Made by a program: the position numbers and the translations under genes
Origin: a virus
Reading direction: 5' to 3' (one strand)
DNA: 51,563 bases
UHGV virus genome: UHGV-0189653
Notes under the pieces: model-generated
Told to the model about the DNA's origin: nothing
What the model saw: the letters and a program-made list of their open reading frames with translations, nothing else
The model's database searches: none
Shown: one piece after another, positions 1-51,563 of the stretch
Layout of the letters: the number at the start of each line of letters is the position of its first letter
How positions within the stretch are numbered: the first letter of the stretch is position 1

Positions 1-396
1 ATGATCACTTACGTGACCTGTGATGACGTTGATAATGCGTTTGGGAACGCCTGGACGAGTGAGAACGCTAAAAATAAAGCTGTTTTAATGGCTAATGCCT
101 GGCTTAATGGCTTCAACCTGAAAATTAACCCATCCCGTATTCCGGAAGAGGTAAAACTTGCGGGAGCATATGCAGCCAGAATTGCCTCATTCGGTAAGTT
201 GTTTCAGCAGAAAAATGATTCTGGCGTTGTTATCAGTAAAGCCGTGTCGGCTGACGGGGTCAGTGTATCGAAATCATTTTCTGAGTTGCCAGCAAACAGC
301 ACTGCATTGCTTGAACCCGATTTACAGCTTGCGATAGCACTGCTGAAACCGTACGGACTTAGTCGCTCACAAGTCAGGGTTGTGAGGGGGGGATAA
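1..396 (+). CDS. head-tail connector/adaptor protein (HK97 gp6-like class)
   Basis: 131-aa ORF, first of four small genes immediately upstream of the major tail gene; family assignment from N-terminal sequence and module position only. Confidence 0.45.
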   Translation: MITYVTCDDVDNAFGNAWTSENAKNKAVLMANAWLNGFNLKINPSRIPEEVKLAGAYAARIASFGKLFQQKNDSGVVISKAVSADGVSVSKSFSELPANSTALLEPDLQLAIALLKPYGLSRSQVRVVRGG

Positions 397-779
397 TGGG
401 GCTTCGTGAAGAGATTCAGTCAGAGGTTGCCGCTGCTTTTGATGAGGATTTAGCGGACGCCGTGAGTGATTTTTCTGGTTCTTACGTTACGCACCGGCAC
501 TGGGATCCTGTGACGGAAACTGGCGGCGAATCCACCGCAATCTATACCGGGCGAGGCGTGTTGACACGTTATAAGCTGGGCAGAATTGATGGGATTAATA
601 TTTTGCATGGTGACCTTAAATTAACCGCTCTGGTATGCGAGGTTACGGATAAACCAGCTGTCGACCATATTATTGAGATTTATGATCCTGTATCAAGGCA
701 GTTACAACGATACGAGGTAATTACAGCAAGTGTAGATCCTTCCGCATCAGTTTACTCTATCCAGTTAAGGAGAGCGTAA
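396..779 (+). CDS. head-tail joining / head closure protein
   Basis: 127-aa ORF; start overlaps previous stop (TAATG at 393-397); position in head-tail joining block. Confidence 0.4.
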   Translation: MGLREEIQSEVAAAFDEDLADAVSDFSGSYVTHRHWDPVTETGGESTAIYTGRGVLTRYKLGRIDGINILHGDLKLTALVCEVTDKPAVDHIIEIYDPVSRQLQRYEVITASVDPSASVYSIQLRRA

Positions 780-1160
780 ATGGCAAAGGCATGGGATATA
801 GAACCGTCAATATTTGCCGGGATGATTGAGGAAAATGTAGGGCTGAAGATTCGCTACATCGCTATGCAGATTCTTACTGCTATTGATATTGCTGCTCCGG
901 TTGATACCGGACGTTTCAGAAATAACAACCTGGTGTCGTTACAGCATCCCGATTTTGGTATATCTGATAACGTGGATCCGAACGGTACGATTGCTGTTCA
1001 GCGTGGGATCGGGGTTATTTCGAAAGCTGCAAATTACGGGGTTATTTATATCCAGAATAACCTTCCTTATGCAGAGGCTCTTGAAAACGGTCATTCACAA
1101 CAAGCGCCAACTGGCGTGTATGCCAACGCTTTTCATGGTGTTTTACAGGCTTACAAATGA
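780..1160 (+). CDS. tail-component protein (HK97 gp10-like class)
   Basis: 126-aa ORF abutting neighbours with no gap; typical size and position for neck/tail completion protein. Confidence 0.4.
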   Translation: MAKAWDIEPSIFAGMIEENVGLKIRYIAMQILTAIDIAAPVDTGRFRNNNLVSLQHPDFGISDNVDPNGTIAVQRGIGVISKAANYGVIYIQNNLPYAEALENGHSQQAPTGVYANAFHGVLQAYK

Positions 1161-1549
1161 AGTTTACTGAAATCAGAAATACGGTTATTTCCAGAATGAC
1201 GGCACAGACGATTATTGATGGAAAAGACGTATTGTATCCGAACGGGCCAACGTTCGATCCTTCCGGTAAGTTAATCTGGGCGCGGTTAAGTAATATTCCC
1301 GGGCAGGCTGGAGTTAATGAAATTGGCGCGGGGCCGGTTGTTTATCGCACGGGGATAATCATTATTCAGTTATTTGTCCCCGCAGGTTCTGGTTCAAAAC
1401 TCATTACTGAGACAGCCGATAATTTGCGGGAACTGTTTGAGTTTCAGGATGACGATCGTCTCAGTTACCAGGCTGTTTCCTCAATAGCCGTCGGCGAAAA
1501 GAATGGCTGGTTCCAGCTTAATCTTCAAATTCCATATCGCGCGCTCTAG
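1157..1549 (+). CDS. tail terminator / tail tube-head joining protein (gpU-like role)
   Basis: 130-aa ORF directly preceding major tail protein gene; 4-nt overlap with upstream gene. Confidence 0.4.
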   Translation: MKFTEIRNTVISRMTAQTIIDGKDVLYPNGPTFDPSGKLIWARLSNIPGQAGVNEIGAGPVVYRTGIIIIQLFVPAGSGSKLITETADNLRELFEFQDDDRLSYQAVSSIAVGEKNGWFQLNLQIPYRAL

Positions 1550-1575
1550 CGCAATTAATGACATAGGAGGCTCCT

Positions 1576-2538
1576 GTGAGTTCAGGTGCAAAGGTTATCT
1601 CGGCATTTATCCGGGAGACGGTTGCAGGCACTACGCCAGCAAGTGGTGACTGGAGTTTATTAAAACGCACAAGCTGGGGAGTAAAACCCACCCAGAATAA
1701 AGGCGAAAATAATGAGATTGGTGGCTCCCGGATGGCTCAGGGGGCGACGCCTGGCACTGTGGATGTCGGCGGTGATGTTGGTACCAAATTTCGCTGGGGT
1801 CAACATGATGATTTTCTTGCATCCTGTTTCGGCGCGGAATGGTCAGGCGATTCTCTGACAATGGGGAATGAGCGAATAACATTTTCTCTGGCGACCTATG
1901 CGTCCGATGTCGGAATTGCCTCTGTCGTCAGAGGAGCGCAGGTTGGCTCATGGAAAATGCAGATCCCTAACGACGGCGATATTACAGCGACCGTAACCTT
2001 TGCCGGACTGGACTGGGAATCAAAGGCCGATGATACGAATTTTATCAAAGGCGAACCTGTGGATAGTGCAGGAAAGCTACGTTATTCGTTTAAGGAGGTT
2101 TCAGCAGTAAGCCTGAATGGTGTTGCCGGAGGTAACGGTTTTTGTATCGACAGTTTTGATATTCAGTTCGATAACAAACTCCAGACACAGCGTTGTATCG
2201 GGACTGGCTCGCCTTATGCAGGAGCAAATATTCCGACTACTTTTACACCGTCCGGTACGGTGACGCTTTCATGGTCTAAAGCCGCGTGGGAAATCTGGAG
2301 TAAAACACTGACTGGAGAAACAGTTCCGTTCAGCTTCACGCTTTCGAATGGAGAGGGGGCATACACTTTCAGTTTCCCGAAGGTTCAGGTGTCAGGTGAA
2401 TGGCCTGATGGGGGTAATAGCGACATTATCCAGGTTCAATTGAGCATTACCGCAGCAGATGAAGCACCTACGATAACCAGAAAAAAAAATTCCCCGGCTG
2501 CCGTGATCGCAAAAGCCAGTGCTGAGGCGATTAGTTGA
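1576..2538 (+). CDS. major tail (tube) protein with probable C-terminal Ig-like extension
   Basis: 320-aa ORF with RBS AGGAGG upstream, located immediately before the G/GT chaperone pair; Thr/Ser-rich beta-type C-terminal domain. Confidence 0.65.
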   Translation: MSSGAKVISAFIRETVAGTTPASGDWSLLKRTSWGVKPTQNKGENNEIGGSRMAQGATPGTVDVGGDVGTKFRWGQHDDFLASCFGAEWSGDSLTMGNERITFSLATYASDVGIASVVRGAQVGSWKMQIPNDGDITATVTFAGLDWESKADDTNFIKGEPVDSAGKLRYSFKEVSAVSLNGVAGGNGFCIDSFDIQFDNKLQTQRCIGTGSPYAGANIPTTFTPSGTVTLSWSKAAWEIWSKTLTGETVPFSFTLSNGEGAYTFSFPKVQVSGEWPDGGNSDIIQVQLSITAADEAPTITRKKNSPAAVIAKASAEAIS

Positions 2539-2586
2539 TTTTCCGTTATTCCTCCTGTGGTACTGCCCTACAGGGGGACGCATTGA

Positions 2587-3048
2587 ATGAGGTTATGGAT
2601 GTTTATTCTTAATCAGAAAATTATCATTGGTGGAGAACGCTGGTTTACGCCAATGAAGGACTTAAAACCTGTAGACGGGTTAAAACTGTTGGTGGCAAGC
2701 AGCGATAACGATCAGTATCGCTCCCGTAATGCATTAATCCGTCGCCACATTGAGAAAATGGATGCCAGTTTGCACGTCGGAACGAAGGAGTTTGATATTT
2801 CAAAGGTTTCCGAGGTGGATTCTGTTGATGATTTACTCATTGATAATGCCGCTCGTTATCTGCTGAAAGACTGGAAAGGGGTTGGTGAACTGGTTAATGG
2901 TGTTGAGGTTGCACTGGAATATACGGCAGAACGAGGGATCGCGCTGCTCAAGCAGAATCCAGAGTTGTACTGGCAGATCCTTGCAGAAGCAGCCAGCATC
3001 GCCCAGGGTAAAGAGCAGCAGAAGCAGGATACGATAAAAAAGCCATAG
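2587..3048 (+). CDS. G: tail assembly chaperone (gpG analogue)
   Basis: 153-aa ORF between major tail and tape measure genes, ending just after slippery heptamer A AAA AAG (3036-3042); start codon uncertain (ATG 2587, 2599 or 2653). Confidence 0.6.
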   Translation: MRLWMFILNQKIIIGGERWFTPMKDLKPVDGLKLLVASSDNDQYRSRNALIRRHIEKMDASLHVGTKEFDISKVSEVDSVDDLLIDNAARYLLKDWKGVGELVNGVEVALEYTAERGIALLKQNPELYWQILAEAASIAQGKEQQKQDTIKKP

Positions 3049-3356
3049 CTGCCCAGCGGTGGTTATCGGAGTTCGGGGGAGAAAGGGGGGAAAAGGCAAG
3101 ATGGAAGCGAGAAAAACTCAGGTTGCCACCGATACCGGAACCAGAAATAGACCCGGTGCTTAAGGAGTTGTTGTACGCCTATTCGGTAATATCCCGTGCC
3201 CGACGTTATGCTGGAATGGCTGGGGTGCCTTTGCCTTTATCTCTGACAGAGATAAATGAATATTTAGCCACTCATCCGGTATTGATTGAGCGCGATGAAT
3301 TTGAAGCAGTGATCTTTGCACTGGATGACCAGTATTTTCAGGAGCAGTGTGTGTAG
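2587..3356 (+). CDS. G-T: tail assembly chaperone G-T fusion made by programmed -1 ribosomal frameshift
   Basis: Slippery site A AAA AAG at 3036-3042 in the G frame; the -1 frame is open from 3036 through the ORF ending at 3356 (I translated 3036-3123 and found no stop); conserved arrangement in lambda-like tail modules. Confidence 0.6.
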
Positions 3357-3479
3357 TTGTTAATTACGTACACTCTGTTACAGAGATGTGATGGTGTCTT
3401 TAATTAAATCGATGATGCTCCTGGAGAAAAGCATTGCGTGGCCTCGTAATCGCTATATCTACTATTATGTCGCCTGAAA

Positions 3480-3499
3480 CCCACTTCGGTGGGCTTTTT
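3480..3499 (+). terminator. short GC hairpin with UUCG tetraloop plus T-tract between G/T and tape measure gene
   Basis: cccac-ttcg-gtggg followed by cttttt immediately upstream of tape measure RBS. Confidence 0.4.
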
Positions 3500-3519
3500 G
3501 TTGTCTGGAGTTTTAATAA

Positions 3520-6500
3520 ATGGCAGAGCAAACCTCGCGTCTCGCAATAATTATTGATAGCACTGGAGCAAAAAATAATGCTGACAATCTGACCTCCTCA
3601 TTAGTCAAAATGACGCAGGCCGGGGAAACTGCTGCAAATAGCGCAGGGAAAGTGACTAAGGCAACAGAAGATGAGAAGAACGCGCTCGCAAAATTAAAAG
3701 CAGCTATTGATCCAGTTGGTGCCGCAATTGATACTGTCGGTCGACGCTATTCTGAATTAAAGAAATTTTTCGATAAAGGGCTTATTGATAAAGAAGAATA
3801 TGAATTTCTTGTCCGTAAACTTAATGAAACCACAGAGGAATTGAGCGGGGTTGCGCAAGCGCAGAGAGAAGCCGAGAAGGCCGGAAAACTTGCTGCCGCC
3901 CAGCAGGAATCGCAGGCTCAGGCCTTTCAAAGAATGCTGGACAAGATCGACCCTCTGGTTGCGGCGCTAAGAAATCTTGAACAACAGCAGGATGAACTTA
4001 ATGCTGCGTTTGCATCCGGGAAAATAAATGGTTCTCAGTTTGAGAATTATAGCCGAAAAATACAGGAAACACGGCGAGAGCTTACCGGAGAGGCTCAGGC
4101 AGAGCGAGAAGCAGCAAAAGCGCATGATGAACAGGTTGCTGCTTTGCAACGTCTGATTGCTCAACTTGACCCTGTCGGAACTGCTTTTAATCGTCTGGTA
4201 GAACAACAGAAACAGCTCAATGAAGCAAAAGCTAAGGGGATGCTCTCTCCTGAAATGTATGAGGAACTTTCTGGAAAACTTCGTGCTATGCGGAGTGAGC
4301 TTGAGGTTACTCAATCTCAATTAAGCAAAACCGGAATGTCGGCAAAACAAACGGCTTTTGCTATGCGCATGTTGCCTGCACAAATGACGGATATTGTTGT
4401 TGGGTTGTCCACTGGTCAGTCGCCTTTTATGGTGTTAATGCAGCAGGGCGGCCAGCTAAAAGATATGTTCGGTGGGATTGGCCCGGCGATCAAAGGTGTT
4501 GGTTCTTATGTGCTGGGATTAATTAATCCTTTTACCCTGGCCGCAGCAGCCGTTGGCGTCTTAGGGCTGGCTTACTATAAAGGCTCTCAGGAGCAGGACG
4601 AATTTAATAAATCTCTTATTCTTACCGGAAATCAGTTGGGGACAACCAGCGGGCAATTGGCCGATATAGCTCAACGTGCCGGGAATGCGGCTGATTCGAC
4701 AACTGGCGCTGCGGCGGCAGTATTAAACCAGCTTGTGCGTTCGGGAAAGGTAGCGAGCAGTTCGCTGGAGCAAGTGACGACAGCGATAGTAAAAACGAGC
4801 GAAGTAACAGGAATATCAACCGAACAACTGGTTAATGACTTCAATGAAATTGCAAAGGATCCTGTCAGTGCCATATCAAAACTTAATGATCAGTACCATT
4901 TTCTGACAATTGCGACTTATAACCAGATTAAGGCGCTACAGGATGAAGGGAACCAGCAGGAGGCCGCCCGCATTGCGACAGAAGCATACTCATCCTCAAT
5001 GATCCAGCGCACCAACCAGATTAAAGAAAATCTTGGTTATCTTGAGACTGCATGGAAAGCTGTCGCAGACTCCGCAAAATGGGCATGGGATTCCATGCTG
5101 GATATTGGCCGTGAGGCCTCCCTTGATCAAAAAATCTCAGATGTTCTCCGTCAAATTGATGAAATAGAAAAAAATACCCGACCCGGAGTTTTCGGGTTAG
5201 GTGGCATTGGAGATGGCGGAGCTCAAAATAAAAGGCTGGCACGATTAAAGCAGCAATTGGGCGTACTTCAAGCAGAAAAAATTGCTCAGGACGTACTAAA
5301 TTCATCAATAAACGATTACAACAAGCGACAACAGGAAGGAATTGAACTCAGACAGAGAGCAGATGCCTTTTCAAAACAATATCAGACCCGGGAGCAGCAG
5401 AGAGCTAGTGAACTTGCAAAACTGGAAAAACTAAAGAGTCAGTATTCAAAGGAAGAATATAATAATCTTATCGCTCAAATAAATGAGCGTTATAAAGATC
5501 CAAAGCAACCAAAGGCGAAAGGTTATTCGGATGATGCTGCCCAACGAATGATTGATCATCTGAATCAACAGAATGCGTTACTAAGTTCACAAACTGAATT
5601 AACCGTTAAATTAAGTTCCTCTGAACAGGAACTGGTTAAGTGGCGTCAGCAGATTGCCGACCTGGAGTCACGACCGTCATCGAAATTAACCAAGGATCAG
5701 AAATCGCTTCTCTTACACCGGGAAGAAATAACCGCGTTGATGGAGAAAAATGTTGCGATTGAAAAAAATAACAGGCTAATCAAGGAATCCGCCGAAATAG
5801 CTGCATGGCGTGATTCATTGCAGGCTTCGATTGATAATCGTCAACAGGGGTATGATATTCAGATTGCTGGTTATGGGGTTGGCGATAAAAATCAGCAACG
5901 CCAGCAGGAATTACTGCGGATTGAACGTGAATATAACAATCAGCGTCTGCAACTTGAACGTGACTATGCAGATAAATCCCGTGGGATGTCAAATCATGTT
6001 TTTCAGGAGAAAATGCAGGCTCTGAATGATGCTCTGGAACGAGAAAAAGAAATTGTCAGACAGAAAAACGAGCAGCTCGATATTCAGGCAGGAGACTGGG
6101 TTAGTGGTGCCTCCCAGGGATTCAATAACTGGCTGGATGACACTAAGGATATCAGTGAGCAGATAAAATCAACCACGACTCAGATGTTTGATGGAATGAC
6201 CGATGCGCTGGGTGATTTTGTCACGACAGGCAAGGCAAATTTTCGTTCTTTCGCTACTTCCGTGATTTCGGATCTTAGTCGAATAGCATTAAAGGCTTCA
6301 ATTACTCGGATTTTCGACAGCATTAGTAACAGTTCTTCGGGGGGGATTTTAGGAACTATCGGGAGTGCTATTAGTAAATTTATTCCGAATGCAAAGGGCG
6401 GTGTTTATGAGTCTCCGTCATTGAACACGTATTCGAACGGTATTTATGATTCCCCGCAATTTTTTGCTTTTGCAAAAGGGGCTGGTGTTTTTGGTGAGGC

Positions 6501-6753
6501 TGGTCCGGAAGCCATTATGCCATTAACACGAACTTCCGATGGTTCTCTTGGTGTCAGAGCTATTAATAGTAAAAGTGGTAATGGAGGCGGAGATATTACC
6601 TATGCCCCTGTATACCAAATCACTATTCAAAATGACGGCCAGAATGGAGAGATTGGCCCTCAGGCAATAAAAGCACTTATGGGGATGGTTGATCAGCGGG
6701 TGCAGGGCAATCTGTTAAATATGCGACGTGATGGGGGAATGTTAAGTGGCTAA
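3520..6753 (+). CDS. H: tail tape measure protein
   Basis: 1077-aa ORF, coiled-coil rich N-terminal half, hydrophobic central segment, position between G/T and M. Confidence 0.9.
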
Positions 6754-7084
6754 TACGGAAGAATTTCACTGGTTACCAGAGGATGGAATGAAAACAGAAA
6801 ATAAACCATCGATAAAAACTGTAAGATTTGGCGATGGTTATGAGCAACGAAGTCCAAATGGACTTAATCATTCTCTGCGCGTTTTCACCTGTGATTTCAA
6901 AGTTGAGGCGAATGAACGTGATTCATTTGAAAAATTTTTAGCCCGGCATGAAGGCTATAAATCTTTTTTTTGGCGCCCGCCTGGTATTAACAGAAAAATC
7001 AGAGTGGTGTGTCGAACGTGGTCAGCGACAGAACATATCACCTATACCGATTTTTCGTGTCAGTTTGACGAAGTGGTGATCTGA
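6746..7084 (+). CDS. M: minor tail protein M
   Basis: 112-aa ORF ([14 protein letters not shown]...) matching lambda gpM in size, sequence and order. Confidence 0.85.
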
Positions 7085-7782
7085 TGCAGGACATACAACA
7101 GGAAACGCTGAATGAATGCATTCGTGCGGAGCAGTCGGCCAGCGTGGTGCTCTGGGAAATCGACCTGACCGAGGTAGGCGGGGATCGCTACTTTTTCTGC
7201 AATGAGCAGAACGAGAAAGGAGAGTCTGTCACCTGGCAGAGTCGGCAGTATCAGGCCTATCCCATTCAGGGGAGTGGATTTGAGATGAACGGCAAAGGTG
7301 CCAGTGCAAGGCCAACGCTGAAAGTCTCTAATCTGCACGGCATGGTCACCGGGATGGCGGAAGACCTGCAGAGTCTGGTCGGCGGAACGGTGGTCAGGCG
7401 TAAGGTTTACGCCCGTTTTCTGGATGCGGTGAACTTCGTCAACGGAAACAGTGACGCCGATCCGGAGCAGGAGGTGATCAGCCGCTGGCGTATTGAGCAG
7501 TGCAGCGAACTGAGCGCGGTCAGTGCCTCCTTTGTACTGTCCACGCCGACGGAAACGGACGGCGCTGTTTTTCCGGGGCGCATCATGCTTGCTAATACCT
7601 GCACCTGGACCTATCGCGGTGATGAGTGCGGTTATCACGGTCCGGCGGTCGCGGATGAATATGACCAGCCGACATCCGAAATCACGAAGGATAAATGCAG
7701 CAAATGCCTGAGTGGCTGTAAGTTCCGCAATAATGTCGGCAACTTTGGCGGCTTCCTTTCCATTAACAAACTTTCGCAGTAA
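7084..7782 (+). CDS. L: minor tail protein L
   Basis: 232-aa ORF with C-terminal cysteine cluster (CTWTYRGDECGYHGP ... CSKCLSGC) typical of lambda gpL. Confidence 0.85.
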   Translation: MQDIQQETLNECIRAEQSASVVLWEIDLTEVGGDRYFFCNEQNEKGESVTWQSRQYQAYPIQGSGFEMNGKGASARPTLKVSNLHGMVTGMAEDLQSLVGGTVVRRKVYARFLDAVNFVNGNSDADPEQEVISRWRIEQCSELSAVSASFVLSTPTETDGAVFPGRIMLANTCTWTYRGDECGYHGPAVADEYDQPTSEITKDKCSKCLSGCKFRNNVGNFGGFLSINKLSQ

Positions 7783-7787
7783 ATCCC

Positions 7788-8531
7788 ATGACAGAGACAG
7801 AATCAGCGATTCTGGCGCACGCCCGGCGATGTGCGCCAGCGGAGTCGTGCGGCTTCGTGGTGAGAACGCCGGAAGGGGAAAGATATTTTCCCTGCGTGAA
7901 TATCTCCGGTGAGCCGGAGGCGTATTTCCGGATGGCTCCGGAGGACTGGCTGAGTGCAGAAATGCAGGGAGAGATTGTGGCGCTGGTCCACAGCCACCCC
8001 GGTGGTCTGCCCTGGCTGAGTGAGGCCGACCGGCGGCTGCAGGTGCAGAGTGATTTGCCGTGGTGGCTGGTCTGCCGGGGGGCGATTCATAAATTCCTCT
8101 GTGTGCCGCATCTCACCGGGCGGCGCTTTGAGCACGGGGTGACGGACTGTTACACGCTGTTCCGGGACGCTTACCATCTGGCGGGAATTGAGATGCCGGA
8201 TTTTCATCGCGGGGATGACTGGTGGCGTCACGGCCAGAATCTCTATCTTGACAATATGGAGGCAACGGGTTTTTACCGTGTCCCACTGACAGAGGCGCAG
8301 CCTGGCGACGTGCTGCTGTGCTGTTTTGGTTCATCGGTGCCGAATCATGCCGCCATTTACTGTGGCGACGGCGAGCTGCTGCACCATATTCCTGAACAAC
8401 TGAGTAAACGAGAGAGGTACACCGACAAATGGCAGCGACGCACACACTCCCTCTGGCGTCACCGGGCATGGCACGCATCTGCCTTTACGGGGATTTGCAA
8501 CGATTTGGCCGCCGCATCGACCTTCGTGTGA
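7788..8531 (+). CDS. K: tail assembly protein K (MPN/JAB + NlpC/P60 domains)
   Basis: 247-aa ORF with HSHP metalloprotease-type motif (ALVHSHPGG) and C-terminal cysteine peptidase-like region; lambda gpK-like. Confidence 0.85.
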   Translation: MTETESAILAHARRCAPAESCGFVVRTPEGERYFPCVNISGEPEAYFRMAPEDWLSAEMQGEIVALVHSHPGGLPWLSEADRRLQVQSDLPWWLVCRGAIHKFLCVPHLTGRRFEHGVTDCYTLFRDAYHLAGIEMPDFHRGDDWWRHGQNLYLDNMEATGFYRVPLTEAQPGDVLLCCFGSSVPNHAAIYCGDGELLHHIPEQLSKRERYTDKWQRRTHSLWRHRAWHASAFTGICNDLAAASTFV

Positions 8532-9076
8532 AAACGGGGGCTGAAGCCATCCGGGCACTGGTCACACAGCTCCCGGCGTTTCGTCAGAAACTGAATGAGG
8601 GCTGGTATCAGGTGCGCATTGCCGGGCGTGATGCAGGCGAAAACGAATTATCAGCCCGTCTTAATGAGCCGTTGAAAAATGGTGCCGTGATCCACATCGT
8701 TCCGCGTCTTGCGGGAGCAAAAAGTGGCGGTGTGTTTCAGGCGGTGCTGGGTGCGGCGCTGATTGCAGTGGCGTGGTGGAACCCTGCAGGCTGGCTGGGA
8801 GCTGCGGCTTTATCGGGCATGTATGCTGCGGGGGCCAGTATGATCCTTGGCGGTGTGGCGCAGATGCTGGCACCGAAAGCCAGAACTCCCCGTACACAGA
8901 CAACGGATAACGGTAAGCAGAACACCTATTTCTCCTCACTGGATAACATGGTTGCCCAGGGCAATGTTCTGCCTGTTCTGTACGGTGAAATGCGCGTGGG
9001 GTCGCGGGTGGCTTCTCAGGAGATCAGCACGGCAGACGAAGGGGACGGTGGTCAGGTTGTGGTGATTGGTCGCTGA
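8429..9076 (+). CDS. I: tail tip assembly protein I
   Basis: 215-aa ORF (MAATHTLPLASPGMARICLYGDLQRFGRR ... GGQVVVIGR) closely resembling lambda gpI; overlaps end of K. Confidence 0.8.
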   Translation: MAATHTLPLASPGMARICLYGDLQRFGRRIDLRVKTGAEAIRALVTQLPAFRQKLNEGWYQVRIAGRDAGENELSARLNEPLKNGAVIHIVPRLAGAKSGGVFQAVLGAALIAVAWWNPAGWLGAAALSGMYAAGASMILGGVAQMLAPKARTPRTQTTDNGKQNTYFSSLDNMVAQGNVLPVLYGEMRVGSRVASQEISTADEGDGGQVVVIGR

Positions 9077-9136
9077 GGCAAAATGTTTTATGTGAAACCG
9101 CCTCCGGGCGGTTTTGTCGTTTATGGAGCGTGAGGA

Positions 9137-12100
9137 ATGGGTAAAGGCAGCAGTAAGGGGCATACCCCGCGCGAAGCGAAGGACAACCTGAAATCCACGC
9201 AGCTGCTGAGTGTGATTGATGCCATCAGCGAAGGGCCGGTTGAAGGTCCGGTGGATGGATTAAAAAGCGTGCTGCTGAACAGTACGCCGGTGCTGGACAG
9301 TGAGGGGAATACCAATATATCCGGCGTCACGGTGGTGTTCCGGGCAGGTGAGCAGGAGCAGTCACCGCCGGAGGGGTTTGAATCCTCCGGCTCCGAGACG
9401 GTGCTGGGTACGGAAGTGAAATATGACACGCCGATCACCCGCACCATTACGTCTGCAAACATCGACCGTCTGCGCTTTACCTTCGGTGTGCAGGCACTGG
9501 TGGAAACCACCTCAAAGGGGGACAGGAATCCGTCGGAAGTTCGCCTGCTGGTTCAGATACAACGTAACGGTGGCTGGGTGACGGAAAAAGACATCACCAT
9601 TAAGGGCAAAACCACCTCGCAGTATCTGGCCTCGGTAGTGGTGGATAATCTGCCGCCGCGCCCGTTCAACATCCGGATGCGCAGGATGACGCCGGACAGC
9701 ACCACAGACCAGCTGCAGAACAAAACGCTCTGGTCGTCATACACCGAAATCATCGATGTGAAACAGTGCTACCCGAACACGGCACTGGTCGGCGTACAGG
9801 TGGATTCGGAGCAGTTCGGCAGCCAGCAGGTGAGCCGTAATTATCATCTTCGCGGGCGTATTCTGCAGGTGCCGTCGAACTATAACCCGCAGACGCGGCA
9901 ATACAGCGGTATCTGGGACGGAACGTTTAAGCCAGCATACAGCAACAACATGGCCTGGTGTCTGTGGGATATGCTGACCCACCCGCGCTACGGCATGGGT
10001 AAACGTCTTGGTGCGGCAGATGTGGATAAATGGGCGCTGTATGTCATCGGCCAGTGTTGCGACCAGTCGGTGCCGGACGGTTTTGGCGGCACGGAGCCGC
10101 GCATCGCCTGTAATGCGTACCTGACCACACAGCGAAAGGCGTGGGATGTGCTCAGTGATTTCTGCTCGGCGATGCGCTGTATGCCGGTATGGAACGGGCA
10201 GACGCTGACGTTCGTGCAGGACCGACCGTCGGATAAGGTGTGGACCTATAACCGCAGTAATGTGGTGATGCCGGATGATGGCGCGCCGTTCCGCTACAGC
10301 TTCAGCGCCCTGAAGGACCGCCATAATGCCGTTGAGGTGAACTGGATTGACCCGGACAACGGCTGGGAGACGGCAACAGAGCTTGTGGAGGACACGCAGG
10401 CCATTGCCCGTTACGGTCGTAACGTCACGAAGATGGATGCCTTTGGCTGTACCAGCCGGGGGCAGGCACACCGCGCCGGGCTGTGGCTGATTAAAACAGA
10501 ACTGCTGGAAACGCAGACCGTGGACTTCAGCGTGGGTGCCGAAGGGCTTCGCCATGTACCGGGCGATGTCATTGAAATCTGCGATGATGACTATGCCGGT
10601 ATCAGCATCGGCGGGCGCGTGCTGGCGGTAAACAGCCAGACACGGACGCTGACGCTCGACCGTGAAATCACGCTGCCATCCTCCGGTACCACGCTGATAA
10701 GCCTGGTTGACGGAAGTGGCAATCCGGTCAGCGTGGAGGTCCAGTCCGTCACCGACGGCGTGAAGGTAAAAGTGAGCCGTGTTCCTGACGGCGTTGCCGG
10801 ATACAGCGTATGGGGGCTGAAGCTGCCGACGCTGCGCCAGCGCCTGTTCCGCTGCGTGAGTATCCGTGAGAACGACGACGGCACGTATGCCATCACCGCC
10901 GTGCAGCATGTACCGGAAAAAGAAGCCATCGTGGATAACGGGGCGCACTTTGACGGCGAACAGAGTGGCACGGTGAACGGTGTCACGCCGCCAGCGGTGC
11001 AGCACCTGACCGCAGAAGTCACTGCAGACAGCGGGGAATATCAGGTGCTGGCGCGATGGGACACACCGAAGGTGGTGAAGGGTGTGAGCTTCCTGCTCCG
11101 TCTGACCGTAACAGCGGACGACGGCAGTGAGCGGCTGGTCAGCACGGCCCGGACGACGGAAACCACATACCGCTTCACGCAACTGGCGCTGGGGCGGTAC
11201 ACGCTGACAGTCCGGGCGGTAAATGCGTGGGGACAGCAGGGCGATCCGGCGTCGGTATCGTTCCGGATTGCCGCCCCGGCAGCGCCGTCGCGGATTGAGC
11301 TGACGCCGGGCTATTTTCAGATAACCGCCACGCCGCATCTTACCGTTTATGACCCGACGGTACAGTTTGAGTTCTGGTTTTCGGAAAAACGGATTGCTGG
11401 TATCAAGCAGGTTGAAACCACAGCGCGCTATCTTGGCACGGCGCTGTACTGGATAGCCGCCAGTATCAATATCAGGCCGGGCCATGATTATTATTTTTAC
11501 GTTCGCAGTGTGAACACCGTTGGCAAATCGGCATTCGTGGAGGCTGTTGGTCAGCCGAGTGATGATGCATCCGGTTATCTGGATTTTTTCAAAGGCGAGA
11601 TAGGGAAAACCCATCTGGCTCAGGAGCTGTGGACGCAGATTGATAACGGTCAGCTTGCGCCTGACCTGGCTGAAATCAGGACGTCCATTACGGATGTCAG
11701 CAATGAAATCACGCAGACCGTCAATAAGAAACTGGAAGACCAGAGTGCGGCAATTCAGCAGATACAGAAGGTTCAGGTTGATACAAATAATAACCTGAAC
11801 AGCATGTGGGCTGTGAAGCTGCAGCAGATGCAGGACGGACGCCTTTATATCGCGGGTATTGGTGCCGGTATTGAGAACACCCCTGACGGCATGCAGAGTC
11901 AGGTGCTGCTGGCGGCGGACAGGATTGCGATGGTTAATCCTGCGAATGGCAACACAAAACCGATGTTTGTTGGTCAGGGCGATCAGATATTCATGAACGA
12001 CGTGTTCCTGAAACGCCTGACGGCCCCCACCATTACCAGCGGTGGAAATCCACCGGCATTTTCCCTGACACCGGACGGAAAGCTGACTGCTAAAAATGCG

Positions 12101-12619
12101 GATATCAGTGGCAGTGTGAATGCGAACTCCGGGACGCTCAACAACGTCACGATTAATGAGAACTGTCAGATTAAGGGGAAACTGTCAGCCAATCAGATTG
12201 AAGGCGATATTGTCAAAACGGTCAGCAAGTCTTTCCCCCGCACGAACAGTTATGCCAGTGGCACCATCACGGTAAGAATCAGTGATGATCAGAAATTTGA
12301 CCGGCAGGTCATGATACCGCCAGTGTTATTCCGCGGTGGTAAGCATGAGAATTTCAACAGTAATAACCAACAGTCATACTGGTATTCAACCTGCCGGTTA
12401 AGAGTGACCCGCAATGGTCAGGAGATTTTTAATCAGTCCACGACGGATGCTCAGGGCGTATTTTCCTCCGTTATAGATATGCCTGCCGGACAGGGGACGC
12501 TGACACTGACATTCACCGTATCTTCATCAGGAGCGAATAACTGGACACCAACAACCAGTATCAGCGATCTGCTGGTTGTGGTGATGAAAAAATCCACAGC
12601 AGGTATCAGTATCAGCTGA
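9137..12619 (+). CDS. J: host specificity protein J (central tail fibre / tip attachment protein)
   Basis: 1160-aa ORF, N-terminus [24 protein letters not shown] as in lambda J; follows I. Confidence 0.9.
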
Positions 12620-12637
12620 ATTTTATAACCCAGAACG

Positions 12638-12662
12638 GGCGTCAGAAATGACGCCTTTTTTA
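12638..12662 (+). terminator. intrinsic terminator after J
   Basis: ggcgtca-gaaa-tgacgcc hairpin followed by T6. Confidence 0.6.
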
Positions 12663-12685
12663 TTGCAGAAAAGCGAGAGGTAATT

Positions 12686-13285
12686 ATGCGTAAAGTTTGT
12701 GCAGCAATTTTGTCCGCAGCCATCTGTCTGGCCGTATCCGGTGCGCCTGCATGGGCGTCTGAACATCAGTCCACGCTGAGCGCGGGGTATCTTCATGCCC
12801 GGACGAACGTTCCCGGCAGCGATGATCTGAACGGGATTAACGTGAAATACCGTTATGAGTTTACGGACACACTGGGGATGGTGACGTCATTCAGCTATGC
12901 AGGAGACAAGAATCGCCAGCTGACCCATTACAGCGATACCCGCTGGCATGAAGATTCCGTGCGTAACCGCTGGTTCAGCGTGATGGCGGGGCCGTCTGTG
13001 CGCGTGAATGAATGGTTCAGCGCGTATGCGATGGCGGGTGTGGCTTACAGCCGTGTGTCGACTTTCTCCGGGGATTATCTTCGCGTAACTGACAACAAGG
13101 GGAAAACGCACGATGTGCTGACCGGAAGTGATGACGGTCGCCACAGCAACACGTCTCTGGCGTGGGGAGCTGGCGTGCAGTTTAACCCGAACGAATCCGT
13201 GGCCATTGATATTGCTTATGAAGGTTCCGGCAGTGGCGACTGGCGCACTGACGGTTTCATCGTGGGTGTCGGTTATAAGTTCTGA
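12686..13285 (+). CDS. lom: Lom outer membrane protein (Ail/Lom/OmpX family beta-barrel)
   Basis: 199-aa ORF with signal peptide and C-terminal GYKF; matches lambda Lom; flanked by terminators. Confidence 0.9.
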   Translation: MRKVCAAILSAAICLAVSGAPAWASEHQSTLSAGYLHARTNVPGSDDLNGINVKYRYEFTDTLGMVTSFSYAGDKNRQLTHYSDTRWHEDSVRNRWFSVMAGPSVRVNEWFSAYAMAGVAYSRVSTFSGDYLRVTDNKGKTHDVLTGSDDGRHSNTSLAWGAGVQFNPNESVAIDIAYEGSGSGDWRTDGFIVGVGYKF

Positions 13286-13311
13286 TTAGCCAGGTAACAC
13301 AGTGTTATGAC

Positions 13312-13339
13312 AGCCCGCCGGTTCAGGCGGGCTTTTTTG
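13312..13339 (+). terminator. intrinsic terminator after lom
   Basis: agcccgcc-ggttca-ggcgggct hairpin followed by T6. Confidence 0.6.
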
Positions 13340-13343
13340 TGGG

Positions 13344-16300
13344 GTGAATATGGCAGTAAAGATTTCAGGTGTACTGAAAGACGGCACAGGAAAACCGGTA
13401 CAGAACTGCACAATCCAGCTGAAAGCAAAACGTAACAGCACCACGGTGGTGGTGAACACGCTGGCCTCAGAAAATCCGGATGAAGCCGGGCGTTACAGCA
13501 TGGACGTTGAGTACGGTCAGTACAGCGTTATTCTGTTGGTGGAAGGATTCCCGCCGTCACATGCCGGGACCATCACCGTGTATGAAGATTCTCAACCCGG
13601 TACGCTGAATGATTTTCTCGGTGCCATGACGGAGGATGATGCCCGTCCGGAGGCACTGCGCCGTTTTGAACTGATGGTGGAAGAGGTGGCGCGTAACGCG
13701 TCCGCGGTGGCACAGAACACGGCAGCCGCGAAGAAGTCAGCCAGTGATGCCAGCACATCAGCCCGTGAGGCGGCAACCCATGCGGCTGATGCTGCGGACT
13801 CAGCACGCGCAGCCAGCACGTCAGCCGGACAGGCCGCGTCGTCGGCTCAGTCAGCGTCTTCCAGCGCAGGAACGGCATCAACAAAGGCCACTGAAGCATC
13901 AAAAAGTGCTGCCGCTGCAGAGTCCTCAAAAAGCGCGGCGGCCACCAGTGCCGGTGCGGCGAAAACGTCAGAAACGAATGCTTCAGCGTCACAACAATCA
14001 GCAGCCACATCTGCATCCACCGCGACCACGAAGGCATCAGAAGCTGCGACCTCGGCCCGGGATGCGGCGGCCTCAAAAGAGGCGGCAAAATCATCAGAAA
14101 CGAGCGCAGCCTCGAGCGCCGGCAGTGCAGCTTCCTCGGCAACGGCGGCAGGAAATTCCGCGAAGGCCGCAAAAACGTCTGAGACGAATGCGGATAACAG
14201 CGCACAGGCGGCAGCAGACTCACAAACTGCATCGGCAAACTCCGCGACATCAGCCAAAAAATCAGAAACCAACGCGAAAAATAGTGAGGCAGCAGCAAAG
14301 GTCAGCGAAACCAACGCTAAAGCGTCAGAGAACAAGGCGAAAGAATATCTCGACAAGGTCGGGGGACTCGTCAGCCCGATGACGCAATACGATTGGCCCG
14401 TTGTTACTGGTAGTGAGTCTTTTTACATAAAGATCGCGAAACTTTCCGATCCTGGAAGCAACAATTGCCATGTAACGCTAATGGTTACTAATGCCGGTAA
14501 CTACGGCTCCCCTTACGGAAACATTGACTTTATCGAGATCTCGGCGCGCGGTCTGCCTTCTTTGCTTAGTGCGGATAATGTTTCTCGTCATCTGAGTATA
14601 CGCCGCTTAGGGTCAACCGGGCTGACCGATAACAACCAGATGCGTTACGGCCTGGTTAAAGGTGACGGCTTTATTGAGGTTTGGGCATTCCAGGGTGCGT
14701 TTATTAACGACGCAAAGGTTGCGGTGCTGGCGCAGACAACACTAAACACAGAATTATACATTCCAGACGGATTTGTTAAGCAAACCGCCGCGCCTTCTGG
14801 ATATATTGAAGGCAACGTTGTAAGGATTTACGACCAGGTAAACAAGCCGACTAAAGCAGATTTGGGTCTTTCTAATGCTATGCTTACAGGCGCTTTCGGT
14901 CTTGGCGGTAGCGGGATATCAACAAACGGCAAGATGAGCGATGTAGAGATCTTAAAAGCTCTGCGTGACAAAGGTGGTCATTTCTGGCGCGGTGATAAGC
15001 CGACCGGAAGCACGGCGACCATTTATAGCCACGGTTCTGGTATATTCTCGCGGTGCGGCGATACGTGGTCAGCGATCAATATCGACTACTCAACCGCGAA
15101 GATTAAGATCTATGCCGGCAACGATGCCCGGCTTAACAACGGGACTTTTAGCGTCAATGAGCTATACGGAACCAAAAACAAGCCGTCGAAATCGGATGTT
15201 GGACTCGGCAACGTAACTAACGATGCGCAGGTGAAAAAATCCGGCGATGTTATGTCAGGTGATCTTGATATATTGAAAGAAACGCCGTCTATCAGGCTAA
15301 AATCAGCAAAAGGAACCGCTCATCTGTGGTTCATGAACAACGACGGCGAGCGCGGCGTTGTTTGGGCGCCTGTAAATACTGATACGCTTGGCGAAGTTCG
15401 CATCAGGGCTAAAAACGCAAAAGGTGAATCAAGTGGTGATTTTGTTGTTCGCCACGACGGGAGGGTTGATGCCCGCGATCTAAAAGTAACGTACAAAATC
15501 AGTGGAGCCACCGCAGAGCTTGCAAACACATCAACTGACGTGGCTAATACTACGTTAAAAATCAGCGGATCACAGCATACGCCTTTAGTTTTAACTCGCA
15601 GTGGAGAAATTAAAAACTTATCCATTGGGTTTAAGGTTGATGATGTTGAACAAAAATATCTCGGCGTATACGGTGACGGTAATTTGTATTTCGGTAATTC
15701 CTCTGACCACTCAAAAAACAGCAGAGTAATTACACAAGCAATACTCGATAGCGGGGTAACGGTAGGCGGTAAAACAACATTTTCTGACCTTGCCACATTT
15801 AACGCTGGCATATCTGGCGCAATCGAACCTGAAAGCATTTCTGAAGTGACCGTTGATCTTAATGATCTGACCATTAAAGGCACAGATAAAGGATCGGTTA
15901 AATACTATCAGTGCAGAACTGCCGGAGGTGGTGCGAATATTACCAATAAGCCTGACGGCGTAGGCGGTAACTTTTTGCTTCGTGTAGAGTCGATTCGTAA
16001 GATTAGGGATTCAGATTATGCGAACATGCAAACGCTGATTGGCAGCGACACAAAACGTATATACGTTCGCTTTGTTGTTAATGGAAACTGGACAGCGTGG
16101 AGTCAGGTTGTTGTTTCCGGATGGAATCAGGATGTAACCGTCAGGTCGTTAACCTCGACGACTCCATCAAAATTAGGTGGCGGGCGTGTTGACGTGCTTG
16201 GAAGTACGTCAGATTACAACAGCATGAATTGTGCTGTGCGTGGTGTTGATAACACTGGAACCAATTCGGCGTGGTCGGTAGGTACATCAGAAAGCACAGG

Positions 16301-17108
16301 CAAAATGTTGTTCCTGAAAAACCACAGAAGCAGCGCTCAAGTGCTGTTAAATGGCGATGATGGCGCGGTTCAACTCAAAACAGGTGCTGTTAACGGGGCT
16401 ACAGCGCAGGCGCTCACTATCAACAGGAATGAGGTTAACTCAACCGTTGATTTAACCCTTACAAAGCAATCAGGGACTGGTAATCGTTTTGTTTTACAGA
16501 ACTCAGGTAATGCAGAACTACCGTTTTCTGTCAGGGTGTGGGGTTCCAGTACTCGTCAAAACGTTTTTGAGGTTGGAACGTCTGCTGCGTATCTGTTTTA
16601 TGCGCAAAAAACAACAGACGGGCAAAACCTTACTGTAAACGGAAGTGTTAACTGCACCACACTGAATCAGTCATCAGACCGCAGACTGAAAGAAAATATC
16701 GAGATTATCGATAACGCGACTGACGCAATCCGCAAAATTAATGGATACACGTACACGCTCAAGGAGAATGGGGCACATTGCGCCGGGGTTATAGCCCAGG
16801 AAGTTGAAGAGGCCATCCCGGAGGCCGTTGGTTCATTCATCCATTACGGTGAAGAGTTGCAAGGCCCGACCGTTGACGGCAACGAGCTACGCGAAGAAAC
16901 GCGCTATCTTAATGTTGACTACGCCGCCGTGACGGGTTTACTTGTTCAGGTCGCCCGTGAAACAGATGATCGCGTTACCGCGCTGGAAGAGGAAAACACA
17001 ACGCTACGTGAAAATCTGGCAACAGCAGACACCCGGATCAGCACTCTGGAAAATCAGGTAAGCGAACTGGTTGCACTTGTCCGGCAGTTAACAGGAAGCG
17101 AACATTGA
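13344..17108 (+). CDS. stf: side tail fibre protein with C-terminal peptidase S74-type intramolecular chaperone domain
   Basis: 1254-aa ORF; lambda Stf-like N-terminus (MAVKISGVLKDGTGKPVQNCTIQL); Ala/Ser-rich SETNA repeats; C-terminal SDRRLKENI motif (16671-16700) plus coiled coil, the signature of self-cleaving chaperone domains. Confidence 0.85.
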   Translation: MNMAVKISGVLKDGTGKPVQNCTIQLKAKRNSTTVVVNTLASENPDEAGRYSMDVEYGQYSVILLVEGFPPSHAGTITVYEDSQPGTLNDFLGAMTEDDARPEALRRFELMVEEVARNASAVAQNTAAAKKSASDASTSAREAATHAADAADSARAASTSAGQAASSAQSASSSAGTASTKATEASKSAAAAESSKSAAATSAGAAKTSETNASASQQSAATSASTATTKASEAATSARDAAASKEAAKSSETSAASSAGSAASSATAAGNSAKAAKTSETNADNSAQAAADSQTASANSATSAKKSETNAKNSEAAAKVSETNAKASENKAKEYLDKVGGLVSPMTQYDWPVVTGSESFYIKIAKLSDPGSNNCHVTLMVTNAGNYGSPYGNIDFIEISARGLPSLLSADNVSRHLSIRRLGSTGLTDNNQMRYGLVKGDGFIEVWAFQGAFINDAKVAVLAQTTLNTELYIPDGFVKQTAAPSGYIEGNVVRIYDQVNKPTKADLGLSNAMLTGAFGLGGSGISTNGKMSDVEILKALRDKGGHFWRGDKPTGSTATIYSHGSGIFSRCGDTWSAINIDYSTAKIKIYAGNDARLNNGTFSVNELYGTKNKPSKSDVGLGNVTNDAQVKKSGDVMSGDLDILKETPSIRLKSAKGTAHLWFMNNDGERGVVWAPVNTDTLGEVRIRAKNAKGESSGDFVVRHDGRVDARDLKVTYKISGATAELANTSTDVANTTLKISGSQHTPLVLTRSGEIKNLSIGFKVDDVEQKYLGVYGDGNLYFGNSSDHSKNSRVITQAILDSGVTVGGKTTFSDLATFNAGISGAIEPESISEVTVDLNDLTIKGTDKGSVKYYQCRTAGGGANITNKPDGVGGNFLLRVESIRKIRDSDYANMQTLIGSDTKRIYVRFVVNGNWTAWSQVVVSGWNQDVTVRSLTSTTPSKLGGGRVDVLGSTSDYNSMNCAVRGVDNTGTNSAWSVGTSESTGKMLFLKNHRSSAQVLLNGDDGAVQLKTGAVNGATAQALTINRNEVNSTVDLTLTKQSGTGNRFVLQNSGNAELPFSVRVWGSSTRQNVFEVGTSAAYLFYAQKTTDGQNLTVNGSVNCTTLNQSSDRRLKENIEIIDNATDAIRKINGYTYTLKENGAHCAGVIAQEVEEAIPEAVGSFIHYGEELQGPTVDGNELREETRYLNVDYAAVTGLLVQVARETDDRVTALEEENTTLRENLATADTRISTLENQVSELVALVRQLTGSEH
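13700..14340 (+). repeat. Ala/Ser-rich low-complexity coding repeats within stf (SETNA-type)
   Basis: Reiterated KTSETNA / KSSETSA / KVSETNAKA units visible in the translation; causes spurious ORFs in other frames. Confidence 0.6.
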
Positions 17109-17291
17109 TATCCTTCAAGCTCTGAAGGAGGCTGTTCCCGGTACGTTCAGACTGTTGTTGAGCTGGAAATCGCAACGGAGGAAGAGAAAGCGTTACTGGC
17201 CGCATGGAAAAAGTATCGGGTGTTGCTGAACCGTGTTGATACATCAACTGCACCTGATATTGAATGGCCTGCTGTCCCTGTTATGGAGTAA
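17109..17291 (+). pseudogene. tfa: 3-prime remnant of a tail fibre assembly (tfa) gene
   Basis: Directly after the stf stop, in frame and without a start codon, the sequence encodes ...[43 protein letters not shown], the conserved C-terminal tail of Tfa proteins. Confidence 0.5.
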
Positions 17292-17504
17292 TCGTTTTGT
17301 GATATACCGCAGACACGTTGTATGCAGGAACGTGCTGCGGCTGGCTGATGCACTTTCGAGAGTGCATGTATTGAATTATTTCCAGCTATTATCGATTTTA
17401 CGTATTTTTTGCATGAGAGAATTTGTACCTCCTCCCAACAACGACCTTCCATGACTTTCCGGACTTTTGTGGGCCAGCGGACGATGCTGTCCTCGGATGT
17501 TGTG

Positions 17505-18362
17505 CTAATTGGGTGATGACAAATCCTGTCTATGAGCGTTTCCCTTTGTGCGTGCGTTGAAGCTGATAACGGTAAACGTCATGATGAACACAACCGCGAA
17601 TAAGACGACAATCGTCGGAGCTGGTGCGCTGTCGATAAAAAAGGACAGCCAGACACCAGTCATTGAGACTATTACCGATATGCCAGTCGCCAGTAGGAGC
17701 GCAATATGAAAGCGTTGTGTCAGGAGTACCGCAATGGCGCCAGGCGCAATGAGCAGAGAAATGGAGAGAATGATACCTACTGCTTTCAGCGTTGCCACAA
17801 TGGTCAGGGAAACCATGCACAGCAGCCCATAATGCAGCCATCTCGTATGCAAACCGCTTACCTGCGCCTGTTGATAATCAAAGCTGAACAGCAAAAAATC
17901 CCGCCATTTTACGCTAATAACAAGTGTAACCAGCCCGGCAATAATCACCGTCTGGATTATATCGCCGATGGTTACCCCGAGCATGTTGCCGAAAAGAATA
18001 TGGTCAAGATGTACGTCTGGTTTGACTGCAATATACAAGATCAGACCTGCGGCAAACATGCCAGAAAAAACAATCCCCATCACTGTATCTTGCTTGATTC
18101 GGCTGTTGTCTTTCAGGTATCCCGTCGCCACCGCGCAGAATACTCCGGCGATAAATGCCCCTGTAGCCAGAGGTAACCCCAGAATCCAGGCAAGCACGAT
18201 GCCAGGAAAAACCGCATGACTCATCGCGTCACCCATCAGTGCCCAACCTTTCAGGACCAGAAAGACCGACAGCAGCGCACAGGGTATGGAAACTACCAGT
18301 GAAATCAGCAGTGCGTGACTCATAAAGGTAAACTGCAGTGGCTCCAGTAATAATGCCATCAT
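17505..18362 (-). CDS. sitD: Mn/Fe ABC transporter permease SitD
   Basis: 285-aa polytopic membrane protein, ABC-3 family, last gene of a four-gene minus-strand operon with overlapping junctions. Confidence 0.85.
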   Translation of the reverse strand: MMALLLEPLQFTFMSHALLISLVVSIPCALLSVFLVLKGWALMGDAMSHAVFPGIVLAWILGLPLATGAFIAGVFCAVATGYLKDNSRIKQDTVMGIVFSGMFAAGLILYIAVKPDVHLDHILFGNMLGVTIGDIIQTVIIAGLVTLVISVKWRDFLLFSFDYQQAQVSGLHTRWLHYGLLCMVSLTIVATLKAVGIILSISLLIAPGAIAVLLTQRFHIALLLATGISVIVSMTGVWLSFFIDSAPAPTIVVLFAVVFIMTFTVISFNARTKGNAHRQDLSSPN

Positions 18363-19216
18363 GAGCGATCCTCCAGCGCTTTATGCGCACGCCGACGATT
18401 TGCCAAAAGCCCATGGGTGGGCGCAAATACAAATGCTAAAAGAAACAGCAGTGTCTGCGCTACCACGATGATTCCACCTGTCGCGCCGTCCAGAAAGTAA
18501 CTGACCCACGCGCCGAGGAAACTGGTTACACTGCCAATAGTTACAGCAATTATGAGCAGGCGGGGAAAACGATCGGTTAACAACCATGCTGTTGCACCGG
18601 GAGTCACCACCAGACAGATCACCAGAAAGGCACCAACCGTTTGCAGCGCCGCAACGGTCGAAACCGACAGCAGGGTGAAGAAGAGGATTTTTAATCTGCC
18701 CGGATGCAATCCAATAGCACGGGCGTGATTCTCGTCGAAAAAGGTCACCATAAGATCTTTCCATTTGAAAAAAAGCACGATGATCGAGAGAATGCCAATG
18801 ATAGTGAGTTGCAGGATATCCGCCGGATCGATTGCCAGAATATTGCCCAATACGATGGTCTGAATGTTCACGGATGTCGGGTTCAATGACACCATAAACA
18901 GCCCCAGGCCAAAAAAGGAGGAGAAGATCAGGCCGATGATGGCATCTTCTTTTAAGCGAGTGCGTTGGTTAAGAAACAGCATGCTGCCCGCTGCCAGTCC
19001 GCCGGAAAAGAAGGCTCCCAGAGAAAACGGAAGCCCCAGCATATATGCTCCCGCAACACCCGGGACAATAGAGTGCGACAGCGCATCGCCAATCAGCGAC
19101 CAGCCTTTTAGCATCAGATAGCATGACAGGAAAGCGCAGAGACCGCCAACCATCGCCGAGACCCACATCGCATTGAGCATATATTCATAGCTGAAGGGTT
19201 CCAGTAGCACGTTCAT
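18359..19216 (-). CDS. sitC: Mn/Fe ABC transporter permease SitC
   Basis: 285-aa ABC-3 permease paralogue; 4-nt overlap with sitD and sitB. Confidence 0.85.
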
Positions 19217-20040
19217 CTTGCTTCCCTCTGCACCGCTGACGGTCGATGTGCCACAAAAGGGCGTTCATCGTCAGTAATAATGCTTTCTTCCGAGCCGTTA
19301 AGTGTGACATGGCGCAGTACGCCGCTAAAAGCCAGCTCCAGGTTCTCGGCTGTAAAAGTGGTGTCTGTCGGCCCGCTTGCCAGGACGGTGTTTTTGACCA
19401 TGACCGTATAATCGCAAAATGTCGTGACTGAGCCGAGATTGTGCGTTGAGACAAGCATCGTCTTGCCTTCCGCGCGTAACTCCCTCAACAGGCTGATGAT
19501 TTTCGCTTCGGTTTTCACATCAACGCCGGTAAAAGGTTCATCCAGCAGGATCACATCACCCTGCTGTGCAATCGCTCTCGCCAGAAAGACGCGTTTCTTT
19601 TGTCCACCGGAAAGCTCGCCGATTTGTCGATGGCGAAAATCCACCATATCGACACGTTCCAGCGCATCGGTGACAATCTGACGATCCCTCTTTTTGGCTA
19701 TACGCAACATACCCATGTGCCCATAGCGGCCCATCATCACCACATCTTCCACTAGTACAGGAAATGACCAGTCAACCTCTTCTGACTGAGGGACGTAGGC
19801 AACCAGGTTTTTCTGTAGCGCCTGTCGCGTGGGAATACCCAGAACAGATATCTTTCCGCTGGTCAGACGCACAAATCCCATAATCGCTTTAAACAACGTC
19901 GATTTTCCGGAACCGTTTACCCCAACCAGAGCGGCAATAGATCCACTTGGTACTGTGAAGGATGCATCGCGCAGTGCTGTGTGCCCGTTACGCCAGGTGA
20001 CAGTAACATCATTAACGACAATGCCCGCAGATTGCATCAT
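19213..20040 (-). CDS. sitB: Mn/Fe ABC transporter ATP-binding protein SitB
   Basis: 275-aa ORF with Walker [13 protein letters not shown] signature LSGGQ and Walker B ILLDEP. Confidence 0.9.
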
Positions 20041-20954
20041 TATTTCTCCCTTTTCCCGGCTTTAATTCCCTGTACCAGCGTACTGGTAGTAACCTTCAGA
20101 AGGTCGATATACGTAGGTACCGGGCCGTTTTCTGTGCTCAGGGAATCGACATAGAGTACACCGCCGTAGTGCGCGCCGGTTTCACGCGCAACCTGACGCG
20201 CTGGTTTATCGGAAATCGTACTCTCGCTAAAGACTGCCGGGATATGATTTTTCTTCACCATATCAACAACCTTACGTACCTGCTGCGGCGTGCCTTGTTG
20301 ATCGGCATTAATCGGCCACAGATAAAGCTCTTTTAGCCCCAAATCGCGTGCGAGATAAGAAAAAGCCCCTTCACTGGTGGCCATCCATCGCTGATTCTCA
20401 GGGAGTTCAGCAATCTGCTTACGCAGGGGGGCAAGGGTTTGGGTAATCTTGGCTTTATAAGTATCGGCATTACGTTGGTAGGTTTGTGCATTTGCCGGAT
20501 CGTATTTTATCAACGCATCACGAATATTATCGACGTAAATCAGAGCATTATCTGGCGACATCCAGGCATGGGGGTTAGGTTTGCCCTCATAGGGGCCTTC
20601 AGTGATCCCTACTGGCGTCACACCCGAAGAGACAATTACTTCTGGAACCCCATTAAGATGCTGGTAAAAGCGTTGGAACCACAATTCCAGATTCATACCA
20701 TTGGCGAGAATCAGTTGTGCCCCCTGCGCACGTTTAATATCGCCAGGGGTAGGCTGATACTCATGAATTTCTGCACCGGGCTTGGTTATGGATGAGACTT
20801 CTGCAGCATCTCCAGCCACGTTTTTGGCCATATCTGCGATGATGGTAAATGTTGTAATGACCTTGAATTTTTCAGTTGCACTCGCCTGAAATGCGATCGA
20901 GCAGGTGAGGGCGAGGCACCCCAAGAGCATGGTTACTTTTTTTATTGAGTACAT
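20040..20954 (-). CDS. sitA: periplasmic Mn/Fe-binding protein SitA
   Basis: 304-aa ORF with signal peptide ([18 protein letters not shown]), cluster-9 substrate-binding protein; first gene of operon. Confidence 0.9.
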
Positions 20955-20986
20955 AATTTAGTACCTATAGTGAGCAAAATTAGAAC

Positions 20987-21008
20987 AAACATAGCAACGG
21001 CTATGTTT
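20987..21008. promoter_or_regulatory. MntR box upstream of sitA
   Basis: Perfect inverted repeat AAACATAGC-aacg-GCTATGTTT, matching the MntR operator consensus as I recall it. Confidence 0.6.
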
Positions 21009-21031
21009 TATAGCATAAGCAATACAAAATG

Positions 21032-21050
21032 AAAATGATTATCATTAGCA
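21032..21050. promoter_or_regulatory. Fur box-like site upstream of sitA
   Basis: gaAAATGATtATCATTAgC matches ~15/19 of Fur consensus GATAATGATAATCATTATC. Confidence 0.5.
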
Positions 21051-21159
21051 ATTTTAGATCCGAACCGGGATTAGGTTGTTTCCTGCTGGCGACGTGGTAC
21101 TGAGGAAAAAAGTAGGGCACCTATTAGGCTTTGAAATGACTTGATGAGGAAAATTGTTG

Positions 21160-21410
21160 ATGGCAAAAATGGGGCAAAGCGCTGCAAAAGGGGCAAAAAA
21201 GGGGCAAAAAAAGAGTGGGTTATCGTAGCTTATTGTTGTCGCTGATGATATTTAACACATTGAAAAATAAGTAAAATACTTATGAGTCAGAGAGTTGTGA
21301 TTTTTGCCCTTACTTGTTCAGGTTGTATTGTTCTTTCTTTGTAATTTGTTGATTTTCTTGCATTATTTCAGTTCTCTGGTACTAAATGGGGCAAATTGGG
21401 GGCAAACTTT
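21160..21410. other. attP: phage attachment site region (attP-like) with integrase arm-type repeats
   Basis: Direct repeats of (T/G)GGGCAAA at 21162-21210 (four to five copies), inverted copy TTTTGCCC at 21302-21309, two more direct copies at 21387-21407 abutting the int 3-prime end; core not delimited. Confidence 0.5.
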
Positions 21411-21414
21411 GCAA

Positions 21415-22650
21415 CTATGATAACCGCGCATTCAACATGGCTATCTGTTCGTCGTTCATGTCATCAATCCACATACCGTAAATTTCATACACCATCTGCG
21501 CAGTTTCATGCCCCATTTGGCTGGCTATAAATGCCGGGTTCGCTCCTGCCGTCAACAGCCAGCAGGCAAAAGTATGCCGCGTATGGTACGGATTACGGCG
21601 GCGAATACCAGCACGTTTTACTGCTGCATTCCACCTTGCCCCCAAACTGCTTACCGAGTAATAAGGTTTTTGTTTTCCGTTACACACCCTGGGCATGAAA
21701 ACAAAATGCAGTTTTTGCTTTTCGGTTCTGCCGTACTCCCGATGATAAAAGGTGATTTCGCTTTTGCGATGATGCCCGGTCAGTTTGTATTGCTCCTTCA
21801 GTGCTTCAAGAGCAGGCTGCAGTAGTGTTACTGTCCGGATCCCGGCATTTGTTTTTGGGGGACCGAACATATCAAGTATCGTCAGGTTTCTTCTGACATT
21901 CACTATTCCCTTTTCGAGATCCACATCCTCCCACGCCAGAGCTGCCAGTTCCCCGTGACGAAGTCCTGAGTAAACTGCAAATTTCCACATGTTCTGGCTC
22001 TGTCCTTTTTCACTTTCCATTAATGCATTGAATTCTGTTTTAGATAACGGATCAGGCTTTATTCTGTTTCGCTGTAATTTTTTTACTCCTTCAAATGGTT
22101 TGGTTGATATAAATCCCGACTGATACGCAAAACGTAACAGCGAACAGAGCAGGGCGATATAGTTATCAACTGTGCGCACGGTTCTTCCTTTTTTGTTGGA
22201 TCTTGGATTATCCAGGTAAAGCGTTTCTCCATGCAGCAGTTCATTCCGGTAGTTTAAGATATCGCTATAACGAATATGTGATATCAGGGTACTTTCACAA
22301 ATTATTATTCTGAGTGTTTTTAATTGTGATTTCGTTTTCTTCATTGTGTTTGTTGTTAACTCTGTCTCTTTAATTTTTGTCCAGATATCACAAAGCTCTC
22401 CGAACGTTTTTATGACTCTCGTTGTCACCATTTTTGCCCCAGTGCTGGACTGGGGAAAACGTCTTAAATACTCAAATTCACCGGAGTTTATTTCATGAAC
22501 TATCAGCGCTCTTAAATTTCCGGCCTTTTTAATATTACTGTTTGTAATCTCCCAGCCTTTTAATGTTTCCCGACATCGTTTTCCTCGAAACATGAACCAG
22601 ATGCGAATGTATCTACCTCTAATCTCGACACCTGTTGGTAATTTAGACAT
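21415..22650 (-). CDS. intR: tyrosine integrase (Rac IntR-like)
   Basis: 411-aa ORF, N-terminus MSKLPTGVEIRGRYIRIWFMFRGKRCRETL, C-terminal catalytic R..HxxR..Y region; adjacent to att repeats. Confidence 0.95.
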   Translation of the reverse strand: MSKLPTGVEIRGRYIRIWFMFRGKRCRETLKGWEITNSNIKKAGNLRALIVHEINSGEFEYLRRFPQSSTGAKMVTTRVIKTFGELCDIWTKIKETELTTNTMKKTKSQLKTLRIIICESTLISHIRYSDILNYRNELLHGETLYLDNPRSNKKGRTVRTVDNYIALLCSLLRFAYQSGFISTKPFEGVKKLQRNRIKPDPLSKTEFNALMESEKGQSQNMWKFAVYSGLRHGELAALAWEDVDLEKGIVNVRRNLTILDMFGPPKTNAGIRTVTLLQPALEALKEQYKLTGHHRKSEITFYHREYGRTEKQKLHFVFMPRVCNGKQKPYYSVSSLGARWNAAVKRAGIRRRNPYHTRHTFACWLLTAGANPAFIASQMGHETAQMVYEIYGMWIDDMNDEQIAMLNARLS

Positions 22651-22651
22651 A

Positions 22652-22867
22652 TCATGAGTCTTTGATAAACTGATTTATCTTTGGATAGTTGTACCAGATA
22701 ATCCCTCGTTTGCTGTCTGGCTTACCTAAAGGAGATACTCGTTTGAAGTGGAAGCCCTCCACCCAACAGTTCTGGCGGTATGCTTCAATTTGTCTGGCCC
22801 CCAGACCAGTGCGAAGCATCAGGCCGTATTCAACCATCCACTCTTCATTAAAGATTACTTGTGCCAT
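22652..22867 (-). CDS. ydaQ: excisionase-like protein (YdaQ/Xis)
   Basis: 71-aa product [16 protein letters not shown]... immediately upstream of int. Confidence 0.75.
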
Positions 22868-22966
22868 CGCATCACCTCTGGCAGGCGCCAATGTTAGACT
22901 GAAATTGACGCCCGATGTTGATTATTAATAATCAGCTATGAAGTTTTAATTTGAATACAATGCAAT

Positions 22967-23155
22967 TCACGAGGACTGAAGTTTCTCGCAATTAAAATTT
23001 ATCAGTTTTACTTTCTGCTCTCTGGAAACGCCTGCTTCTTTTTTACCTGAGAGCATTTTTTCGCATTCTGATTTCGTTAGTTTAGATTTTGAATATCTTG
23101 TCCAGTTAGTAGGAGTGCCACCTTCCTTTTCAATAGTGGCGGTAATTTTATACAT
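22967..23155 (-). CDS. ydaC: YdaC-like protein, function unknown
   Basis: Start MYKITATIEKEGG overlaps the lar stop (translational coupling); Rac order. Confidence 0.55.
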   Translation of the reverse strand: MYKITATIEKEGGTPTNWTRYSKSKLTKSECEKMLSGKKEAGVSREQKVKLINFNCEKLQSS

Positions 23156-23342
23156 GAACACCTCCGTTATTATTTCCAGTGGTTCGTTTATTCCATCTTT
23201 CGAGTGCTTCTTTTTCACTTCCACCATAACCGGTTCGGGATTCGCATCCGTTACACTTCGCTCGGTAATATCCTGAAATGACTTTCACCGTTACTGATGG
23301 ACAACCACAAAATGGACATGGTTTAACATTGTCATATCTCAT
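23148..23342 (-). CDS. ralR: restriction alleviation protein Lar (RalR, type I TA toxin DNase)
   Basis: 64-aa product MRYDNVKPCPFCGCPSVTVKVISGYYRAKCNGCESRTGYGG... with CxxC...CxxC zinc ribbon. Confidence 0.85.
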   Translation of the reverse strand: MRYDNVKPCPFCGCPSVTVKVISGYYRAKCNGCESRTGYGGSEKEALERWNKRTTGNNNGGVHV

Positions 23343-23398
23343 AATTTTTCTCATAAAAAATATTTCAAGTTGGCGGTGCATTACACCGCCAGGCTGAA

Positions 23399-24208
23399 TT
23401 ATTCCTCTGAATTATCGATTACACTGTATTCCCCGGTTAATACAGAGGAATCTGCAGGATCGATTGTCAGTGGTTCCTTTTCATCCATTGATACTGCACG
23501 CTGGATCTCAATTGATACGGGCAGATATTTGAACAGGCGACGAATAGCCGTTTTCTTTGCCATTTCTTCCCAGTGAGTTACCCACGGCCCGTTATTACCA
23601 GCTTTACTCAGGCTGCGCACCAGCTCAATCTGTTTGCGCGTCATAACTTCAAACTGAGTACCTCCGTCTTTCAGTCTTGCGACAGCATAGACGTGGGTAA
23701 CCGGGGCATCTTCGTTTTCTCCCGGGCGGTGTATTAACTTTTCATCAAGGCCAAATTCGAAGCTAAACTCGTCACCTTCACGGACAACACGGGCTGACAG
23801 GCTGGCGATTTGACCAGAACGGCGAGCCAGATCAATCATGCCGCGATAGCCAATGATTAGCTGAACGTTCTTTTTACCGCTCTTTTCGTTTTTATTACCA
23901 AAAGGCAGTAAATATGCATGACCGAGGGCGCTACCTGGCTCAAGTCCGAGCTGTGAACACTGTACGATCGCACTGACAAAACTCATAGTGTCACAGTTTC
24001 CTAACGCCGGAACTTTACGAATTTCTGTGGTGGCGATACGGATCATACGTTCAACCGTCATATGGCGTGGAAGAGCTGCTGCCAGTTGCTCTTTCATTGA
24101 TGGCTGGTTAATAAAACTAATCACGTCGCTATTTTTAACTGCTGCTGGTGCACGGTTTCCCTGAGTTTTTTGCAGATCGGCTTTTGCGATTGGTGGTTGC
24201 TTAGTCAT
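23399..24208 (-). CDS. recT: recombinase RecT (single-strand annealing protein)
   Basis: 269-aa product starting [16 protein letters not shown]; start overlaps recE stop. Confidence 0.95.
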
Positions 24209-26801
24209 TTGCATATTCCTTAGCCCAGCGGGGCAGTGATAATGTCTTAATAGCTGGCCATTCATCGGTATTCAGGCTGTCAGACAGGGTTCGCAGATTG
24301 CGGTGATATTCCTGTTGACCTGCCAGTTTTGCTTCTTCGCCCATCATGAAAATTTCAACCGGATAACGTCCGCATTCAATAGTTGTGCTGGCAACCAGAA
24401 AAACGAAAGTTGGCTGCACTCCAAACTGTGCTTCATAACCGTCACTGTAGAATGCATCCTGAACGTGATAGCGGTAGTCGTAATAAGCGGTTTTGAATCG
24501 TTGAATATCCGCCGTAGTTTTCACGTCCATGATCCAGTGAAATTCAGGGATAATTTTGTCCGGACGGCACCGACACAAAATTCCTGTTTCAGGATCTTCC
24601 CAGTAAATTGATGATTCAGCGTGTCCGGCGCTTTCAACAAGCCATTGCCCCAGCGGCAAAGCCATAACGCTTTGATACATGAGTTCAATTTTCCGGCCTT
24701 CTTCCGCAGTGATAACCGTTTTTCCTGTGCTTGCGCATTCCATCAGAAACGCTTTCTCTTCTTCTTTTCCGGCGTTTGTACGGCGGTTAAATTCAGGTGC
24801 TACGATAAAGCGGTTACTGAATTCTTCCGGTTCAAGTACCCGGCAGTGGAAAGCAGTTCCTAAATCGAGCGTTTTTGTCTTTGTGGTGTCCACGGGGGCA
24901 TTTTTACGCCACAAATATAGTGCCGGAGTATCAGCAATGTCATCGAGCTGAGACTTACTGATACCGGGACCCGCGTGGTAATTCTCATTCGAAATTCCGT
25001 AATAAATACCTGGCTCTATGTCTTCTACGATTACGGGATCTGCGACTTCGCCAGTTTCATCACTGCAATCGCGATGCGGATCGCTGCCAGCATTCTCATT
25101 GTGCGGATGTTCAGCGCCTTCCATTTCCTCCGGATCATTTTCCTTAGCTTCAACCTGACTCTCTTCATCGAATGTTTCCTGGTATGTTGCGTCGCCCATC
25201 ACCGCACCACAGTCAGGGCAGTTATCCCCGCCAGTCTGGCCGCAGGCATTGCAGGCTATTTCCGGTTCCTGTTGCACTACTGGCTCAGGTTGATTCATAT
25301 CCGGGCTGGTTTTTTCCGTTTCTGGCTGGTTCTGGTACACACAATCGCGAGTCTGGATCCCCTTTACCCATTTCGGATCGTTCGGGTCGCTAATTCCGTC
25401 AACAAATTCACCACGTGATGCAGCAAGCAATTTATCGGCATCGACAGGATTTTTTGATGGAATGTTTTTCCGGGCTTCATGGAGTTCTGCCCGCAGTTCC
25501 TGATATTTCGCATCAACAGAATTTACCTGTGACTGAGCATCCAGCGGCTGCGTGTCCTGATGATGTTCAGTTGCGTCCGGTTCCATTGTTTCAGCCTCTC
25601 CCTGTTCAACTGCCGTTGTTCCAGATGGTTGCGGTTTTTCTTCATCATCCTGTTTTCCTTCTTCTGTTACTCGCTGCGGCATCGGGGCAGAGGAGCGACC
25701 GCAGGCAATATCCACGATTTCCGGATCAGGGTTGGCATGATCGGTTTCAGTCAGTACTTTGTTCAGATATTCAGTGACGTGCGCGGGGATGACCTCGATC
25801 CCAATTGGTGCTTCTTTTACGGACGCAACCACGATGGCGCGGGAATAATCCAGCCCGCCAGGCATGGTGATGAATTTGTCGCGGAAAACAGAAAAGGGCG
25901 GTTTATTTTCAGCGATAATTTCCTCAATGCGTTTAGCGTGTGCCGGATGAAGGTTATAGATGTCCAGATCCATTGAACGGGCCAGTACGCCAGTGGCTAC
26001 GTCGCGCGCCAGTGACGTCAGATCGTGTACGAAACCTTCGCCGCGATCGGTGAGGTTTCCGCCGCCAGCATTAGCACCGGAAGCCGTGCGAGTGATGTGT
26101 GAAACACGATTACCCTTCATCCACTCTTTTGTCAGCAGTCCTCGATCGGTGTAGTCAGCGTTCAGGTATGCTTCGAAAAAAGCAGTTATCAGTCCCAGGT
26201 TTGAATTACCAGGATTAGGGAAAACTTTGTCAGTGTCACGAACCAGTTTGTGGAGTTCGCGAATTTCCAGCGGGTCGAGCAGGCTGGTTTTGTGGGAAAC
26301 AGCCAGGGCAGTAACAGCCGGTAGTTCTTCAGCCCGAGCAATGTGTAATGCCTGGAGTCCGTCGCGTGAAACGTGCGTTACCGGTTTTTCGCTGCCGTGT
26401 TGAGCAAGCCAACGAATGGGCAGTTCCTGGCCAGAAATTGGGAGTAGCATATTCTCCTCAATCTCAGTCATGTCTTCGCCGTTGACGTTGGTATTGCCTT
26501 GATAGTGAGCGTTGTCTGGTGCTGCTCCCGGTTTTAGTTCCCATGTCATGGAGTCTTTGCTGAGTTGATAGCGTTCACTCCAGGTAAAATCGATCTCACC
26601 TTCAGCGGGCAGGTCATTAACGACAGGAAAATTCGTGGCAACAGCTTTAAAATAGCTGCTCAGTTTTTTACCTGACTTAACGATCAGGTAGTCCAGAGTG
26701 GCACAGGTCGATTCAAAATCGTTGCTTGCCCACAGGACGACGTCAGGTTCACCGGATGATTTTTTCGCTTTCCGTAACAGGAAGAGTGGTTTTGTGCTCA
26801 T
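24201..26801 (-). CDS. recE: exodeoxyribonuclease VIII RecE
   Basis: 866-aa [35 protein letters not shown]..., C-terminal nuclease domain. Confidence 0.95.
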
Positions 26802-26902
26802 TGTTTTTTAACCTCAACTCAGATTAAAATTCGTTTTGTTCAGTGAATGATCTTGCCGGATACACACTGTTCATAGCCTGCGCCATACGCAGGCTATTTC
26901 TT

Positions 26903-27178
26903 TCAGATTTCACCTTTTAATTTCATTGCAATTAGAGTTGCCAGAAATTCGGCTTTTTTTTCTGCGGGCAGATTCTTTCCGATATGCACCAGGCACATTT
27001 TTTTGACACCTTCATCAAGTGTTTTTACGTTGCCTGATGGACCATCGATATCAACCACAGTGAATGGGGTTTCTTTATTTTCTGTTTTAATTACGTAGCC
27101 AATGCGCTTTCCTTCCAGATTCACCTCGTGAACAATGTCATCGGTAGTTACAACAGTGGCTTCATAATTGGTAATCAT
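26903..27178 (-). CDS. racC: RacC protein
   Basis: 91-aa product MITNYEATVVTTDDIVHEVNLEGKRIGYVIK... Confidence 0.8.
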   Translation of the reverse strand: MITNYEATVVTTDDIVHEVNLEGKRIGYVIKTENKETPFTVVDIDGPSGNVKTLDEGVKKMCLVHIGKNLPAEKKAEFLATLIAMKLKGEI

Positions 27179-27252
27179 GTTTTTCTCCTTAATTAAGGTT
27201 GAGCGAATACCTGCCATTTCTGGCATAAATTCAGTTTCGAATAGTCAATTAA

Positions 27253-27423
27253 TTAAAGTTCATGTGCCATCTGGTCTTTTTCGGCACAAGATTCACTGCA
27301 ATATTTTCTCGGTTCGTCTTTTGATAAAATCCCGTGCATGAAGTGAAGCATTCTTTCAATAGCTTTGCTTTCTTCAACGTCTTTTTTGCAAAGGTGGTAA
27401 GCACATTTTATTTTCTTAGTCAT
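27253..27423 (-). CDS. ydaE: YdaE, small Cys-rich metal-binding protein
   Basis: 56-aa ORF found by manual translation ([56 protein letters not shown]); below the ORF-track size cut-off. Confidence 0.65.
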   Translation of the reverse strand: MTKKIKCAYHLCKKDVEESKAIERMLHFMHGILSKDEPRKYCSESCAEKDQMAHEL

Positions 27424-27644
27424 CACCATGACTCCGCCTTTACAGGTAAACCATCACGACCGAGGAAGACTTTAATCATGCGGTCAGTAATGCATGTTTT
27501 TGTGGTCAGGTTACGAATATATAGTTTTCGCTTTTTAATATTGTTTGCCGAGGCAATATATGTCCGGCCTTCATGAAGAACATAATCGCCAGGAGTCACA
27601 CACTGACGTGGTATTTCATCAGTTCCGAAGTGATGTGCAATCAT
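27423..27644 (-). CDS. kilR: KilR, FtsZ-targeting cell division inhibitor
   Basis: 73-aa product [38 protein letters not shown]...; stop overlaps ydaE start. Confidence 0.85.
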
Positions 27645-28085
27645 AATTATCTCCATTTTTACAAATGAACTTTGTTGATGCGGTGCCTGGTGCCTCCAGG
27701 TGACTGCAACCAGTTAACAATTACAGTCGGCTTTCCCACCCAAACCAATAAGGACTAACATGACTTTTAACTGTGCCACGTGCGCTTAGCCGCATTCACC
27801 GCATCACAAAATTCACTTTAAAAAGGGCGGACATCAGCCGAACTTCAAGAAAAAAAATGATGCCGCCAGGACTACACACAGCAATGTCGTTATTTACAAC
27901 CGGAGGCGCACTCCCACCATTTAAATTTAACAGACAAGACCGACTCTTTATGGATATCGGAAATGCGCCTTCGTGTTGTGCCCGGTTTTATTTCACCACC
28001 TCCGGGCTTCGGTGGTCTCGGCTATACCCCTACAGCGAGAGCTTGTGTTAACATTTCAATACCCTTACAGTTGAGAGTTATTGAT

Positions 28086-28574
28086 ATGTTGGATGTATTT
28101 ACTCCATTGTTGAAACTTTTTGCTAACGAGCCACTCGAAAGACTTATGTATACGATTATCATTTTTGGTCTCACTCTCTGGCTGATACCGAAAGAGTTTA
28201 CTGTCGCATTCAATGCTTATACTGAAATACCTTGGCTCTTTCAGATTATCGTTTTTGCCTTTTCTTTCGTGGTCGCCATTTCCTTCTCAAGATTGCGAGC
28301 ACATATTCAAAAGCATTATTCATTACTACCAGAGCAACGAGTATTGCTTCGTTTATCTGAGAAAGAAATCGCTGTATTTAAAGATTTCCTTAAAACAGGA
28401 AATCTTATTATCACTTCTCCTTGCCGTAACCCGGTTATGAAAAAATTAGAACGGAAGGGCATCATTCAACATCAGAGTGATAGCGCAAACTGTTCTTATT
28501 ATCTCGTCACCGAAAAATACTCCCATTTTATGAAGTTATTCTGGAACAGCAGGAGTAGACGTTTTAATCGTTAG
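28086..28574 (+). CDS. sieB: superinfection exclusion protein SieB
   Basis: 162-aa membrane protein starting MLDVFTPLLKLFANEPLE with two hydrophobic segments; plus strand opposite the early-left operon. Confidence 0.8.
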   Translation: MLDVFTPLLKLFANEPLERLMYTIIIFGLTLWLIPKEFTVAFNAYTEIPWLFQIIVFAFSFVVAISFSRLRAHIQKHYSLLPEQRVLLRLSEKEIAVFKDFLKTGNLIITSPCRNPVMKKLERKGIIQHQSDSANCSYYLVTEKYSHFMKLFWNSRSRRFNR

Positions 28575-28726
28575 CTTACTGTGTGCTTCTCCAACCATCG
28601 GCGCGCACCAGTTTCGGTTTTAAATGTTTTGCTTTTGGTATACGTCATGGCAGTGAACGTTCCATCCTGGTTGGGGAACACGCCGCACACCAGGGATTCG
28701 TTGTTGCCGAGGTTGATTTTTTGCAT
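28571..28726 (-). CDS. ydaF: YdaF small protein
   Basis: 51-aa ORF by manual translation (MQKINLGNNESLVCGVFPNQDGTFTAMTYTKSKTFKTETGARRWLEKHTVS); convergent 4-nt overlap with sieB. Confidence 0.6.
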   Translation of the reverse strand: MQKINLGNNESLVCGVFPNQDGTFTAMTYTKSKTFKTETGARRWLEKHTVS

Positions 28727-28736
28727 TTTGCGAATC

Positions 28737-28871
28737 TCACATCTTGTTGCTACGTATAGCGACTTCTGCCTGCCAGAGATCCCAGTCGTTGCTGCGTAAA
28801 GCCTGCACAGCCTGGTTGTAAGTGATACCGCAACAATCCATCAAATACTGAACTACTTCGTAATGCACCAT
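28737..28871 (-). CDS. ydaG: YdaG small protein
   Basis: 44-aa ORF by manual translation (MVHYEVVQYLMDCCGITYNQAVQALRSNDWDLWQAEVAIRSNKM); first gene downstream of predicted pL. Confidence 0.6.
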   Translation of the reverse strand: MVHYEVVQYLMDCCGITYNQAVQALRSNDWDLWQAEVAIRSNKM

Positions 28872-29040
28872 CTTATCTCTCCCCTTAACGCCGGGTGGCG
28901 GAACTAACTGCTGCACTGCAAAATTTGAATCCCGCCGTCATGTTCATACGCCTCGGGCTGGCTACTTAACCCCTTACCACTGCCTGGTAACTCGAAGTAT
29001 TGCCCGGCGTTCTGTGGGGCGGGGTGGGTGGTATGCTGGA

Positions 29041-29105
29041 ACTATAGGTAATGCCTAATTGATTGTCAATAGGCTATGCCTAATGTTTTGAGCGTAACCT
29101 AATAG
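29041..29105 (-). promoter_or_regulatory. OL/pL-like leftward early promoter with operator repeats
   Basis: Minus-strand -35 TTGACA (29069-29064), 17-nt spacer, -10 TATAGT (29046-29041); GCCTAAT half-sites at 29053-29059 and 29078-29084, CCTAAT at 29098-29103; 33-bp block 29053-29085 is a near-perfect inverted copy of 29707-29740. Confidence 0.55.
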
Positions 29106-29136
29106 GTGATGGCGACAGCAGAAAGTGATGGGGGGG

Positions 29137-29655
29137 TTAAATAACGGAATCCAGGAGTTTTCCGTCAGACCATATAAGTTTAAGTTCCAGTTTTGTGATG
29201 TTCTGGCTTTTCCGTTCAGATTCTAGAGCTTTCAGATACTTACCCACTTTCATTTCCATCGCTGCTATGTAGGCGCGAACATCGTGGTCAACCCAATCTG
29301 GTTCTGTAGCATTTCCAGATAACAGGAAAGCTACAATCGCTCTTATTTCATCAGAGGCTGCTTGATAAAGGTTGTTTATATCTAAAAGTTCACTTTTTGT
29401 ATCTGAATTGGTGGGGGTTGGTATGGGGTATTCGTTAAGCCCCCAATGCTCTGGACCAACAACATCAGAAAAGAAACGCCATAATTCTGGAAGTTTATCT
29501 TTACTTATAGAGCCTTTCTTAATCCAGTCATAAATTGATGGTGGTTGGACTTTGAAGTGGCGTGCGACCTCCGCCTTTGATTTGACGGATCCCGATGCGA
29601 TTTTTTTGTTAATGGCCTGCTCTATCGCTCGGCCTAAGTCTTTACCACTAAGCAT
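29137..29655 (-). CDS. racR: prophage repressor RacR
   Basis: 172-aa ORF MLSGKDLGRAIEQAINKKIASGSVKSKAEVARHFKVQPPSIYDWIKKG (N-terminal HTH); divergent from ydaS; RBS AGGAGA. Confidence 0.85.
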   Translation of the reverse strand: MLSGKDLGRAIEQAINKKIASGSVKSKAEVARHFKVQPPSIYDWIKKGSISKDKLPELWRFFSDVVGPEHWGLNEYPIPTPTNSDTKSELLDINNLYQAASDEIRAIVAFLLSGNATEPDWVDHDVRAYIAAMEMKVGKYLKALESERKSQNITKLELKLIWSDGKLLDSVI

Positions 29656-29679
29656 TGCTTAATATTCTCCTATGCGCAT

Positions 29680-29752
29680 TACATTAGGCAATCCCTACCC
29701 TTACCGCATTAGGCATAGCCTATTGACAATTGCATTAGGCGTCGCCTAATAT
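29680..29752 (+). promoter_or_regulatory. OR/pR-like rightward promoter with operator repeats
   Basis: CATTAGGC at 29683-29690, 29707-29714, 29733-29740; palindrome ATTAGGCGTCGCCTAAT at 29734-29750; -35 TTGACA at 29723-29728 with TAATAT about 18 nt downstream. Confidence 0.55.
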
Positions 29753-29778
29753 TTCTGTGTGTTTTTGGAGTTCATTCG

Positions 29779-30075
29779 ATGAAAAAAGAGAACTATTCAT
29801 TCAAGCAAGCTTGTGCTGTTGTCGGTGGGCAATCAGCAATGGCTAGGCTTTTAGGTGTATCACCTCCAAGCGTAAATCAATGGATCAAAGGGGTACGTCA
29901 ATTGCCTGCCGAGAGATGTCCAGCAATTGAACGTGCAACAAGAGGTGAGGTTCTGTGCGAAGAACTTCGTCCTGATATTGACTGGTCATATTTACGACGT
30001 TCGGCATGTTGTTCGCAGAATATGTCAGTGAAGCAACTAAATGACAGTAACAAATCCTCATTTGATCATACCTGA
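29779..30075 (+). CDS. ydaS: Cro-like HTH regulator YdaS
   Basis: 98-aa ORF with HTH (QSAMARLLGVSPPSVNQWIKG), divergent from racR. Confidence 0.85.
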   Translation: MKKENYSFKQACAVVGGQSAMARLLGVSPPSVNQWIKGVRQLPAERCPAIERATRGEVLCEELRPDIDWSYLRRSACCSQNMSVKQLNDSNKSSFDHT

Positions 30076-30097
30076 AACATCAAGAGGCAAATGATTC

Positions 30098-30520
30098 ATG
30101 AAAATCAAGCATGAGCACATCGAATCAGTGTTGTTTGCCCTAGCAGCCGAAAAAGGGCAGGCATGGGTAGCCAATGCAATTACTGAAGAATATCTGCGCC
30201 AGGGGGGCGGCGAATTGCCCCTGGTTCCAGGCAAGGACTGGAACAATCAGCAGAATATCTATCACCGTTGGTTGAAAGGTGAAACGAAAACGCAAAGAGA
30301 AAAAATTCAGAAGCTGATCCCAGCAATTCTGGCAATCCTTCCGCGCGAGCTGCGTCACCGACTCTGCATCTTCGATACCCTGGAACGCCGTGCATTACTG
30401 GCGGCGCAGGAAGCGTTAAGTACGGCAATTGATGCGCATGATGATGCAGTCCAAGCCGTTTACCGGAAAGCGCATTTCAGCGGCGGCGGTTCTTCCGACG
30501 ATTCTGTCATTGTTCATTAA
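30098..30520 (+). CDS. ydaT: YdaT (CII-like regulator, toxic when derepressed)
   Basis: 140-aa ORF MKIKHEHIESVLFALAAEKGQAWVANAITEEY...; follows ydaS. Confidence 0.8.
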   Translation: MKIKHEHIESVLFALAAEKGQAWVANAITEEYLRQGGGELPLVPGKDWNNQQNIYHRWLKGETKTQREKIQKLIPAILAILPRELRHRLCIFDTLERRALLAAQEALSTAIDAHDDAVQAVYRKAHFSGGGSSDDSVIVH

Positions 30521-30532
30521 GCAAAAGTTTCC

Positions 30533-31390
30533 ATGCTGTTTGTGCTTATTCTAAGCCACCGGGCAGCATCATACGGGGCAATTATGGCCGCATTACCATA
30601 CATGCAACTGTACATAGCTGATTACCTGGCTGACACCATGCATTTGTCAGCAGAGGAGCATGGTGCGTATTTGTTGCTGATGTTCAATTACTGGCAAACA
30701 GGAAAGCCAATACCTAAAAACAGGCTGGCAAAAATTGCCCGTCTGACTAACGAGCGATGGGCTGATGTTGAACCATCCTTGCAGGAGTTTTTTTGCGATA
30801 ACGGCGAGGAATGGGTGCATCTTCGGATTGAGGAAGATCTGGCATCAGTCAGGGAAAAATTAACCAAAAAATCAGCCGCAGGAAAAGCATCTGTTCAGGC
30901 CAGAAGAAGCAGAAAGGAAGCAGATGTTCAAACAAAACAAGAGAGAAATTTAACAGGTGTTCAAACAGATGTTGAAGTGGTGTTTGAACATGATGTCAAC
31001 ACAAAGGCAACTAATAAAGATACAGATAAAGATCTAAAAACAGATCCCCCCCTAAATCCCCCCCGGGGGAATCGAGGTGTCAAAAAGTTTGACCCTCTGG
31101 ATATTGCTTTGCCGAACTGGATTTCTGTCTCGCTTTGGCGTGAGTGGGTTGAATTTCGCCAGGCATTGCGAAAACCGATTCGAACGGAGCAGGGCGCTAA
31201 CGGGGCGATACGGGAGCTGGAAAAATTCCGCCAGCAGGGTTTTTCACCTGAGCAGGTGATTCGACACAGCATCGCCAATGAATACCAGGGCTTGTTCGCG
31301 CCGAAAGGTGTTCGACCTGAGACGTTACTCCGACAGGTTAACACCGTCTCGTTACCGGATAGTGCGATCCCGCCAGGCTTCAGGGGGTAA
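30533..31390 (+). CDS. ydaU: replication initiation protein YdaU (O-like)
   Basis: 285-aa ORF preceding the DnaC-like gene; alternative in-frame start at 30584; two C7 runs in the coding sequence. Confidence 0.75.
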   Translation: MLFVLILSHRAASYGAIMAALPYMQLYIADYLADTMHLSAEEHGAYLLLMFNYWQTGKPIPKNRLAKIARLTNERWADVEPSLQEFFCDNGEEWVHLRIEEDLASVREKLTKKSAAGKASVQARRSRKEADVQTKQERNLTGVQTDVEVVFEHDVNTKATNKDTDKDLKTDPPLNPPRGNRGVKKFDPLDIALPNWISVSLWREWVEFRQALRKPIRTEQGANGAIRELEKFRQQGFSPEQVIRHSIANEYQGLFAPKGVRPETLLRQVNTVSLPDSAIPPGFRG

Positions 31391-31396
31391 CTGACC

Positions 31397-32143
31397 ATGA
31401 AAAATATTGCGACAGGCGATGTTCTTGAACGTATCCGCAGACTGGCCCCGTCACATGTAACCGCGCCATTCAAGACGGTAGCGGAGTGGCGCGAGTGGCA
31501 ACTTTCCGAAGGCCAGAAACGTTGTGAGGAGATCAACCGTCAGAATCGTCAGTTGCGGGTGGAAAAAATTCTGAATCGCTCTGGCATCCAGCCATTGCAC
31601 CGCAAATGCTCGTTTTCGAATTACCAGGTGCAGAACGAAGGGCAGCGATACGCGTTGAGTCAGGCGAAATCCATCGCTGATGAACTGATGACCGGGTGTA
31701 CAAATTTTGCGTTCAGCGGAAAACCTGGTACCGGGAAGAACCACTTAGCGGCAGCTATCGGGAATCGCCTGCTGAAAGACGGTCAGACAGTGATTGTGGT
31801 TACCGTGGCTGATGTTATGAGTGCCCTGCACGCCAGCTATGACGACGGGCAGTCAGGCGAAAAATTTTTGCGGGAACTGTGCGAAGTGGATCTGCTGGTT
31901 CTTGATGAAATTGGCATTCAGCGCGAGACGAAAAACGAGCAGGTGGTACTGCACCAGATTGTTGATCGCCGGACAGCTTCGATGCGCAGCGTGGGGATGC
32001 TGACAAACCTGAACTATGAGGCCATGAAAACATTGCTCGGCGAGCGGATTATGGATCGCATGACCATGAACGGCGGGCGATGGGTGAATTTTAACTGGGA
32101 GAGCTGGCGTCCGAATGTCGTCCAGCTAGGAATTGCGAAGTAA
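31397..32143 (+). CDS. ydaV: DnaC-like helicase loader ATPase YdaV
   Basis: 248-aa ORF with Walker [17 protein letters not shown] and Walker B LLVLDEIG. Confidence 0.85.
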
Positions 32144-32165
32144 TTTTTACCGGGAGAAAAATTTA

Positions 32166-32927
32166 ATGGAGACTGTTTTTGACGCACTGAAAGCAATGGG
32201 AAAAGCCACATCCATAGAACTTGCTGCTCGACTTGATATCAGTCGTGAAGAAGTGCTGAACGAACTATGGGAACTGAAAAAGGCTGGTTGTGTTGATAAA
32301 AGCGCGTACACCTGGCGTGTGGCTGATAACAACGTTCAGCAGGAACAGCCAGCGCAGGTAGAACTGCCGGAAGAAACCACCACAGCAACAGTAGCGAAAA
32401 TCTCAGAGTGCGATTTAACCGCGACGATTGAACAACGCGGACCACAAACGGCTGATGAGCTGGCTACATTGTTTGGTACCACATCACGCAAAGTGGCTTC
32501 AACGCTGGCAATGGCAATCAGCAAAGGTCGTCTGATTCGCGTAAATCAGGGCGGTAAATTTCGTTACTGCATACCGGGCGATAATTTACCAGCAGAGCCG
32601 AAAGCAGCATCGGTAGCGGAAACTGATGGTAAGGCCTTTCCTCAGACCGCAGGTGTTGCGTTACCAGTACAGGAGGCTGCAACACAGGAAGATATTAAAA
32701 CAGAAACTGTGGCGGACATTGTGCAGTCGCTGCCATCGTTTACTGAAACGCGAGCGGATGACCTGGTTTTACCATCACTGCATATGGCAAACCGCGAACT
32801 GCGTCGGGCGAAAAATCATGTCCAGAAGTGGGAGTGTGTCTGCGCCGCGCTGCGTGAGTTGAACAAGCACAGGGATATTGTACGACAGATTACTGATTCT
32901 TCCCGCCATGTTGCATCGGAAAAGTGA
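32166..32927 (+). CDS. YdaW-like protein with N-terminal winged-helix-like domain
   Basis: 253-aa ORF from ATG 32166 ([30 protein letters not shown]); acidic/Q-rich linker. Confidence 0.5.
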
Positions 32928-32942
32928 TTGCCGGAGGCACCT

Positions 32943-33365
32943 ATGGCAAAAGTATTTACACCAGAAGAGCGGGAAAAAATTAAAGGGCAGGTTGTTGAAC
33001 TTGTACGTCTGAGCGGTCGCGAGACGTTACGGCAACTGGAAGCCAAGACAGGTGCGACAAGATATCTGATGAGTGTTCTCGCCAGTGAGCTGGTTGCCAG
33101 TGGCGATGTATACAACTCTGGTTACGGGTTATTCCCGTCTGAACAGGCGCGTAAAGACTGGCAAAACGCCCGCAAAAAACTATCGAGGGCAAAGGTGAAG
33201 AAACCTGCTGTAGTTGATCCGGACCTTATCTGGTCATTACCAGACGGAGAAATACGCCGCTATGACAGGCGTCTGAATATAATCTGTCGCGAGTGCCGGA
33301 AGAGCGAAGTCATGCAGCGTGTACTGGCGTTCTATCAGGGTAATTTTCAGGATGTGCTGTTGTGA
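32943..33365 (+). CDS. hypothetical phage protein
   Basis: 140-aa ORF from ATG 32943 with RBS GGAGG at 32933-32937. Confidence 0.5.
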   Translation: MAKVFTPEEREKIKGQVVELVRLSGRETLRQLEAKTGATRYLMSVLASELVASGDVYNSGYGLFPSEQARKDWQNARKKLSRAKVKKPAVVDPDLIWSLPDGEIRRYDRRLNIICRECRKSEVMQRVLAFYQGNFQDVLL

Positions 33366-33526
33366 GCCAAATTAACAATCAGGGAACTGCGTGAACTGAA
33401 AGAGAAATCATAATCCAAATCTGAATAATTAAATTTAGCACTGTAAATAAAATTTAATCCTTAACCGGAGGGGGGGGCTGCACCCTCAAAATATTAGGAG
33501 GCGGCCCGAAAGGGCGGTAATGAAAA

Positions 33527-34030
33527 ATGACTGAATTAACCAAAAAGCAATTAATCGAAGAAGCTAAATTAAAAATAGCGATTGAGAAATGCCACCCCAA
33601 TTCAGGGATGGCACGGGTAGAGGGCGAATTATTCAAAATTGCTCTGGCATCGCTGGAAGCAGAGCCAGTTGGTGATTTTTATGAATACAAACCGGATGAC
33701 TGGTATCAGCGTTCGGCTGGAGATAAAGCGCCAAAATGGACGCCACCCTATGCCGTTTTTCCAGCGCCCGTAGTGCCGGAAGAAATGGATTTGCTTACAT
33801 GCCATCTCGATGGTGTAACTGAAACATATGCTGAGGGATGGAACGCTTGTCGCGCTGCCCTGCTTCAGGGCAAAGGGGAGCCCGGGAAACAAGTTCGCGA
33901 ATTGACAATGCTGGTTAAACAATTGGTTAGTCAACTGAAGAAACCGAAACCGGGCTGCAAATTGCCGGATAAAGTGATGGACTACCTGGAGCGAAGCGGA
34001 CTTATAAGCGTGGAGGATGTTTTACGATGA
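33527..34030 (+). CDS. hypothetical phage protein
   Basis: 167-aa ORF with RBS AGGAGG about 25 nt upstream; G8 tract at 33470-33477 in its upstream region. Confidence 0.5.
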   Translation: MTELTKKQLIEEAKLKIAIEKCHPNSGMARVEGELFKIALASLEAEPVGDFYEYKPDDWYQRSAGDKAPKWTPPYAVFPAPVVPEEMDLLTCHLDGVTETYAEGWNACRAALLQGKGEPGKQVRELTMLVKQLVSQLKKPKPGCKLPDKVMDYLERSGLISVEDVLR

Positions 34031-34110
34031 CCTGGCCTGAAGCATTCACAACGGTAGGAATTGCGATGGCGGTGGCGCTGGTGGTGTATTCGATTTGCCG
34101 CTGGGGTTGA
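34027..34110 (+). CDS. 27-aa hydrophobic peptide, translationally coupled
   Basis: ATG overlaps upstream stop (ATGA at 34027-34030); encodes MTWPEAFTTVGIAMAVALVVYSICRWG, a single predicted transmembrane helix. Confidence 0.3.
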   Translation: MTWPEAFTTVGIAMAVALVVYSICRWG

Positions 34111-34150
34111 TAATACTAAATAACCAGCCCTTATGGGGCTGGCTAATCAT

Positions 34151-34924
34151 TTAGAACTGTTCATTGCCATCGAGGTTAGGTAGCATAATTTTTTCAATCA
34201 AGGCGAGAGCCTTTTTGTCCCGGTCAGCGAAGTATTTCGGGGCATATTGCGGCAACCAAATATTGTTAAAATGTTCTTTGAAATCTGCTAAATATTCATT
34301 TGGGTACAGCCTTGCAGGGTATACGCGACCATCGGGATATTCATGGTCATAGGTAGGGAATGTTTTGGGTTCTACGTTTCTATTATCTCTTAACCATTGT
34401 GAAAATACTCTTCCTTGTGAAATGTCAGGAACCATTTTTTCTGGGAGTGTGTACCCTGCTTGTTCAAGAGGTGCAACCAAGTTGAATGTCAGTTCATTAA
34501 GAATAGAAAAGTGCGTGTGAGGAATTCTACTACGATTAACCATGTACCGTTTTAAATGTACAGGCATTTCTGCTGTAGTTCTTTCCCCTGACATCCATTC
34601 ACGAACCCATCTTGAAACCTGGACTGCAAATTTGGGCGATAGCCACTGCGCTAGATTAATAGCGATGTCAGGATGCACCCATGTCCCTTGGTTTTCAGGT
34701 CTTCCACCTTTAAATGATTGAATTAACTCCGATATGGGAATTCCCATATCGCGTGATAATTCGTCAAAAAACTCTTGAGTAGTTTTGAGTCTAGTGTAAT
34801 CAGAGAGCAGTTTGCCCGCAGTTCTACACATTGATGTGGCGTTTATGTAACCATCTTTGGCACGTAAATGTATTATTTCGCCGTCAATTTCACGAGAAAT
34901 CAAAGATAATTGAAAGGATGTCAT
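34151..34924 (-). CDS. KilA-N domain DNA-binding protein
   Basis: 257-aa ORF; N-terminal MTSFQLSLISREIDGEIIHLRAKDGYINATSMCRTAGKLLSDYTRLKTTQEFF is typical of KilA-N/APSES domain. Confidence 0.65.
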   Translation of the reverse strand: MTSFQLSLISREIDGEIIHLRAKDGYINATSMCRTAGKLLSDYTRLKTTQEFFDELSRDMGIPISELIQSFKGGRPENQGTWVHPDIAINLAQWLSPKFAVQVSRWVREWMSGERTTAEMPVHLKRYMVNRSRIPHTHFSILNELTFNLVAPLEQAGYTLPEKMVPDISQGRVFSQWLRDNRNVEPKTFPTYDHEYPDGRVYPARLYPNEYLADFKEHFNNIWLPQYAPKYFADRDKKALALIEKIMLPNLDGNEQF

Positions 34925-35446
34925 TGAAAATTCCTCAAGTTGGAGAGTTCTGGAACATTAAGGCGAGGTGGCAGTAATGCACCATCTGTAATCTTTTGAT
35001 ACTGACGTAATCGGGCCTGATGTGCAACGCCTTGCAAGTATGTAACTCATTGAAAACGATCATTTTTATCTATTGACATCAAATGGCAAACTGTCATTGT
35101 GCGGCTATGGCAAGTGGCAAATGCTTATAAATCATATGGATATAAATAGTACAGAAAGAGTTGTTTTCTCTAGGATATGAGTATACGCCCAATGCTGATT
35201 GGTTGAATTTTGTTCTTGTTTTAAAGGGTAAGAGTTTAAAGTGTTGGCAGTGATGTATTGGATAGTTAGAATTGCTGTGGGTGCTTGAGGCTATCTGCCT
35301 CGGGCATGAACACCAAAGGTAGATAGAGAAAAGCCCCAGTTAACATTACGCGTCCTGCAAGACGTTTAACATTAATCTGAGGCCATATCTATGCGACACA
35401 TAGAGATTAGCCTCTTACGGACCGAAAGGTCAAGGAGAAGCAGGCT

Positions 35447-35572
35447 ATGAAGCAGCAAAAGGCGATGTTAATCGCCCTGATCGTCATCTGTTTAACCGTC
35501 ATAGTGACGGCACTGGTAACGAGGAAAGACCTCTGCGAGGTACGAATCCGAACTGGCAGACGGAGGCTCTGA
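35447..35572 (+). CDS. hok: Hok-family type I toxin (HokD/RelF-like), C-terminally altered
   Basis: ORF MKQQKAMLIALIVICLTVIVTALVTRKDLCEVRIRTG then RRRL*; leader 35270-35446 carries hok-mRNA-like elements (GCTTGAGGCTATCTGCCTC; TTAGCCTCTTAC...AAGGAGAAG) and a short mok-like ORF ending at the hok ATG. Confidence 0.6.
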   Translation: MKQQKAMLIALIVICLTVIVTALVTRKDLCEVRIRTGRRRL

Positions 35573-35654
35573 TTCGTAGACTACTAATCTGAGTAAAAGA
35601 CCCAGCGGGGAAAGAACCACGCCGGGACTAGTTAATAAGATATTTATAGCGTGG

Positions 35655-35996
35655 CTATTCTTTTTTTGCGGTATAGACTTTTTCGCCTGAGAAGTCTGGA
35701 GCTACCCAAAAGTTAATATTAAACTGAGCATCATCGCTTAGTTCAACACGGTGCCAGTATTGTGGTGGGCTTGTTGCAAAAGCGCCAGCATTAATGACTA
35801 CTTTTATCTCCGGTTCAGTAGCATTCTCATCAGCAAAACCATAATATGTTACAGTACCTTCCATCACGCATAACTGTCCAAAAACACCTGCTGCTGTATT
35901 ATGATGTGTTAATAACGCTGAAGGTACGTTCTCTTTTGTGAAGAACGGAGTTGAGCGTTTGATTACCCAGTCTTTAGGAATTCTCTTGTGTGTCAT
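35655..35996 (-). CDS. YeaR-like DUF1971 protein (TehB N-domain-like)
   Basis: 113-aa product from ATG at 35996 with RBS GGGAGG; sequence resembles YeaR as I recall it. Confidence 0.65.
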   Translation of the reverse strand: MTHKRIPKDWVIKRSTPFFTKENVPSALLTHHNTAAGVFGQLCVMEGTVTYYGFADENATEPEIKVVINAGAFATSPPQYWHRVELSDDAQFNINFWVAPDFSGEKVYTAKKE

Positions 35997-36009
35997 AACC
36001 ACCTCCCAT

Positions 36010-36034
36010 AAAACATGCATTATAAATGCACCTT
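36010..36034 (-). promoter_or_regulatory. NsrR-like operator overlapping the promoter of the yeaR-like gene
   Basis: Minus-strand GGTGCATTTATAATGCATGTT: inverted repeat of the ATGCAT core resembling my recollection of the NsrR consensus; contains TATAAT; TTGACA 21 nt upstream. Confidence 0.45.
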
Positions 36035-36863
36035 TTTGAGGGTTATGTCAAGCTGTTATGAAACACATAATTGATATGTTGATTAGAGGAGAAGATAGAA
36101 TCAATATGGTTGTTTTTCGTATAACTATTTGTTTTACTTTTAGTTTGTGCATTCTGTGTGTTAGGAATAACTTATTAAAGTTTAACTAAAAAATCTCGAT
36201 ATAGTCCGCATAGATTACTGTTACTGAATCTTATTGTGTGCATTAGTTGTGTTCTGAAATTTCAATTTAATTACTTATGATATATTTTTAACGATAAATG
36301 TTTTCCGGGTGAAAGACAGTGGGGGATGAGATAAGCAATATATCATTAATCTTGATTATTTCCAGGATGCCTTTACTGTGTATATAAATAAATCATATAC
36401 GCATCAAATAATGTAAAGGCATCCTTTTAGATATATCTTATCAAATGTTAATGATTTGAGTGGGAAACATGATTCCAGAAACTAATCATGCGGCTACTTT
36501 ATAAAAATAATGCCCATATAAAACAGCCAGCGAAAAGGATTACGGATAAAAAAGGAGCGAGATGTGCATAGTTGTTATTTTCCATGTTTAACCACCTTAA
36601 ATAATTGATGATGACGGGATGTGCATCTGTAATGCTTTTGTTGAAATGTTATGATAAAAAAGAACTTTTTCATAACATTAAAATGTAATTTATCTAATCG
36701 TTTTTAATAATAAGTGTTGTATTTCTATCCTTGTATCAGCTATTTGATATGTAGTGTTTGTTCATGTTATGTGGAGCTTTACACCATAGCCAGTTTATTT
36801 ATACTTTATTCGTCAGCCTGAACAACTGGCATCTGCTGCACTGCGCCATCGAGAGATTGAGAA

Positions 36864-37463
36864 ATGGCGCATATACAACTGGTCAAACAAACCTCTTCTG
36901 GACTACTTCTCCCGGCGACGCCGGAGAGTTGCGATTTTTTGCATCAAATCAAAATAGGCGAGTGGATACACGCAGACTTTAAGCGTGTGCGTAACTACGC
37001 ATTCCACAAGCGTTTTTTCAAACTCCTGCAACTGGGATTCGATTACTGGACTCCGGTCGGTGGGGCGATCACGCCTCGCGAACGAAAGCTGGTTTCAGGA
37101 TTCGTTGATTACCTATGTGAATCAGTAGGCCGGGAACATACGCCAGCTCTGAGCGAAGCCGCAGAGCAATATCTGAATACAGTTGCGACACGCAGAACCC
37201 GGGATACGGCATTGCTAAAGTCGTTTGAGGCTTTCCGCGAGTGGGTAACCATTCAGGCCGGATTTTACACCGAGCATCTTTATCCTGATGGTAGCCATGG
37301 GCGTCGGGCGAAATCCATCGCTTTTGCGAATATGGACGAAACCGAGTTTCAGCAGGTTTATAAATCTGTTCTGAATGTGCTGTGGAACTGGATTCTGTTC
37401 CGTAAATTTTCCTCTCCGGAACAAGTCGAAAATGTGACCGCGCAGCTGCTGGAGTTTGCGTAA
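36864..37463 (+). CDS. nin-region phage protein (DUF1367-like)
   Basis: 199-aa ORF upstream of, and coupled to, the YbcO-like gene. Confidence 0.5.
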   Translation: MAHIQLVKQTSSGLLLPATPESCDFLHQIKIGEWIHADFKRVRNYAFHKRFFKLLQLGFDYWTPVGGAITPRERKLVSGFVDYLCESVGREHTPALSEAAEQYLNTVATRRTRDTALLKSFEAFREWVTIQAGFYTEHLYPDGSHGRRAKSIAFANMDETEFQQVYKSVLNVLWNWILFRKFSSPEQVENVTAQLLEFA

Positions 37464-37753
37464 TGGTGGATTTACGTAAAGCGGCGCGGGGGCAGATGTG
37501 CACCGTCAGAATTCCTGGCTACTGCAATCACGATCCGGAAACGTCTGTGCTGGCGCATTACCGACTGGCGGGAACGTGCGGAACAGCGACAAAACCACAC
37601 GATATGCAGGCGGCGATTGCCTGTAGCTCATGCCACGATCTAATCGACGGGCGGGTAAAAACCAGCGATTACACCAAAGAAGAATTACGCCTGATGCATG
37701 CAGAAGGTGTTTTTCGCACACAAGAAATCTGGAGAAAGGAGGGATATTTGTGA
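37463..37753 (+). CDS. YbcO-like DUF1364 protein (Cys/His-rich)
   Basis: 96-aa ORF with CxxxxC...H...CxxC pattern; ATGG overlap with upstream stop. Confidence 0.55.
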   Translation: MVDLRKAARGQMCTVRIPGYCNHDPETSVLAHYRLAGTCGTATKPHDMQAAIACSSCHDLIDGRVKTSDYTKEELRLMHAEGVFRTQEIWRKEGYL

Positions 37754-38292
37754 TTTACCCAACGAATACAGGAAAAAGCGGAGAACACCTTCGTCTCGCC
37801 ACGCTGGAAAGTGTCTGGATTCAGGGCAAACTGCGTATGTGGGGGCGCTGGTCGTATATTGGCGGTGGCAGGTCAGGAAATATGTTCAATCAGTTGTTGG
37901 CATCCAAAAAATTGACGAAAACAGCCATCAATGAAGCCCTGCGCAGAATGAAAAAAGCGGGAATAGAGAAAGCTGAGCTGGAAGCGTTTTTGCGAGAGAT
38001 GATCAACGGCAAGCAAAAGAGCTGGCTGGCGCATTGTACTGATGCAGAGGCGTTATGTATTGATCGAGTCATAAGTGAGGTGCTGGCAGAGCATCCTGGA
38101 TTGATTAGTGTCCTCCGGCAACGGTATGAAGGACGGGGGATGACTAAGCGCAAAATGGCTGAATTGCTAAATGATGCACATCCTGAGTGGTGTTTTAGCA
38201 CATGCGAAAAGCGAATTGCTAATTGGTTGGCTGTTGCTGAGTATGCCCTATATATTCCCATGCGAGAATCATTTGCTCAAAAAATAGCTTGA
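37750..38292 (+). CDS. Q: late gene antiterminator Q-like protein
   Basis: 180-aa product from GTG 37750 (RBS GGAGG at 37736-37740, GTGA overlap with upstream stop); WG-W motif region LRMWGRWSYIGG; position just upstream of hairpin and lysis cassette. Confidence 0.65.
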   Translation: MIYPTNTGKSGEHLRLATLESVWIQGKLRMWGRWSYIGGGRSGNMFNQLLASKKLTKTAINEALRRMKKAGIEKAELEAFLREMINGKQKSWLAHCTDAEALCIDRVISEVLAEHPGLISVLRQRYEGRGMTKRKMAELLNDAHPEWCFSTCEKRIANWLAVAEYALYIPMRESFAQKIA

Positions 38293-38375
38293 TTTTTTAC
38301 GCATAAACTGCTTCAATTCCGGTATGTTTCGCAAAGCTGTATCGCGAGGCGAACCAAGCGCATGAACTTTACCAG

Positions 38376-38402
38376 AACCCGCCATTGAGCGGGTTTTGTT
38401 GT
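38376..38402 (+). terminator. tR-prime-like intrinsic terminator downstream of Q
   Basis: aacccgc-cattga-gcgggtt (7-bp stem) followed by ttgttgttt. Confidence 0.55.
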
Positions 38403-38513
38403 TTCTGGTACTGGTGAACCTGATGTTTCATTTCTGGAGCGCGATTCCTGGCGGAATACCTAGAATCGAGACATTCTGGTAAAATTGTTTTCAGTACAGG
38501 ATGTGGAGGTGAG

Positions 38514-39083
38514 ATGAGAGAACTACCTAAAGATTATTTTTTAGGAGTAGATGATGAGCTCGTCGATTATCTTGAAAAACAAGGGGAAGAGACGATACGA
38601 GAGATTCATCTTTCTAACAAAACCAATGTTGAGAATGGATACAAACTTCTGAACATTCAGATTGTTGGAATTGGTTCATCTTTTTTATTGCTGACACAGA
38701 AAACTAATTTCGATTTTCTCACCGCCGGAATTACCACATTTACATTACTATGGACATGGTGCGCCATTTACTTGGTATGTACTGGTTTATCTGTGAAGGT
38801 TAGGGGCCTGATCAATGCCCCTCCTGATCATCTATATCATGAAAAATATAAGGATATGGAGCCCTCGAGCTTTAAAATATTCGCTGATGCAGGATATTTA
38901 GGACCTGATAAGTTATTGCCGCTTATACGAAGGTATCGCCTTGTTGACTTGAGTGATACAGCAAGAGAGTTACTGTTGGAAAATGAGAAAATCCGCACGA
39001 GTCTCGATAAAGCAAGGATGTATACCATCCTTGCTCCGGTAGCGGCGATGTTTATCTCGGCTGTTTTTTTATATGTTCAATGA
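38514..39083 (+). CDS. hypothetical membrane protein (moron between Q and holin)
   Basis: 189-aa ORF with RBS GGAGGTGAG; three hydrophobic segments; AT-rich codon usage; no family recognised. Confidence 0.5.
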   Translation: MRELPKDYFLGVDDELVDYLEKQGEETIREIHLSNKTNVENGYKLLNIQIVGIGSSFLLLTQKTNFDFLTAGITTFTLLWTWCAIYLVCTGLSVKVRGLINAPPDHLYHEKYKDMEPSSFKIFADAGYLGPDKLLPLIRRYRLVDLSDTARELLLENEKIRTSLDKARMYTILAPVAAMFISAVFLYVQ

Positions 39084-39213
39084 CTGAGTCGGCAGAATCT
39101 CCAACAAAAACACGACGTGTAGCAAAGTCTGTAGTACTTTGTGTTGGAGTTGGTTTTGGTGCCACGGGTTGCTGAGGTTTATTTTCACCTTGTGGTTTGT
39201 TTTTTTCAGACAT
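39052..39213 (-). CDS. small convergent ORF (53 aa), hypothetical
   Basis: Minus-strand ATG at 39213 preceded by AGAGGA; encodes MSEKNKPQGENKPQQPVAPKPTPTQSTTDFATRRVFVGDSADSVIEHIKKQPR; overlaps the 3-prime end of the membrane-protein gene by 32 nt. Confidence 0.3.
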   Translation of the reverse strand: MSEKNKPQGENKPQQPVAPKPTPTQSTTDFATRRVFVGDSADSVIEHIKKQPR

Positions 39214-39307
39214 AAAAATCCTCTTTGTTTGAATTGTTACTTTTGGCGATTTAACGATATCAAACACGAGTATATACCGCCAGAAGCTTAATCTGGCACT
39301 CCATCTG

Positions 39308-39332
39308 GCCCCGGCATGTCCCGGGGCTTTTT
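39308..39332 (+). terminator. intrinsic terminator between moron and holin
   Basis: gccccgg-catgtc-ccggggc perfect 7-bp stem followed by T5. Confidence 0.6.
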
Positions 39333-39430
39333 CGTTGTTAGGCTCTGGAAACATCCTCGACTTCTTGTTAGCAAGCCTGAGAGCCTGAATCTTACACTTA
39401 GCACCATCCGAACTCTCGGAGGTGAGGCTT

Positions 39431-39772
39431 ATGAAAATGCACAATGCCCCTCATTCCTGGCCTGACTTACTGGAACTCTTACAAAGTTGGTGGCGTGGAG
39501 ATACGCCGCTGGGTGCAGTGGTTATGTCAATTATTATGGCTGGTTTGCGCATTGCCTATTTTGGCGGTGGCGGCGGCTGGAAACGAAAAACGCTTGAGAT
39601 TCTGCTTTGTGGTGCTCTGACGCTGACCTTTGCATCCGCGCTTGAGTATGTCGGATGGCCTAAATCACTTTCTGTTGCCATTGGTGGTGGGGTGGGGCTG
39701 ATTGGTGTTGATGCTATTCGTGGTGCGGCAATGAGGGTCATCGGTAACAAGTTCGGTGCCCATAAGGAGTAA
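39431..39772 (+). CDS. S: holin with dual-start motif (MKM)
   Basis: 113-aa membrane protein immediately upstream of endolysin; RBS GGAGG at 39418-39422; Met-Lys-Met start as in lambda S. Confidence 0.75.
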   Translation: MKMHNAPHSWPDLLELLQSWWRGDTPLGAVVMSIIMAGLRIAYFGGGGGWKRKTLEILLCGALTLTFASALEYVGWPKSLSVAIGGGVGLIGVDAIRGAAMRVIGNKFGAHKE

Positions 39773-39775
39773 TTA

Positions 39776-40252
39776 ATGCAGACACTTAATTCCCAGCGTA
39801 AAGCTTTCCTTGATATGGTGGCATGGTCAGAAGGAACAGATAACGGACGGCAGAAAACCAGAAATCACGGTTATGATGTTATTGTCGGTGGCGAACTGTT
39901 CACTGATTACTCCGATCACCCCCGCAAACTTGTCACGCTAAATCCGAAACTCAAATCAACAGCCGCTGGACGTTACCAGCTTCTTTCACGCTGGTGGGAT
40001 GCCTACCGCAAGCAACTTGGCCTGAAAGATTTTTCTCCAGAAAGTCAGGATGCTGTAGCGCTGCAGCAGATTAAAGAGCGTGGCGCTTTGCCGATGATTG
40101 ATCGCGGTGATATCCGTCAGGCTATCGACCGTTGCAGCAATATATGGGCTTCACTGCCGGGCGCTGGTTATGGTCAGTTCGAGCATAAGGCTGACAGTCT
40201 GATTGCAAAATTCAAAGAAGCTGGCGGAACGGTCAGAGAGATTGAGGTATGA
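39776..40252 (+). CDS. R: endolysin R (lytic transglycosylase)
   Basis: 158-aa ORF with [42 protein letters not shown], matching lambda R. Confidence 0.95.
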
Positions 40253-40713
40253 GCAGAGTAACCGCGATTATCTCCGCTCTGGTTATCTGCATCGTCGTCT
40301 GCCTGTCATGGGGTGTTAATCATTACCGTGATAACGCCATCGCCTACAAAGAACAGCGCGACAAAAATGCCAGAGAACTGAAGCTGGCGAACGCGGCAAT
40401 TACTGACATGCAGATGCGTCAGCGTGATGTTGCTGCGCTCGATGCAAAATACACGAAGGAGTTAGCTGATGCGAAAGCTGAAAATGATGCTCTGCGTGAT
40501 GATGTTGCCGCTGGTCGTCGTCGGTTGCACATCAAAGCAGTCTGTCAGTCAGTGCGTGAAGCCACCACCGCCTCCGGCGTGGATAATGCAGCCTCCCCCC
40601 GACTGGCAGACACCGCTGAACGGGATTATTTCACCCTCCGGGAACGACTGGTAATGATGCAGGCCCAACTTGAAGGTGCTCAGCAATACATAACCGAGCA
40701 GTGTTTAAAGTAA
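40249..40713 (+). CDS. Rz: i-spanin Rz
   Basis: 154-aa [24 protein letters not shown]... with N-terminal TM and coiled coil; lambda Rz-like. Confidence 0.9.
40469..40654 (+). CDS. Rz1: o-spanin Rz1 lipoprotein (embedded in Rz, +1 frame)
   Basis: 61-aa ORF with lipobox (LVVVGC) and proline-rich [15 protein letters not shown], matching lambda Rz1. Confidence 0.85.
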
Positions 40714-40850
40714 AATCTTAACTACAATATGATTCATTTTGATGATTGTTTCATAAGGAACAGTGAAGTAAGATCTAAGAGGAGTTAAATTTTATACAGT
40801 ATAATCATAATATTGCAGCAAGGTGGTTATAATTGAAAGAATATTTAGAT

Positions 40851-42308
40851 ATGAATACATCTCATGTAAGAGTTGTTACTCATATGTGTGGGTTCCTGGT
40901 TTGGCTCTATAGTCTTTCAATGTTGCCACCAATGGTTGTAGCATTGTTTTATAAAGAAAAAAGCCTGTTCGTTTTCTTTATAACTTTCGTTATATTTTTT
41001 TGCATTGGTGGCGGAGCGTGGTATACAACTAAGAAATCTGGCATTCAATTACGTACCCGTGATGGGTTTATTATAATTGTAATGTTTTGGATTTTGTTTT
41101 CTGTTATTAGTGCATTCCCTTTATGGATTGACTCAGAACTTAATTTAACGTTCATTGATGCTCTGTTTGAAGGGGTTTCTGGAATAACAACAACAGGAGC
41201 AACTGTAATTGATGATGTTAGTTCATTACCTCGGGCATATTTGTACTATCGGTCACAGTTAAATTTTATAGGTGGTTTAGGAGTTATTGTTCTGGCGGTT
41301 GCTGTATTGCCATTATTGGGTATTGGTGGTGCAAAGCTTTATCAGTCAGAAATGCCGGGGCCATTTAAGGATGACAAACTCACTCCCCGCCTGGCCGATA
41401 CGTCACGGACACTGTGGATAACTTATTCTTTATTAGGTATTGCTTGTATTGTCTGTTATAGACTTGCAGGAATGCCTTTGTTTGATGCTATTTGTCACGG
41501 GATTTCCACAGTTTCGCTTGGTGGTTTCTCAACTCATAGCGAGAGTATCGGATATTTTAATAACTATTTGGTTGAGCTGGTGGCTGGTTCTTTTTCCCTG
41601 CTATCGGCTTTCAACTTCACTCTTTGGTATATTGTTATTAGCAGGAAAACGATAAAACCTTTAATCAGAGATATTGAACTTCGTTTCTTTCTGTTAATAG
41701 CCTTAGGGGTGATCATTGTTACCTCTTTCCAGGTCTGGCATATAGGTATGTATGACTTGCATGGAAGTTTTATTCATTCGTTTTTTCTTGCCAGCTCCAT
41801 GCTCACTGATAATGGTTTAGCTACGCAGGATTATGCAAGTTGGCCCACGCACACGATAGTGTTTTTGCTGTTGTCAAGTTTCTTTGGGGGATGTATAGGT
41901 TCAACTTGTGGTGGAATTAAGTCACTTCGATTTCTTATACTTTTCAAACAAAGCAAACACGAGATAAATCAGCTTTCTCATCCCAGAGCGTTGTTGAGTG
42001 TAAATGTAGGAGGGAAGATAGTTACAGATCGTGTAATGAGGTCTGTATGGAGTTTCTTTTTTCTTTATACTCTCTTCACGGTGTTTTTTATACTGGTGTT
42101 AAATGGTATGGGATATGATTTTCTTACATCATTTGCAACAGTGGCTGCATGTATTAATAATATGGGATTAGGTTTTGGGGCTACTGCATCGTCATTCGGA
42201 GTGCTTAATGACATTGCAAAATGTTTAATGTGCATAGCTATGATTCTTGGTCGCCTTGAAATTTATCCTGTTATTATATTGTTTTCAGGTTTTTTTTGGC
42301 GCTCCTAA
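40851..42308 (+). CDS. trkG: TrkH-family potassium uptake protein TrkG
   Basis: 485-aa polytopic membrane protein from ATG 40851 (MNTSHVRVVTHMCGFLVW...); AT-rich gene and flanks. Confidence 0.85.
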   Translation: MNTSHVRVVTHMCGFLVWLYSLSMLPPMVVALFYKEKSLFVFFITFVIFFCIGGGAWYTTKKSGIQLRTRDGFIIIVMFWILFSVISAFPLWIDSELNLTFIDALFEGVSGITTTGATVIDDVSSLPRAYLYYRSQLNFIGGLGVIVLAVAVLPLLGIGGAKLYQSEMPGPFKDDKLTPRLADTSRTLWITYSLLGIACIVCYRLAGMPLFDAICHGISTVSLGGFSTHSESIGYFNNYLVELVAGSFSLLSAFNFTLWYIVISRKTIKPLIRDIELRFFLLIALGVIIVTSFQVWHIGMYDLHGSFIHSFFLASSMLTDNGLATQDYASWPTHTIVFLLLSSFFGGCIGSTCGGIKSLRFLILFKQSKHEINQLSHPRALLSVNVGGKIVTDRVMRSVWSFFFLYTLFTVFFILVLNGMGYDFLTSFATVAACINNMGLGFGATASSFGVLNDIAKCLMCIAMILGRLEIYPVIILFSGFFWRS

Positions 42309-42445
42309 TATATGGCTGATTTATAATTGTGAGTTTAATATTATGTTGACTCACTCATTGATCCAATACCTAACTTTACCAGCAACACCTCCGTCCCCAG
42401 TAGCACTGGCTGCTGGGGTGCGTTTTATTCATAAAGCAAGGCTGT

Positions 42446-43237
42446 ATGAGCGAGAAATTAAAGATAGTCTATCGCCCATTACAAGAATTGTCACCGTATG
42501 CGCACAACGCCAGGACGCACAGTACTGAGCAGGTGGCACAACTGGTAGAAAGTATTAAGCAATTCGGCTGGACTAATCCGGTGCTGATTGACGAAAAGGG
42601 CGAAATTATTGCGGGTCACGGTCGTGTTATGGCGGCTGAAATGCTCAAAATGGATTCTGTTCCGGTCATTGTTCTGTCTGGCCTGACGGATGAGCAGAAA
42701 AAGGCGTACCGCCTGGCAGATAATCGCCTGCCGATGAATGCTGGCTGGGATGAAGATCTGTTGCGGATGGAGCTGTCGGACCTAATCAATGCTGATTTTG
42801 ATGTCTCCCTGACAGGCTTCATCCCGACAGAAATTGATGAACTGTTGACGGATGTTTTGCCCGGTACAGGAAATGAGGAGGAGCCGTATACGACGAAAAT
42901 TGATACGCCTGTTTATGAGCCGTCGGGCGGTAAACCGGATATCAGTGAACTGTACGACGATACGAAAACTCAGGAGCTGATCAGCCGGATACGTTCGGCG
43001 TCCCTTGAGCCTGATATTGAGAAATTCCTCCTGTGTGCGGCAGAACGTCACACGGTGTTTAATTTCAGCAGAATTGCGGACTATTACGCTCACGCCCCCT
43101 CTGAAATTCAGTGTTTTTTCGAGGAGTCGGCGCTGGTGATCATTGATTATCAGCAGGCTATTGAAAATGGATTTGTCCGGATGACGCAGCGCATGGTGGA
43201 GATCATGCATGGTGGTGAGGAGGAGGAATATGCGTGA
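42446..43237 (+). CDS. ynaK: ParB-like nuclease domain protein (full-length YnaK homologue)
   Basis: 263-aa ORF; N-terminal ParB/Srx-type motif (KGEIIAGHGRVMAA); acidic C-terminus. Confidence 0.7.
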   Translation: MSEKLKIVYRPLQELSPYAHNARTHSTEQVAQLVESIKQFGWTNPVLIDEKGEIIAGHGRVMAAEMLKMDSVPVIVLSGLTDEQKKAYRLADNRLPMNAGWDEDLLRMELSDLINADFDVSLTGFIPTEIDELLTDVLPGTGNEEEPYTTKIDTPVYEPSGGKPDISELYDDTKTQELISRIRSASLEPDIEKFLLCAAERHTVFNFSRIADYYAHAPSEIQCFFEESALVIIDYQQAIENGFVRMTQRMVEIMHGGEEEEYA

Positions 43238-44162
43238 TGATTTTTGCGCCTTTATTCTGACTCACGGGCGACCGGACAAAGTTCTGACTTACCGGACGTT
43301 GCGTCGTGCTGGCTATACCGGGAAAATTTTTATCGTTGTTGATGATGAAGATAAGACACGGCATCAGTACATGGCTGAATTTGGTGAACAGGTGCTGGTG
43401 TTTTCCAAAGCCGATATCGCCAGTCGTTTTGACGAAGCCGATAATTTCTGTGACCGCCGCTCAATTTTTTACGCCCGTAATGCCTGTTTCGACCTGGCAA
43501 AACTGGTCGGGTGTAAATACTTCATTCAGCTCGATGATGATTATCACGAGTTCCAGTTTCGGGTGGATCGCAACTATGACCAGGCCTATTTTCCGATAAG
43601 GAAACTGGATGCGATCCTTTCTGAAATGCTGGCGTACTACGAATCAATACCTGCTCTTTCCATCGCTATGTCGCAGGGCGGGGATTTTCTTGGTGACAAT
43701 GGCGGCCATGCTTCGTGGGTGAAACGCAAGGCAATGAACAGCTTTATCTGTTCGGTTGATCGACCGTTCTCATTCATGGGGCGCATTAACGAGGATGTGA
43801 ATACGTACACGAATCTCGGTCGCTGTGGTGAATTGTTTATGACGATCGGTGCTGTCCAGTTAGGGCAGAAACAGACGCAGAAAAACAGCGGCGGAATGAC
43901 CGAGCTGTATCTGGATTCCGGAACCTACGTTAAAAGTTTTTACTCCGTCATGTATGCGCCGTCGTGCGTAAAAATCTCACTGATGGGTGCCAGCCATAAA
44001 CGCATTCACCATCAGGTCACCTGGAACAACGCTGCAGTAAAAATCCTTCACGAAAAATACAGGAAGAAGACACCCTGCATATCAATGGGGGTGACAAATG
44101 ATTCCGTATTCGAAAGTCGAGTCTCTGGCAGCGTGCCGGATGACTGCACAACAAATCGCTGA
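43230..44162 (+). CDS. putative GT-A-fold glycosyltransferase-like protein (DxD motif)
   Basis: 310-aa product from ATG 43230 (RBS GGAGGAGGA; overlaps ParB-like stop); beta-alpha-beta signature FILTHGRP...IFIVVDDEDK and downstream FIQLDDDY; soluble; inference from motifs only. Confidence 0.4.
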   Translation: MRDDFCAFILTHGRPDKVLTYRTLRRAGYTGKIFIVVDDEDKTRHQYMAEFGEQVLVFSKADIASRFDEADNFCDRRSIFYARNACFDLAKLVGCKYFIQLDDDYHEFQFRVDRNYDQAYFPIRKLDAILSEMLAYYESIPALSIAMSQGGDFLGDNGGHASWVKRKAMNSFICSVDRPFSFMGRINEDVNTYTNLGRCGELFMTIGAVQLGQKQTQKNSGGMTELYLDSGTYVKSFYSVMYAPSCVKISLMGASHKRIHHQVTWNNAAVKILHEKYRKKTPCISMGVTNDSVFESRVSGSVPDDCTTNR

Positions 44163-44349
44163 CGTTCTGGATGTTGATCTGAACCGACTGAAAGAAAATC
44201 GGGAAGCAATGACAGATTTTTATGCGGCCATCCGTAAGGGCAGAGCGAAAGGTGAAGCCGAGTTACGAGCGGCATTGTTTAAGCTTGCCAGAAAAGGGGA
44301 TGCCTTTGCTCTGCGCGAACTACTCAGGGTGGATAAAAATCAGGACTAA
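44098..44349 (+). CDS. small putative DNA-binding protein upstream of terminase
   Basis: 83-aa ORF with RBS GGGG, HTH-like segment (MTAQQIADVLDVDLNRLKENRE), overlaps end of upstream gene. Confidence 0.4.
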   Translation: MIPYSKVESLAACRMTAQQIADVLDVDLNRLKENREAMTDFYAAIRKGRAKGEAELRAALFKLARKGDAFALRELLRVDKNQD

Positions 44350-44352
44350 CTG

Positions 44353-45447
44353 ATGAGCAGACCGGACTGGGGGGCGTTGCAGCAGGAGTATATTGCTGAA
44401 TACACCCGCTCCGGTATATCTCCGGTGGCATGGTGTGAAGCAAGGGGACTGAATTACGCAACAGCCCGTCGTTACATCAAAAAAACTCCGAAAAATGCGC
44501 AGACAGAAATGTGCAAAACTGCGCAAAAAAGTGCGCAGAAAAAATCTGCGCAGACTGCACAAAAGCGGAACGAAAAATCTCAGGAAAAAAAGCCAGTATT
44601 CGATGCGGGCCTGAATGAGGGCGACGCGGAGGAATTTTCGTTCTGTCCCGATGAATTCGGCATTTCTGACCAGCAGGCTAAGTTTGCGATGCTTGTTGCT
44701 CAGGGTAAAAAGCCGACAGAGGCGTACCGACTAGCCGGTTATGAGGGGCAAGGTGCGACAGCTAATAGCAACGCCAGTCGTATGCTTAGAAATGCCAGGG
44801 TTTTTCGCGCTATCAGCTACTTCCGCAATCAGTACCAGAAACGCTATACCGCAGACCTGGATTTACTAGTGAGTCAGTTGATGGCCATTGTCCTGGCCGA
44901 CCCCAATCAGCTTGCACAATTTCGCCGTGTTAACTGCCGTTATTGCTGGGGCGAGAATCATCTCTACCAGTGGCGCGATATAGCAGAATTCGACAAGGCA
45001 GCGGCGCAGGCTTCCAGAGATGGCAAACCCGAACCGGAATATGGAGGCCTCGGCTTTGTTGATAACGCCATACCCAATCCGGACTGCCCGAAGTGCTGCG
45101 GTGAGGGAACGGGACAGCTTTATATGGCTGATACCACTCTGCTTGATGGGGATGCGCGGCAATTATATGCAGGGGCAAAATTCGGAAAATTCGGCGTTGA
45201 GATCCTGCTGGAGGATAAGGCTGCCGCCCGGCGTGAATTGTTGCGTTTGCTTTCTGCTGGCGGGGCTTTATGTGCAGATAAGCGGCTACAGGAACTGGAA
45301 ATTGAACGGCGCAGAATGGAAAACCAGAAGCTGCGCAAAGAGATCGAAACGGTGGAAGATAATGAACATCCCCAGCCTGTGGCGATCAATATTAATGTGG
45401 TTGATGCCAGAGTAAGGAGTGATGAAGATGATCTCTCCGACGCTTAA
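44353..45447 (+). CDS. terS: terminase small subunit (atypically long, with CxxC...CxxC region)
   Basis: 364-aa ORF directly upstream of and overlapping the large terminase; N-terminal HTH (ISPVAWCEARGLNYATARRYIKK), central Terminase_2-like segment, Cys pairs. Confidence 0.6.
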   Translation: MSRPDWGALQQEYIAEYTRSGISPVAWCEARGLNYATARRYIKKTPKNAQTEMCKTAQKSAQKKSAQTAQKRNEKSQEKKPVFDAGLNEGDAEEFSFCPDEFGISDQQAKFAMLVAQGKKPTEAYRLAGYEGQGATANSNASRMLRNARVFRAISYFRNQYQKRYTADLDLLVSQLMAIVLADPNQLAQFRRVNCRYCWGENHLYQWRDIAEFDKAAAQASRDGKPEPEYGGLGFVDNAIPNPDCPKCCGEGTGQLYMADTTLLDGDARQLYAGAKFGKFGVEILLEDKAAARRELLRLLSAGGALCADKRLQELEIERRRMENQKLRKEIETVEDNEHPQPVAININVVDARVRSDEDDLSDA

Positions 45448-46729
45448 TGTGCCTCAGGCGCGATTTCTTTCAATGCCCCATAAATTTAAAGCCTATATTG
45501 CTGGTTTTGGCTCGGGCAAAACATGGGTTGGGTGTGGCGGCATATGCAAGGGGATTTGGGAGCATCCAGGTATAAATCAGGGATATTTTGCGCCAACGTA
45601 TCCCCAAATTCGCGATATTTTTTACCCTACAGTGGAAGAAGTTGCTGCTGACTGGGGATTGAACGTAAAAATTAATGAGGGAAATAAAGAGGTTCACTTT
45701 TATTACGGACGCCAGTATCGGGGAACCACTATCTGCAGATCGATGGAGAAGCCACAAACGATCGTCGGTTTCAAAATTGGTAATGCGTTGGTGGATGAAC
45801 TGGACATTTTGCCGAAGGAAAAAGCCAGAACGGCGTGGCGCAAGATAATTGCACGTATGCGTTATAAGATTGATGGACTTCGCAACGGTATTGACGTTAC
45901 AACCACGCCGGAAGGATTCAAATTTGTCTACGAGCAGTTTGTTAAAGCCGTGCGTGAAAAAACAGAGCTGGCCTCACTGTATGGTCTGGTGCAGGCATCT
46001 ACTTTCGATAATGAAAAGAACCTGCCAGCAGATTACATTCCTTCGCTTCTTGAATCATACCCTCCAGAGCTGATTAAAGCCTATCTTCGAGGACAGTTTA
46101 CTAACCTGACAAGTGGTACTGTTTACCATCAGTTTGACCGGAAACTGAATAATTGCGAAGAAGTGGAGCAGCCAGGGGAGCCGATTTATATTGGGATGGA
46201 TTTTAACGTTGGAAAGATGGCGGGAATCGTCCATGTGCTGCGTTTGGGGCTTCCATGTGCGGTAACTGAAATCATCAATGCCTACGATACGCCGGATATG
46301 ATCCGCATCATTAAAGAACGCTTCTGGCTGTATGATGGGAATGATTACCGGAAAGTGAGGGAAATTTATATTTATCCAGATGCTTCCGGGGATTCCAGAA
46401 AATCAAGTAACGCAAGTACGACGGATATAGCCCAGCTTAAGCAGGCTGGTTTTAACGTTGTGGTGAACAGCTCGAACCCGCCAGTAAAAGATCGCGTTAA
46501 CTCAATGAATGCAATGTTCTGCAATGCCAATGGTGAGCGTCGCTATAAAGTTAATGTGAAGCGTTGCCCGTTATATGCCGAATCTCTGGAGCAACAGGTC
46601 TGGGATGAGAAGGGGGAGCCTGATAAAAAATCTGGCAATGATCACCCGAATGATGCCGGAGGTTATTTCATCGTTAAGCAATTCCCTATTGTCAAACCGA
46701 CCGGAAGAGTCACATCACTTCGGATTTAA
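45419..46729 (+). CDS. terL: terminase large subunit
   Basis: 436-aa ORF with Walker A (AGFGSGKT), nuclease-domain acidic residues; followed by portal. Confidence 0.9.
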   Translation: MMKMISPTLNVPQARFLSMPHKFKAYIAGFGSGKTWVGCGGICKGIWEHPGINQGYFAPTYPQIRDIFYPTVEEVAADWGLNVKINEGNKEVHFYYGRQYRGTTICRSMEKPQTIVGFKIGNALVDELDILPKEKARTAWRKIIARMRYKIDGLRNGIDVTTTPEGFKFVYEQFVKAVREKTELASLYGLVQASTFDNEKNLPADYIPSLLESYPPELIKAYLRGQFTNLTSGTVYHQFDRKLNNCEEVEQPGEPIYIGMDFNVGKMAGIVHVLRLGLPCAVTEIINAYDTPDMIRIIKERFWLYDGNDYRKVREIYIYPDASGDSRKSSNASTTDIAQLKQAGFNVVVNSSNPPVKDRVNSMNAMFCNANGERRYKVNVKRCPLYAESLEQQVWDEKGEPDKKSGNDHPNDAGGYFIVKQFPIVKPTGRVTSLRI

Positions 46730-46731
46730 TT

Positions 46732-48138
46732 ATGGCTGATATATCAACACCCAACCTCGACTATAACGATATGCTGGAGGCGTGGGATATTAACGACGCA
46801 CTGATGGGCGGTACGCTTGAAATGCGCAGGCAGGGGGAAAATTATCTCCCAAAATGGCCTAACGAAGATGAAGACGCTTATAAAAAACGCCTGTCTGTGG
46901 CTACGCTACTTCCTGTGTATGAAGAAAGCATCAAGCAAAATATTGGGCGCATATTTGCAGAGCCGACAGTATTGAGTGAGGAAACGCCGGCAAAAATCAG
47001 GGAATATGCAGAAAATATCGACATGGAGGGGAGCCGACTGGATGTGTGGGCGCAGCAATTTTTCAGCCTCGCATTTCAGTATGGTGTGGCACATGCGCTG
47101 GTGGACTATCCACGAACGGATATGAAAGAGATTCGGACAAAAGCCGATGAAAACGCGGCCGGTGGTCGTCCGTACGTTACGATGCTGAATCCACGCCAGG
47201 TTATTGGATGGAAATCGAAAGTTGAAAAAGGGAAAGTTGTTCTCACTGATTTGCGTATAAAAGAGGTCATCATTATTGATGGTGATGATTTCGGGCAGAA
47301 GAAGGTGGAGCAGATCCGCCATATTATGCCCCGTCGAGTTGAAATTTATCGACGTAGCGAAGGCACTAATGGCGAATCTGTCTGGACGCTTCATGAGTCA
47401 TGGAATACCAGCCGTGATGATATTCCTCTGGTAACACTGTACACGAAGAAAACAGGATTTATGCGTGGTACACCGCCATTGCTTAATCTTGGCTTGCTGA
47501 ATATCAAGCACTGGCAAAGCCAGAGCGAGCAGGACAATATTCTTCATGTTGCCCGCGTTCCATTGCTGGTGGCCTACGGGCTGGACAGGAATGAAGAACT
47601 GACGGTTGGTGCATCCACCGCTACGATTTTTGAGGACAGAACAAAAAATGGCCTCGAATATGTTGAACATAGTGGCGCAGCGATAGAATCTGGCGAAACA
47701 TCACTTGAGAAGCTGGAAAATCAGATGCGTCATGCCGGCGCTAAACTTCTGCGTGCTGAAAATACATCCACCAAATCTGTTGATCAGACTAATGAAGAGC
47801 GAATGCAGGAAAACTCGCCGCTTTATACAATGGCGAACTCCCTCGAAGATGCCCTCGATAATATTCTCCAGATAATGGCGGAATGGATCGGAGAGAGTTG
47901 CGGTGGCAATGTGGATGTGCGCACTGAACTGGATGTATCTGCCCAGGTGTTTGACTCATCCTCCGCGCTGGCTGTTCAGTCATTGCGTCAGGGCGGTGAT
48001 ATACGTCAGATTGATGCGGTTCGGGTGTTGCAGGCGTTGAAATTTATCGATCAGGATTCCCGTCCAGAGGAAGTGATCGATGAATTAAAAAATCAGAGTG
48101 TAATGCTGATGGAAATCAATGATGCAAACCGTGAATGA
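46732..48138 (+). CDS. portal protein
   Basis: 468-aa ORF immediately after the large terminase and before the head morphogenesis gene. Confidence 0.8.
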   Translation: MADISTPNLDYNDMLEAWDINDALMGGTLEMRRQGENYLPKWPNEDEDAYKKRLSVATLLPVYEESIKQNIGRIFAEPTVLSEETPAKIREYAENIDMEGSRLDVWAQQFFSLAFQYGVAHALVDYPRTDMKEIRTKADENAAGGRPYVTMLNPRQVIGWKSKVEKGKVVLTDLRIKEVIIIDGDDFGQKKVEQIRHIMPRRVEIYRRSEGTNGESVWTLHESWNTSRDDIPLVTLYTKKTGFMRGTPPLLNLGLLNIKHWQSQSEQDNILHVARVPLLVAYGLDRNEELTVGASTATIFEDRTKNGLEYVEHSGAAIESGETSLEKLENQMRHAGAKLLRAENTSTKSVDQTNEERMQENSPLYTMANSLEDALDNILQIMAEWIGESCGGNVDVRTELDVSAQVFDSSSALAVQSLRQGGDIRQIDAVRVLQALKFIDQDSRPEEVIDELKNQSVMLMEINDANRE

Positions 48139-49234
48139 ACGGCTGCGTGATGAATCAATTGCTCATGCAGTCTGGATATCCCGCTATAGCACTGGCGTGG
48201 CTGCCAGAATGGTGAAAATACTGAATGACAGCGATGCGGAACTTACTGCTCGCCTGCTGATAGCACTGGACAGCCTCGATCCAGGTAGTTTTACCGTTAA
48301 GCGCCTGGAGTCACTTCTGGCGAGCGTCAGAGAGGTTAACCGCACTGCTATTAACAGCATGTTTACCAGTCTCTCCGGAGAGCTGAACGAGCTGGCAATT
48401 TATGAGGCTGGTTATCAGTTAAGTCTGTTTGATTCTATGCTACCTGATTTTGTTGCTGATGTTCACCCTCTGGTTGGTATCTCTCCTGATGCACTTTATG
48501 CCGCTGCAATGGCGCGACCATTCCAGGGACGACTGCTCAGTGAGTGGGCCTCAGATCTTGAGGCGGATCGGCTCAGACGCATAACAAATACAGTGCGTCA
48601 GGGTTTTTTGCTGGGGGATACCAATGAGCAGATCGCAAGAAAAATTCGGGGACATGTCAGTAAGGGATTTCAGGATGGTGCATTGCAGATGAGCCGGGCT
48701 AATGCGGCCAGCATTGCAAAAACAGCGGTTGGACATCTTGCTGCTACTGCCCGTGAGAGTTTTGCCAGCGCGAATAATGATTTGATTAAGGGTAAGCAAT
48801 GGTTATCAACGCTTGATAATCGTACTACGCCACAATGTCGAATCAGGGATCGCCTCAAATATACGCTGAATAATAAACCTGTAGGTCACAGCGTGCCTTA
48901 TTTGCAGGGGCCGGGAAAAATTCATTTCTGCTGCCGCTCAACGGAAACGTTCATTCTGAAATCAGCGAAGGAACTGGGTATTGATGTTCGCGATATTTCC
49001 CCGGCTGAGCGGGCCAGCATGGATGGCGTGGTGGCCGGAGATACAACCTACAGGGAATGGTTTTTGCGTCAGCCTTACACCAGACAAAAACAGATTGTGG
49101 GGGAAACCCGAGCAAAGCTGATTCGGGATGGTGGTATGTCGCCAGATGAATTTTACACCGATAAAGGCGAATGGCTGACGCTGAAGCAGCTCCGTGAGCG
49201 TGATGCACAGGTATTCAGAAAAGCAGGGATTTAA
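48119..49234 (+). CDS. head morphogenesis protein (Mu F / SPP1 gp7-like minor head protein)
   Basis: 371-aa ORF following portal; central region GKQWLSTLDNRTTPQCRIRDR typical of this class. Confidence 0.75.
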   Translation: MMQTVNERLRDESIAHAVWISRYSTGVAARMVKILNDSDAELTARLLIALDSLDPGSFTVKRLESLLASVREVNRTAINSMFTSLSGELNELAIYEAGYQLSLFDSMLPDFVADVHPLVGISPDALYAAAMARPFQGRLLSEWASDLEADRLRRITNTVRQGFLLGDTNEQIARKIRGHVSKGFQDGALQMSRANAASIAKTAVGHLAATARESFASANNDLIKGKQWLSTLDNRTTPQCRIRDRLKYTLNNKPVGHSVPYLQGPGKIHFCCRSTETFILKSAKELGIDVRDISPAERASMDGVVAGDTTYREWFLRQPYTRQKQIVGETRAKLIRDGGMSPDEFYTDKGEWLTLKQLRERDAQVFRKAGI

Positions 49235-49254
49235 ATAAATCATTTATTACAACA

Positions 49255-49278
49255 GGCTACCTTCGGGTGGCCTTTTTT
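49255..49278 (+). terminator. UUCG-tetraloop hairpin plus T6 between head morphogenesis and scaffold genes
   Basis: ggctacc-ttcg-ggtggcc (7 bp incl. one G-U) followed by TTTTTT. Confidence 0.5.
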
Positions 49279-49338
49279 ATTGCTGCGATCCGGATGGTGA
49301 GCAGCGTAACTGTCGGAAGACTTAAACCAGGTACTAAT

Positions 49339-50103
49339 ATGAAACTGAAAACGGTCGAGATTAACGGAAAACAATACGCAGAAATTGATACTGCTGGCCT
49401 GCCAGTTTATGTGCACGACGATGGTAAAGAAATTGGCTTCGATGCACCGCTGGCGACAAAAAAAATTACAGAGCTTAATGGCGAGGCAAAAAATCATCGC
49501 CTGGCTAAAGAAGCTGCAGAGGAAAAACTGGCTAAGTTTGCCGCTATCGAAGACCCGAAGAAGGCGATCGAGGCACTGGAAATGCTGTCAAAAATCGACC
49601 AGAAAAAGCTGCTCGATGCGGGACAGGTTGACCAGGTTAAGGCAGAAATTACGAAAAATTTTCAGCAGCAATTAGATGAAGAAAAGCAACGCTCTCAGAT
49701 GCTGGAGAAGCAGCTTTACGATTCTATGATTGGCGGTAGTTTTGCGGGTTCAAAATATATTGCCGATAAAATTGCGATCCCGGCAGATTTATTACAAGCC
49801 CGCTTCGGGCAGGCATTCAAAGTGGAAGAAGGGAGGATCGTTGCTTATGACGCTTCCGGCAACAAAATTTATTCCCGCGCGAAGCCTGGCGAACTGGCGC
49901 AGTTTGATGAGGCGCTGGAGTTCCTTGTCGAAAATTACCCTCAGAAAGACTACATCCTGAAAGCCAGTGGCAACAATGGCGGCGGCTCCCGTCCGACACA
50001 GCATGATATTGGTCAGAAAACGATGAAACGCTCTGCTTTTGATGCACTGGATGTTGCAGGTAAGCAAAACGCATTGAAAGACGGTATCACAATCGTTGAT
50101 TAA
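49339..50103 (+). CDS. putative scaffolding protein
   Basis: 254-aa acidic, coiled-coil-rich product from ATG 49339 (MKLKTVEINGKQ), immediately upstream of capsid gene. Confidence 0.55.
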   Translation: MKLKTVEINGKQYAEIDTAGLPVYVHDDGKEIGFDAPLATKKITELNGEAKNHRLAKEAAEEKLAKFAAIEDPKKAIEALEMLSKIDQKKLLDAGQVDQVKAEITKNFQQQLDEEKQRSQMLEKQLYDSMIGGSFAGSKYIADKIAIPADLLQARFGQAFKVEEGRIVAYDASGNKIYSRAKPGELAQFDEALEFLVENYPQKDYILKASGNNGGGSRPTQHDIGQKTMKRSAFDALDVAGKQNALKDGITIVD

Positions 50104-50201
50104 CACATTTGTCAGCTTCCGGATGGGAGCTGGTGTCAGGGCTGGATAGCTCATTACTCCATCTATTCACAATTACGCAAATTTTTAAGGAATATTTAAT
50201 T

Positions 50202-51341
50202 ATGGCTGGAAATACCCTGACCGGGTTGATCCCGACTATTTATACCGCCCTGGATGTTGTATCCCGTGAGCAGGTAGGTTTTATCCCTGCGGTAGCAAAA
50301 AACGCAAAAGCTGACGCCGCAGCAAAAGATCAGACGGTAACCGCGCCAGTTGCGCCTGAGGCGAAAACCGAAGATATCGTACCGGGGCCGTCAGCTCCGA
50401 ATACCGGTGATCAAAATATTGGCACTGTTGATGTAAAAATTACTAAATCCAAAATGGCACCGGTTAAATGGAATGGTGAAGAACAACTGGCTCTTGGCCC
50501 TTCAGGGACTTACAACACCATTCTGGCTGATCAGTTCAAGCAGGCTTTTCGCGCCCTTGCAAACGAGGTTGAGGCTGATCTTGGTGCGTTGTATTTCGGT
50601 GCTTCCCGCGCCGTGGGAACCGCAGGGACAACGCCGTTTGGTGTTAAAGATGATCTTTCTGATGCTGCTCTGGCTCGTCAGGTTCTGGAGGATAACGGCG
50701 CACCGACAACCGATCTGCAGATGGTGCTTGGCTCCACTGCCATTGCTAATTTGCGCGGAAAACAGTCTGTATTGTTTAAAGTGAATGAATCCGGCACTGA
50801 ACAGCTACTGCGTGAGGGCGTGTTGGGGCGTCTGGAGGGATTCAATATTCACAGTTCGGCAGGTGTGAAACGAGCGCCAAAGGTTGCTGCAACTGGTTAT
50901 CTCGTGAATGGAGAGAAAAAAGAAGGCGATGTTCTTATTTCCATTGATACTGGTTCGGGGAGTATTTCTGCAGGTCAGATTGTTACGTTCGCTGGTGATC
51001 CGAATCAGTATGTTGTGGCAGCAGCGACCAGCAATCTGATTACTCTTGCAGCGCCCGGACTGCGTCAGGATCTGGCCGATGATACTGCCATCACAGTTGT
51101 TGGGGCCTTTACTGCAAATATGGCGTTTGATCGCAACGCGTTTCTGCTGGCATCCCGTACTCCGGCAATGCCGGAAGGTGGCGATAATGCTGATGATGTA
51201 ATGAATGTTACGGACCCGATTTCAGGGATTACGTTCCAGATTGCACTGTATCGTCAGTATCGCCAGGTGCGCTATGAAGTTGGACTGGCATGGGGTGTTT
51301 CATCAGTGAAGCCGGCACATGGTTGTCTGATTCTTGGTTAA
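50202..51341 (+). CDS. major capsid protein
   Basis: 379-aa product from ATG 50202 (RBS AAGGA); follows scaffold; followed by strong terminator. Confidence 0.7.
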   Translation: MAGNTLTGLIPTIYTALDVVSREQVGFIPAVAKNAKADAAAKDQTVTAPVAPEAKTEDIVPGPSAPNTGDQNIGTVDVKITKSKMAPVKWNGEEQLALGPSGTYNTILADQFKQAFRALANEVEADLGALYFGASRAVGTAGTTPFGVKDDLSDAALARQVLEDNGAPTTDLQMVLGSTAIANLRGKQSVLFKVNESGTEQLLREGVLGRLEGFNIHSSAGVKRAPKVAATGYLVNGEKKEGDVLISIDTGSGSISAGQIVTFAGDPNQYVVAAATSNLITLAAPGLRQDLADDTAITVVGAFTANMAFDRNAFLLASRTPAMPEGGDNADDVMNVTDPISGITFQIALYRQYRQVRYEVGLAWGVSSVKPAHGCLILG

Positions 51342-51351
51342 ACATTCAAAC

Positions 51352-51371
51352 GGGGCTTCGGCCCCATTTTT
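51352..51371 (+). terminator. intrinsic terminator after major capsid gene
   Basis: ggggc-ttcg-gcccc hairpin followed by ATTTTT. Confidence 0.6.
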
Positions 51372-51383
51372 AATGGGGGGCAT

Positions 51384-51560
51384 ATGGCCGGATTAACTAA
51401 AGAGCAAAGAGCACAGCGTGAAGCCGCACAAAAAACGCAAATTGAGTTAGTGGTTATGGTGACCGATTATCAGATGTTTCCCGGCGCACCAACTATCGCT
51501 AATGTTCATCCTGATGAAGTTGACAACTGGAAGGCTATGGGCTGGAAAACTCAGGAGTAA
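51384..51560 (+). CDS. small head-associated protein (58 aa), hypothetical
   Basis: ORF by manual translation (MAGLTKEQRAQREAAQKTQIELVVMVTDYQMFPGAPTIANVHPDEVDNWKAMGWKTQE); below ORF-track cut-off. Confidence 0.35.
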   Translation: MAGLTKEQRAQREAAQKTQIELVVMVTDYQMFPGAPTIANVHPDEVDNWKAMGWKTQE

Positions 51561-51563
51561 CAC

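Follow-up and report, generated by a model that had tools for sequence, protein, structure and literature searches.

The Rac prophage of E. coli K-12 is a defective element of about 23 kb that sits at ttcA. It carries the att core, IntR and XisR, the early genes RalR/RalA, RecET, RacC, KilR, SieB, RacR and YdaS/T/U/V, and also trkG, ynaK (ParB-like), ydaY, lom and the N-terminal domain of stf, while packaging genes, head genes and most tail genes are absent. Full-size relatives have been described as well. One of them, KingRac, is active and can be transmitted (Frazao et al. 2019, PMC6731689); like other full-size Rac-like prophages it is full-length, inducible and particle-forming and integrates at ttcA. 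Rac-SA53 (KU052037), from Jobling's Rac-like LT-II prophages, carries a toxin cargo. Integrated Rac-type prophages bounded by attL and attR are found in E. coli strains 64.1 and N31.

Here we analyse a stretch of 51,563 bp of viral DNA, referred to throughout as the window. It shares the integration site and all of the K-12 Rac genes listed above, and it keeps the packaging, head and tail genes intact, with sitABCD in addition; it thus offers a view of an intact Rac against the defective K-12 relic. KingRac, by comparison, is reported to be 46.8 kb long (PMC6731689). Portions of the early and late regions of Rac-SA53 are ~90% identical to the window, with the toxin cargo standing in place of the window's cargo set. 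The prophages of 64.1 and N31 are collinear with the window, at 99.2-99.9% identity from int to head and 97-98% in the head-tail and tail genes, but they are integrated, and their tail tip, fibre or nin segments are not those of the window.

More distant comparisons divide the genome by module. Phages of the lambda and phage 21 type have the same module order, the tail genes H, M, L, K, I, J, lom and stf, and the Q/holin/lysozyme/Rz region, and in phage 21, Perceval and ev017 sitABCD likewise adjoins the tail fibres. In contrast to lambda, the window has no lambda cos, and for head and packaging it uses unrelated kinds of genes (Terminase_6, DUF4055 portal, MuF, P22-type coat). Jerseyvirus, Kagunavirus and Dhillonvirus, which are siphoviruses that package by headful, have large terminase subunits (TerL) 40-51% identical to that of the window over about 97% of its length; these phages are virulent, about 42-45 kb long and without an integration module, and only the packaging enzyme is related.

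The reading that best explains these data, and one that we hold to be very probably correct, is that the window is exactly one unit of an intact temperate lambdoid siphovirus of the Rac family of E. coli, sampled from a metagenome as an excised attP circle, opened where the head-tail adaptor gene begins and packaged most probably by headful. Such a phage is already known in kind, since full-size active Rac-like phages, integration at ttcA and sitABCD cargo have all been described before. The importance of the result is mainly one of bookkeeping, in that the window can be used as one complete, apparently functional phage genome; current understanding is unchanged by it.

The attachment site at ttcA

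The original prediction described the att region as attP-like rather than attL or attR, with arm repeats on both sides of a central segment, and comparison with lysogens agrees. The attP site spans 21150..21414, as delimited by attL and attR of lysogens, by the repeat count and by empty attB sites in genomes. In a lysogen, attR repeats the left side of the site exactly and attL the right side, and attL, attR and empty attB are all found in real genomes. The exact core is 26 bp (21314-21339), common to attP, attL, attR and attB, and host ttcA has the same sequence at its 5' end. A search for the host attB core found the predicted empty site uninterrupted in 2,489 genomes, with 100% identity. 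In the left arm the repeat GGGGCAAA stands at 21171, 21190 and 21201, and in the right arm at 21388 and 21399, so that five of its seven matches in the whole window (2.6 expected by chance) lie in the attP arms; an inverted copy is present in the left arm at 21301-21309.

Next to the core is a diverged surrogate of the ttcA 5' end (21340-21363, with its ATG on the minus strand at 21363-21361). It encodes MQENQQIT where the host has MSQNQEIS, a change of four N-terminal residues. The same four-residue TtcA change accompanies integration and excision of K-12 Rac, and it matches PMC4632033. Because the phage brings this surrogate start, ttcA stays intact in lysogens.

The integrase IntR (21415-22650, minus strand), with Arm-DNA-bind_2 (PF12167) and Phage_integrase domains, adjoins ttcA in every context displayed, and the excisionase XisR lies beside it (22652-22867, minus strand). 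Arm repeats on both sides together with an arm-binding integrase domain mark this as an attP of the Lambda-Int type, and a core equal to the ttcA 5' end with IntR and XisR adjacent places the phage in the Rac family. IntR, as a tyrosine integrase with an arm-binding N-domain, would recombine the 26-bp attP core with the identical ttcA sequence; on induction, IntR and XisR would excise the circle and regenerate attP.

Gene content and packaging

Open frames are present for every essential module: integration, recombination, immunity, replication, antitermination, lysis, packaging, head, connector, tail and fibre. Neither a terminal repeat nor an internal duplication was found within the window, and each module is therefore present once, as had been proposed.

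The early-left region (22967..28574, minus strand) holds DUF1187, the RalR toxin, RecT, RecE, RacC, YdaE and KilR, annotated by transfer from lysogens 99.2-99.9% identical. On the plus strand are the RalA sRNA (22971-23149; Rfam RalA, 225 bits) and SieB (about 28086-28574), the latter also from lysogen annotation. The Rac early synteny is thus present from RalR/RalA, RecT, RecE, RacC, KilR and SieB to RacR and YdaS/T/U/V, collinear with annotated prophages at 99.2-99.9% identity. The immunity and replication region (29137..33365, both strands) was recognised from homologues, with functions assigned after PMC5917428: the RacR repressor on the minus strand, YdaS (Cro-like), YdaT (cII-like), and YdaU and YdaV (replication initiator and DnaC-like loader). 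DUF1627 and a DUF977/Ren-like gene lie in the same interval. RacR, YdaS and YdaT would form a switch of the cI/Cro/cII type.

A region of Nin-like, late-regulation and lysis genes on both strands follows (33527..40713). It includes a BstA-like KilA-N protein (34151-34924, minus), sok (35279-35449) and hok (35447-35572), DUF1971 (35655-36020, minus), NinB-like and HNH/DUF1364 genes, a Q-like antiterminator ending at 38292, a holin (39422-39772), a lysozyme (39776-40252) and an Rz-like gene (40249-40713). For this region, 7 kb are 100% identical in E. coli N31, N41 and LR-46. With replication by YdaU and YdaV and Q-like antitermination, the genes for lysis, packaging, head and tail would be expressed as a single late unit, one that crosses the point where the window was cut.

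The genes from trkG through the joined ends to the side tail fibre are all on the plus strand. The potassium transporter cargo trkG (40851-42308), a ParB_N protein (42446-43237), a TAGT/GREB1-related glycosyltransferase-like protein (about 43230-44162) and a small ORF form one block (40851..44349). The terminase small (Terminase_2) and large (Terminase_6N/6C) subunits occupy 44353..46729, and the head module (46732..51341) consists of a DUF4055 portal, a MuF-like minor head protein, a DUF6651 scaffold and a P22-type major capsid protein (50202-51341). At the other end of the window, the head-tail joining genes (1..1549; PHROG matches and PGAP annotation of lysogens) continue after the adaptor with head closure Hc1 (396-779), a neck/tail completion gene (780-1160) and the tail terminator (1157-1549; Phage_tail_terminator_5). 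The lambda-type tail module (1576..13285, Pfam families) comprises the tail tube (1576-2538), the tail chaperone YdaY with an intact -1 frameshift site A_AAA_AAG (a G/GT-type slippery site, 3036-3042), the tape measure (3520-6753), M/L/K/I-like genes (6746-9076), the tip protein J (9137-12619) and Lom (12686-13285). Two tail genes that are frameshifted in strain 64.1, those for the tail tube and the M-like protein, are intact in the window. Next comes the side tail fibre (13350..17108; 1,252 aa), whose C-terminal part is a Peptidase_S74 intramolecular chaperone; there is no separate tfa gene. The iron/manganese ABC transporter sitDCBA (17505..20954, minus strand) is moron cargo at the attR-proximal end of the prophage.

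How the DNA is packaged can be judged from the terminase. The window's TerL is 43.5% identical to that of Jerseyvirus Kenya-K47, a phage whose termini analysis indicates headful (pac) packaging, and by homology it falls in a clade with pac-type termini. A lambda-type cos phage was considered and ruled out: the window has no match to lambda cosN beyond chance, and its terminases are Terminase_2 and Terminase_6 rather than of the Nu1/A type. The gene-family composition, and TerL identities of ~43-51% to phages whose termini have been analysed, argue for a terminase that most probably packages concatemers by headful. Virion DNA would then be circularly permuted and terminally redundant, which would also account for assembly as a circle, although a circle is consistent with headful packaging without being specific to it. 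A counterpoint to the headful reading is that a genome of 51.6 kb, with terminal redundancy added, is a lot of DNA for a P22-type capsid with T=7 geometry.

Ends of the window and circular closure

The window opens, as originally predicted, at the start codon of a head-tail connector gene. The first three letters are the ATG of a gene for 131 aa (1-396), assigned to the head-tail adaptor Ad1 (phrog_493, E=7e-49), whose start PGAP places at the identical position in lysogens. The last letters are ...CAGGAGTAACAC, in which AGGAG (51553-51557), the stop codon TAA (51558-51560) and the spacer CAC (51561-51563) follow one another. On the joined ends AGGAG therefore lies 6 nt upstream of position 1, and the window closes 3 nt past a small ORF, both as foreseen. 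The AGGAG that serves Ad1 sits in the final codons of this 58-aa ORF (51384-51560, plus strand; with the spacer, 51384..51563). Its description as a small head gene held for position but not for function: it belongs to phrog_1514, a family without an assigned function, and its place after the capsid gene is what suggests a head role. The opening of the circle at the adaptor start codon is evidently a rule-based linearisation. Because gene order runs over the window ends, the late operon and the coupling of the 58-aa ORF to the adaptor should be read on the joined circle.

That the ends are contiguous is borne out by other genomes. A 1,361-nt probe that spans the junction matches without a break, in many cases at 100% identity, in 728 of the 5,426 complete E. 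coli genomes; it is contiguous in phage-collection records and 59 IMG/VR contigs as well. An independent lysogen aligns with window 40249-51563 at its positions 23479-34793 and with window 1-12177 at 34794-46964, so that the two ends abut at 34793|34794 without a missing or duplicated base. Neither attL, attR nor host flank lies within the window. The absence of host genes thus stands as far as flanking chromosomal genes are concerned, but not for bacterial-type cargo (sitABCD, trkG, lom) and the 50-bp surrogate of the ttcA 5' end. No host genes were found beside the window, and no modules from a second phage.

Metagenome contigs show the closure itself. In ENA ERZ27239694, the public MEGAHIT contig k119_8526 (51,682 nt) is 100% identical to window 5928-23608 (17.7 kb sampled). 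Its ends share 119 nt, which is the assembler's k, and it therefore closes to a circle of 51,682 - 119 = 51,563 nt, the length of the window. Besides k119_8526, two further metagenome assemblies have the tail-fibre/sit/attP/int block in attP form. JGI contig 3300039370 (50,494 nt) is in attP form, is opened elsewhere on the circle and matches the window from 42720 through the end to 28598 at 100% identity; ENA contig k127_2757 (51,691 nt), also in attP form and likewise opened elsewhere, would imply a unit of 51,564, 1 nt off the window, if its ends overlap. Four different opening points on the circle occur in total. Metagenome loci at 100% identity account for 37,442 bases of the window, and the bases outside them are collinear in strain N31 at 99.86% identity.

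These contigs bear directly on whether modules of two phages were joined by mis-assembly. Lambdoid phages do share long near-identical stretches able to mislead assemblers, and the window is a mosaic when set against any single chromosome, its tail tip and fibre being unlike those of 64.1 and N31. However, every joint recurs independently: N31 is collinear with the window from 21314 through 51563 and on to 8737, the matches of k119_8526 (5928-23608) and of the JGI contig (42720 through the end to 28598) cross module joints at 100%, and the identical combination of modules comes from at least three separate samples and assemblers. The independent contigs effectively refute a chimera, to which we give next to no credence.

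The original prediction had left two options, an excised or circular phage and a junction of tandem prophages. Tandem insertion at ttcA has left relics: an attP-type joint occurs in 37 of the 5,426 complete E. coli genomes. The N31 prophage matches the window at 99.86% identity across 30 kb, and there pieces of an older Rac-type element come after sitA-attP-int'; chromosomal attP joints are also seen in Jnd12 and one Shigella flexneri chromosome. A double lysogen (attL-phage-attP-phage-attR) could have had its copies collapsed in assembly, or the window could have been sliced across two copies. Yet no complete E. coli genome has this attP between the window's sit genes and a full int and early region; among the joints inspected, N31 has a decayed partner, and the one in Jnd12 belongs to a rearrangement whose left-hand genes are different. 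One exact unit with a base-perfect join is not expected by chance from a chromosomal slice. Judging from assembler behaviour, a dilysogen would give attL and attR branches that equal attP in abundance and that should interrupt a de Bruijn contig at the core, but three assemblies pass through attP, and the circular contig breaks inside gene J. Strain-specific proteins are never on contigs > 200 kb: the exact tail terminator is found on 10 contigs, none longer than 200 kb, and the exact tail fibre protein on only three, all metagenomic and all in attP form. We therefore consider the tandem arrangement unlikely for the window. An excised circular phage is favoured by the exact unit, the circular contig and the attP-form contigs.

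The circle could also be a stably kept extrachromosomal form (phage-plasmid, carrier or episome) rather than a transient product of excision or packaging. Closed circles assemble in several gut metagenomes, and plasmid-like stabilisation elements are aboard (hok/sok, RalR/RalA and the ParB_N-domain protein). Against this, the Int/Xis/attP system is intact and the phage is integrated in hundreds of chromosomes, the window contains neither a plasmid replication gene nor a ParA partner, the ParB_N gene sits in the packaging operon beside the terminase, no plasmid record in PLSDB has the attP form, and integrated Rac prophages also carry hok/sok and RalR/RalA. A persistent episome is thus very improbable; if it were one, hok/sok, RalR/RalA and the ParB-like protein might stabilise the circle, and sitABCD and trkG would become plasmid-like mobile cargo. 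For the excised phage, the DNA sampled may have come from virions or from circles inside cells. That the attP form assembles repeatedly, in at least one human-gut metagenome and in other metagenomes, suggests that such phages are active in the gut with sitABCD and trkG aboard.

Gene content and the join of the window ends

The window holds a full-size phage of the Rac family. In E. coli strain 64.1, a full-length Rac-type prophage lies between ttcA and uspF, and its PGAP annotation begins with the integration, early and immunity genes (intR, xisR, ralR, recT, recE, racC, kilR, sieB, racR and ydaS/T/U/V), of which RacR, YdaS and YdaT are regarded as the equivalents of cI, Cro and cII (PMC5917428). 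These are followed by a Q-like antiterminator, lysis genes, trkG, a ParB-like gene, terS and terL, then by the head genes (portal, MuF-like protein, scaffold and P22-type coat) and last by the connectors, a lambda-type tail, J, lom, stf and sitDCBA. The window holds the same genes, one copy each and with every frame open, and neither a terminal repeat nor an internal duplication was found when it was searched in full, as expected from the original prediction that each module is present once. Unlike in strain 64.1, where the tail tube and M-like genes are frameshifted, both are open here. The canonical -1 frameshift site of the tail chaperone, A_AAA_AAG (3036-3042), is intact, and no tRNA genes were found in the window. 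The integration and early modules are common to the window and the K-12 Rac relic, and the sitABCD cargo is common to the window and phage 21-type phages. Compared with lambda, the tail is of the same type whereas the head is not. Full-sized Rac-like prophages have already been described, hundreds of E. coli genome sequences contain near-identical ones, and an active Rac-type phage, KingRac, is known (PMC6731689). The finding is an ordinary one, and its main use lies in reading the window as a circle.

Position 1 is the ATG of a 131-aa gene, and the last bases are ...CAGGAGTAACAC. This first gene encodes the head-tail adaptor Ad1 (1-396; phrog_493, E=7e-49), and genes 2-4 are assigned by PHROG to head closure, neck/tail completion and tail terminator. 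The last ORF (58 aa; 51384-51560) lies downstream of the major capsid gene and carries within its final codons an AGGAG (51553-51557), which stands 6 nt upstream of position 1 when the ends are joined. The predicted start at a head-tail connector with this motif before it is thus correct in coordinates and in gene identity. The small head gene predicted for the other end does exist as an ORF after the capsid gene, but only its position points to a head role, as phrog_1514 is a family without assigned function. A hairpin resembling a terminator, GGGGCTTCGGCCCC with a T-run after it, also lies between the capsid gene and this ORF (51352-51365, +); it may be an attenuator that determines how strongly the capsid gene is expressed relative to the genes downstream.

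When a 1,361-nt probe made by fusing the window end to the window start was compared with 5,426 complete E. coli genomes, 728 matched it without a break, many of them at 100% identity. The end and start matches abut in three phage-collection records (in ON470595 between record positions 44604 and 44605), and the continuity is also seen in 59 IMG/VR contigs. In the strain 64.1 prophage, window 40249-51563 corresponds to 23479-34793 and window 1-12177 to 34794-46964, with 0 bases lost and 0 duplicated at the join. The opening point of the window is not a physical end of the DNA. Only ~0.15% of positions would by chance give an opening exactly on a gene start, which indicates that a rule was used to rotate the circle. 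A chimera of different phages was considered and rejected, since each joint recurs in independent sequences.

The attachment site

Aligned with lysogen 64.1, the attR side extends to window 21356 and the attL side begins at 21314; a base-by-base comparison gives an exact core of 26 bp, TTGTTCAGGTTGTATTGTTCTTTCTT (21314-21339). The window equals attR to the left of this core and attL to its right, and the site is therefore attP. The left arm has three GGGGCAAA repeats and the right arm two, with an inverted copy adjoining the core. Seven matches occur in the entire window (2.6 expected), and five of them are these arm repeats. The integrase (21415-22650) has an arm-DNA-binding domain. The attR-left, attL-right match and the three and two repeats uphold the view of the site as attP-like with repeats on both sides of the core. 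The host attB core could be located as well: of the 5,426 genomes, 2,489 contain the predicted empty site (ttcA-uspF) as one unbroken match at 100% identity.

Directly after the core (21340-21363, -) lie a surrogate ttcA start codon and the first 8 codons, diverged, so that the phage-encoded TtcA N-terminus reads MQENQQITKK and that of the host MSQNQEISKK. With these codons supplied by the phage, lysogens express TtcA with four altered N-terminal residues, the same four changes reported for Rac excision in K-12 (PMC4632033). In lysogens ttcA would presumably also stand under a phage-derived upstream region.

Circle, tandem prophage and packaging

The original prediction allowed for an excised or circular phage as well as for the junction of tandem prophages. 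Only three contigs are recorded with the exact tail-fibre protein; each comes from a metagenome and has int after sitA, the attP arrangement. One of them, ENA contig k119_8526 (ERZ27239694; 51,682 nt), has ends that match window 5928-11269 and 11151-23608 at 100% identity. These ends share exactly 119 nt, the assembler's k, and 51,682 - 119 gives 51,563, the length of the window; the contig is therefore the same molecule assembled as a closed circle, with its opening in gene J and not at the window start. Another, JGI contig 3300039370 (50,494 nt; also in IMG/VR), is 100% identical in all sampled parts, includes attP as well as the end-to-start junction, and is opened at window ~31988, its ends being taken from record coordinates (IMG/VR locus boundaries are arbitrary stored chunks). 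The tail-terminator look-up, in which the exact variant occurs in 10 contigs with none above 200 kb, led to a fourth, the human-gut contig k127_2757 (ENA ERZ918610; 51,691 nt), identical from window 42720 through the end to 16488 and opened at about 16362-16488. Its length minus k is 51,564 and exceeds the window by one base despite 37.4 kb being identical, which may reflect a single-base indel in the unsampled part or an overlap other than exactly k. The tape-measure and sitD proteins were too widespread to lead to the wanted contig ends. Metagenome loci at 100% identity span 37,442 window bases, and the rest of the window is collinear in strain N31 at 99.86% identity. Unlike the tail-fibre and tail-terminator variants, the integrase is common to thousands of lysogens, and 10 of the 10 contexts listed for it are chromosomal attL sites adjoining ttcA, in a look-up that favours long contigs.

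Were attL and attR as abundant as attP, a de Bruijn assembly would be expected to break at the 26-bp core. From the contigs that span attP we therefore infer that excised or packaged DNA predominated in those samples. A tandem junction would produce the same joint, and attP-type joints do occur in chromosomes (37 of 5,426 genomes), but in the inspected cases the partner is a decayed relic (N31) or the joint a rearrangement (Jnd12). The N31 joint (NZ_CM165896.1, 2603408-2606000) lies between the resident sitA and uspF in the order sitA, attP, 231-nt 3' int' fragment, DUF1627 fragment, frameshifted sit-permease fragment and uspF, and is what is left of an older tandem Rac-type element. Moreover, no complete genome has attP with the window's sit genes on its left and the full int/early region on its right. 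A tandem origin is thus disfavoured, and the exact one-unit join, the attP-form contigs and the closure of k119_8526 support the excised circle; ends, join, attP and module content all agree with the comparisons, which confirms the original observation as a whole. No circular plasmid record with the attP form was found in PLSDB.

The attP form is seen elsewhere too. In the chromosome of Shigella flexneri SFBU1023 (CP182556.1) and in three IMG/VR loci (L003-L005), sitABCD, attP and int are contiguous, with the Shigella int interrupted between the equivalents of 22056 and 22479 by ~770 nt of unrelated DNA; the Shigella sit island resembles the fossil of a Rac-type element that became fixed in attP configuration. 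In a 28,955-nt metagenomic contig (ENA ERZ28572225 scaffold_146), a J-lom-fibre-sitDCBA-attP-int block 99.7% identical to that of the window is fused to a tail-shaft module that differs from the window's and is of lambda type (Z, U, V with Big_2, G, T and an 853-aa H). Here a second phage backbone shares its host-range and integration end with the window, and this contig too is in attP form.

The terminase subunits (44353-46729) are of the families Terminase_2 (small) and Terminase_6N/6C (large), and their neighbours are a DUF4055 portal, a MuF-like protein, a DUF6651 scaffold and a P22-type coat. The nearest characterised relatives of TerL are in Kagunavirus, Dhillonvirus and Jerseyvirus (40-51% identity). 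PhageTerm analysis and restriction data point to headful packaging initiated at pac in one of them, Jerseyvirus K47 (PMC10783031). Lambda-type cos packaging was rejected, as a search of the window for cosN gave only 2-mismatch hits at chance level. Searches of PDB sequences gave no match for TerL, and those for TerS and portal were uninformative on packaging type. Taken together, the kinship with K47, the packaging and head families and the lack of a lambda cosN make it quite probable that the virion DNA is circularly permuted and terminally redundant; such DNA would likewise assemble as a circle. Phage records named 'vB_EcoS-...R...' were rejected as virion evidence, being prophage predictions from clinical isolates.

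Accessory genes

Directly upstream of the terminase genes (42446-44162, +) are a ParB_N protein and a homologue of TAGT, the TET-associated glycosyltransferase (Pfam E=3.8e-35; named 'GREB1-related' by PGAP). No TET/JBP gene was found near it in the window, and the two may form a pair that serves DNA modification or is associated with packaging. Both strain N31 and K-12 (ynaK) have a truncated ParB gene. In the nin-like region, a KilA-N protein (34151-34924, -) matches the BstA abortive-infection family (phrog_6287, E=3e-89; PADLOC BstA, E=3e-21) and, by homology, is likely a prophage-encoded defence moron. The window has two type I toxin-antitoxin systems, hok/sok (35279-35572; hok ORF 35447-35572) and RalR/RalA (22971-23342), with sok and RalA detected by Rfam (sok 101 bits; RalR/RalA 225 bits). 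A small DUF1971/'TehB family' protein (35655-36020, -) adjoins hok/sok in the nin-like region. At the C-terminus of the side tail fibre (13350-17505 region) is a Peptidase_S74 self-cleaving chaperone domain, and the fibre gene is not followed in the window by one for tail-fibre assembly. In relatives, a 42-aa Caudo_TAP remnant is called at the equivalent of ~17163-17291, which suggests that a tfa gene was replaced.

Follow-up and report, generated by a model that had tools for sequence, protein, structure and literature searches.

A lambda-type side tail fibre gene ending in a predicted S74 chaperone domain and followed by a 3' remnant of tfa

Phage fibres carry either a C-terminal intramolecular chaperone or a downstream Tfa protein (BASEL paper). 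In the virus genome UHGV-0189653, that of a lambda-like E. coli phage, a side tail fibre gene (stf) with an S74-type chaperone end is followed by a piece of tfa. The window, meaning the whole stretch of 51,563 nucleotides that was analysed, carries both on the plus strand. We consider it very probable that the distal part of stf was swapped for a self-chaperoning cassette and that the piece of tfa is an inherited scar spread by recombination. The features of the locus are as follows.

13312-13333, plus strand: hairpin with a T-run resembling an intrinsic terminator, between lom and stf; the corresponding site of mEp460 and of Ayreon carries a terminator annotation
13350-17108, plus strand: stf, side tail fibre gene, intact, 1252 codons from the ATG at 13350 (the mechanical ORF starts at a GTG at 13344)
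13350-14185, plus strand: lambda-type Stf N-terminal module (tail-attachment domain and Ala/Ser/Thr-rich repeat region), the left homology arm
14031-16205, plus strand: shaft/knob region like that of T5 pb1 (L-shaped tail fibre), Stf aa ~230-954
16206-16673, plus strand: distal domain of the mature fibre, aa 955-1110
16674-17108, plus strand: Peptidase_S74 intramolecular chaperone domain, aa 1111-1254 (the last 144 residues of Stf), including the stop codon
17109-17144, plus strand: linker of 12 codons (~37 nt) between the stf stop and the tfa remnant, without match
17145-17291, plus strand: tfa 3' remnant, 48 codons and a stop, equivalent to lambda Tfa residues 147-194 (conserved C-terminal helical domain)
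17292-17340, plus strand: lambda-like sequence after tfa with an imperfect hairpin; end of the imported cassette relative to L062

The open frame at 13344-17108 (plus strand) has 1254 codons, and the ATG at 13350 is probably the true start of stf, as it opens a sequence like that of lambda Stf (MAVKISG) and is preceded by GGGGTGA. Matches to PHROG tail fibre families cover the whole length of the protein, which reads as an intact three-part chimera of a lambda Stf N-terminus, a T5 pb1-like shaft, and a distal domain with a Peptidase_S74 chaperone. The N-terminus matches PF08400 phage_tail_N (Pfam; E=1.2e-71) and PDB 9e7m (E=5e-52) and has 87% amino acid identity to residues 1-284 of lambda Stf. 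Both this attachment domain and the position of the gene, after J (9137-12619) and lom (12686-13285), are those of a lambda-type Stf. The shaft is 56% identical to T5 pb1 aa ~100-819 over ~720 aa and matches phrog_24369 (E=1e-298), and three stretches of T5 ltf have 77-87% nucleotide identity to it. The distal domain is presumed to be the receptor-binding end. It is weakly similar to the C-terminal repeat of T4 gp34 (PDB sequence matches 5nxf/4uxe, E~3e-4), has a nucleotide diversity of 0.1-0.3 across copies, and is unrelated to the T5 pb1 bullet domain in the alignment to pb1.

A sequence-only reading of the locus had placed an S74-type chaperone with an SDRRLKENI motif and a coiled coil at the end of stf, and both assignments hold. 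PF13884 Peptidase_S74 matches aa 1111-1162 over profile positions 1-57 of 58 (E=2.4e-16; 60.2 bits against a curated cut-off of 22 bits), beginning at the motif, which is encoded at 16674-16700. The Ser/Lys dyad sought on alignment is there: Ser1111 (codon 16674-16676) is followed five residues on by Lys1116 (codon 16689-16691) in S-D-R-R-L-K at the start of the domain, and the two align with the catalytic pair Ser1264/Lys1269 of T5 pb1, for which the roles of both residues and a cut at Thr1263-Ser1264 are described (PMC4690869). The cleavage site in Stf is thus predicted to be Ser1110|Ser1111. None of the 26 homologues compared (50-93% identity) departs from the Ser, Asp, Leu, and Lys of the motif, all database homologues carry PF13884 or S74 names, and S16 gp37 (PDB 6F45) matches it at E=2e-9 with its S-D-x-x-L-K motif aligned. 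The domain forms the extreme C-terminus of the fibre and runs into a predicted coiled coil; incidental coiled-coil Pfam matches were also found. In an AF2 monomer model of aa 941-1254, a long C-terminal helix at aa ~1193-1250 (model residues 253-310; pLDDT 79-89) is the sole confident part, with a pLDDT of 59 overall and 30-47 across the S74 domain; with this low-confidence model as query, Foldseek found no PDB match at E<=1e-3. Taken together, the sequence comparisons support assignment of the Stf C-terminus as an S74-type intramolecular chaperone.

The same reading had described about 60 Tfa-like codons directly after the stf stop, in frame and with no start codon. The frame of 17109-17291 and the missing start stand, whereas the Tfa match is shorter and less immediate than described: it comprises 48 codons (17145-17288, with the stop ending at 17291), and the ~37 nt before it, up to about 17145, have neither tfa homology nor a significant match to anything else. 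The similarity itself is significant, as had been expected for lambda Tfa and Mu U, with 81% identity to lambda Tfa residues 147-194 (E=1e-26), a match to Mu U residues 133-174 (PDB 5YVQ_B; E=1.7e-6), and a match to PF02413 Caudo_TAP (E=4e-21) at profile positions 86-130 of 131. Like the S74 match, it is far beyond chance. The in-frame relation alone has a 1-in-3 chance and carries no weight. Although the remnant has the conserved C-terminal helical (trimerisation) region of Tfa, the N-terminal fibre-binding domain is absent: nothing upstream of 17145 matches any tfa, and a tblastn search of the 51.5-kb window with lambda Tfa found residues 147-194 only. In Tfa it is the N-terminal domain that binds the fibre, whereas the conserved C-terminal helices only trimerise (PMC9608196). 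In-frame GTG, TTG, or ATG codons occur only at 17220, 17223, and 17283, deep inside the remnant, and no Shine-Dalgarno-like sequence was seen on reading the sequence just upstream of them. The linker does contain AAGGAGG (17126-17132), but no ATG, GTG, or TTG start follows it. By its sequence, then, the remnant is best classed as a gene fragment and not as a member of the Tfa family.

How the fragment arose is indicated by a relative at the same chromosomal locus, L062 (ON032529), which has an intact stf-tfa pair with a 194-codon tfa. Window and relative are 97.3% identical over 11960-14185 and 98.3% identical over 17160-21356 and unrelated in between, a pattern that shows a clean cassette replacement. 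An stf-tfa module was thus replaced, as had been proposed, but what was replaced is the distal three quarters of stf, including the T5 pb1-like shaft, and not the tip alone. Because this relative has near-identical flanks, one might suppose that the scar was made in situ, by an illegitimate hit on the phage's own stf-tfa, with 17145-17291 as leftover resident tfa. However, the remnant and the resident-type tfa of L062 are only ~80-87% identical, and identity returns to 97-100% only from ~17340; the remnant therefore arrived with the cassette. The match to lambda extends to 17340.

The distribution of the junction bears on the same point. A megablast search with a 121-nt probe found it in 805 of 5426 complete E. 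coli genomes (~15%), at 1379 places, with all matches at >=95% identity; a 30-nt junction pattern, which forces identity over -3..+27, retrieved it from 50 IMG/VR contigs. mEp460, Ayreon, PhiR70_1, and strain ES2 have the stop-linker-remnant junction without a single base difference, and within IMG/VR the central 45-mer of the remnant occurred in junction-bearing copies only (7/7). The junction is identical in 805 genomes and three isolated phages, and therefore the scar that the sequence-only reading had recognised, with its junction preserved, was not created in this phage. The same junction in hundreds of unrelated genomes, together with the 45-mer and the divergence from L062, makes an in situ origin improbable. 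That the junction is an artefact of assembly or a chimeric contig has a practically negligible chance, given complete genomes from independent projects and finished phage genomes. The feature is real but ordinary, and both of its parts are already annotated in RefSeq by PGAP, the fibre as 'pyocin knob domain-containing S74 family peptidase' and the equivalent of the remnant as 'tail fiber assembly protein, incomplete, missing N-terminus'. Overall, the earlier observation is confirmed with small corrections, and its interpretation is supported with four refinements.

Variation among the copies is lowest at the junction. Between -180 and +60 relative to the stf stop, nucleotide diversity amounts to 0.00-0.04, a minimum that is partly circular at -3..+27, whereas the flanks (-180..-4 and +28..+60) and the megablast result are independent of the retrieval pattern. 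Diversity rises to 0.1 in the remnant and to 0.3-0.6 beyond +150. Recurrent breakpoints lie at +138, +164, +239, and -2782, with the left one among other junction copies at 14324, and crossovers cluster inside the conserved tfa 3' block. All four gametes were found at 170 of 595 site pairs, and the Hudson-Kaplan lower bound puts the number of recombination events across 340 nt at 10 or more. One remnant haplotype has a 42-mer in common, without mismatch, with at least 24 full-length tfa genes; the remnant is a mosaic of pieces that intact tfa genes also have. Other cassettes are followed by independent tfa remnants whose breakpoints differ (CUVM3 and further truncations).

These data also bear on whether the remnant was retained for a function, be it as a cis-acting RNA/DNA element where the late operon ends, a short peptide that trimerises, or a C-terminal extension by read-through of the in-frame TGA. 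All copies of the remnant share the reading frame of stf, the frame is uninterrupted in 53 of 54, and their Tfa-like C-terminal tails vary. The C-termini of short PHROGs families (78-130 aa) match the remnant, so short ORFs with a Tfa C-terminus have been called in other phages. However, the remnant has no start codon with a ribosome-binding site, and none follows the AAGGAGG; one copy is frameshifted; and the two common linker polymorphisms are first-position changes that alter amino acids (Ser/Pro and Arg/Trp). Diversity in the noncoding 37-nt linker is lower still than in the remnant, and the conservation therefore reflects recent ancestry. An open frame in nearly all copies could be read as constraint, but haplotypes exactly shared with intact tfa explain it by exchange, without selection. 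Moreover, any extension by read-through would be attached to a domain predicted to be cleaved off anyway, the fibre-binding part of Tfa is precisely the missing N-terminal domain, and the hairpin 3' of the remnant lacks a T-run and is statistically unremarkable (z=-0.84). We regard a retained function as highly unlikely.

Nor is the remnant part of the chaperone module: in mEp010 and MagusPhagus the homology of a related intramolecular chaperone ends at the stop codon and no tfa remnant follows; in mEp010 that stop is closely followed by an annotated rho-independent terminator. We conclude that the remnant is an inherited scar that recombination now uses as a homology arm as well. That the tfa 3' block is kept behind Tfa-independent cassettes as a right-hand homology arm is a further and rather doubtful proposition. 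The independent remnants behind other cassettes and the clustering of crossovers speak for it, but selection for such a role and plain recent ancestry with continuing recombination cannot be told apart with these data. If it were true, any such cassette could be swapped into and out of the stf-tfa loci of co-resident lambdoid prophages, and the tfa 3' block would be a 'universal linker' for host-range modules.

According to the scar explanation, the distal three quarters of a lambdoid stf were exchanged for a cassette ending in its own folding chaperone. By analogy with T5 pb1 and endosialidase-type fibres, three Stf chains would trimerise from the C-terminus, nucleated by the S74 domain (aa 1111-1254); on correct folding, Ser1111, activated by Lys1116, would cut the Ser1110-Ser1111 bond and release a free 144-residue chaperone and a mature fibre of ~1108 residues, and a separate Tfa protein would not be needed. 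The ~146 nt at 17145-17291 would be the 3' end of a tfa gene, untranslated and separated from its 5' part when such a cassette first joined an stf-tfa locus by illegitimate recombination. The join would link the position just past the fibre stop codon to tfa codon ~147. This single junction would then have spread among E. coli lambdoid prophages via homologous recombination, with left crossovers in the 5' repeat region of stf and right ones inside the highly conserved 3' block of tfa or just past it, and this phage obtained fibre cassette and scar together. The remnant would have no protein function and would persist because the junction is young and keeps recombining with the intact tfa of other prophages.

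Alternatively, the fibre gene could be a decaying prophage relic with an inactive S74 domain, in which case 13350-17291 would be on its way to becoming a pseudogene. Close relatives do have a broken stf: in strain ES2 a frameshift divides the gene, and in EC1722-1 an IS4-like element interrupts it. In the window, however, the 1252-codon frame is intact, and the window follows the gene order of an excised phage, with complete sets of tail, integration, and recombination genes. With the catalytic motif invariant across the 26 homologues and the same architecture in three plaque-forming phages, decay is quite unlikely. Lambda can grow in the laboratory without side tail fibres; therefore, the viability of mEp460 and Ayreon is no proof of Tfa-free folding.

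Those three phages, mEp460 (NC_019716), Ayreon (MF807953), and PhiR70_1 (PV340577), are the closest known counterparts in architecture, with a lambda-type Stf N-terminus, an S74 C-terminus, the identical junction, and, like the window, no full-length tfa. The Stf of Ayreon is 82% identical to that of the window over the distal 914 aa, but the middle of the fibre varies between junction copies: mEp460 and PhiR70_1 are without the window's T5-like segment, which spans -2782 to about -936. Downstream of the remnant, mEp460 has dinI/int and the window has sitDCBA.

T5 pb1 (PDB 4UW7/4UW8; Garcia-Doval et al. 2015, PMC4690869) shares with Stf the shaft, a C-terminal chaperone with the aligned Ser/Lys pair, a coiled coil after the dyad, and the lack of a separate Tfa. 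Its bullet receptor-binding domain (970-1263) has no counterpart in Stf, and beyond pb1 residue 819 no significant alignment was found except a short motif around the dyad. The two chaperone domains are only ~29% identical, and the N-terminal attachment domain of Stf is of the lambda type, unlike that of pb1. The Stf-Tfa system of lambda (Ur-lambda) and ON032529 has the gene order J-lom-stf-(tfa), as in the window, but its distal fibre is unrelated to that of the window, where tfa is without codons 1-146, including the fibre-binding domain. Finally, the endosialidase-type chaperones (MEROPS S74/PF13884; K1F endoNF; S16 gp37) are alike in the domain itself, over 57 of 58 profile positions, and differ in the passenger, which in the window is a fibre with a T4 gp34-like distal repeat rather than a sialidase beta-propeller or tailspike.

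The window is a lambdoid phage genome, and the region of interest runs from J to the ORF for the side tail fibre (stf), which is followed by a headless 3' end of a tail fibre assembly gene (tfa).

Features of the window
9137-12619, J, first gene of the region of interest
12686-13285, lom, after J
13312-13333, terminator-like hairpin between lom and the stf ORF
13344-17108, stf ORF, 1254 codons, after the hairpin
17038-17253, minus strand, ORF overlapping the tfa remnant
17147-17452, minus strand, ORF overlapping the tfa remnant
17505-20954, minus strand, sitDCBA iron/manganese ABC transporter operon, between the tfa remnant and the integrase gene
21415-22650, minus strand, tyrosine integrase
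22971-26801, Rac-type early region, with the RalA antitoxin sRNA (Rfam, 225 bits)
23399-24265, recT
24201-26801, recE/exonuclease VIII
35279-35449, sok-like antitoxin RNA

The real start of stf is most likely the ATG at 13350, since lambda Stf begins MAVKISG (the ORF encodes MNMAVKISG) and GGGGTGA lies directly upstream; the NCBI pipeline, PGAP, places the start at the equivalent ATG in relatives. The gene is intact in the window. Among close relatives, it is inactivated by a frameshift in Escherichia coli ES2 (L001, 3351-7109) and broken by an insertion of the IS4-like ISVsa5 in E. coli EC1722-1 (L006, 1169-6109), indicating that the fibre gene decays in resident prophages.

The sequence-only reading, which saw an S74-type chaperone at the stf C terminus and a Tfa fragment behind it, was essentially right in observation and interpretation, with corrections. 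Stf residues 1111 to 1162 align with 57 of 58 profile positions of Pfam Peptidase_S74 (“chaperone of endosialidase”; E=2.4e-16), and nucleotides 16674-16700 encode the motif SDRRLKENI. Among solved chains, that of the S16 gp37 fibre (6F45; E=2e-9) comes nearest in sequence, with SSDRR(L/I)K common to both. In a pairwise alignment, Stf Ser1111 and Lys1116 fall on T5 pb1 Ser1264 and Lys1269, which are, respectively, the scissile, catalytic serine and its activating lysine in a protein cleaved between Thr1263 and Ser1264 (PMC4690869). Across 26 homologues (50 to 93% identity), the motif's Ser, Asp, Leu, and Lys do not vary. An AF2 monomer model of residues 941 to 1254, built from a 26-sequence alignment, scored poorly (pLDDT 59; 30 to 47 in the intramolecular chaperone [IMC]), with a long C-terminal helix (residues ~1193 to 1250) as its sole confident part, and Foldseek of this model against the PDB gave nothing at E<=1e-3 (best, OspA and T4 gp34; E~0.03-0.1). 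This uninformative outcome is expected because one chain of an intertwined trimer was modelled.

Overall, sequence comparison presents Stf as a three-part chimera, with lambda-like, T5-like, and distal chaperone-bearing portions.

Parts of Stf
Residues 3-286, 87% identical to lambda Stf; PF08400 attachment domain and Ala/Ser/Thr-rich repeat region
Residues ~230-954, 56% identical to T5 pb1 residues ~100-819
Residues 955-1110, distal domain; weak similarity to the T4 gp34 C-terminal repeat
Residues 1111-1254, chaperone domain

Aligned with T5 pb1, the distal domain (955 to 1110) showed no similarity to the T5 receptor-binding bullet domain. At the DNA level, T5 ltf is 77 to 87% identical to stf in three stretches (window 14075-15412). 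Such identity to a gene of virulent T5 inside a temperate lambdoid stf points to a fairly recent T5-like/lambda-like exchange. The two similarities overlap at 14075-14191, in a shared Ala/Ser-rich repeat, which is likely the crossover zone of this exchange and is naturally suited to homologous crossover.

The 183 nt after the stf TGA (17109-17291) lie in the stf frame and translate to 60 residues. This fragment matches Pfam Caudo_TAP (E=4e-21; profile positions 86 to 130 of 131), and its alignments to lambda Tfa residues 147 to 194 (81% identity) and to Mu U residues 133 to 174 (5YVQ_B; E=1.7e-6) are both significant. Thus, the in-frame, startless match to the Tfa C terminus holds, although it comprises only the last 48 codons (17145-17288) and not the roughly 60 first proposed. 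NCBIfam gave no family match for either protein. No usable start codon was found in the remnant and no other Tfa-like sequence anywhere in the 51.5-kb window. Tfa proteins bind the fibre through a variable N-terminal domain and trimerise through conserved C-terminal helices (PMC9608196). We regard the remnant as nonfunctional because it is without the binding domain and without any start codon. The 37-nt linker between stop and remnant gave only chance-level matches in blastn (E<=10) against 50,697 phage records. An origin of the linker as diverged tfa was rejected, as its alignment to the tfa genes of lambda and of ON032529 (the same chromosomal locus with intact stf-tfa) was, judged by eye, no better than chance. 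It contains a perfect Shine-Dalgarno-like AAGGAGG (17126-17132) with no start codon downstream, possibly left over from the gene that stood behind the fibre in the original donor. A hairpin at ~17307-17340 was also rejected as a distinctive terminator, having no T-run and an ordinary fold energy (z=-0.84).

ON032529, which was deposited as a Salmonella phage yet includes an E. coli uspF-ompN flank, has, in order, lom, stf (1008 codons), intact tfa (194 codons), and sitDCBA. Its identity to the window is 97.3% over 11960-14185 and 98.3% over 17160-21356, with unrelated sequence between these stretches; a finer profile places the left boundary at ~14185 and the return to 97 to 100% identity at ~17340. 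This comparison indicates that the stf-tfa module was replaced in the window lineage, as the sequence-only reading had proposed. However, the remnant is only ~80 to 87% identical to the resident-type tfa of ON032529, indicating that it came with the cassette and is not the leftover of the phage's own tfa. The exchanged cassette thus spans ~14186-17340, tfa remnant included, and the preserved scar was inherited with it rather than made here. Likewise, the incoming piece does bear the chaperone, but it comprises the whole distal three-quarters of stf, T5-like shaft included, and not just a fibre tip. In phages mEp010 and MagusPhagus, a related chaperone domain (77 to 78% amino acid identity) ends at its own stop codon, followed in mEp010 by an annotated rho-independent terminator, and homology to the window ceases exactly at that stop. 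Thus, the remnant is not intrinsic to the chaperone module. In mEp010 (L059, PP180001; ~2960-2990 of the locus), Cys replaces the nucleophile Ser (NQSCDRDLK versus NQSSDRRLK in the window); this chaperone may use Cys as its nucleophile or may be inactive.

The stop-linker-remnant junction recurs base for base in E. coli ES2 and in three phage isolates, mEp460, Ayreon, and PhiR70_1; in none of these is a tfa gene annotated after stf. With a 121-nt junction probe, megablast found it in 805 of 5426 complete E. coli genomes (1379 places), each matched record having a place that covers >=80% of the probe at >=95% identity. A 30-nt junction pattern, required to match exactly, occurs in 50 IMG/VR contigs and, at one genome per species, had no match in GTDB species representatives. 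PGAP names the fibre part “pyocin knob domain-containing S74 family peptidase” or “tail fiber domain-containing protein” and the remnant [quoted passage not shown]

Nucleotide diversity among 47 distinct copies, with positions counted from the stf stop, is 0.00 to 0.04 from -180 to +60 (coiled-coil end, stop, linker, and first remnant codons), about 0.10 in the rest of the remnant, 0.1 to 0.3 in the distal fibre domain, and 0.34 to 0.59 beyond +150. The 30-nt pattern used for retrieval forces identity at -3 to +27; neither the low-diversity flanks on either side nor the megablast result depends on it. The junction therefore appears to be of single origin and widespread. Homology to the window repeatedly ends at +138, +164, or +239 on the right and at -2782 (14324) on the left. 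Within -200 to +140, 170 of 595 informative site pairs show four gametes (Hudson-Kaplan lower bound, 10 recombination events), and the remnant is pieced together from short haplotype blocks. One of these (a 42-mer) is exactly common to at least 24 full-length tfa genes; the window's central remnant 45-mer was found only in junction-bearing IMG/VR copies (7/7).

In 53 of 54 copies, the remnant keeps an open frame that ends in Tfa-like tails. The population data do not appear to require selection on the remnant: diversity is even lower in the untranslatable linker than in the remnant, and the two common linker polymorphisms each alter the notional amino acid. The open frame is explained by continuing exchange with functional tfa genes and a young junction. 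A low dN/dS would be meaningless here, since the remnant exchanges with intact tfa genes.

Decapitated tfa genes also recur elsewhere. At the same chromosomal locus, E. coli CUVM3 (L061, NZ_CP116970; 1951-6132 of the locus) has a different fibre cassette (stf and ORFs of 282 nt, 1041 nt [tail fibre domain], and 294 nt) and then an independent tfa 3' remnant with its breakpoint ~15 nt further in. The two small ORFs could encode another kind of fibre chaperone. By pattern matches, tfa is truncated or fused at other positions in IMG/VR loci L065, L068, L084, L090, L092, and L087 (near codon 18, near codon 105, and in one fusion to a 633-codon ORF). Furthermore, the short PHROGs families phrog_2341, phrog_3792, and phrog_5572 are mainly Tfa C terminus, and their C termini match the remnant. 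Together, these cases indicate that the exchange of fibre cassettes commonly leaves a decapitated tfa behind.

Chromosomal prophage copies are homologous to the window only as far as 21356, which indicates that the window is in excised phage order, with attP at ~21357-21414 and sit as phage cargo. Such cargo was already reported in infant-gut lambda-like coliphages (PMC6969025).

The locus has little importance beyond correct annotation, and it is a clean example of host-range module movement (tail fibre mosaicism). For annotation pipelines and phage engineers, the 48-codon stretch is best handled as a pseudogene fragment, and the predicted Stf processing between Ser1110 and Ser1111 should be expected. 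The conserved blocks 13350-14185 and 17145-17340 are natural recombination arms that could serve to swap lambdoid fibre cassettes. The viability of mEp460 and Ayreon was rejected as proof of Tfa independence because lambda can form plaques in the laboratory without its side tail fibres.

By analogy with known fibres, the chaperone domain would nucleate Stf trimerisation; after correct trimer folding, Lys1116-activated Ser1111 would cut the chain between Ser1110 and Ser1111, and the 144-residue chaperone would then be released. T5 pb1 and endoNF provide the precedent for such cleavage and release (PMC4690869). Phage fibres generally carry either an IMC or a downstream Tfa (BASEL paper), and the locus is a documented example of the known principle that an IMC can make a separate assembly chaperone redundant. 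The feature is already known both in kind and in instance, the junction being common and already annotated.

Follow-up and report, generated by a model that had tools for sequence, protein, structure and literature searches.

The genome of the virus UHGV-0189653 carries a manganese/iron importer operon, sitABCD, next to a phage attachment site, which raises the question of whether these genes belong to the phage itself and could be transferred by lysogeny. The whole stretch of 51,563 nucleotides, termed the window below, was analyzed. A preliminary description had proposed that a complete operon with intact MntR and Fur boxes is carried as phage cargo between the tail fiber genes and attP. According to our analysis, sitABCD is very probably lysogenic-conversion cargo (a "moron"), and the temperate phage that carries it, a Rac-family member inserting at the 5' end of ttcA, appears to be complete.

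The operon proved to be complete, as had been proposed, with four intact ORFs between positions 17505 and 20954 (Table 1). Reading of these ORFs revealed no internal stops in sitA, sitB, sitC, or sitD, the frames overlap by 1 to 4 nt in the operon order sitA, sitB, sitC, sitD, and the protein lengths equal those annotated in RefSeq for a near-identical prophage. The layout, with a binding protein, an ATPase, and two permeases (Pfam ZnuA, ABC_tran, and twice ABC-3), matches that of an Mn2+/Fe2+ ABC importer. Specifically, SitB scores 590.6 bits, with a cutoff of 393, against the NCBIfam equivalog NF011630, "manganese/iron ABC transporter ATP-binding protein," and all of its ATPase motifs were found, i.e., Walker A, LSGGQ, Walker B (VILLDE), and the H-loop. 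SitA starts with a signal-like sequence, and its best solved relative is YfeA of Yersinia (E = 3e-124), to which it aligns without gaps (query residues 24 to 297, chain residues 36 to 309). His64, His129, Glu195, and Asp270 of SitA align at the positions of the 2-His/Glu/Asp metal site of YfeA, which we take to be H76, H141, E207, and D282. The YfeABCD system of Yersinia pestis, whose His/His/Glu/Asp set is thus kept in SitA, is chromosomal, and since Yersinia is without MntR, yfe is regulated by Fur alone (review, PMC3852070). By sequence, the predicted proteins belong unambiguously to the SitABCD/YfeABCD-type Mn2+/Fe2+ ABC importers with a cluster A-I binding protein.

The Sit proteins are 94 to 99% identical to the copies of phage 21 and of a ColV-type plasmid. 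Alignment with Salmonella SitABCD, proposed earlier as a check, was in agreement with the assignment and gave 67 to 85% identity (SitA, 74%; SitB, 76%; SitC, 85%; SitD, 67%). For SitD, this corresponds to 273/285 identical residues in phage 21 and 191/285 in Salmonella, and for SitC to 282/285 and 243/286, respectively. The comparison of GC and GC3 contents with the flanking phage genes, likewise proposed, was uninformative: the GC content is 0.496 for the sit cassette, 0.475 for the rest of the window, and 0.502 for the tail fiber gene, and a foreign origin of the cassette is not marked by GC content. Scans with Rfam and for tRNAs found no RNA family and no tRNA within or adjoining the sit region, and a simple scan of positions 17000 to 21500 found no intrinsic terminator after sitD.

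Table 1. Features of the sit region and the adjoining attachment site and integrase genes (positions in the window)
Feature	Position	Strand	Basis
Side tail fiber gene, 1254 aa, left edge of cargo slot	13344..17108	+	Pfam phage_tail_N (239 bits), C-terminal Peptidase_S74 chaperone domain
tfa (tail fiber assembly) C-terminal remnant, 44 codons, pseudogene scar	17157..17291	+	Sequence read, annotation of relatives
Conserved sit cassette, common to phage 21, lambda-like phages, Perceval	17485..21137	-	Megablast
sitD, inner-membrane permease, 285 aa	17505..18362	-	Pfam ABC-3, 255 bits
sitC, inner-membrane permease, 285 aa	18359..19216	-	Pfam ABC-3, 279 bits
sitB, ATP-binding subunit, 275 aa	19213..20040	-	NCBIfam NF011630, Pfam ABC_tran
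sitA, periplasmic metal-binding protein, 304 aa	20040..20954	-	Pfam ZnuA, 288 bits
MntR operator (predicted), exact 9-bp inverted repeat + 4-bp spacer	20987..21008	.	Motif search, alignment
Fur box (predicted), 17/19 to 19-bp consensus	21031..21049	-	Motif search, alignment of sit promoters
P-arm cluster, putative arm-type integrase sites (GGGGCAAA + variants); inverted copy 21301-21309	21162..21210	+	Repeats, octamer count
Phage-borne 5' fragment of ttcA (MQENQQITKKEQYNLNK, then stop)	21309..21362	-	Sequence read
attP common core, 26 bp, TTGTTCAGGTTGTATTGTTCTTTCTT	21314..21339	.	attL/attP/attR three-way comparison
P'-arm pair, putative arm-type sites	21388..21406	+	Repeats, octamer count
IntR-type tyrosine integrase, 411 aa	21415..22650	-	Pfam Arm-DNA-bind_2, Phage_integrase
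XisR excisionase, 71 aa from ATG	22652..22867	-	Pfam DUF1233 putative excisionase

Upstream of sitA, a perfect MntR palindrome and a Fur-like box had been described. The palindrome is indeed exact and unique in the window: it reads AAACATAGC-N4-GCTATGTTT without any mismatch, is the sole match even when up to three mismatches are allowed (chance expectation, 0.03), and is located 32 nt upstream of the sitA ATG. As the consensus we took AAACATAGC-N4-GCTATGTTT, the form given in the literature on E. coli mntH and Salmonella sit. The Fur box is present as well, although its coordinates had been given one base off (21032 to 21050 instead of 21031 to 21049); on the sit sense strand it reads GCTAATGATAATCATTTTC, with a chance expectation of 0.03 per window, and it is positioned 22 nt upstream of the MntR operator. 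The spacing of Fur box, 22 nt, MntR box, 32 nt, and ATG was the same in every E. coli and phage copy checked, and alignment showed the MntR operator to be conserved in phage 21, a ColV-type plasmid, and the sit promoter of Salmonella SPI-1. Since a simple scan found no consensus sigma-70 promoter on the minus strand between 20955 and 21100, the positions of the promoter elements are only deduced: the Fur box presumably overlaps the -35 region (TTGCTA within the Fur box), and the MntR box would be located at or downstream of -10. In the promoter and terminator scan of positions 17000 to 21500, overall counts did not exceed those of shuffled sequences; the scan also flagged the MntR palindrome as a terminator-like hairpin, which was dismissed as an artifact. 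The Salmonella enterica SPI-1 sitABCD operon has the same gene order and, as in the window, a Fur box followed by an MntR box, but it belongs to an island of the chromosome, where ygbA and sprB are its neighbors, and not to a phage, and its operators have diverged (TAACATAGC-N4-GCTATATTC). Repression of sitABCD by MntR and Fur has been described for Salmonella and Shigella, and for Salmonella SPI-1 sit the regulation by both proteins was shown experimentally (review, PMC3852070; PMC8970401).

On the other side of the control region, the window contains an unsplit attP. Positions 21314 to 21339 are the only stretch that is identical in attL (the ttcA-intR junction), in attP of the window, and in attR (the sit-uspF junction). 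In the attL of a relative, full-length ttcA is joined to phage DNA matching the ttcA fragment of the window; replacement of the ttcA 5' end by the phage on integration is known for Rac (PMC4632033). The GGGGCAAA octamer occurs seven times in the window, and five of these copies are grouped around the attP core (21171 to 21406). The counterpart of the integrase gene at the homologous attL is annotated as intR, and xisR, for which the mechanical ORF extends to 22891, has a length of 216 nt as annotated in two relatives. With an IntR-type integrase, XisR, a core that matches ttcA codons exactly, and its own replacement for the ttcA 5' end, the phage is, as judged from these predicted features, a Rac-family, IntR-dependent, ttcA-integrating temperate phage. 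The distance from the end of the Fur box to the first arm-type repeat (21162 or 21171) amounts to 113 to 122 bp, close to the earlier statement that the sit promoter sits within about 110 bp of the integrase arm sites.

The position of sit between the tail fiber genes and attP was likewise borne out, the order in this slot being side tail fiber gene, tfa remnant, sitD-C-B-A, and P arm of attP, with sit transcribed in the direction opposite to the late genes. The conserved cassette includes about 20 bp past the sitD stop at one end and, at the other, about 183 bp of sequence upstream of the sitA start codon. The counterpart of the side tail fiber gene is annotated as a prophage tail fiber in a near-identical prophage, and those of the tfa remnant, in the same prophage and in E. 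coli 042, as [quoted passage not shown] The content of the slot varies among related phages. Rac of E. coli K-12, which is defective, has the same integration site as the window, a P arm that is 97.4% identical over 21161 to 21356, the intR/xisR/ralR-RalA/recET family, and the trkG cargo, but between tail fiber and P arm it holds pinR, ynaE (annotated as ydfK in that record), and ynaM, and no sit. About 30% of infant-gut lambda phages are without sit (PMC6969025). This presence/absence polymorphism among related phages indicates that sit is dispensable for phage growth.

In the scheme that we propose, the phage would integrate into the 5' end of ttcA by means of IntR, the sit block filling the variable slot between the side tail fiber gene and the P arm. 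Given the Fur box and the MntR operator upstream of sit, host repressors would control the operon in the lysogen: with plentiful metal (iron or manganese) they would hold sit off, and under metal limitation sit would be released from repression. SitA would then capture periplasmic Mn2+/Fe2+, and SitBCD would import the metal at the cost of ATP. Published work on Sit of Salmonella, Shigella, and E. coli provides, by analogy, the transported substrates, the repressing role of Fur and MntR, and the expected gain in fitness. In a lysogen of the lambda-like prophage Perceval, the sit genes were expressed 4- to 13-fold over the prophage background (PMC9928086). Together with the opposite orientation and the host-type operators in the window, this points indirectly to sit as a transcription unit of its own that would be active in the repressed prophage.

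This reading presupposes that sit is phage cargo and that it is neither a piece of the host chromosome next to a prophage nor the product of a chimeric assembly. Published work does describe a "PAI sit" inserted at several chromosomal sites (PMC7545054), and sit is also plasmid-borne (1093 plasmid places); in the window, however, sit is located on the phage side of the attP core, and the homology of lysogens to the window runs from the tail fiber through sit to 21356, i.e., about 17 bp past the core, where the uspF-side chromosome follows. The ttcA-intR junction lies at the opposite prophage end, about 50 kb off in E. coli 042. Among the IMG/VR viral contigs, six contain the exact attP, and in four independent ones sit adjoins the unsplit site. 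Moreover, the end of the window runs into its start unbroken in ON470595, which identifies the window as a circular permutation of the phage genome (no terminal repeat up to 1 kb was found in the window); and because it is a circular permutation of a whole Rac-family phage, with IntR and the attP core within a ttcA fragment, sit lies inside the phage and not in the chromosome. A chromosomal or chimeric origin is thus left with practically no probability, and the phage-internal position stated in the preliminary description holds. Capture of sit by aberrant excision at ttcA was also considered and rejected; it finds no support, since the chromosomal neighbors at this site are uspF and ompN, not sit. 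Hardly any weight can be given either to the notion that regulation has been lost and that AT-rich sequence mimics the Fur and MntR boxes by chance. The region upstream of sitA is AT-rich, and the palindrome had been flagged as terminator-like, but each motif is expected only 0.03 times per window, and both align with the SPI-1 promoter, holding their position even in Salmonella, where the sequence around them has diverged. The assertion that both operators are kept thus withstood scrutiny.

One objection to transfer by lysogeny is that the phage might be defective, i.e., a cryptic prophage assembled as a circle, in which case sit would be inherited vertically. Rac of K-12 shares integrase and att with the window and is a defective fossil (PMC4632033), and the phage records nearest to the window (vB_EcoS-666R9 and others) derive from genomes of clinical isolates and are incomplete. 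Nevertheless, we regard this as unlikely: genes for integration, recombination, immunity, replication, antitermination, lysis, terminase, portal, and coat are present in relatives that are 99.5% identical over most of the second half of the window, tail, J, Lom, and tail fiber genes are annotated at matching positions in other relatives, the unsplit attP represents the excised form, and a metagenomic viral contig (IMG/VR) is 100% identical across 12.9 kb. In addition, Rac-like prophages of O157:H7 were reported to be infectious (PMC4632033). It is less probable still that sit serves the lytic cycle, by supplying metal during phage replication, instead of converting the lysogen. Nothing specific speaks for this, apart from the fact that phages carry some auxiliary metabolic genes of a similar kind (PMC6969025), whereas the orientation of sit against late transcription, the predicted operators for host repressors in place of a phage promoter, and the expression of Perceval sit in uninduced lysogens (PMC9928086) argue against it, as does the functioning of the same cassette on plasmids and in degraded islands without a phage.

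By gene order, the same architecture is found in prophage 042p3 (ROD21) of enteroaggregative E. coli 042 (Chaudhuri et al. 2010, PMC2808357), which reads ttcA, intR, xisR, ralR, recT, recE ... tail fiber, tfa remnant, sitD-C-B-A, uspF, ompN, nifJ. It differs in its integrated state, with attL and attR split (the window, with attP, represents the excised circle), and in its tail fiber set, which consists of two fiber genes plus small ORFs. Lambda-like coliphages (phage 21, OL657228; the infant-gut phages Lambda_ev, 1H12, and 4A7; Perceval of LF82) share the 3.65-kb cassette with the window (97.2% identity), and neither its orientation nor its slot downstream of the side tail fiber genes differs; the Fur-MntR-ATG spacing is that of the window in phage 21, the sole member of this group checked. 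However, their homology to the window ends at 21137 or 21089, short of the P arm, and their head modules are lambda-like, whereas the window has a DUF4055 portal and Mu-F-like head genes. In phage 21, moreover, integrase and att are unlike those of the window: attP adjoins an icd fragment, with other small genes (about 2 kb) between it and sit. The sitABCD genes of ColV/ColBM-type virulence plasmids are intact and share 96.6% nucleotide identity across the cassette, but IS1 and a Tn3-family remnant border them, with the aerobactin genes nearby, their Fur box is weaker (15/19), and one arm of the MntR repeat contains a mismatch; a degraded piece of a Rac-type P arm is retained upstream.

Overall, phage-borne sitABCD beside an attachment site is a common and already published arrangement. 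Phage 21 and Perceval are among 27 phage records that hold the 3.65-kb cassette at 97% identity; the megablast matches of 97.2% begin and end at the same two window positions (17485 and 21137) in over 20 phage records, and plasmid matches reach 21167. The cassette is present in 42% of complete E. coli genomes, and Mathieu et al. (2020, PMC6969025), who also noted the Fur box, reported sitABCD for 70% of the lambda phages from the infant gut. It is established in the literature that phage carriage explains the spread of this fitness- and virulence-associated metal importer among E. coli lineages and that the cassette comes prewired, by its predicted operators, into the Fur and MntR regulons of the host. 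To this, the window contributes a further example, complete and excised and with a sharply delimited attP, but no new biology. The exact junction of sit and the attP arm, with the Fur box about 115 bp from the first arm-type site, is kept in 502 of 5426 complete E. coli genomes.

That the sit control region and the P arm lie so close together for a functional reason appears very unlikely to us. In such a coupling, occupancy by Fur or MntR, or transcription of sit, would influence the assembly of Int, Xis, and IHF at attR, so that excision would follow the metal status; conversely, the attR complex would modulate sit expression. In a weaker, historical version of this idea, the sit copies of ColV plasmids may descend from the end of a Rac-type prophage, because they have kept the degraded piece of its P arm.

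The window is an ordinary, previously described case of phage-borne sitABCD. Judged by sequence, its four abutting or overlapping reading frames constitute a complete and true sitABCD operon, as the preliminary description had held. All four are uninterrupted, and in map order they match the Pfam families ABC-3, ABC-3, ABC_tran, and ZnuA. In NCBIfam, the ATPase matches the equivalog model "manganese/iron ABC transporter ATP-binding protein" with 590.6 bits (cutoff, 393), and its sequence contains the Walker A, LSGGQ, Walker B, and H-loop motifs. The sequence of the Yersinia YfeA crystal structure can be aligned to SitA with no gaps (E=3e-124), and SitA residues His64, His129, Glu195, and Asp270 correspond to the metal-site positions of YfeA. 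The window proteins are 94 to 99% identical to the phage 21 and ColV-type plasmid copies; the alignment to Salmonella SitABCD, which had been proposed as a check, gave 67 to 85% identity.

Features of the window
Feature	Coordinates	Strand	Remarks
tfa remnant	17157-17291		44 codons, C-terminal; between tail fiber gene and sitD
sit operon	17505-20954	minus	four ORFs (285, 285, 275, 304 aa), zero internal stops
P-arm GGGGCAAA octamers	21171-21208		three copies
Inverted near-copy of GGGGCAAA	21301-21309
Phage-borne ttcA 5' copy	21309-21362	minus	start codon and first 17 codons, then stop
attP common core	21314-21339		26 bp; from comparison of window, attL (ttcA-intR junction), and attR (sit-uspF junction)
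P'-arm GGGGCAAA octamers	21388-21406		two copies
IntR-type integrase	21415-22650		downstream of sit control region; Arm-DNA-bind_2 and Phage_integrase
XisR			with IntR integrase, downstream of sit control region
RalA sRNA	22971-23149	plus	Rfam RF02694, 225 bits
sok antitoxin RNA	35279-35449	plus	Rfam RF01794, 101.5 bits
TrkH/TrkG-family K+ uptake protein	40833-42308	plus	Pfam TrkH, 484 bits
ParB N-terminal domain protein	42446-43237	plus	upstream of terminase genes
Mu-F-like head protein	48119-49234	plus	"NAD+--asparagine ADP-ribosyltransferase" in annotation of related records

The sit operon lies inside a phage genome. A chromosomal origin of the region had been named as the finding that would speak against this placement, which is instead borne out by the att structure, the lysogen junctions, and viral contigs. 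The window begins with tail genes and ends with head genes, and its last and first bases are neighbors in ON470595 (44604/44605); it is therefore a circular permutation of a whole phage genome. No terminal repeat was found in the window. On the sit side of attP, homology to lysogens runs from the tail fiber gene through sit to position 21356, 17 bp past the core, where chromosome of the uspF side takes over. The exact, unsplit attP occurs in six IMG/VR viral contigs, and sit adjoins it in four of them; one contig with the exact attP, the 50,494-bp metagenome contig UViG_3300039370_000009, is 100% identical to window positions 15696 to 28598 (12,903 bp), and the window probably stems from that contig or an almost identical one. 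Every module expected of a functional temperate phage is annotated in near-identical relatives. The attP core is contained in the phage-borne ttcA 5' copy; since attP thus carries the ttcA start and 17 codons, integration exchanges the 5' end and promoter of host ttcA for phage-supplied ones, as already known for Rac (PMC4632033). The window contains seven GGGGCAAA octamers, and five of these flank the core. A related IMG/VR contig (L007) lacks approximately 31 bp of the P arm (window 21174 to 21204) and has one GGGGCAAA copy versus three in the window, so that arm-site copy number varies among close relatives, a mildly new, incidental observation.

Both operators proposed in the preliminary description are present. 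The MntR operator, AAACATAGC-N4-GCTATGTTT at 20987 to 21008, is exact and remains the sole match in the 51.6-kb window with up to three mismatches allowed (0.03 expected). The Fur box matches the consensus at 17 of 19 positions (0.03 expected), its coordinates requiring correction by one base, from 21032-21050 to 21031-21049 (GCTAATGATAATCATTTTC on the sit sense strand). The Fur box is followed after 22 nt by the MntR box and, after a further 32 nt, by the ATG; the window shares this arrangement with a near-identical prophage, with phage 21, and with four contigs from IMG/VR, and a plasmid copy differs by 2 nt; the Salmonella SPI-1 sit promoter aligns with both sites, its flanks having diverged. 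A simple sigma-70 scan of the sit control region gave no consensus promoter, so that we infer, rather than observe, that the operators overlap the sit promoter. Fur and MntR are reported to repress sitABCD in Salmonella and Shigella (PMC3852070; PMC8970401).

While integrity, family membership, operators, and position of sit are established in the window, its substrates, regulation, and fitness effect would be those described in published work on orthologues. The operon, most likely a self-contained transcription unit, is directed away from attP and opposite to the late genes; in a lysogen, it lies approximately 270 bp inside attR. With plentiful metals, it would be repressed by host Fur-Fe2+ and MntR-Mn2+; under metal limitation, it would be expressed, with SitA binding Mn2+/Fe2+ in the periplasm and SitBCD importing them. 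Direct evidence for expression of phage-borne sit while the prophage is repressed comes from Perceval in LF82, whose sit genes are transcribed 4- to 13-fold above prophage background (PMC9928086). That the 115-bp proximity of the Fur box to the first arm-type site functionally couples metal regulation to excision is highly improbable; nothing in the data supports it.

With query coverage of at least 80%, 27 phage records contain the 3.65-kb sit cassette (window 17485 to 21137), the identity being 97.2%; among them are phage 21, Perceval, ECOR PhiR phages, and the Lambda_ev, 1H12, and 4A7 series, whose names follow the style of Mathieu et al. 2020 (PMC6969025). That study detected sitABCD in 70% of lambda phages from the infant gut and remarked on the Fur box. 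At no less than 80% coverage, the cassette is found in 2301 of 5426 complete E. coli genomes; 502 of the 5426 have the sit promoter joined to the P arm and core seen in the window. The Rac-type arrangement was already published for prophage 042p3 of E. coli 042 (ttcA, intR, xisR, ralR, recT, recE ... tail fiber, tfa remnant, sitDCBA, uspF; PMC2808357). K-12 Rac has the same P arm as the window, but pinR, ynaE, and ynaM occupy the slot that holds sit here, which marks this slot as a swappable cargo position. Operon, operators, and phage position together support the original interpretation of sit as phage cargo. In the ColV-type plasmid (L004, 7563 to 7760 versus window 21040 to 21230), similarity upstream of sit extends past 21137, where phage 21 diverges, and goes on through a degraded piece of Rac-type P arm that has lost the GGGGCAAA repeats, up to the end of a flanking IS1. 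Retention of this arm hints that plasmid-borne sit may derive from the end of a Rac-type prophage, a mildly new and incidental point.

Several further features were noted. As the tail fiber has an S74 self-chaperone domain at its end, the tfa remnant has the look of a scar left by recombination; annotations of E. coli 042 and VTB97432v include the same remnant. The tail fiber itself (1254 aa; 13344 to 17108, plus strand) contains a long Ala/Ser/Thr-rich low-complexity segment at about 13700 to 14400, which is the source of several long but spurious ORFs that a mechanical ORF list shows for both strands. RalA, which serves as antitoxin to RalR in a type I toxin-antitoxin pair, is located just past xis, as in Rac, and the sok RNA implies that the early-right region has a toxin locus of the hok/sok type. 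The TrkH/TrkG-family gene represents a second transporter cargo, located between lysis and packaging genes and matching K-12 Rac trkG. The head module is unlike that of lambda, with a DUF4055 portal and a P22-type coat annotation.

Follow-up and report, generated by a model that had tools for sequence, protein, structure and literature searches.

A Rac-type attP with predicted arm-type integrase sites in a complete lambdoid phage genome

The region 21160–21414 of the UHGV-0189653 sequence (the window, which is the whole stretch of 51,563 bp that was analysed) is the attP of a Rac-type lambdoid phage, that is, one that integrates in ttcA, and its TTTGCCCC/GGGGCAAA repeats are most probably the arm-type sites of a heterobivalent integrase (Int). 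The sites supported in this prediction are three in the P arm and two in the P′ arm. That Int is the protein which binds the repeats, and how the sites would be divided between integration and excision, we infer from the sequence and its conservation.

The window corresponds to a complete, circularly permuted lambdoid phage genome of 51.5 kb, in which the head and tail genes are followed by sitDCBA, int, xis and the early region, and then by the lysis, terminase and head genes. The integrase had been described as Rac-type in the initial annotation, which is confirmed by its identity with IntR of K-12 (409/411 residues, 99%) and by the presence of an arm-DNA-binding domain. According to Pfam, residues 5–69 form the domain Arm-DNA-bind_2 (PF12167, E=3.8e-26, full profile covered) and residues 205–391 form the catalytic domain (PF00589, E=2.8e-23); the protein has, then, a separate N-terminal domain for arm DNA besides the core-binding and catalytic domains.

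Repeats, core and surrogate ttcA start

Seven exact copies of GGGGCAAA are present in the 51,563-bp window, against a mean of 2.63 in whole-window shuffles, and five of the seven are inside 236 bp (21171–21406). Their plus-strand starts are 21171, 21190, 21201, 21388 and 21399, and all five share one orientation. When the shuffle mean is scaled to 236 bp, the Poisson probability of at least five copies is about 2e-12, so that the clustering of repeats first noticed in 21160–21410 is real. The spaced pair GGGGC-N6-GGGGC is found twice in the window (21190 and 21388; 0.10 expected), once on each side of the crossover site, and Tandem Repeats Finder called an 11-bp period at 21162–21210. The plus strand reads ATGGCAAAAA TGGGGCAAAG CGCTGCAAAA GGGGCAAAAA AGGGGCAAAAA from 21160 to 21210, and TGGGGCAAAT TGGGGGCAAAC from 21387 to 21407.

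A weight matrix was built from relatives only (Int identity of at most 74%), and both strands of the window were scanned with it. The information core of the matrix is TGCCCC; the three P-arm copies occupy ranks 1–3 of the window, and the P′ copies ranks 6 and 8. Since the motif holds little information beyond TGCCCC, single matches elsewhere in the window are expected by chance. The features of the region, with matrix scores and ranks, are as follows.

21160–21169, minus strand: degenerate copy ATGGCAAAAA; score 1.3, rank 555; the outer slot is exact in PHB10 and phi367, and the K-12 Rac attR homology starts here
21167–21179, minus strand: predicted P-arm arm-type site; exact GGGGCAAA at 21171–21178 (CTTTGCCCCATTT on the int strand); top score, 15.3; also in K-12 Rac attR
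21181–21189, minus strand: degenerate copy GCTGCAAAA; score −6.7; PHB10 and phi367 have a spacer without a match in this slot
21186–21198, minus strand: predicted P-arm arm-type site; exact GGGGCAAA at 21190–21197; score 14.9, tied for ranks 2–3; forms an 11-bp pair with the next copy
21197–21209, minus strand: predicted P-arm arm-type site; exact GGGGCAAA at 21201–21208; score 14.9; sites are also found in the corresponding slots of PHB10 and phi367
21301–21309, plus strand: inverted near-copy TTTTTGCCC; ends 4 bp left of the core; score 9.3, rank 33
21310–21363, minus strand: phage-borne surrogate ttcA 5′ end of 17 codons, translated as MQENQQITKKEQYNLNK and a stop; identical in K-12 attL; overlaps the core
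21314–21339, no strand assigned: common core TTGTTCAGGTTGTATTGTTCTTTCTT, 26 bp, from the identity among attP, attL and attR
21342–21354, minus strand: IHF consensus site AATCAACAAATTA, H′-like; a perfect WATCAANNNNTTR match, one of four in the window
21384–21396, minus strand: predicted P′-arm arm-type site; exact GGGGCAAA at 21388–21395; score 14.0, rank 6; belongs to the 11-bp pair found in 79/80 relatives
21395–21407, minus strand: predicted P′-arm arm-type site; exact GGGGCAAA at 21399–21406; score 13.8, rank 8; second member of the conserved 11-bp pair
21415–22650, minus strand: int, IntR-type tyrosine integrase of 411 aa (PF12167 and PF00589)
22652–22891, minus strand: xis, DUF1233 excisionase, homologue of XisR (PF06806, E=8.9e-21), with K-12 xisR at the same position; the ORF as listed begins at an upstream TTG, and the true start may be later

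The core was mapped by a three-way comparison of the window attP with the attL and attR of Rac in K-12, as had been proposed in the initial annotation. The window equals K-12 Rac attR from 21160 through TTGTTCAGGTTGTATTGTTCTTTCTT, and K-12 Rac attL from TTGTTCAGGTTGTATTGTTCTTTCTT to int. This shared identity of 26 bp sets the core at 21314–21339 and indicates that the window has an unsplit attP; going by the three sequences, strand exchange must fall within these 26 bp. The three exact P-arm copies are 106–143 bp to the left of the core and the two P′ copies 49–67 bp to its right, and the repeat motif, found in both arms, is unrelated to the core sequence. The proposed layout of P arm, core and P′ arm is therefore upheld, with the core between three and two exact copies, and so is the assignment to the Rac type, as the attP is intact and has its core and arms as in K-12. 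The core had been supposed to surround the inverted copy, which is not the case, as it lies 4 bp to the right of TTTTTGCCC.

The segment 20900–21356 is matched by thousands of E. coli genomes, which then diverge into host DNA of the uspF side. By their sequence these are attR junctions, and the attR-type matches end just past the core.

The surrogate ttcA 5′ end has a consequence for the host gene: on integration the 5′ end of ttcA is exchanged for the phage-borne one, and in lysogens the ttcA 5′ end and its upstream region are phage DNA, namely the P′ arm. The surrogate start MQENQQITKKEQYNLNK with its stop explains the four-residue change of TtcA reported by Liu et al. 2015 (PMC4632033). The IntR-type Int, the Rac core with its arms and the surrogate ttcA 5′ end characterize the region as a Rac-type int/att module.

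Some details of the first description of the repeats had to be corrected. It counted four to five P-arm copies, of which three are exact, while ATGGCAAAAA (21160) and GCTGCAAAA (21181) are degenerate and off the family motif. With their scores of 1.3 and −6.7, and no conservation, these two were rejected as supported sites. The 21160 copy is possibly a decayed outer site, and the 21181 copy is most likely a spacer of one helical turn between sites; the comparison of slots with PHB10 and phi367 suggests an ancestral P arm with two sites, one spacer turn and two sites. The inverted copy does exist at 21301–21309, but has just three G/C of the G4 run, ranks 33rd in the window and is not conserved, and it was likewise set aside as a supported site. 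At an equal distance PHB10 carries GATTTTGCC, oriented the other way, and no similar sequence is seen in the wrbA phage. The two P′ copies at 21387–21407 are exact, and they touch the int stop codon only approximately: the stop is TAG on the minus strand at 21415–21417, and the last repeat copy ends 8 bp short of it.

Other features were observed around the attP. Two homology breakpoints are seen on its left side: phage 21-like sit phages match the window only to about 21137 (21137/21138), and the K-12 Rac attR match begins at about 21160 (21160/21161), precisely where the arm array has its outer limit, which suggests that the functional attP would start at about 21160. The sitDCBA genes (iron/manganese ABC transporter; 17505–20954, minus strand, the sitA ORF ending at 20954) are a cargo between the tail-fibre genes and attP, which is also present in phage 21, in ev017/Lambda_ev phages and in many E. 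coli prophages with other integrases. A terminator-like hairpin with a T-run is located at 20987–21008 on the minus strand, upstream of sitA on the int strand, and could shield the sit operon from int/attP transcription. Just inside the arm array, at 21220–21239, a TTATCGT/TTATTGT direct repeat with 10-bp spacing was recognized by eye and is a possible site for an accessory protein. In addition, in seven E. coli genomes (e.g. N31, NZ_CM165896.1, 6000–8800) sitA and an intact attP are followed by the remnant of a truncated int and by another sit permease, degraded, ahead of uspF. This arrangement resembles a scar left by Rac-type prophages that were in tandem or nested.

Conservation among relatives of Int

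The repeat pair was searched in 80 species-level genome loci that encode Int relatives with 43–100% identity. An exact GCCCC-N6-GCCCC is present at the int 3′ end in 58/80 loci, and a pair with at most two mismatches in 79/80, with a spacing of 11 bp without exception; the remaining 633 kb contain seven exact pairs. Most of the IMG/VR relatives end 3 bp past the int stop, and 14 loci with downstream DNA were used for the region beyond it. In the six phage records that keep the DNA downstream of int, more TGCCCC-like copies were found in every case (6/6), 195–220 bp past the int-proximal site. These are exact tandem pairs in 4/6 phages, and single or degenerate copies in mEp460 and Stx2_499. 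All tandem pairs in the compared phages have the 11-bp spacing, and all sites have one orientation. The positions are given below in int-forward orientation (motif TGCCCC), as distances from the int stop.

Window: P′ +12, +23; P arm +210, +221, +240
PHB10 (also with ttcA as target; Int identity 69%): P′ +10, +21; P arm +218, +237, +249
mEp460 (Int identity 43–44%): P′ −38, −27; P arm +180, with degenerate copies beside it
CobraSix (Int identity 43%): P′ −41, −30; P arm +167, +178
RothC (Int identity 42–43%): P′ −38, −27; P arm +169, +180
phi367 (wrbA phage; Int identity 44%): P′ −59, −48; P arm +152, +163, +183, +194
Stx2_499 (Int identity 40%): P′ −21; no exact P-arm copy, degenerate GTCCC/GCCCT at about +180 to +215

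The DNA of PHB10 around the sites is otherwise unalignable with the window. In ttcA prophages of other genera (Int identity 61–70%), TTGCCCC-N4-(A/G)TGCCCC is kept, while the sequence that otherwise separates the int stop from the ttcA ATG has diverged. In phi367 the core was placed at +16 to +32, between its two arrays, from the overlap of attL- and attR-type lysogen junctions, as a local BLAST of its attP against K-12 wrbA gave two ambiguous short matches; its distances from core to arrays resemble those in the window. Related integrases thus share the motif and its placement in spite of changes in the surrounding DNA and in the integration site, and the idea that the repeat is the arm motif of Rac-type integrases gains support from this family-wide conservation at the same places.

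In the relatives with 43–53% identity, the int ORF is extended at its 3′ end, and the P′ pair falls within this extension, where it encodes a conserved C-terminal peptide, FAPxMPH. As the pair is in the int frame there, part of its conservation in these relatives could come from protein-coding constraint; on the other hand, FAPxMPH may itself be a by-product of constraint on the DNA and not on the protein.

Outside this group the motif is replaced. Downstream of int, TGCCCC is missing from two Pseudomonas phages whose Arm-DNA-bind_2 integrases are 29–31% identical to Int. One of the two, MR15 (Arm-DNA-bind_2 Int, 31% identity), has a different repeat, AAAGTTG/CAGCAAC, in a similar layout, near the int stop and 150–210 bp downstream (spanning −17 to +217 after the stop), and these copies flank a sequence, GGTTCAAATCCCCCCGGCTCCACCA, that by appearance resembles a tRNA 3′ end. 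A different repeat in MR15 is to be expected if repeats change together with the specificity of the arm-binding domain.

A second element, (A)ATCG(T/C)CCA(A/G)GAGC, was observed after the int stop, ahead of the downstream TGCCCC copies, in CobraSix (about +72 to +96), RothC (about +70 to +97), phi367 (about +57 to +78) and Stx2_499 (about +75 to +100). It is common to phi367 (wrbA) and Stx2_499 (beside an ompW prophage) despite their different places of insertion, and in phi367, the sole phage of the four with a mapped core, it is on the P-arm side. This element is a candidate site for an accessory protein or Xis.

Candidate proteins for the repeats

The presence of the motif on both arms is a defining property of arm-type sites and, as read from the sequence, favours Int over Xis as the binding protein. 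Between the core and the P′ pair is the IHF consensus at 21342–21354, IHF being a DNA-bending accessory protein, and an IHF GeF-seq peak has been published on the identical K-12 attL sequence (PMC8407004). By analogy, this arrangement corresponds to the C′-H′-P′ geometry of lambda and also favours Int. No IHF site was established in the P arm of the window.

We consider it improbable that the repeats bind some other factor (for example, a nucleoid protein of the host, or a protein regulating the ttcA or int transcripts), or that they are roleless leftovers of slippage. A regulatory role would agree with the fact that in lysogens ttcA has the P′ arm upstream of it; however, the promoter scan detected no promoter-like site over the P′ pair, the motif is unlike the IHF consensus and has no Rfam match, and it tracks the integrase subclade, being absent in the two Pseudomonas phages and substituted in MR15 by another repeat with the same layout. 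Neutral slippage is ruled out by the strict 11-bp spacing and the position kept in 79/80 species-level loci with different integration sites.

The P-arm array is highly unlikely to serve as the XisR (DUF1233) site. Direct repeats one helical turn apart are the typical targets of recombination directionality factors, which normally sit on one arm only. The P-arm direct repeats do have a period of 10–11 bp, but a conserved pair with this motif is also found in the P′ arm by int, so that the motif is not confined to one arm. All motif-bearing relatives also carry a DUF1233 Xis, which is paired with the integrase in every relative examined, and covariation therefore cannot separate Int from Xis. 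The published gel shifts bear on this more directly. Liu et al. 2015 (PMC4632033) reported that XisR shifted an AttR fragment of 294 bp, which contains the array, and did not shift the AttM control. The primers of that EMSA were remapped on K-12. AttM (291 bp) lies in the K-12 Rac attR region equivalent to about 21040–21440 of the window, and comprises the whole P arm, with all three GGGGCAAA and the inverted copy, ending 1 bp before the core; the AttR fragment starts at the array, crosses the core and ends in host DNA. As AttM with the entire P arm was left unshifted, the array is not sufficient for binding of XisR, which favours Int over XisR as the binder. Binding of XisR seems to need the core or core-proximal part of attR, or its host B′ side, and such a need is unusual for an excisionase.

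Equally implausible is a mainly structural role of the P-arm array, in which phased A-tracts (GGGGCAAAAAA every 10–11 bp) would bend the DNA and aid intasome folding without sequence-specific recognition: the P-arm copies of the window do carry A5, A3, A4, A6 and A7 in helical phase, but the P′ copies have only A3, and A/T tracts are not kept in relatives (CobraSix, RothC ATGCCCCAT) where TGCCCC is nearly invariant, so that phased tracts of at least 4 bp are not a conserved feature. An intrinsic bend would be at most accessory; it may add to the function of the sites and does not explain their conservation.

With Int as the preferred binder, a mechanism can be proposed by analogy with lambda. 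The N-terminal Arm-DNA-bind_2 domain of each Int protomer would dock on a TGCCCC site, and the C-terminal domains of the same protomers would bind and cut in the 26-bp core (21314–21339). IHF would bend the DNA at 21342–21354, so that Int on the P′ pair could reach the core. The resulting intasome would integrate the phage into the ttcA 5′ end, with the phage providing the surrogate ttcA start, and excision would use XisR.

Regarding previous work, the searched literature, in which few subscription journals were covered, contained no report of arm-type sites of Rac, IntR or this integrase subgroup, or of Int binding to arm DNA; an earlier description of these sites is possible in view of that coverage. 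Searches for the repeat strings as text, including GGGGCAAA and TTTGCCCC, returned only unrelated papers. Members of the DUF3596 "IntBPP-1" subgroup of integrases, to which this Int belongs, are called "putative" by Smyshlyaev et al. 2021. The feature is thus of an ordinary kind, arm-type sites, and apparently undescribed so far for this integrase family.

Comparison with known systems and meaning

The attP of lambda has the arm-type sites P1, P2 and P′1–P′3, the IHF sites H1, H2 and H′, and the Xis sites X1 and X2, with the P and P′ sites inverted relative to each other. The window resembles lambda in the position of the core between a long P arm and a short P′ arm by the int stop, in the tandem P′ arm sites about one helical turn apart and 50–80 bp from the core, in the IHF site between the core and the P′ sites, in the heterobivalent Int and in the location of xis upstream of int. 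It differs from lambda in several respects: the arm-binding domain is Arm-DNA-bind_2, a Pfam family other than the lambda-type domain, and its motif is TGCCCC; three strong P-arm and two P′ sites are present, all in one orientation; the core is of 26 bp and inside the protein-coding ttcA; and, in the published EMSA, no binding of XisR to the P arm by itself was seen.

The attP of phage 21 / e14 (GenBank OL657228.1) also has tandem P′ subsites, three in number (consensus YYTTCCCCAAAA; TTCCCCAAAA), that abut the int stop. Phage 21 carries a surrogate end of its host target gene, icd, as well, and its sitABCD cargo adjoins attP. On the other hand, its record likens its Int to lambda Int, its C-run is opposite relative to int with a spacing of 12–13 bp, and its target is the icd 3′ end; phage 21 shares with the window only the sit side, to about 21137.

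The closest system is the cryptic prophage Rac of K-12, which has the same att/int module, with 409/411 identical residues in Int, an identical 26-bp core and arms identical inward from 21160. While the window is a complete phage of 51.5 kb with an unsplit attP and sitABCD, Rac is a 23-kb remnant whose site is split into attL and attR. For K-12 Rac the core, XisR and IHF are defined in published work.

For the catalytic domain, the nearest solved structures are those of Tn1549 Int (6emy, E=2.3e-07). The DUF3596 "IntBPP-1" subgroup was placed next to IntTn916, with an arm-binding fold of three strands and one helix (Smyshlyaev et al. 2021). At the sequence level, the Int N-terminal domain gave no match with the Tn916/Tn1549 structures. 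Unlike the Int of the window, those of Tn916 and Tn1549 are integrases of conjugative transposons, which have arm repeats of their own and whose specificity for the core is relaxed.

The results offer an arm-site consensus that can be put to the test, W-T-W-TGCCCC-W in pairs with a spacing of 11 bp, and they map the attP anatomy for IntR, whose subgroup is common in enterobacteria and includes integrases of Stx-converting phages. The general model of site-specific recombination is unchanged. In practice, the pair flags the int-proximal arm in 79/80 species-level loci and can help in delimiting prophage ends, and the sites may be of use for minimal attP cassettes in ttcA or wrbA integration vectors.

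The sharing of arm sites between co-resident prophages can now also be tested. Rac-like prophages belong to the subclade with TGCCCC pairs, and so do Stx-converting phages of the wrbA and ompW types, for which E. coli genomes have the integration sites in addition to ttcA. As the N-terminal domains are well conserved, an Int could also occupy arm sites in a prophage other than its own. We put forward only tentatively, as a rather doubtful extension, that a single arm-site word across the enterobacterial DUF3596/Arm-DNA-bind_2 subclade allows such cross-talk between Rac-like and Stx prophages. If this were true, Rac-like and Shiga-toxin prophages would interfere with, or help, each other in excision and integration.

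Follow-up and report, generated by a model that had tools for sequence, protein, structure and literature searches.

The window (the whole stretch of DNA analyzed here, 51,563 nucleotides) is very probably, with a probability of about 0.9, one complete genome, 51,563 bp long, of a lambdoid temperate siphovirus of the Rac family of Escherichia coli. It is in circularly permuted, excised (attP) form and corresponds at full length to the defective Rac prophage of K-12. The first-pass annotation had placed an intact Rac counterpart at 21415-51563. The counterpart was recovered, but its extent had to be revised: the element is the whole window, the proposed interval stops shortly past the capsid gene, and its start at 21415 leaves the attachment site (21314-21339) just outside. 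Three features place the genome in the Rac family: an IntR-type tyrosine integrase whose attachment core has the same sequence as that of K-12 attL and attR, at the 5' end of ttcA, an early region (recE-recT-ralR/RalA-kilR-sieB with racR/ydaS/ydaT) collinear with K-12 at high identity, and a trkG moron downstream of Rz/Rz1. The circular map (int/xis, recombination, immunity, replication, nin/Q, lysis, packaging, head, tail, and tail fiber) and a putative late antiterminator of the Q type, encoded ahead of the lysis cassette, point to a lambdoid architecture.

The int-to-ydaV block follows the Rac order, as had been proposed (int-xis-rcbA/ralR-recT-recE-racC-ydaE-kilR-sieB-ydaF-ydaG-racR-ydaS-ydaT-ydaU-ydaV at 21415-32143, the K-12 order). 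The minus strand carries the integrase gene intR (21415-22650; 409 of 411 residues identical to K-12), the excisionase gene xisR (22652-22867; 71 of 71 residues), and the early-left operon with rcbA, ralR, recT, recE, racC, ydaE, and kilR (22967-27644). The antisense RalA sRNA was detected on the plus strand at 22971-23149 (Rfam RF02694, 225 bits). Comparison with K-12 proteins, which identified the operon, also identified sieB (28086-28574, plus), ydaF (28571-28726, minus), ydaG (28737-28871, minus), and the replication genes ydaU (30533-31390) and ydaV (31397-32143, DnaC-like), both on the plus strand. The repressor gene racR (29137-29655, minus) is followed by ydaS (29779-30075, Cro-like) and ydaT (30098-30520, cII-like) on the plus strand, the latter two being 100% identical to K-12; these functions are as published (PMC5917428). 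From the genes, we infer the regulation and viability of the phage. IntR and XisR would mediate recombination between the 26-bp attP core and the 5' end of the host ttcA, with the phage providing a replacement ttcA start. RacR would repress the divergent ydaS and ydaT, the early-left operon would supply RecET, RalR/RalA, and KilR, and YdaU and YdaV would replicate the genome.

The nin-like genes, Q, holin, and endolysin that had been placed between ydaV and the spanin genes were all found there. A full-length DUF1627 gene (32166-32927) is followed by a DUF977/Ren-like gene (32943-33365), a gene for a hypothetical protein of 167 amino acids (aa) (33527-34030), a BstA-like KilA-N gene (34151-34924, minus), sok/hok (35279-35572; sok RNA present by RNA search), and a DUF1971 gene (35655-35996, minus); the DUF977, KilA-N, and DUF1971 assignments come from family searches. 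The nin-like region, on the plus strand, encodes a NinB-like DUF1367 protein (36864-37463) and a YbcO nuclease (37463-37753). The predicted late regulator, a Q-like DUF1133 antiterminator (37750-38292, plus), scored 357 bits for DUF1133, 27.4 bits for Phage_antitermQ (cutoff, 26), and 3.9e-79 for phrog_753 ("anti-termination protein Q-like"). Between Q and the holin lies an orphan 189-aa open reading frame (ORF) (38514-39083, plus) that matched phrog_11870 (function unassigned) and had no match in Pfam; in other lambdoid phages, this interval is a site of toxin morons. The plus strand continues with a lambda-type holin S (39431-39772), the endolysin (39776-40252), Rz (40249-40713) with embedded Rz1 (40469-40654), and the potassium transporter moron trkG (40851-42308; 485 of 485 residues identical to K-12). 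Rz/Rz1, trkG, and ynaK also stand in Rac order (40249-43237), as the earlier reading had it. The Q-like protein would activate a late operon comprising the holin, endolysin, Rz/Rz1, trkG, and the genes for a ParB-like protein and a TAGT-family glycosyltransferase.

Packaging and head genes follow ynaK as claimed, all on the plus strand. The ParB_N-domain protein (42446-43237, 263 aa; family search) and the glycosyltransferase (43230-44162) precede a small ORF (44140-44349), terS (44353-45447; PF03592, Terminase_2), a T4-type terL (45428-46729; PF03237/PF17289), the portal (46732-48138; DUF4055), a MuF/SPP1 gp7-like head protein (48122-49234; PF04233), the scaffold (49339-50103), a P22-coat-like major capsid protein (50202-51341), and a 58-aa ORF (51384-51560). 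The combination of a T4-type large terminase, a Terminase_2 small subunit, and a portal followed by a MuF-like protein suggests packaging of the headful (pac) type, by which the scaffold-assembled capsid would be filled. The packaging/head module (44140-51560) is wholly missing from K-12 Rac by alignment and shares 99.8% to 100% identity with many prophages of E. coli. In phage collections it was present in 10 records (nine PHASTER-predicted prophages and one Salmonella phage record, SPF_0923), none of which is established as a cultured phage.

The tail module, also said to follow, is not within 21415-51563 but at 1-17108; the connector, tail, fiber, and sitABCD genes occupy 1-20954, since the window presents a single genome in circularly permuted order. 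PHROG matches identified, on the plus strand, the adaptor (head-tail connector, 1-396), head closure (396-779), neck/tail completion (780-1160), and tail terminator (1157-1549) genes. They are followed on the same strand by the 320-aa tail tube protein (1576-2538; PF18906 Phage_tube_2, phrog_290) and tail assembly chaperone G (2689-3048; phrog_313), a homolog of K-12 YdaY (116 of 119 residues identical). A conserved slippery heptamer, A_AAA_AAG, at 3036 and a -1 frame open to 3356 mark a predicted programmed frameshift of the G/GT type. Downstream lie the 1,077-aa tape measure protein (3520-6753; length equal in L003 and N31) and lambda-type tail tip genes M (6746-7084) and L (7084-7782), K/C40 peptidase (7788-8531), I (8528-9076), and J (9137-12619), named after PGAP annotations in the collinear prophage L003, all on the plus strand. 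An uninterrupted gene for a Lom-family outer membrane protein (12686-13285, plus) precedes the 1,254-aa side tail fiber (13344-17108, plus), which has a prophage tail fiber N-terminal domain (PF08400) and a C-terminal S74 intramolecular chaperone domain (PF13884), probably self-cleaving; the tail would be of the lambda type. A vestigial Tfa C-terminal remnant (about 17140-17290) lies downstream of the fiber. The right end of the genome carries the iron/manganese ABC transporter genes sitDCBA (17505-20954, minus), which may represent lysogenic-conversion cargo; phage 21 and ev017 records carry the same cargo.

Judged by its gene content and ORFs, the genome appears intact. No inactivating lesion in an essential morphogenesis gene, which had been named as evidence against the claim, was detected: by ORF analysis, the morphogenesis genes are all open and full length, and the lysis, replication, and integration genes are likewise free of stops and frameshifts. 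The exceptions, the racR 3' frameshift and the Tfa fragment, are nonstructural. Every coding sequence of the nearest full-length prophage is open and of the same length in the window except at the racR 3' end. There, one nucleotide is missing from an A5 run near 29191, so that the final 3 residues are changed and 14 more follow (172 aa versus the usual 158). Neither the 582 E. coli genomes screened nor any IMG/VR contig had this deletion, which could reflect either an error in sequencing or a variant repressor. The gene set might be complete in appearance while this frameshift, or a hidden missense mutation or regulatory fault, leaves a nonviable or deregulated (cryptic or runaway) element. 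The uniqueness of the deletion, a head module shared with no cultured phage, and the weak induction of KingRac, the sole Rac-like phage so tested (PMC6731689), are in keeping with such a defect. However, the change falls within a homopolymer and leaves 155 of the 158 residues untouched, all of the 60-odd genes for structure, lysis, replication, and integration have open frames of the lengths seen in hundreds of prophages, and the sequence is in attP form. The head module, moreover, shows 100% identity in many genomes, pointing to a recent spread through infection. We regard a nonviable element as possible but doubtful.

Two joins in the window support a free circular form. The last 1,500 nt followed by the first 1,500 nt aligned without gaps, at 99.7 to 99.8% identity, to two full-length ttcA prophages, and the 66-nt end-start join had exact matches in 47 IMG/VR contigs. 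The 26-bp attP core (21314-21339, TTGTTCAGGTTGTATTGTTCTTTCTT) has the same sequence in K-12 attL and attR; its left arm is the K-12 attR arm and its right arm the attL arm, recombined as attP should be, and two K-12 BLAST alignments overlap at 21314-21356. Beside it lies a phage-borne replacement 5' end of ttcA (21340-21363, minus; start codon, 21363-21361; first codons, MQENQQIT...), to which the ttcA start of L001 maps; no other host gene was found in the whole 51.5 kb. Because the window end abuts its start without a gap and 21314-21339 is the attP core, the whole window is best read as a circularly permuted free-phage genome. Tandem lysogens can yield a similar internal junction, so that a unit-length slice of two tandem Rac-like chromosomal prophages, or a miscircularized or chimeric metagenome assembly, would look alike, and the best E. 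coli matches do differ between 21314-51563 (99.8%) and 6437-21356 (95 to 98%). Such an origin is very improbable. The end and start meet to the base, as in single prophages, the length is exactly one genome with no host DNA, and unequal identity of the halves is ordinary lambdoid mosaicism. An attP 60-mer was matched exactly in six IMG/VR contigs, of which IMGVR_UViG_3300039370_000009, 100% identical to the window across 12.9 kb at attP, contains exact copies of the attP junction and of the capsid-to-adaptor join.

The alignment to the cryptic Rac prophage of E. coli K-12 MG1655 (NC_000913.3, 1411899-1434958), which had been suggested as a check, gave 16.8 kb of collinear sequence at 99.57% identity (73 mismatches). 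Far from low identity, int-ydaV matched at 99.69% (11,303 bp, window 21314-32615, K-12 attL to ydaW). The segment with the Rz 3' part, Rz1, trkG, and the ynaK 5' part (40269-42699; 2,431 bp) matched at 99.88%, and three further blocks matched at 99.03% (1,760 bp), 97.7% (214 bp), and 98.5% (1,096 bp). Shared proteins are 98 to 100% identical, and the likeness covers the integrase, attachment core, ttcA target, recET, ralR/RalA, kilR, sieB, racR-ydaS-ydaT, ydaUV, Rz1, trkG, and lom. The absence of the other modules from K-12 Rac was borne out, the middle, packaging, and head genes having no counterpart there. In total, 27.6 kb of window DNA (32616-40268, 42700-51563 plus 1-2696, and 4455-12887) is missing, corresponding to deletions 1 (7.65 kb), 2 (11.56 kb), and 3 (8.43 kb), respectively. 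Deletion 2 includes the connector genes (1-1549) and tail tube gene, and deletion 3 includes tail tip genes M, L, K, I, and J. Each junction has 2-bp microhomology (TA, AA, and CA) and truncates genes that are whole in the window (DUF1627|Rz, ParB-like|chaperone G, and tape measure|Lom), and is therefore a signature of deletion rather than module exchange. Accordingly truncated, K-12 ydaW is the first ~150 aa of the DUF1627 protein joined out of frame to Rz, rzpR lacks the 5' part of Rz because deletion 1 ends at 40268, YnaK is the first 85 aa of the ParB_N-domain protein, ynaA is roughly the first 310 aa of the tape measure protein, and lomR is 5' truncated by deletion 3 and split by IS5. The target site of this one IS5 insertion is uninterrupted in the window.

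The two elements also differ in form (attP in the window), in the racR 3' end, and at the distal end. K-12 Rac has the stfR C-terminal part, tfaR, pinR, ynaE, and ynaM (~4.9 kb), with tfaR-pinR-ynaE-ynaM in place of sitABCD, whereas the window has the S74-type side fiber and sitABCD; the fiber matches stfR over its first ~850 nt only. We conclude from these alignments that K-12 Rac is in all likelihood a very close relative of the window genome, changed by three illegitimate-recombination deletions, IS5, and a different distal fiber/cargo end. Since the right arm (14192-21160) had no match in K-12 Rac, the window genome would be a sister of the K-12 Rac progenitor, not the progenitor. Its proposed use as a reference for K-12 losses holds, as a base-pair map except at the distal fiber/cargo end, but not as a literal ancestor. 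That the two share modules through lambdoid recombination alone, making the window no valid loss map, would suit the mosaicism of lambdoid phages and a distal K-12 end whose sole counterpart is 127 bp at 85%, but is highly unlikely given five blocks at 97.7 to 99.9% identity in conserved order and orientation and the gene-cutting junctions with microhomology.

Rac-like phages of full size have been described before and are widespread, and the window is therefore a confirmation rather than a discovery. At least 80% of 21000-45999 (int to terminase) is carried at one locus by ~198 complete E. coli genomes (closest, 99.8%), and at least 80% of 44000-51563 (mainly the packaging/head module) by 715. 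Full-length examples in ttcA include N31 (NZ_CM165896.1), MS 69-1, and the PHASTER-derived vB_EcoS-666R9/673R7 (ON470614/ON470616). Sequenced full-length ttcA prophages are integrated attL/attR copies, whereas the window is in attP form. N31 is 99.86% identical across 21314-51563 and 99.3% across 1-6436, with equal gene order and lengths; no full-length relative was identical through the tail-fiber/sit region (best, 95 to 98%). KingRac, an active Rac-like lambdoid phage at ttcA from mouse-gut E. coli with full morphogenesis genes (PMC6731689, PMC12251178), formed particles, lysogenized K-12, and replaced the defective Rac at ttcA in experiments (PMC6731689); by its published description, it is 46.8 kb long, compared with 51.6 kb for the window. 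Sp10/CP-933R of E. coli O157:H7 and the LT-II-encoding Rac-SA53 (KU052037) are full-size Rac-like prophages in ttcA (PMC4632033, PMC5917428), and such prophages have been discussed as genetic context for ydaS/ydaT (PMC5917428, PMC6731689, PMC4632033). Both share the int-recET-immunity-replication left arm with the window; Rac-SA53 covers 38% of 21000-45999 at 91.6% and has a different head module. In Sp10/CP-933R, the leftmost 8 kb alone was reported to be 99% identical to K-12 Rac (PMC4632033), compared with 16.8 kb of K-12-like sequence in the window.

Joined end to start, the last 1,500 and first 1,500 nucleotides of the window aligned without gaps and with 99.7 to 99.8% identity to two independent full-length prophages, and the 66 nucleotides across the join were matched exactly in 47 IMG/VR viral contigs. 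At 21290-21380, the left arm of the K-12 attR, a 26-bp core (TTGTTCAGGTTGTATTGTTCTTTCTT; 21314-21339) common to the K-12 attL and attR, and the right arm of the K-12 attL follow one another, which is the structure expected of attP following excision. The right arm of attP carries a replacement start codon for the host target gene ttcA (21363-21361). A 60-mer at attP was present in six IMG/VR contigs; one of these (IMGVR_UViG_3300039370_000009; 50.5 kb) was 100% identical to window 15696-28598 over the 12.9 kb fetched and also holds the end-start join. Neither host DNA nor, in a tRNA scan, any tRNA gene was detected within the window. Given the exact join, the attP structure, and the absence of host DNA, the element is the whole 51,563-bp window rather than 21415-51563, the extent proposed in the first-pass annotation. 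Two different prophages in tandem, our first reading on the basis of the differing best E. coli matches of 1-21356 and 21314 onward, was rejected on three grounds: the left part represents the right arm of a phage of this type, the ends join exactly, and the junction is built as attP. No match identical throughout was found among the phage records or complete E. coli genomes searched.

All modules of a full Rac-type element were found, as that annotation had claimed, but the tail module, which it had placed after the head genes within 21415-51563, lies at 1-17108. Family matches identified a nin/late region (NinB-like DUF1367, YbcO nuclease, and a Q-like DUF1133 antiterminator whose Phage_antitermQ match was just above the cutoff), lysis genes (lambda-type holin, endolysin, and Rz with embedded Rz1), and, ahead of the terminase, a ParB_N protein and a TAGT glycosyltransferase. 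The packaging and head genes encode a Terminase_2 small subunit, a T4-type large terminase, a DUF4055 portal, a MuF-like protein, a scaffold, and a P22-coat-like capsid protein; adaptor, head closure, neck, tail terminator, tail tube, and chaperone G genes form the connector and tail set. The chaperone G gene contains a canonical A_AAA_AAG slippery site, correctly phased, at 3036, and its -1 frame is open to 3356; the G/GT frameshift device is therefore preserved. An Rfam scan of the window returned only RalA (antisense to rcbA/ralR) and sok (beside hok).

In N31, an E. coli strain with a full-length Rac-like prophage at ttcA (NZ_CM165896.1), 42 coding sequences correspond to window 21415-51560, and all were open and of equal length in the window except racR. 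Tail gene lengths were those of two other prophages. No inactivating lesion in an essential morphogenesis gene, which would have spoken against an intact element, was thus observed, and at the sequence level the genes and open frames support the window as the intact counterpart of K-12 Rac. The side tail fiber (13344-17108, plus strand) is a single open 1,254-aa frame with a C-terminal Peptidase_S74 self-chaperone domain, whereas in a related prophage collinear with the window the same fiber is split into a pseudogene and a separate open frame. It is followed by a vestigial Tfa C-terminal fragment (approximately 17140-17290); the loss of Tfa need not matter, as the upstream fiber has its own chaperone domain. 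The phage right end, adjoining attP, carries the sitABCD iron/manganese transporter genes (17505-20954, minus strand), a cargo shared with phage 21, ev017, and many lambda-like records but lacking in K-12 Rac.

The exception, racR (29137-29655, minus strand), has lost one nucleotide from an A5 homopolymer near 29191; this 1-nt deletion exchanges the last 3 residues and appends 14 more (172 aa versus 158 aa). The deletion is either a sequencing error in the homopolymer or a repressor variant private to the excised-form genome. It occurred in 0 of 582 E. coli genomes with the segment and in no IMG/VR contig, so a shared allele was rejected and the deletion is not callable as a natural variant.

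Six blocks of K-12 Rac matched the window, all collinear with it. Low identity to K-12 across int to ydaV, another point that would have weighed against the first-pass annotation, was not observed: the block from attL to the middle of ydaW (21314-32615) was 99.69% identical over 11,303 bp. The others comprise the 3' part of Rz, Rz1, trkG, and the 5' part of ynaK (40269-42699; 99.88%); ydaY to ynaA (2697-4454; 99.03%); the 5' fragment of lomR (12888-13101; 97.7%); the 3' part of lomR with the 5' part of stfR (13096-14191; 98.5%); and the K-12 right end with attR (21161-21356; 97.4%). The first five blocks, which exclude 21161-21356, together were 99.57% identical (16,804 bp, 73 mismatches). Three window segments are absent from K-12: 32616-40268 (7.65 kb), 42700-51563 plus 1-2696 (11.56 kb), and 4455-12887 (8.43 kb).

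Each K-12 deletion junction shows a 2-bp microhomology (TA, AA, and CA) and disrupts a gene of which the window has a complete copy. In K-12 ydaW, the N-terminal ~150 aa of a 253-aa DUF1627 protein are joined out of frame to Rz, and rzpR is Rz with a 5' truncation. K-12 ynaK retains only the N-terminal 85 aa of a 263-aa ParB_N protein, ydaY is tail chaperone G that has acquired a new start codon, and ynaA is the N-terminal ~310 aa of a 1,077-aa tape measure. Four annotated K-12 genes (ydaW, ynaK, ydaY, and ynaA) are accordingly deletion-fusion remnants when the K-12 locus with its host flank (L002, 14753-19483) is compared with the window. The window does not have the IS5 that interrupts lomR in K-12, and the target site of this element is intact there. 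The distal 4.9 kb of K-12 Rac contains the C-terminal part of stfR, tfaR, pinR, ynaE, and ynaM, whereas the window has a different fiber and sitABCD; because it lacks this K-12 segment, the window is a very close sister to the progenitor of K-12 Rac rather than that progenitor.

The three K-12 junctions were present in 335, 348, and 345 of 5,426 genomes, respectively, and with such nearly equal counts a search for stepwise decay intermediates gave no clear order of deletion. In E. coli CP61_Sichuan (NZ_CP053730.1, 2842669-2842940), both halves of the ynaK-ydaY junction were matched with ~190 bp between them, which may represent an independent or intermediate Rac deletion state.

Close relatives of the window are widespread. 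A megablast search of 5,426 complete E. coli genomes showed window 21314-45999 to be 99.8% identical to prophages adjoining ttcA, such as that of N31; at least 80% of window 21000-45999 was present in one place in 198 of these genomes. NCBI annotates those prophages with intR, xisR, ralR, recT, recE, racC, kilR, sieB, racR, ydaS, ydaT, ydaU, and ydaV on the left and, to the right of ydaV, holin, lysozyme, Rz, trkG, ynaK, terminase, portal, and capsid genes. Window 1-21356 matches the right arm of prophages of this type (connector, tail tube, ydaY, tape measure, M/L/K/I/J, Lom, tail fiber, and sitABCD), which terminates at an attR adjoining uspF. At least 715 complete E. coli genomes carry the packaging and head module (44300-51563), and in many of them it is 99.8 to 100% identical. 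In the phage collection, it was found at high identity in ten records, namely, nine PHASTER-predicted prophages, which their source paper never identifies as Rac-like, and Salmonella phage SPF_0923. None of the ten could be tied to a cultured phage, and the phage collection and literature searched yielded no documentation of infectivity for the window's morphogenesis set.

The divergence of K-12 Rac from the window bears on its age. Across zntB-dbpA-ttcA, a single 3.9-kb host flank, K-12 and N31 differ by 1.85% (L002 1-3899 versus 8102-12000 of the N31 locus, L001), whereas the shared Rac blocks of the window and K-12 differ by 0.43% over 16.8 kb. This lower prophage divergence is only suggestive, but it would fit a phage lineage that has recently spread horizontally and that decayed relatively recently in K-12; the lineage looks much younger than the host split. 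The values sit awkwardly with the commonly repeated description, quoted in PMC4632033, of Rac as a fossil acquired >4.5 million years ago. We give somewhat less than even odds (about 45%) to the reading that K-12 Rac is a recent triple-deletion derivative of a still circulating, probably infectious phage lineage and not an ancient fossil. If K-12 Rac is such a derivative, it might be "resurrected" by restoring three defined segments, and its ydaW, ynaK, ydaY, and ynaA would be artefacts of deletion and fusion.

The element is most likely a temperate lambdoid siphovirus. IntR and XisR would integrate and excise the genome at the 5' end of ttcA, as was shown for K-12 Rac (PMC4632033). Immunity would set RacR against YdaS/YdaT, as cI against Cro/cII, an assignment credited to Casjens in PMC5917428. 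The early-left operon would express RecET, RalR, and KilR, and YdaU and YdaV would replicate the genome. Late transcription, presumably Q dependent, would extend from the lysis genes across trkG and the ParB-like/TAGT pair into the structural genes. The set of terminase, portal, and MuF-like genes points to headful packaging, the tail is of the lambda type, and sitABCD and trkG would constitute lysogenic-conversion cargo.

Full-size Rac-like prophages, their activity, and the argument about genetic context are already known, and our finding is correct but not new. Sp10 and CP-933R of O157:H7 have been published (PMC4632033, PMC6379469), and PMC5917428 describes the LT-II phage Rac-SA53 as full-size Rac-like, with Jobling arguing that such prophages give the context of ydaS/ydaT. 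KingRac, which forms particles, lysogenizes K-12 in the gut of mice and takes the place of the defective Rac; transduction of flanking DNA by this phage is also probable (PMC6731689, PMC12251178). The window appears closer to K-12 Rac than the classic comparators Sp10/CP-933R, for which 99% identity to K-12 Rac is reported over only the leftmost 8 kb, and Rac-SA53, which covers 38% of the window's left arm at 91.6% identity. Near-identical annotated copies exist in hundreds of public E. coli genomes, and no open question is changed. The comparison provides a base-pair decay map of the most-studied cryptic prophage (three 2-bp-microhomology deletions, a single insertion of IS5, and an exchanged right end) and a complete-phage setting for ralR, kilR, racR/ydaS/ydaT, trkG, and ynaK. 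For annotation, ydaW, ynaK, ydaY, and ynaA can be labeled as truncated or fused forms of DUF1627, a 263-aa ParB-like protein, chaperone G, and the tape measure, respectively, and the window sequence could aid the rebuilding of an active Rac.

Several accessory genes are absent from K-12 or, like that of the ParB_N protein, truncated there. Directly upstream of terS, the 263-aa ParB_N protein gene is followed by that of the TAGT glycosyltransferase (42446-44162, plus strand), a member of the "TET-associated" family PF20691. No TET/JBP or hydroxymethylcytosine synthesis gene was seen in the window, and the pair may be a DNA modification module of a phage lacking hydroxymethylcytosine synthesis; the literature yielded nothing relevant on a ParB-TAGT link for lambdoid phages. 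A KilA-N protein matching the BstA abortive-infection family (34151-34924, minus strand; PHROG, 2.7e-89; PADLOC BstA, 3.2e-21), encoded inside a K-12-deleted segment, is likely a prophage-encoded defense gene. The region 35279-35996 holds a hok/sok-type toxin-antitoxin locus (Rfam sok, 101.5 bits; 41-aa Hok/Gef frame at 35447-35572) and, on the opposite strand, a DUF1971/TehB-like frame (35655-35996), both of which K-12 Rac lacks. Finally, a 189-aa frame (38514-39083, plus strand) with no Pfam match and a match to a PHROG of unknown function lies between the Q-like antiterminator and holin genes, the slot that in related lambdoid phages holds Stx and other toxin morons.

Follow-up and report, generated by a model that had tools for sequence, protein, structure and literature searches.

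The window analyzed here is a 51,563-nucleotide stretch of DNA (virus genome UHGV-0189653), in which the region from 29041 to 29760 is the immunity region of Rac, a prophage of Escherichia coli. The locus was identified by racR, ydaS, ydaT, ydaF, ydaG, and sieB; ydaG and ydaF read leftward, racR follows, and ydaS-ydaT read rightward, while the genes to the left of racR are ydaG, ydaF, sieB, kilR, ydaE, racC, recE, and recT. A 1-kb segment of the locus shares 99.8% identity with E. coli strain 537-20 and 99.4% with K-12-type genomes; among 5,426 complete genomes of E. coli, 1,086 contain at least 80% of this segment. The RacR protein differs in length from that of K-12 (172 amino acids here versus 158) due to a 1-nt homopolymer deletion in this DNA. 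Strain differences also touch the operators described below: OR1 is perfect here but begins GTTAGGC in K-12, and the spacer of OR2 is ATA rather than ACA.

racR is flanked by an inverted repeat. Its blocks, at 29053 to 29085 (33 nt) and 29707 to 29740 (34 nt), had been described in an initial annotation of this DNA as near-perfect reverse complements, and they are indeed so apart from one short indel/mismatch patch (TG versus GCA), with an exact 24-nt core, ATTGTCAATAGGCTATGCCTAATG (Table 1). This core is the longest inverted repeat in the whole window with arms up to 1.5 kb apart; the longest in 20 shuffled sequences were 12 to 15 nt. The TTGACA hexamer assigned to each block is present in both, on the plus strand at the right and the minus strand at the left.

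Table 1. Genes, repeats, promoter elements, and operator sites at the racR locus, in window coordinates; mismatches are counted against the full 17-bp palindrome.
Feature	Coordinates	Strand	Description
ydaG	28737..28871	-	Gene 1 of the predicted pL operon
Predicted pL leader	28872..29036	-	C-rich 5' end; common to heteroimmune lambdoid prophages
pL -10	29041..29046	-	TATAGT; promoter scan
OL1	29043..29059		TATAGGTAATGCCTAAT; degenerate, 3 mismatches; overlaps pL -10
Left arm	29062..29085		Exact 24-nt inverted repeat
pL -35	29064..29069	-	TTGACA; promoter scan
OL2	29068..29084		AATAGGCTATGCCTAAT; 1 mismatch; 2-nt overlap with pL -35
Outward-facing half-sites	29097..29107		ACCTAATAGGT; possible weak third left site, Escherichia only
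racR	29137..29655	-	Repressor gene; 172-aa form here
OR4	29647..29663		ACTAAGCATTGCTTAAT; 3 mismatches; over racR start codon
OR3	29683..29699		ATTAGGCAATCCCTACC; 3 mismatches; over racR promoters (PMC9638921)
Right arm	29707..29730		Exact 24-nt inverted repeat
OR2	29708..29724		ATTAGGCATAGCCTATT; 1 mismatch; overlaps pR -35; published RacR footprint
pR (PydaST) -35	29723..29728	+	TTGACA; promoter scan
OR1	29734..29750		ATTAGGCGTCGCCTAAT; perfect palindrome (ATTAGGC-GTC-GCCTAAT), 0 mismatches; overlaps pR -10
pR (PydaST) -10	29747..29752	+	TAATAT; promoter scan; start-site mapping and -10 mutagenesis (PMC9638921)
ydaS	29779..30075	+	Cro analogue; pR operon gene 1; YdaS_toxin/P22_Cro Pfam matches
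ydaT	30098..30520	+	Divergent from racR

The two TTGACA hexamers belong to the two best sigma-70-like sites in the 1.7 kb scanned. pL reads leftward (TTGACA/17/TATAGT, 29069 to 29041) and matches the consensus at 11 of 12 positions, and pR reads rightward (TTGACA/18/TAATAT, 29723 to 29752) with 10 of 12 matches. The latter, previously noted as a pR-like promoter, is the published PydaST, to which Wisniewska and coworkers mapped the ydaS start by primer extension in 2022 and whose -10 they mutated (PMC9638921).

The unit that recurs in both arms is a 17-bp palindrome, ATTAGGC-N3-GCCTAAT (7-3-7), with the 7-mer ATTAGGC as its half-site. At up to three mismatches, ATTAGGCNNNGCCTAAT occurs six times in the 51,563 bp, always within 29043 to 29750, and three of the six sites have at most one mismatch, against about 0.008 expected by simple arithmetic with equal base frequencies. 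OL2 departs from ATTAGGCNNNGCCTAAT at a single position and fits the published degenerate consensus, (T/A)TAGGC-N3-GCCTA(T/A), exactly. OL1 in E. coli combines one good half-site (GCCTAAT) with one degenerate half-site and is nearer the consensus in Mixta, Morganella, Proteus, and Klebsiella phage KpF5. At the right, OR4 is the published operator overlapping the racR ATG (PMC9638921), and an equivalent was found in all homologous loci. The operator half-sites proposed in the initial annotation are thus present in both blocks and can be refined to the ATTAGGC 7-mer, although OR3 and OR4 had been overlooked; the palindrome at 29734 to 29750, there considered an extra element, is perfect and is the main right operator, with OL1 as its degenerate counterpart. 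A conserved third left operator was considered at 29097 to 29107 and rejected: this single half-site region is kept in an O157 relative and is restricted to Escherichia, with no equivalent in other genera.

Operators and promoters are interlocked in the same way at both ends of racR. In each cassette, O2 (ATTAGGC-N3-GCCTAT) is fused to the -35 hexamer TTGACA, 7 to 8 nt follow, and O1 (ATTAGGC-N3-GCC) is fused to the -10 hexamer, which is TAATAT at pR and TATAGT at pL; the promoter-proximal half of O1 that runs into the -10 reads GCCTAAT at OR1 and ACCTATA at OL1. The center-to-center spacing of O1 and O2 is 25 bp at pL and 26 bp at pR. As both arms are of the same design, the inverted repeat represents two copies of one promoter-operator cassette, divergent across racR. 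The arrangement is that of a lambdoid immunity region: racR (minus strand) diverges from the cro-like ydaS (plus strand), OR1 to OR4 lie between and over these genes, and, at the level of sequence, OL1 and OL2 lie on the far side of racR and overlap a leftward TTGACA/17/TATAGT. The likeness to lambda OL/OR noted earlier is therefore supported by the layout and is to be expected in a lambdoid prophage.

Other signals were sought around the arms. No hairpin followed by a T-run was seen by eye on the minus strand between racR and OL in Rac, and terminator-like matches near the arms were dismissed as operator palindromes beside T-rich -10 regions, on the wrong strand. An Rfam scan of 28400 to 30200 returned nothing relevant at an E value of ≤1, with one spurious tmRNA match elsewhere. 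A structured, put/nut-like RNA in the pL leader was also discarded as a candidate, as its folding z-score (-0.35) was no better than that of shuffled sequences, and no convincing compensatory changes were found across 31 pL leaders.

Repressor binding at the right arm has been studied in K-12. Krishnamurthi and coworkers reported three palindromic repeats, electrophoretic mobility shifts, and ChIP enrichment at the racR-ydaS region in 2017 (PMC5700373). DNase I footprints of RacR subsequently gave an ATTAGGC logo and operators of the (T/A)TAGGC-N3-GCCTA(T/A) type, with the OR1 region protected first, at the lowest RacR concentration, and three racR promoters were identified, one of which yields a leaderless transcript (PMC9638921). 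In 2023, purified RacR was found to elute as an octamer in size-exclusion chromatography, an assembly that its reporters ascribed to four inverted repeats located between racR and ydaS; the same paper describes the RacR regulon, to which the ydaFG operon belongs, as lacking detailed characterization (PMC11014345). The racR-ydaS operators of K-12 Rac represent the same locus, motif, and PydaST as here, and OR1 to OR4 correspond to the published inverted repeats, but these papers (PMC5700373, PMC9638921, and PMC11014345) concern the intergenic region and the racR start only, and not 29041 to 29084. The operator motif that the initial annotation offered for RacR-type repressors is accordingly correct but not new, having been published in 2022 (PMC9638921). 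A literature search (OL, pL, ChIP-exo, SELEX, and sbcA), which did not extend to the older work on sbcA, recE, and kil in subscription journals, found no description of OL1, OL2, or pL of Rac and no report of RacR bound at OL. The motif, right operators, pR, and RacR octamer are already known, and a left operator and promoter are expected of a lambdoid prophage; what is new is that OL1, OL2, and pL are predicted, with good support, in Rac and its relatives, and that the octamer can be read in another way.

Comparison with related loci, picked via the RacR protein rather than the DNA motif, provides the main evidence on the left arm. The motif lies on both sides of the repressor gene in these loci, and a two-site cassette lies downstream of it in Mixta, Morganella, Proteus, Klebsiella phage KpF5, an Achromobacter metagenome-assembled genome, and Pigmentiphaga. 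The left cassettes share the 25-bp site spacing and the same overlaps with the -35 and -10 hexamers, while their spacers and inter-site sequences differ; the -35 is TTGACA in all 11 pL cassettes compared, with a TTGACT variant in Proteus. In KpF5 the left cassette is 1.9 kb away, on the far side of both an HSDR_N-domain gene and an evident intrinsic terminator, and in Klebsiella sp. strain R390 no OL was found within the 3.4 kb examined. A separate DNA-pattern scan of viral contigs recovered 84 contigs with strict twin cassettes (55 distinct sequence combinations), always divergent and 574 to 2,907 bp apart. Twin divergent cassettes thus recur across genera at distances of 0.57 to 2.9 kb.

The pattern scan fixes O2 by ascertainment, and conservation statistics were therefore taken from the protein-selected set, which comprised 78 viral loci (53 unique sequences, 87 to 99.9% identity). 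Only two of the 28 OL half-site positions are variable in this set, compared with 34 of 60 in flanking noncoding DNA (Fisher P = 5.7e-6), and the half-site positions of OL2 are invariant in all 53 unique sequences. For the validated OR1 and OR2 half-sites the corresponding values are three of 28 and 18 of 36. These patterns of variation indicate that OL1 and OL2 are under purifying selection. Two heteroimmune phages, 666R9 and Tritos, are homologous to this DNA across the entire pL leader and up to the pL -10; past this point both phages have a different palindrome set at the same position and a different repressor. Immunity-specific DNA therefore starts at OL1, a pattern familiar from the classical immunity substitutions of lambdoid phages. 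From this evidence, we infer that RacR binds OL1 and OL2 and that pL is probably an active, RacR-repressed promoter.

The predicted pL operon continues after ydaG with ydaF, kilR, ydaE, racC, recE, recT, ralR, rcbA, xisR, and intR, and published expression data concern many of these genes. Depletion of RacR increases ydaG, ydaF, kilR, ydaE, racC, recET, xisR, and intR transcripts 40- to 100-fold in RNA-seq and quantitative reverse transcription-PCR (PMC6765115). CRISPRi complexes placed on racR itself give the same derepression from ydaG through intR (bioRxiv 10.64898/2026.09.06.749655), a result that in our view speaks against simple read-through starting at the racR promoters. Classical genetics has also recorded zygotic induction for the recombination genes of Rac (PMC5917428). 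Leftward derepression could nevertheless be indirect, via YdaS/YdaT or read-through from the racR promoters. Furthermore, a Rho-dependent terminator (trac) inside racR is reported to keep kil silent by normally blocking racR read-through (PMC4150792), so the left operon may receive transcription by two routes.

The trac terminator also bears on an alternative in which the left-arm sites are auxiliary operators only, serving looping repression of pR, autoregulation, or a roadblock to read-through, with the pL-like hexamers inactive as a promoter and the leftward genes transcribed by read-through from the racR promoters. Silencing of kil by trac implies that racR read-through can reach the left operon (PMC4150792), and no pL start site, predicted near 29034 on the minus strand, was found in the published literature searched. 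This alternative nevertheless appears unlikely. In every genus examined, conservation extends from the operators to the -35 and -10 hexamers, which invariably face away from racR; in KpF5 an intrinsic terminator separates the repressor operon from OL, so that the genes beyond would need their own promoter; derepression persists when CRISPRi complexes sit on racR; and the heteroimmune relatives have promoter-like and operator-like sequences of their own at the same position.

The similarity of the arms might instead reflect recent copying, the left arm being a nonfunctional relic that arose from the right operator by duplication or gene conversion. In this strain the two arms match at all 24 nt of the core, six of which are required by neither operator nor promoter, and OR2 of Escherichia is of the OL2 type, whereas OR2 in other genera is TTAGGCAATTCCTATT; for this latter reason some homogenization between the arms is likely to have occurred in Escherichia. 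A relic is hard to reconcile, however, with a left cassette that persists across orders while unconstrained positions diverge, with left half-sites that are far less variable within Escherichia than the adjacent noncoding DNA, or with K-12, in which the two arms already differ from each other, and we consider it very improbable. Even less credence can be given to the repeats being the termini of a small IS- or MITE-like mobile cassette carrying racR. A 0.7-kb unit is indeed bounded by inverted repeats, and lambdoid phages swap their immunity regions as units, but such exchange is explained by homologous flanks, for example, the shared pL leader. racR is the sole gene between the arms, no transposase lies there, and no flanking direct repeats were evident by eye in the sequence read, so the mobile-element reading was rejected; in addition, the distance between the arms and their cargo vary (0.57 to 2.9 kb) while the place and orientation of the cassettes are fixed, and the repeats are fully explained by operator half-sites and promoter hexamers.

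The two arms are therefore, with high probability, the OL/pL and OR/pR cassettes of the Rac immunity region, through which RacR would silence divergent early promoters. The leftward, pL-like promoter of the initial annotation gains support from its 11 of 12 consensus matches, the purifying selection on its operators, the retention of the cassette across genera and orders, and the leftward derepression. Given the 25- to 26-bp spacing of O1 and O2 centers and the fusion of both sites to promoter hexamers, occupancy of O1 and O2 by RacR dimers in each arm would cover, and so occlude, the -10 and -35 elements of pL and pR. pR would drive ydaS-ydaT-ydaUVW, and pL would drive ydaG-ydaF on through kilR, recET, and xis/int. 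OR1 would fill first, in agreement with its published protection at the lowest RacR concentration, and OR3 and OR4 would come next, acting at the promoters and start codon of racR and so allowing autoregulation.

The DNA-binding side of RacR appears to be as conserved as its sites. The N-terminal DNA-binding domain (the first ~76 residues) is 74 to 96% identical across homologues and genera and includes a near-invariant segment, PPSI(Y/H)DWI(K/N)KGSISK(D/E)KLPELW; on the alignments, this conservation matches that of the operator sequence. RacR of Rac gave no match to the Peptidase_S24 domain, while homologues in Achromobacter and Pigmentiphaga join the same N-terminal domain to Peptidase_S24 (E = 1e-13 to 4e-15). 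DNA-binding specificity and operator layout are thus common to repressors that must be inactivated differently. The self-cleaving S24 domain is a trait of the CI/LexA protein family and not of the switch architecture.

Looping between OL and OR is plausible by analogy, since the four strong or moderate sites of the two arms would take four dimers, equal to the reported octamer, and the spacing of adjacent sites is lambda-like. More speculatively, that octamer might be built from the dimers at OL1, OL2, OR1, and OR2, which would close a loop of ~0.64 kb in the manner of lambda CI. The RacR octamer would then consist of two tetramers bridging OL and OR, rather than four dimers aligned in the racR-ydaS intergenic region. 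No helical phasing is conserved between the arms, the O2-O2 distances being ~591, 614, and 639 to 641 bp and 1.3 to 2.9 kb. The RacR N-terminal domain with its O2/-35 ... O1/-10 module appears to recur from Enterobacterales through Burkholderiales, combined either with a noncleavable oligomerization domain or with a self-cleaving S24 domain. We therefore advance only tentatively, as a possibility that may well fail, the combined proposal that the octamer is a tetramer bridge between OL1+OL2 and OR1+OR2, with a loop of that length, and that the RacR N-terminal domain and the cassette form a portable specificity module.

In E. coli K-12 the RacR repressor is essential, and a defined OL/pL would directly explain the induction of kilR, recET, ralR, and xis/int when RacR falls. 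It would also suggest the different reading of the octamer set out above and would provide a compact natural OL-OR system for looping studies. The conserved cassette makes RacR-type immunity regions recognizable by sequence in approximately one-fifth of the complete genomes of E. coli and also in phages from other genera, while the general picture of lambdoid switches is unchanged.

In phage lambda, CI acts at OL and OR on pL, pR, and PRM, and a CI octamer closes a 2.4-kb loop (summarized in PMC8630535). The Rac region is similar in that racR lies between two operator clusters overlapping divergent early promoters, adjacent sites are ~24 to 26 bp apart, weaker sites cover the promoter of the repressor gene itself, its transcript is leaderless, and the protein forms an octamer. 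In KpF5, the HSDR_N-domain gene and terminator stand where lambda has rexAB and timm. Rac differs from lambda in having two conserved sites rather than three at OL and in the separation of its arms by only ~0.64 kb, so that the putative loop would be far shorter. No N gene or nutL was recognized in the Rac pL leader. RecA-stimulated self-cleavage, a property of lambda CI, is not expected of RacR because its C-terminal domain is not an S24 peptidase, and YdaS, unlike its lambda counterpart, is reported not to repress racR (PMC9638921).

DicA and RacR have been named as members of the Gifsy GfoR/GtgR group of noncleavable, antirepressor-controlled prophage repressors (PMC3121763). RacR resembles this group as an essential prophage repressor of ~160 amino acids lacking an S24 domain; the Burkholderiales relatives of RacR differ from it by adding an S24 peptidase domain to the same N-terminal domain and operators. 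A close parallel is found in the Rac-like lambdoid prophage CP-933P, in which Jurenas and coworkers described a PaaR2/YdaS switch with OR, OL, PL933P, and an octameric repressor in 2021 (PMC8630535). CP-933P operators are 18-bp palindromes of the GTTTAGTAA type, and this difference in sequence implies an immunity specificity distinct from that of Rac; CP-933P also has a toxin-antitoxin pair between the repressor and OL, unlike Rac. As in Rac, a second promoter, of which the -35 and -10 elements match PR exactly in CP-933P, together with repeated operators, lies beyond the repressor operon, and whereas pL of Rac is predicted from sequence, PL933P was tested experimentally and shown to be repressed (PMC8630535).

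A homopolymer at the 3' end of racR (29191-29194) reads TTTT in the window, one base short; sequence comparison showed that its K-12-type, O157-type and phage 683R6 counterparts have TTTTT. The loss of this base therefore alters the C terminus of RacR, which ends in ...ITKLELKLIWSDGKLLDSVI* (172 aa) instead of ...ITKTGT* (158 aa). E. coli CP178306 and CP178308 also encode the 172-aa form (100% identity), as does E. ruysiae (99%), and this form is either a genuine allele or the product of a sequencing error that recurs at the homopolymer. The 21 nt at 29169-29189 (GACCATATAAGTTTAAGTTCC), comprising the K-12 racR stop codon and the bases just 3' of it, are unchanged in the O157 relative (88% identical) and nearly unchanged in Klebsiella phage KpF5, in contrast to the surrounding non-coding DNA, which is variable.

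The window also differs from K-12 at regulatory sites within 29701-29750. The right operator OR1 is a perfect palindrome in the window and reads GTTAGGC... in K-12, the spacer of OR2 is ATA rather than the ACA of K-12, and the -10 element of the racR promoter PracR2 is GGTAAG, versus the published AGTAAG. The YdaT-box ATGATTCATGAAAATCAA, published as overlapping the ydaT start codon (PMC11879457), is intact at 30092-30109.

Two prophage repressors, from Achromobacter and Pigmentiphaga, consist of a RacR-type N-terminal domain (~75% identical) fused to a Peptidase_S24 domain, and both loci retain the twin cassettes and the operators ATTAGGC-N3-GCCTAAT. RacR and operators identical to those of the window (100% for the protein) were encountered on JARKOR010000130.1, a 5.2-kb contig in a 'Candidatus Nanosynbacter' metagenome-assembled genome (MAG) bin; this is almost certainly a contaminating E. 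coli contig.

Of 5,426 complete E. coli genomes, 3,703 carry the predicted leader of the leftward promoter pL (90-98% identity), and the majority of these carriers have no racR; the leader is a flank that different immunity cassettes have in common. C makes up 50% and G 17% of the first 40 nt of the leader, which resemble a Rho-loading (rut) site. Searches of the leader for conserved RNA structure and for an Rfam match found neither.

Coordinates of the predicted pL leader and of features at homologous loci (L003, KpF5; L013, Achromobacter; L014, Pigmentiphaga)
Feature	Location	Strand
Achromobacter prophage repressor	L013:3001-4098	
Pigmentiphaga prophage repressor	L014:3001-3906	
Predicted pL leader	28888-29036	minus
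KpF5 region with the HSDR_N-domain protein gene and terminator	L003:1318-3298	

In KpF5, a 384-aa HSDR_N-domain protein (annotated as DUF450) is encoded between the RacR-type repressor gene and the left operators (OL), with an intrinsic terminator, CCCGCTTATGCGGGATTTTTTT, after its gene. Because the gene sits where lambda has rexAB, it may be a lysogen-expressed defence gene.
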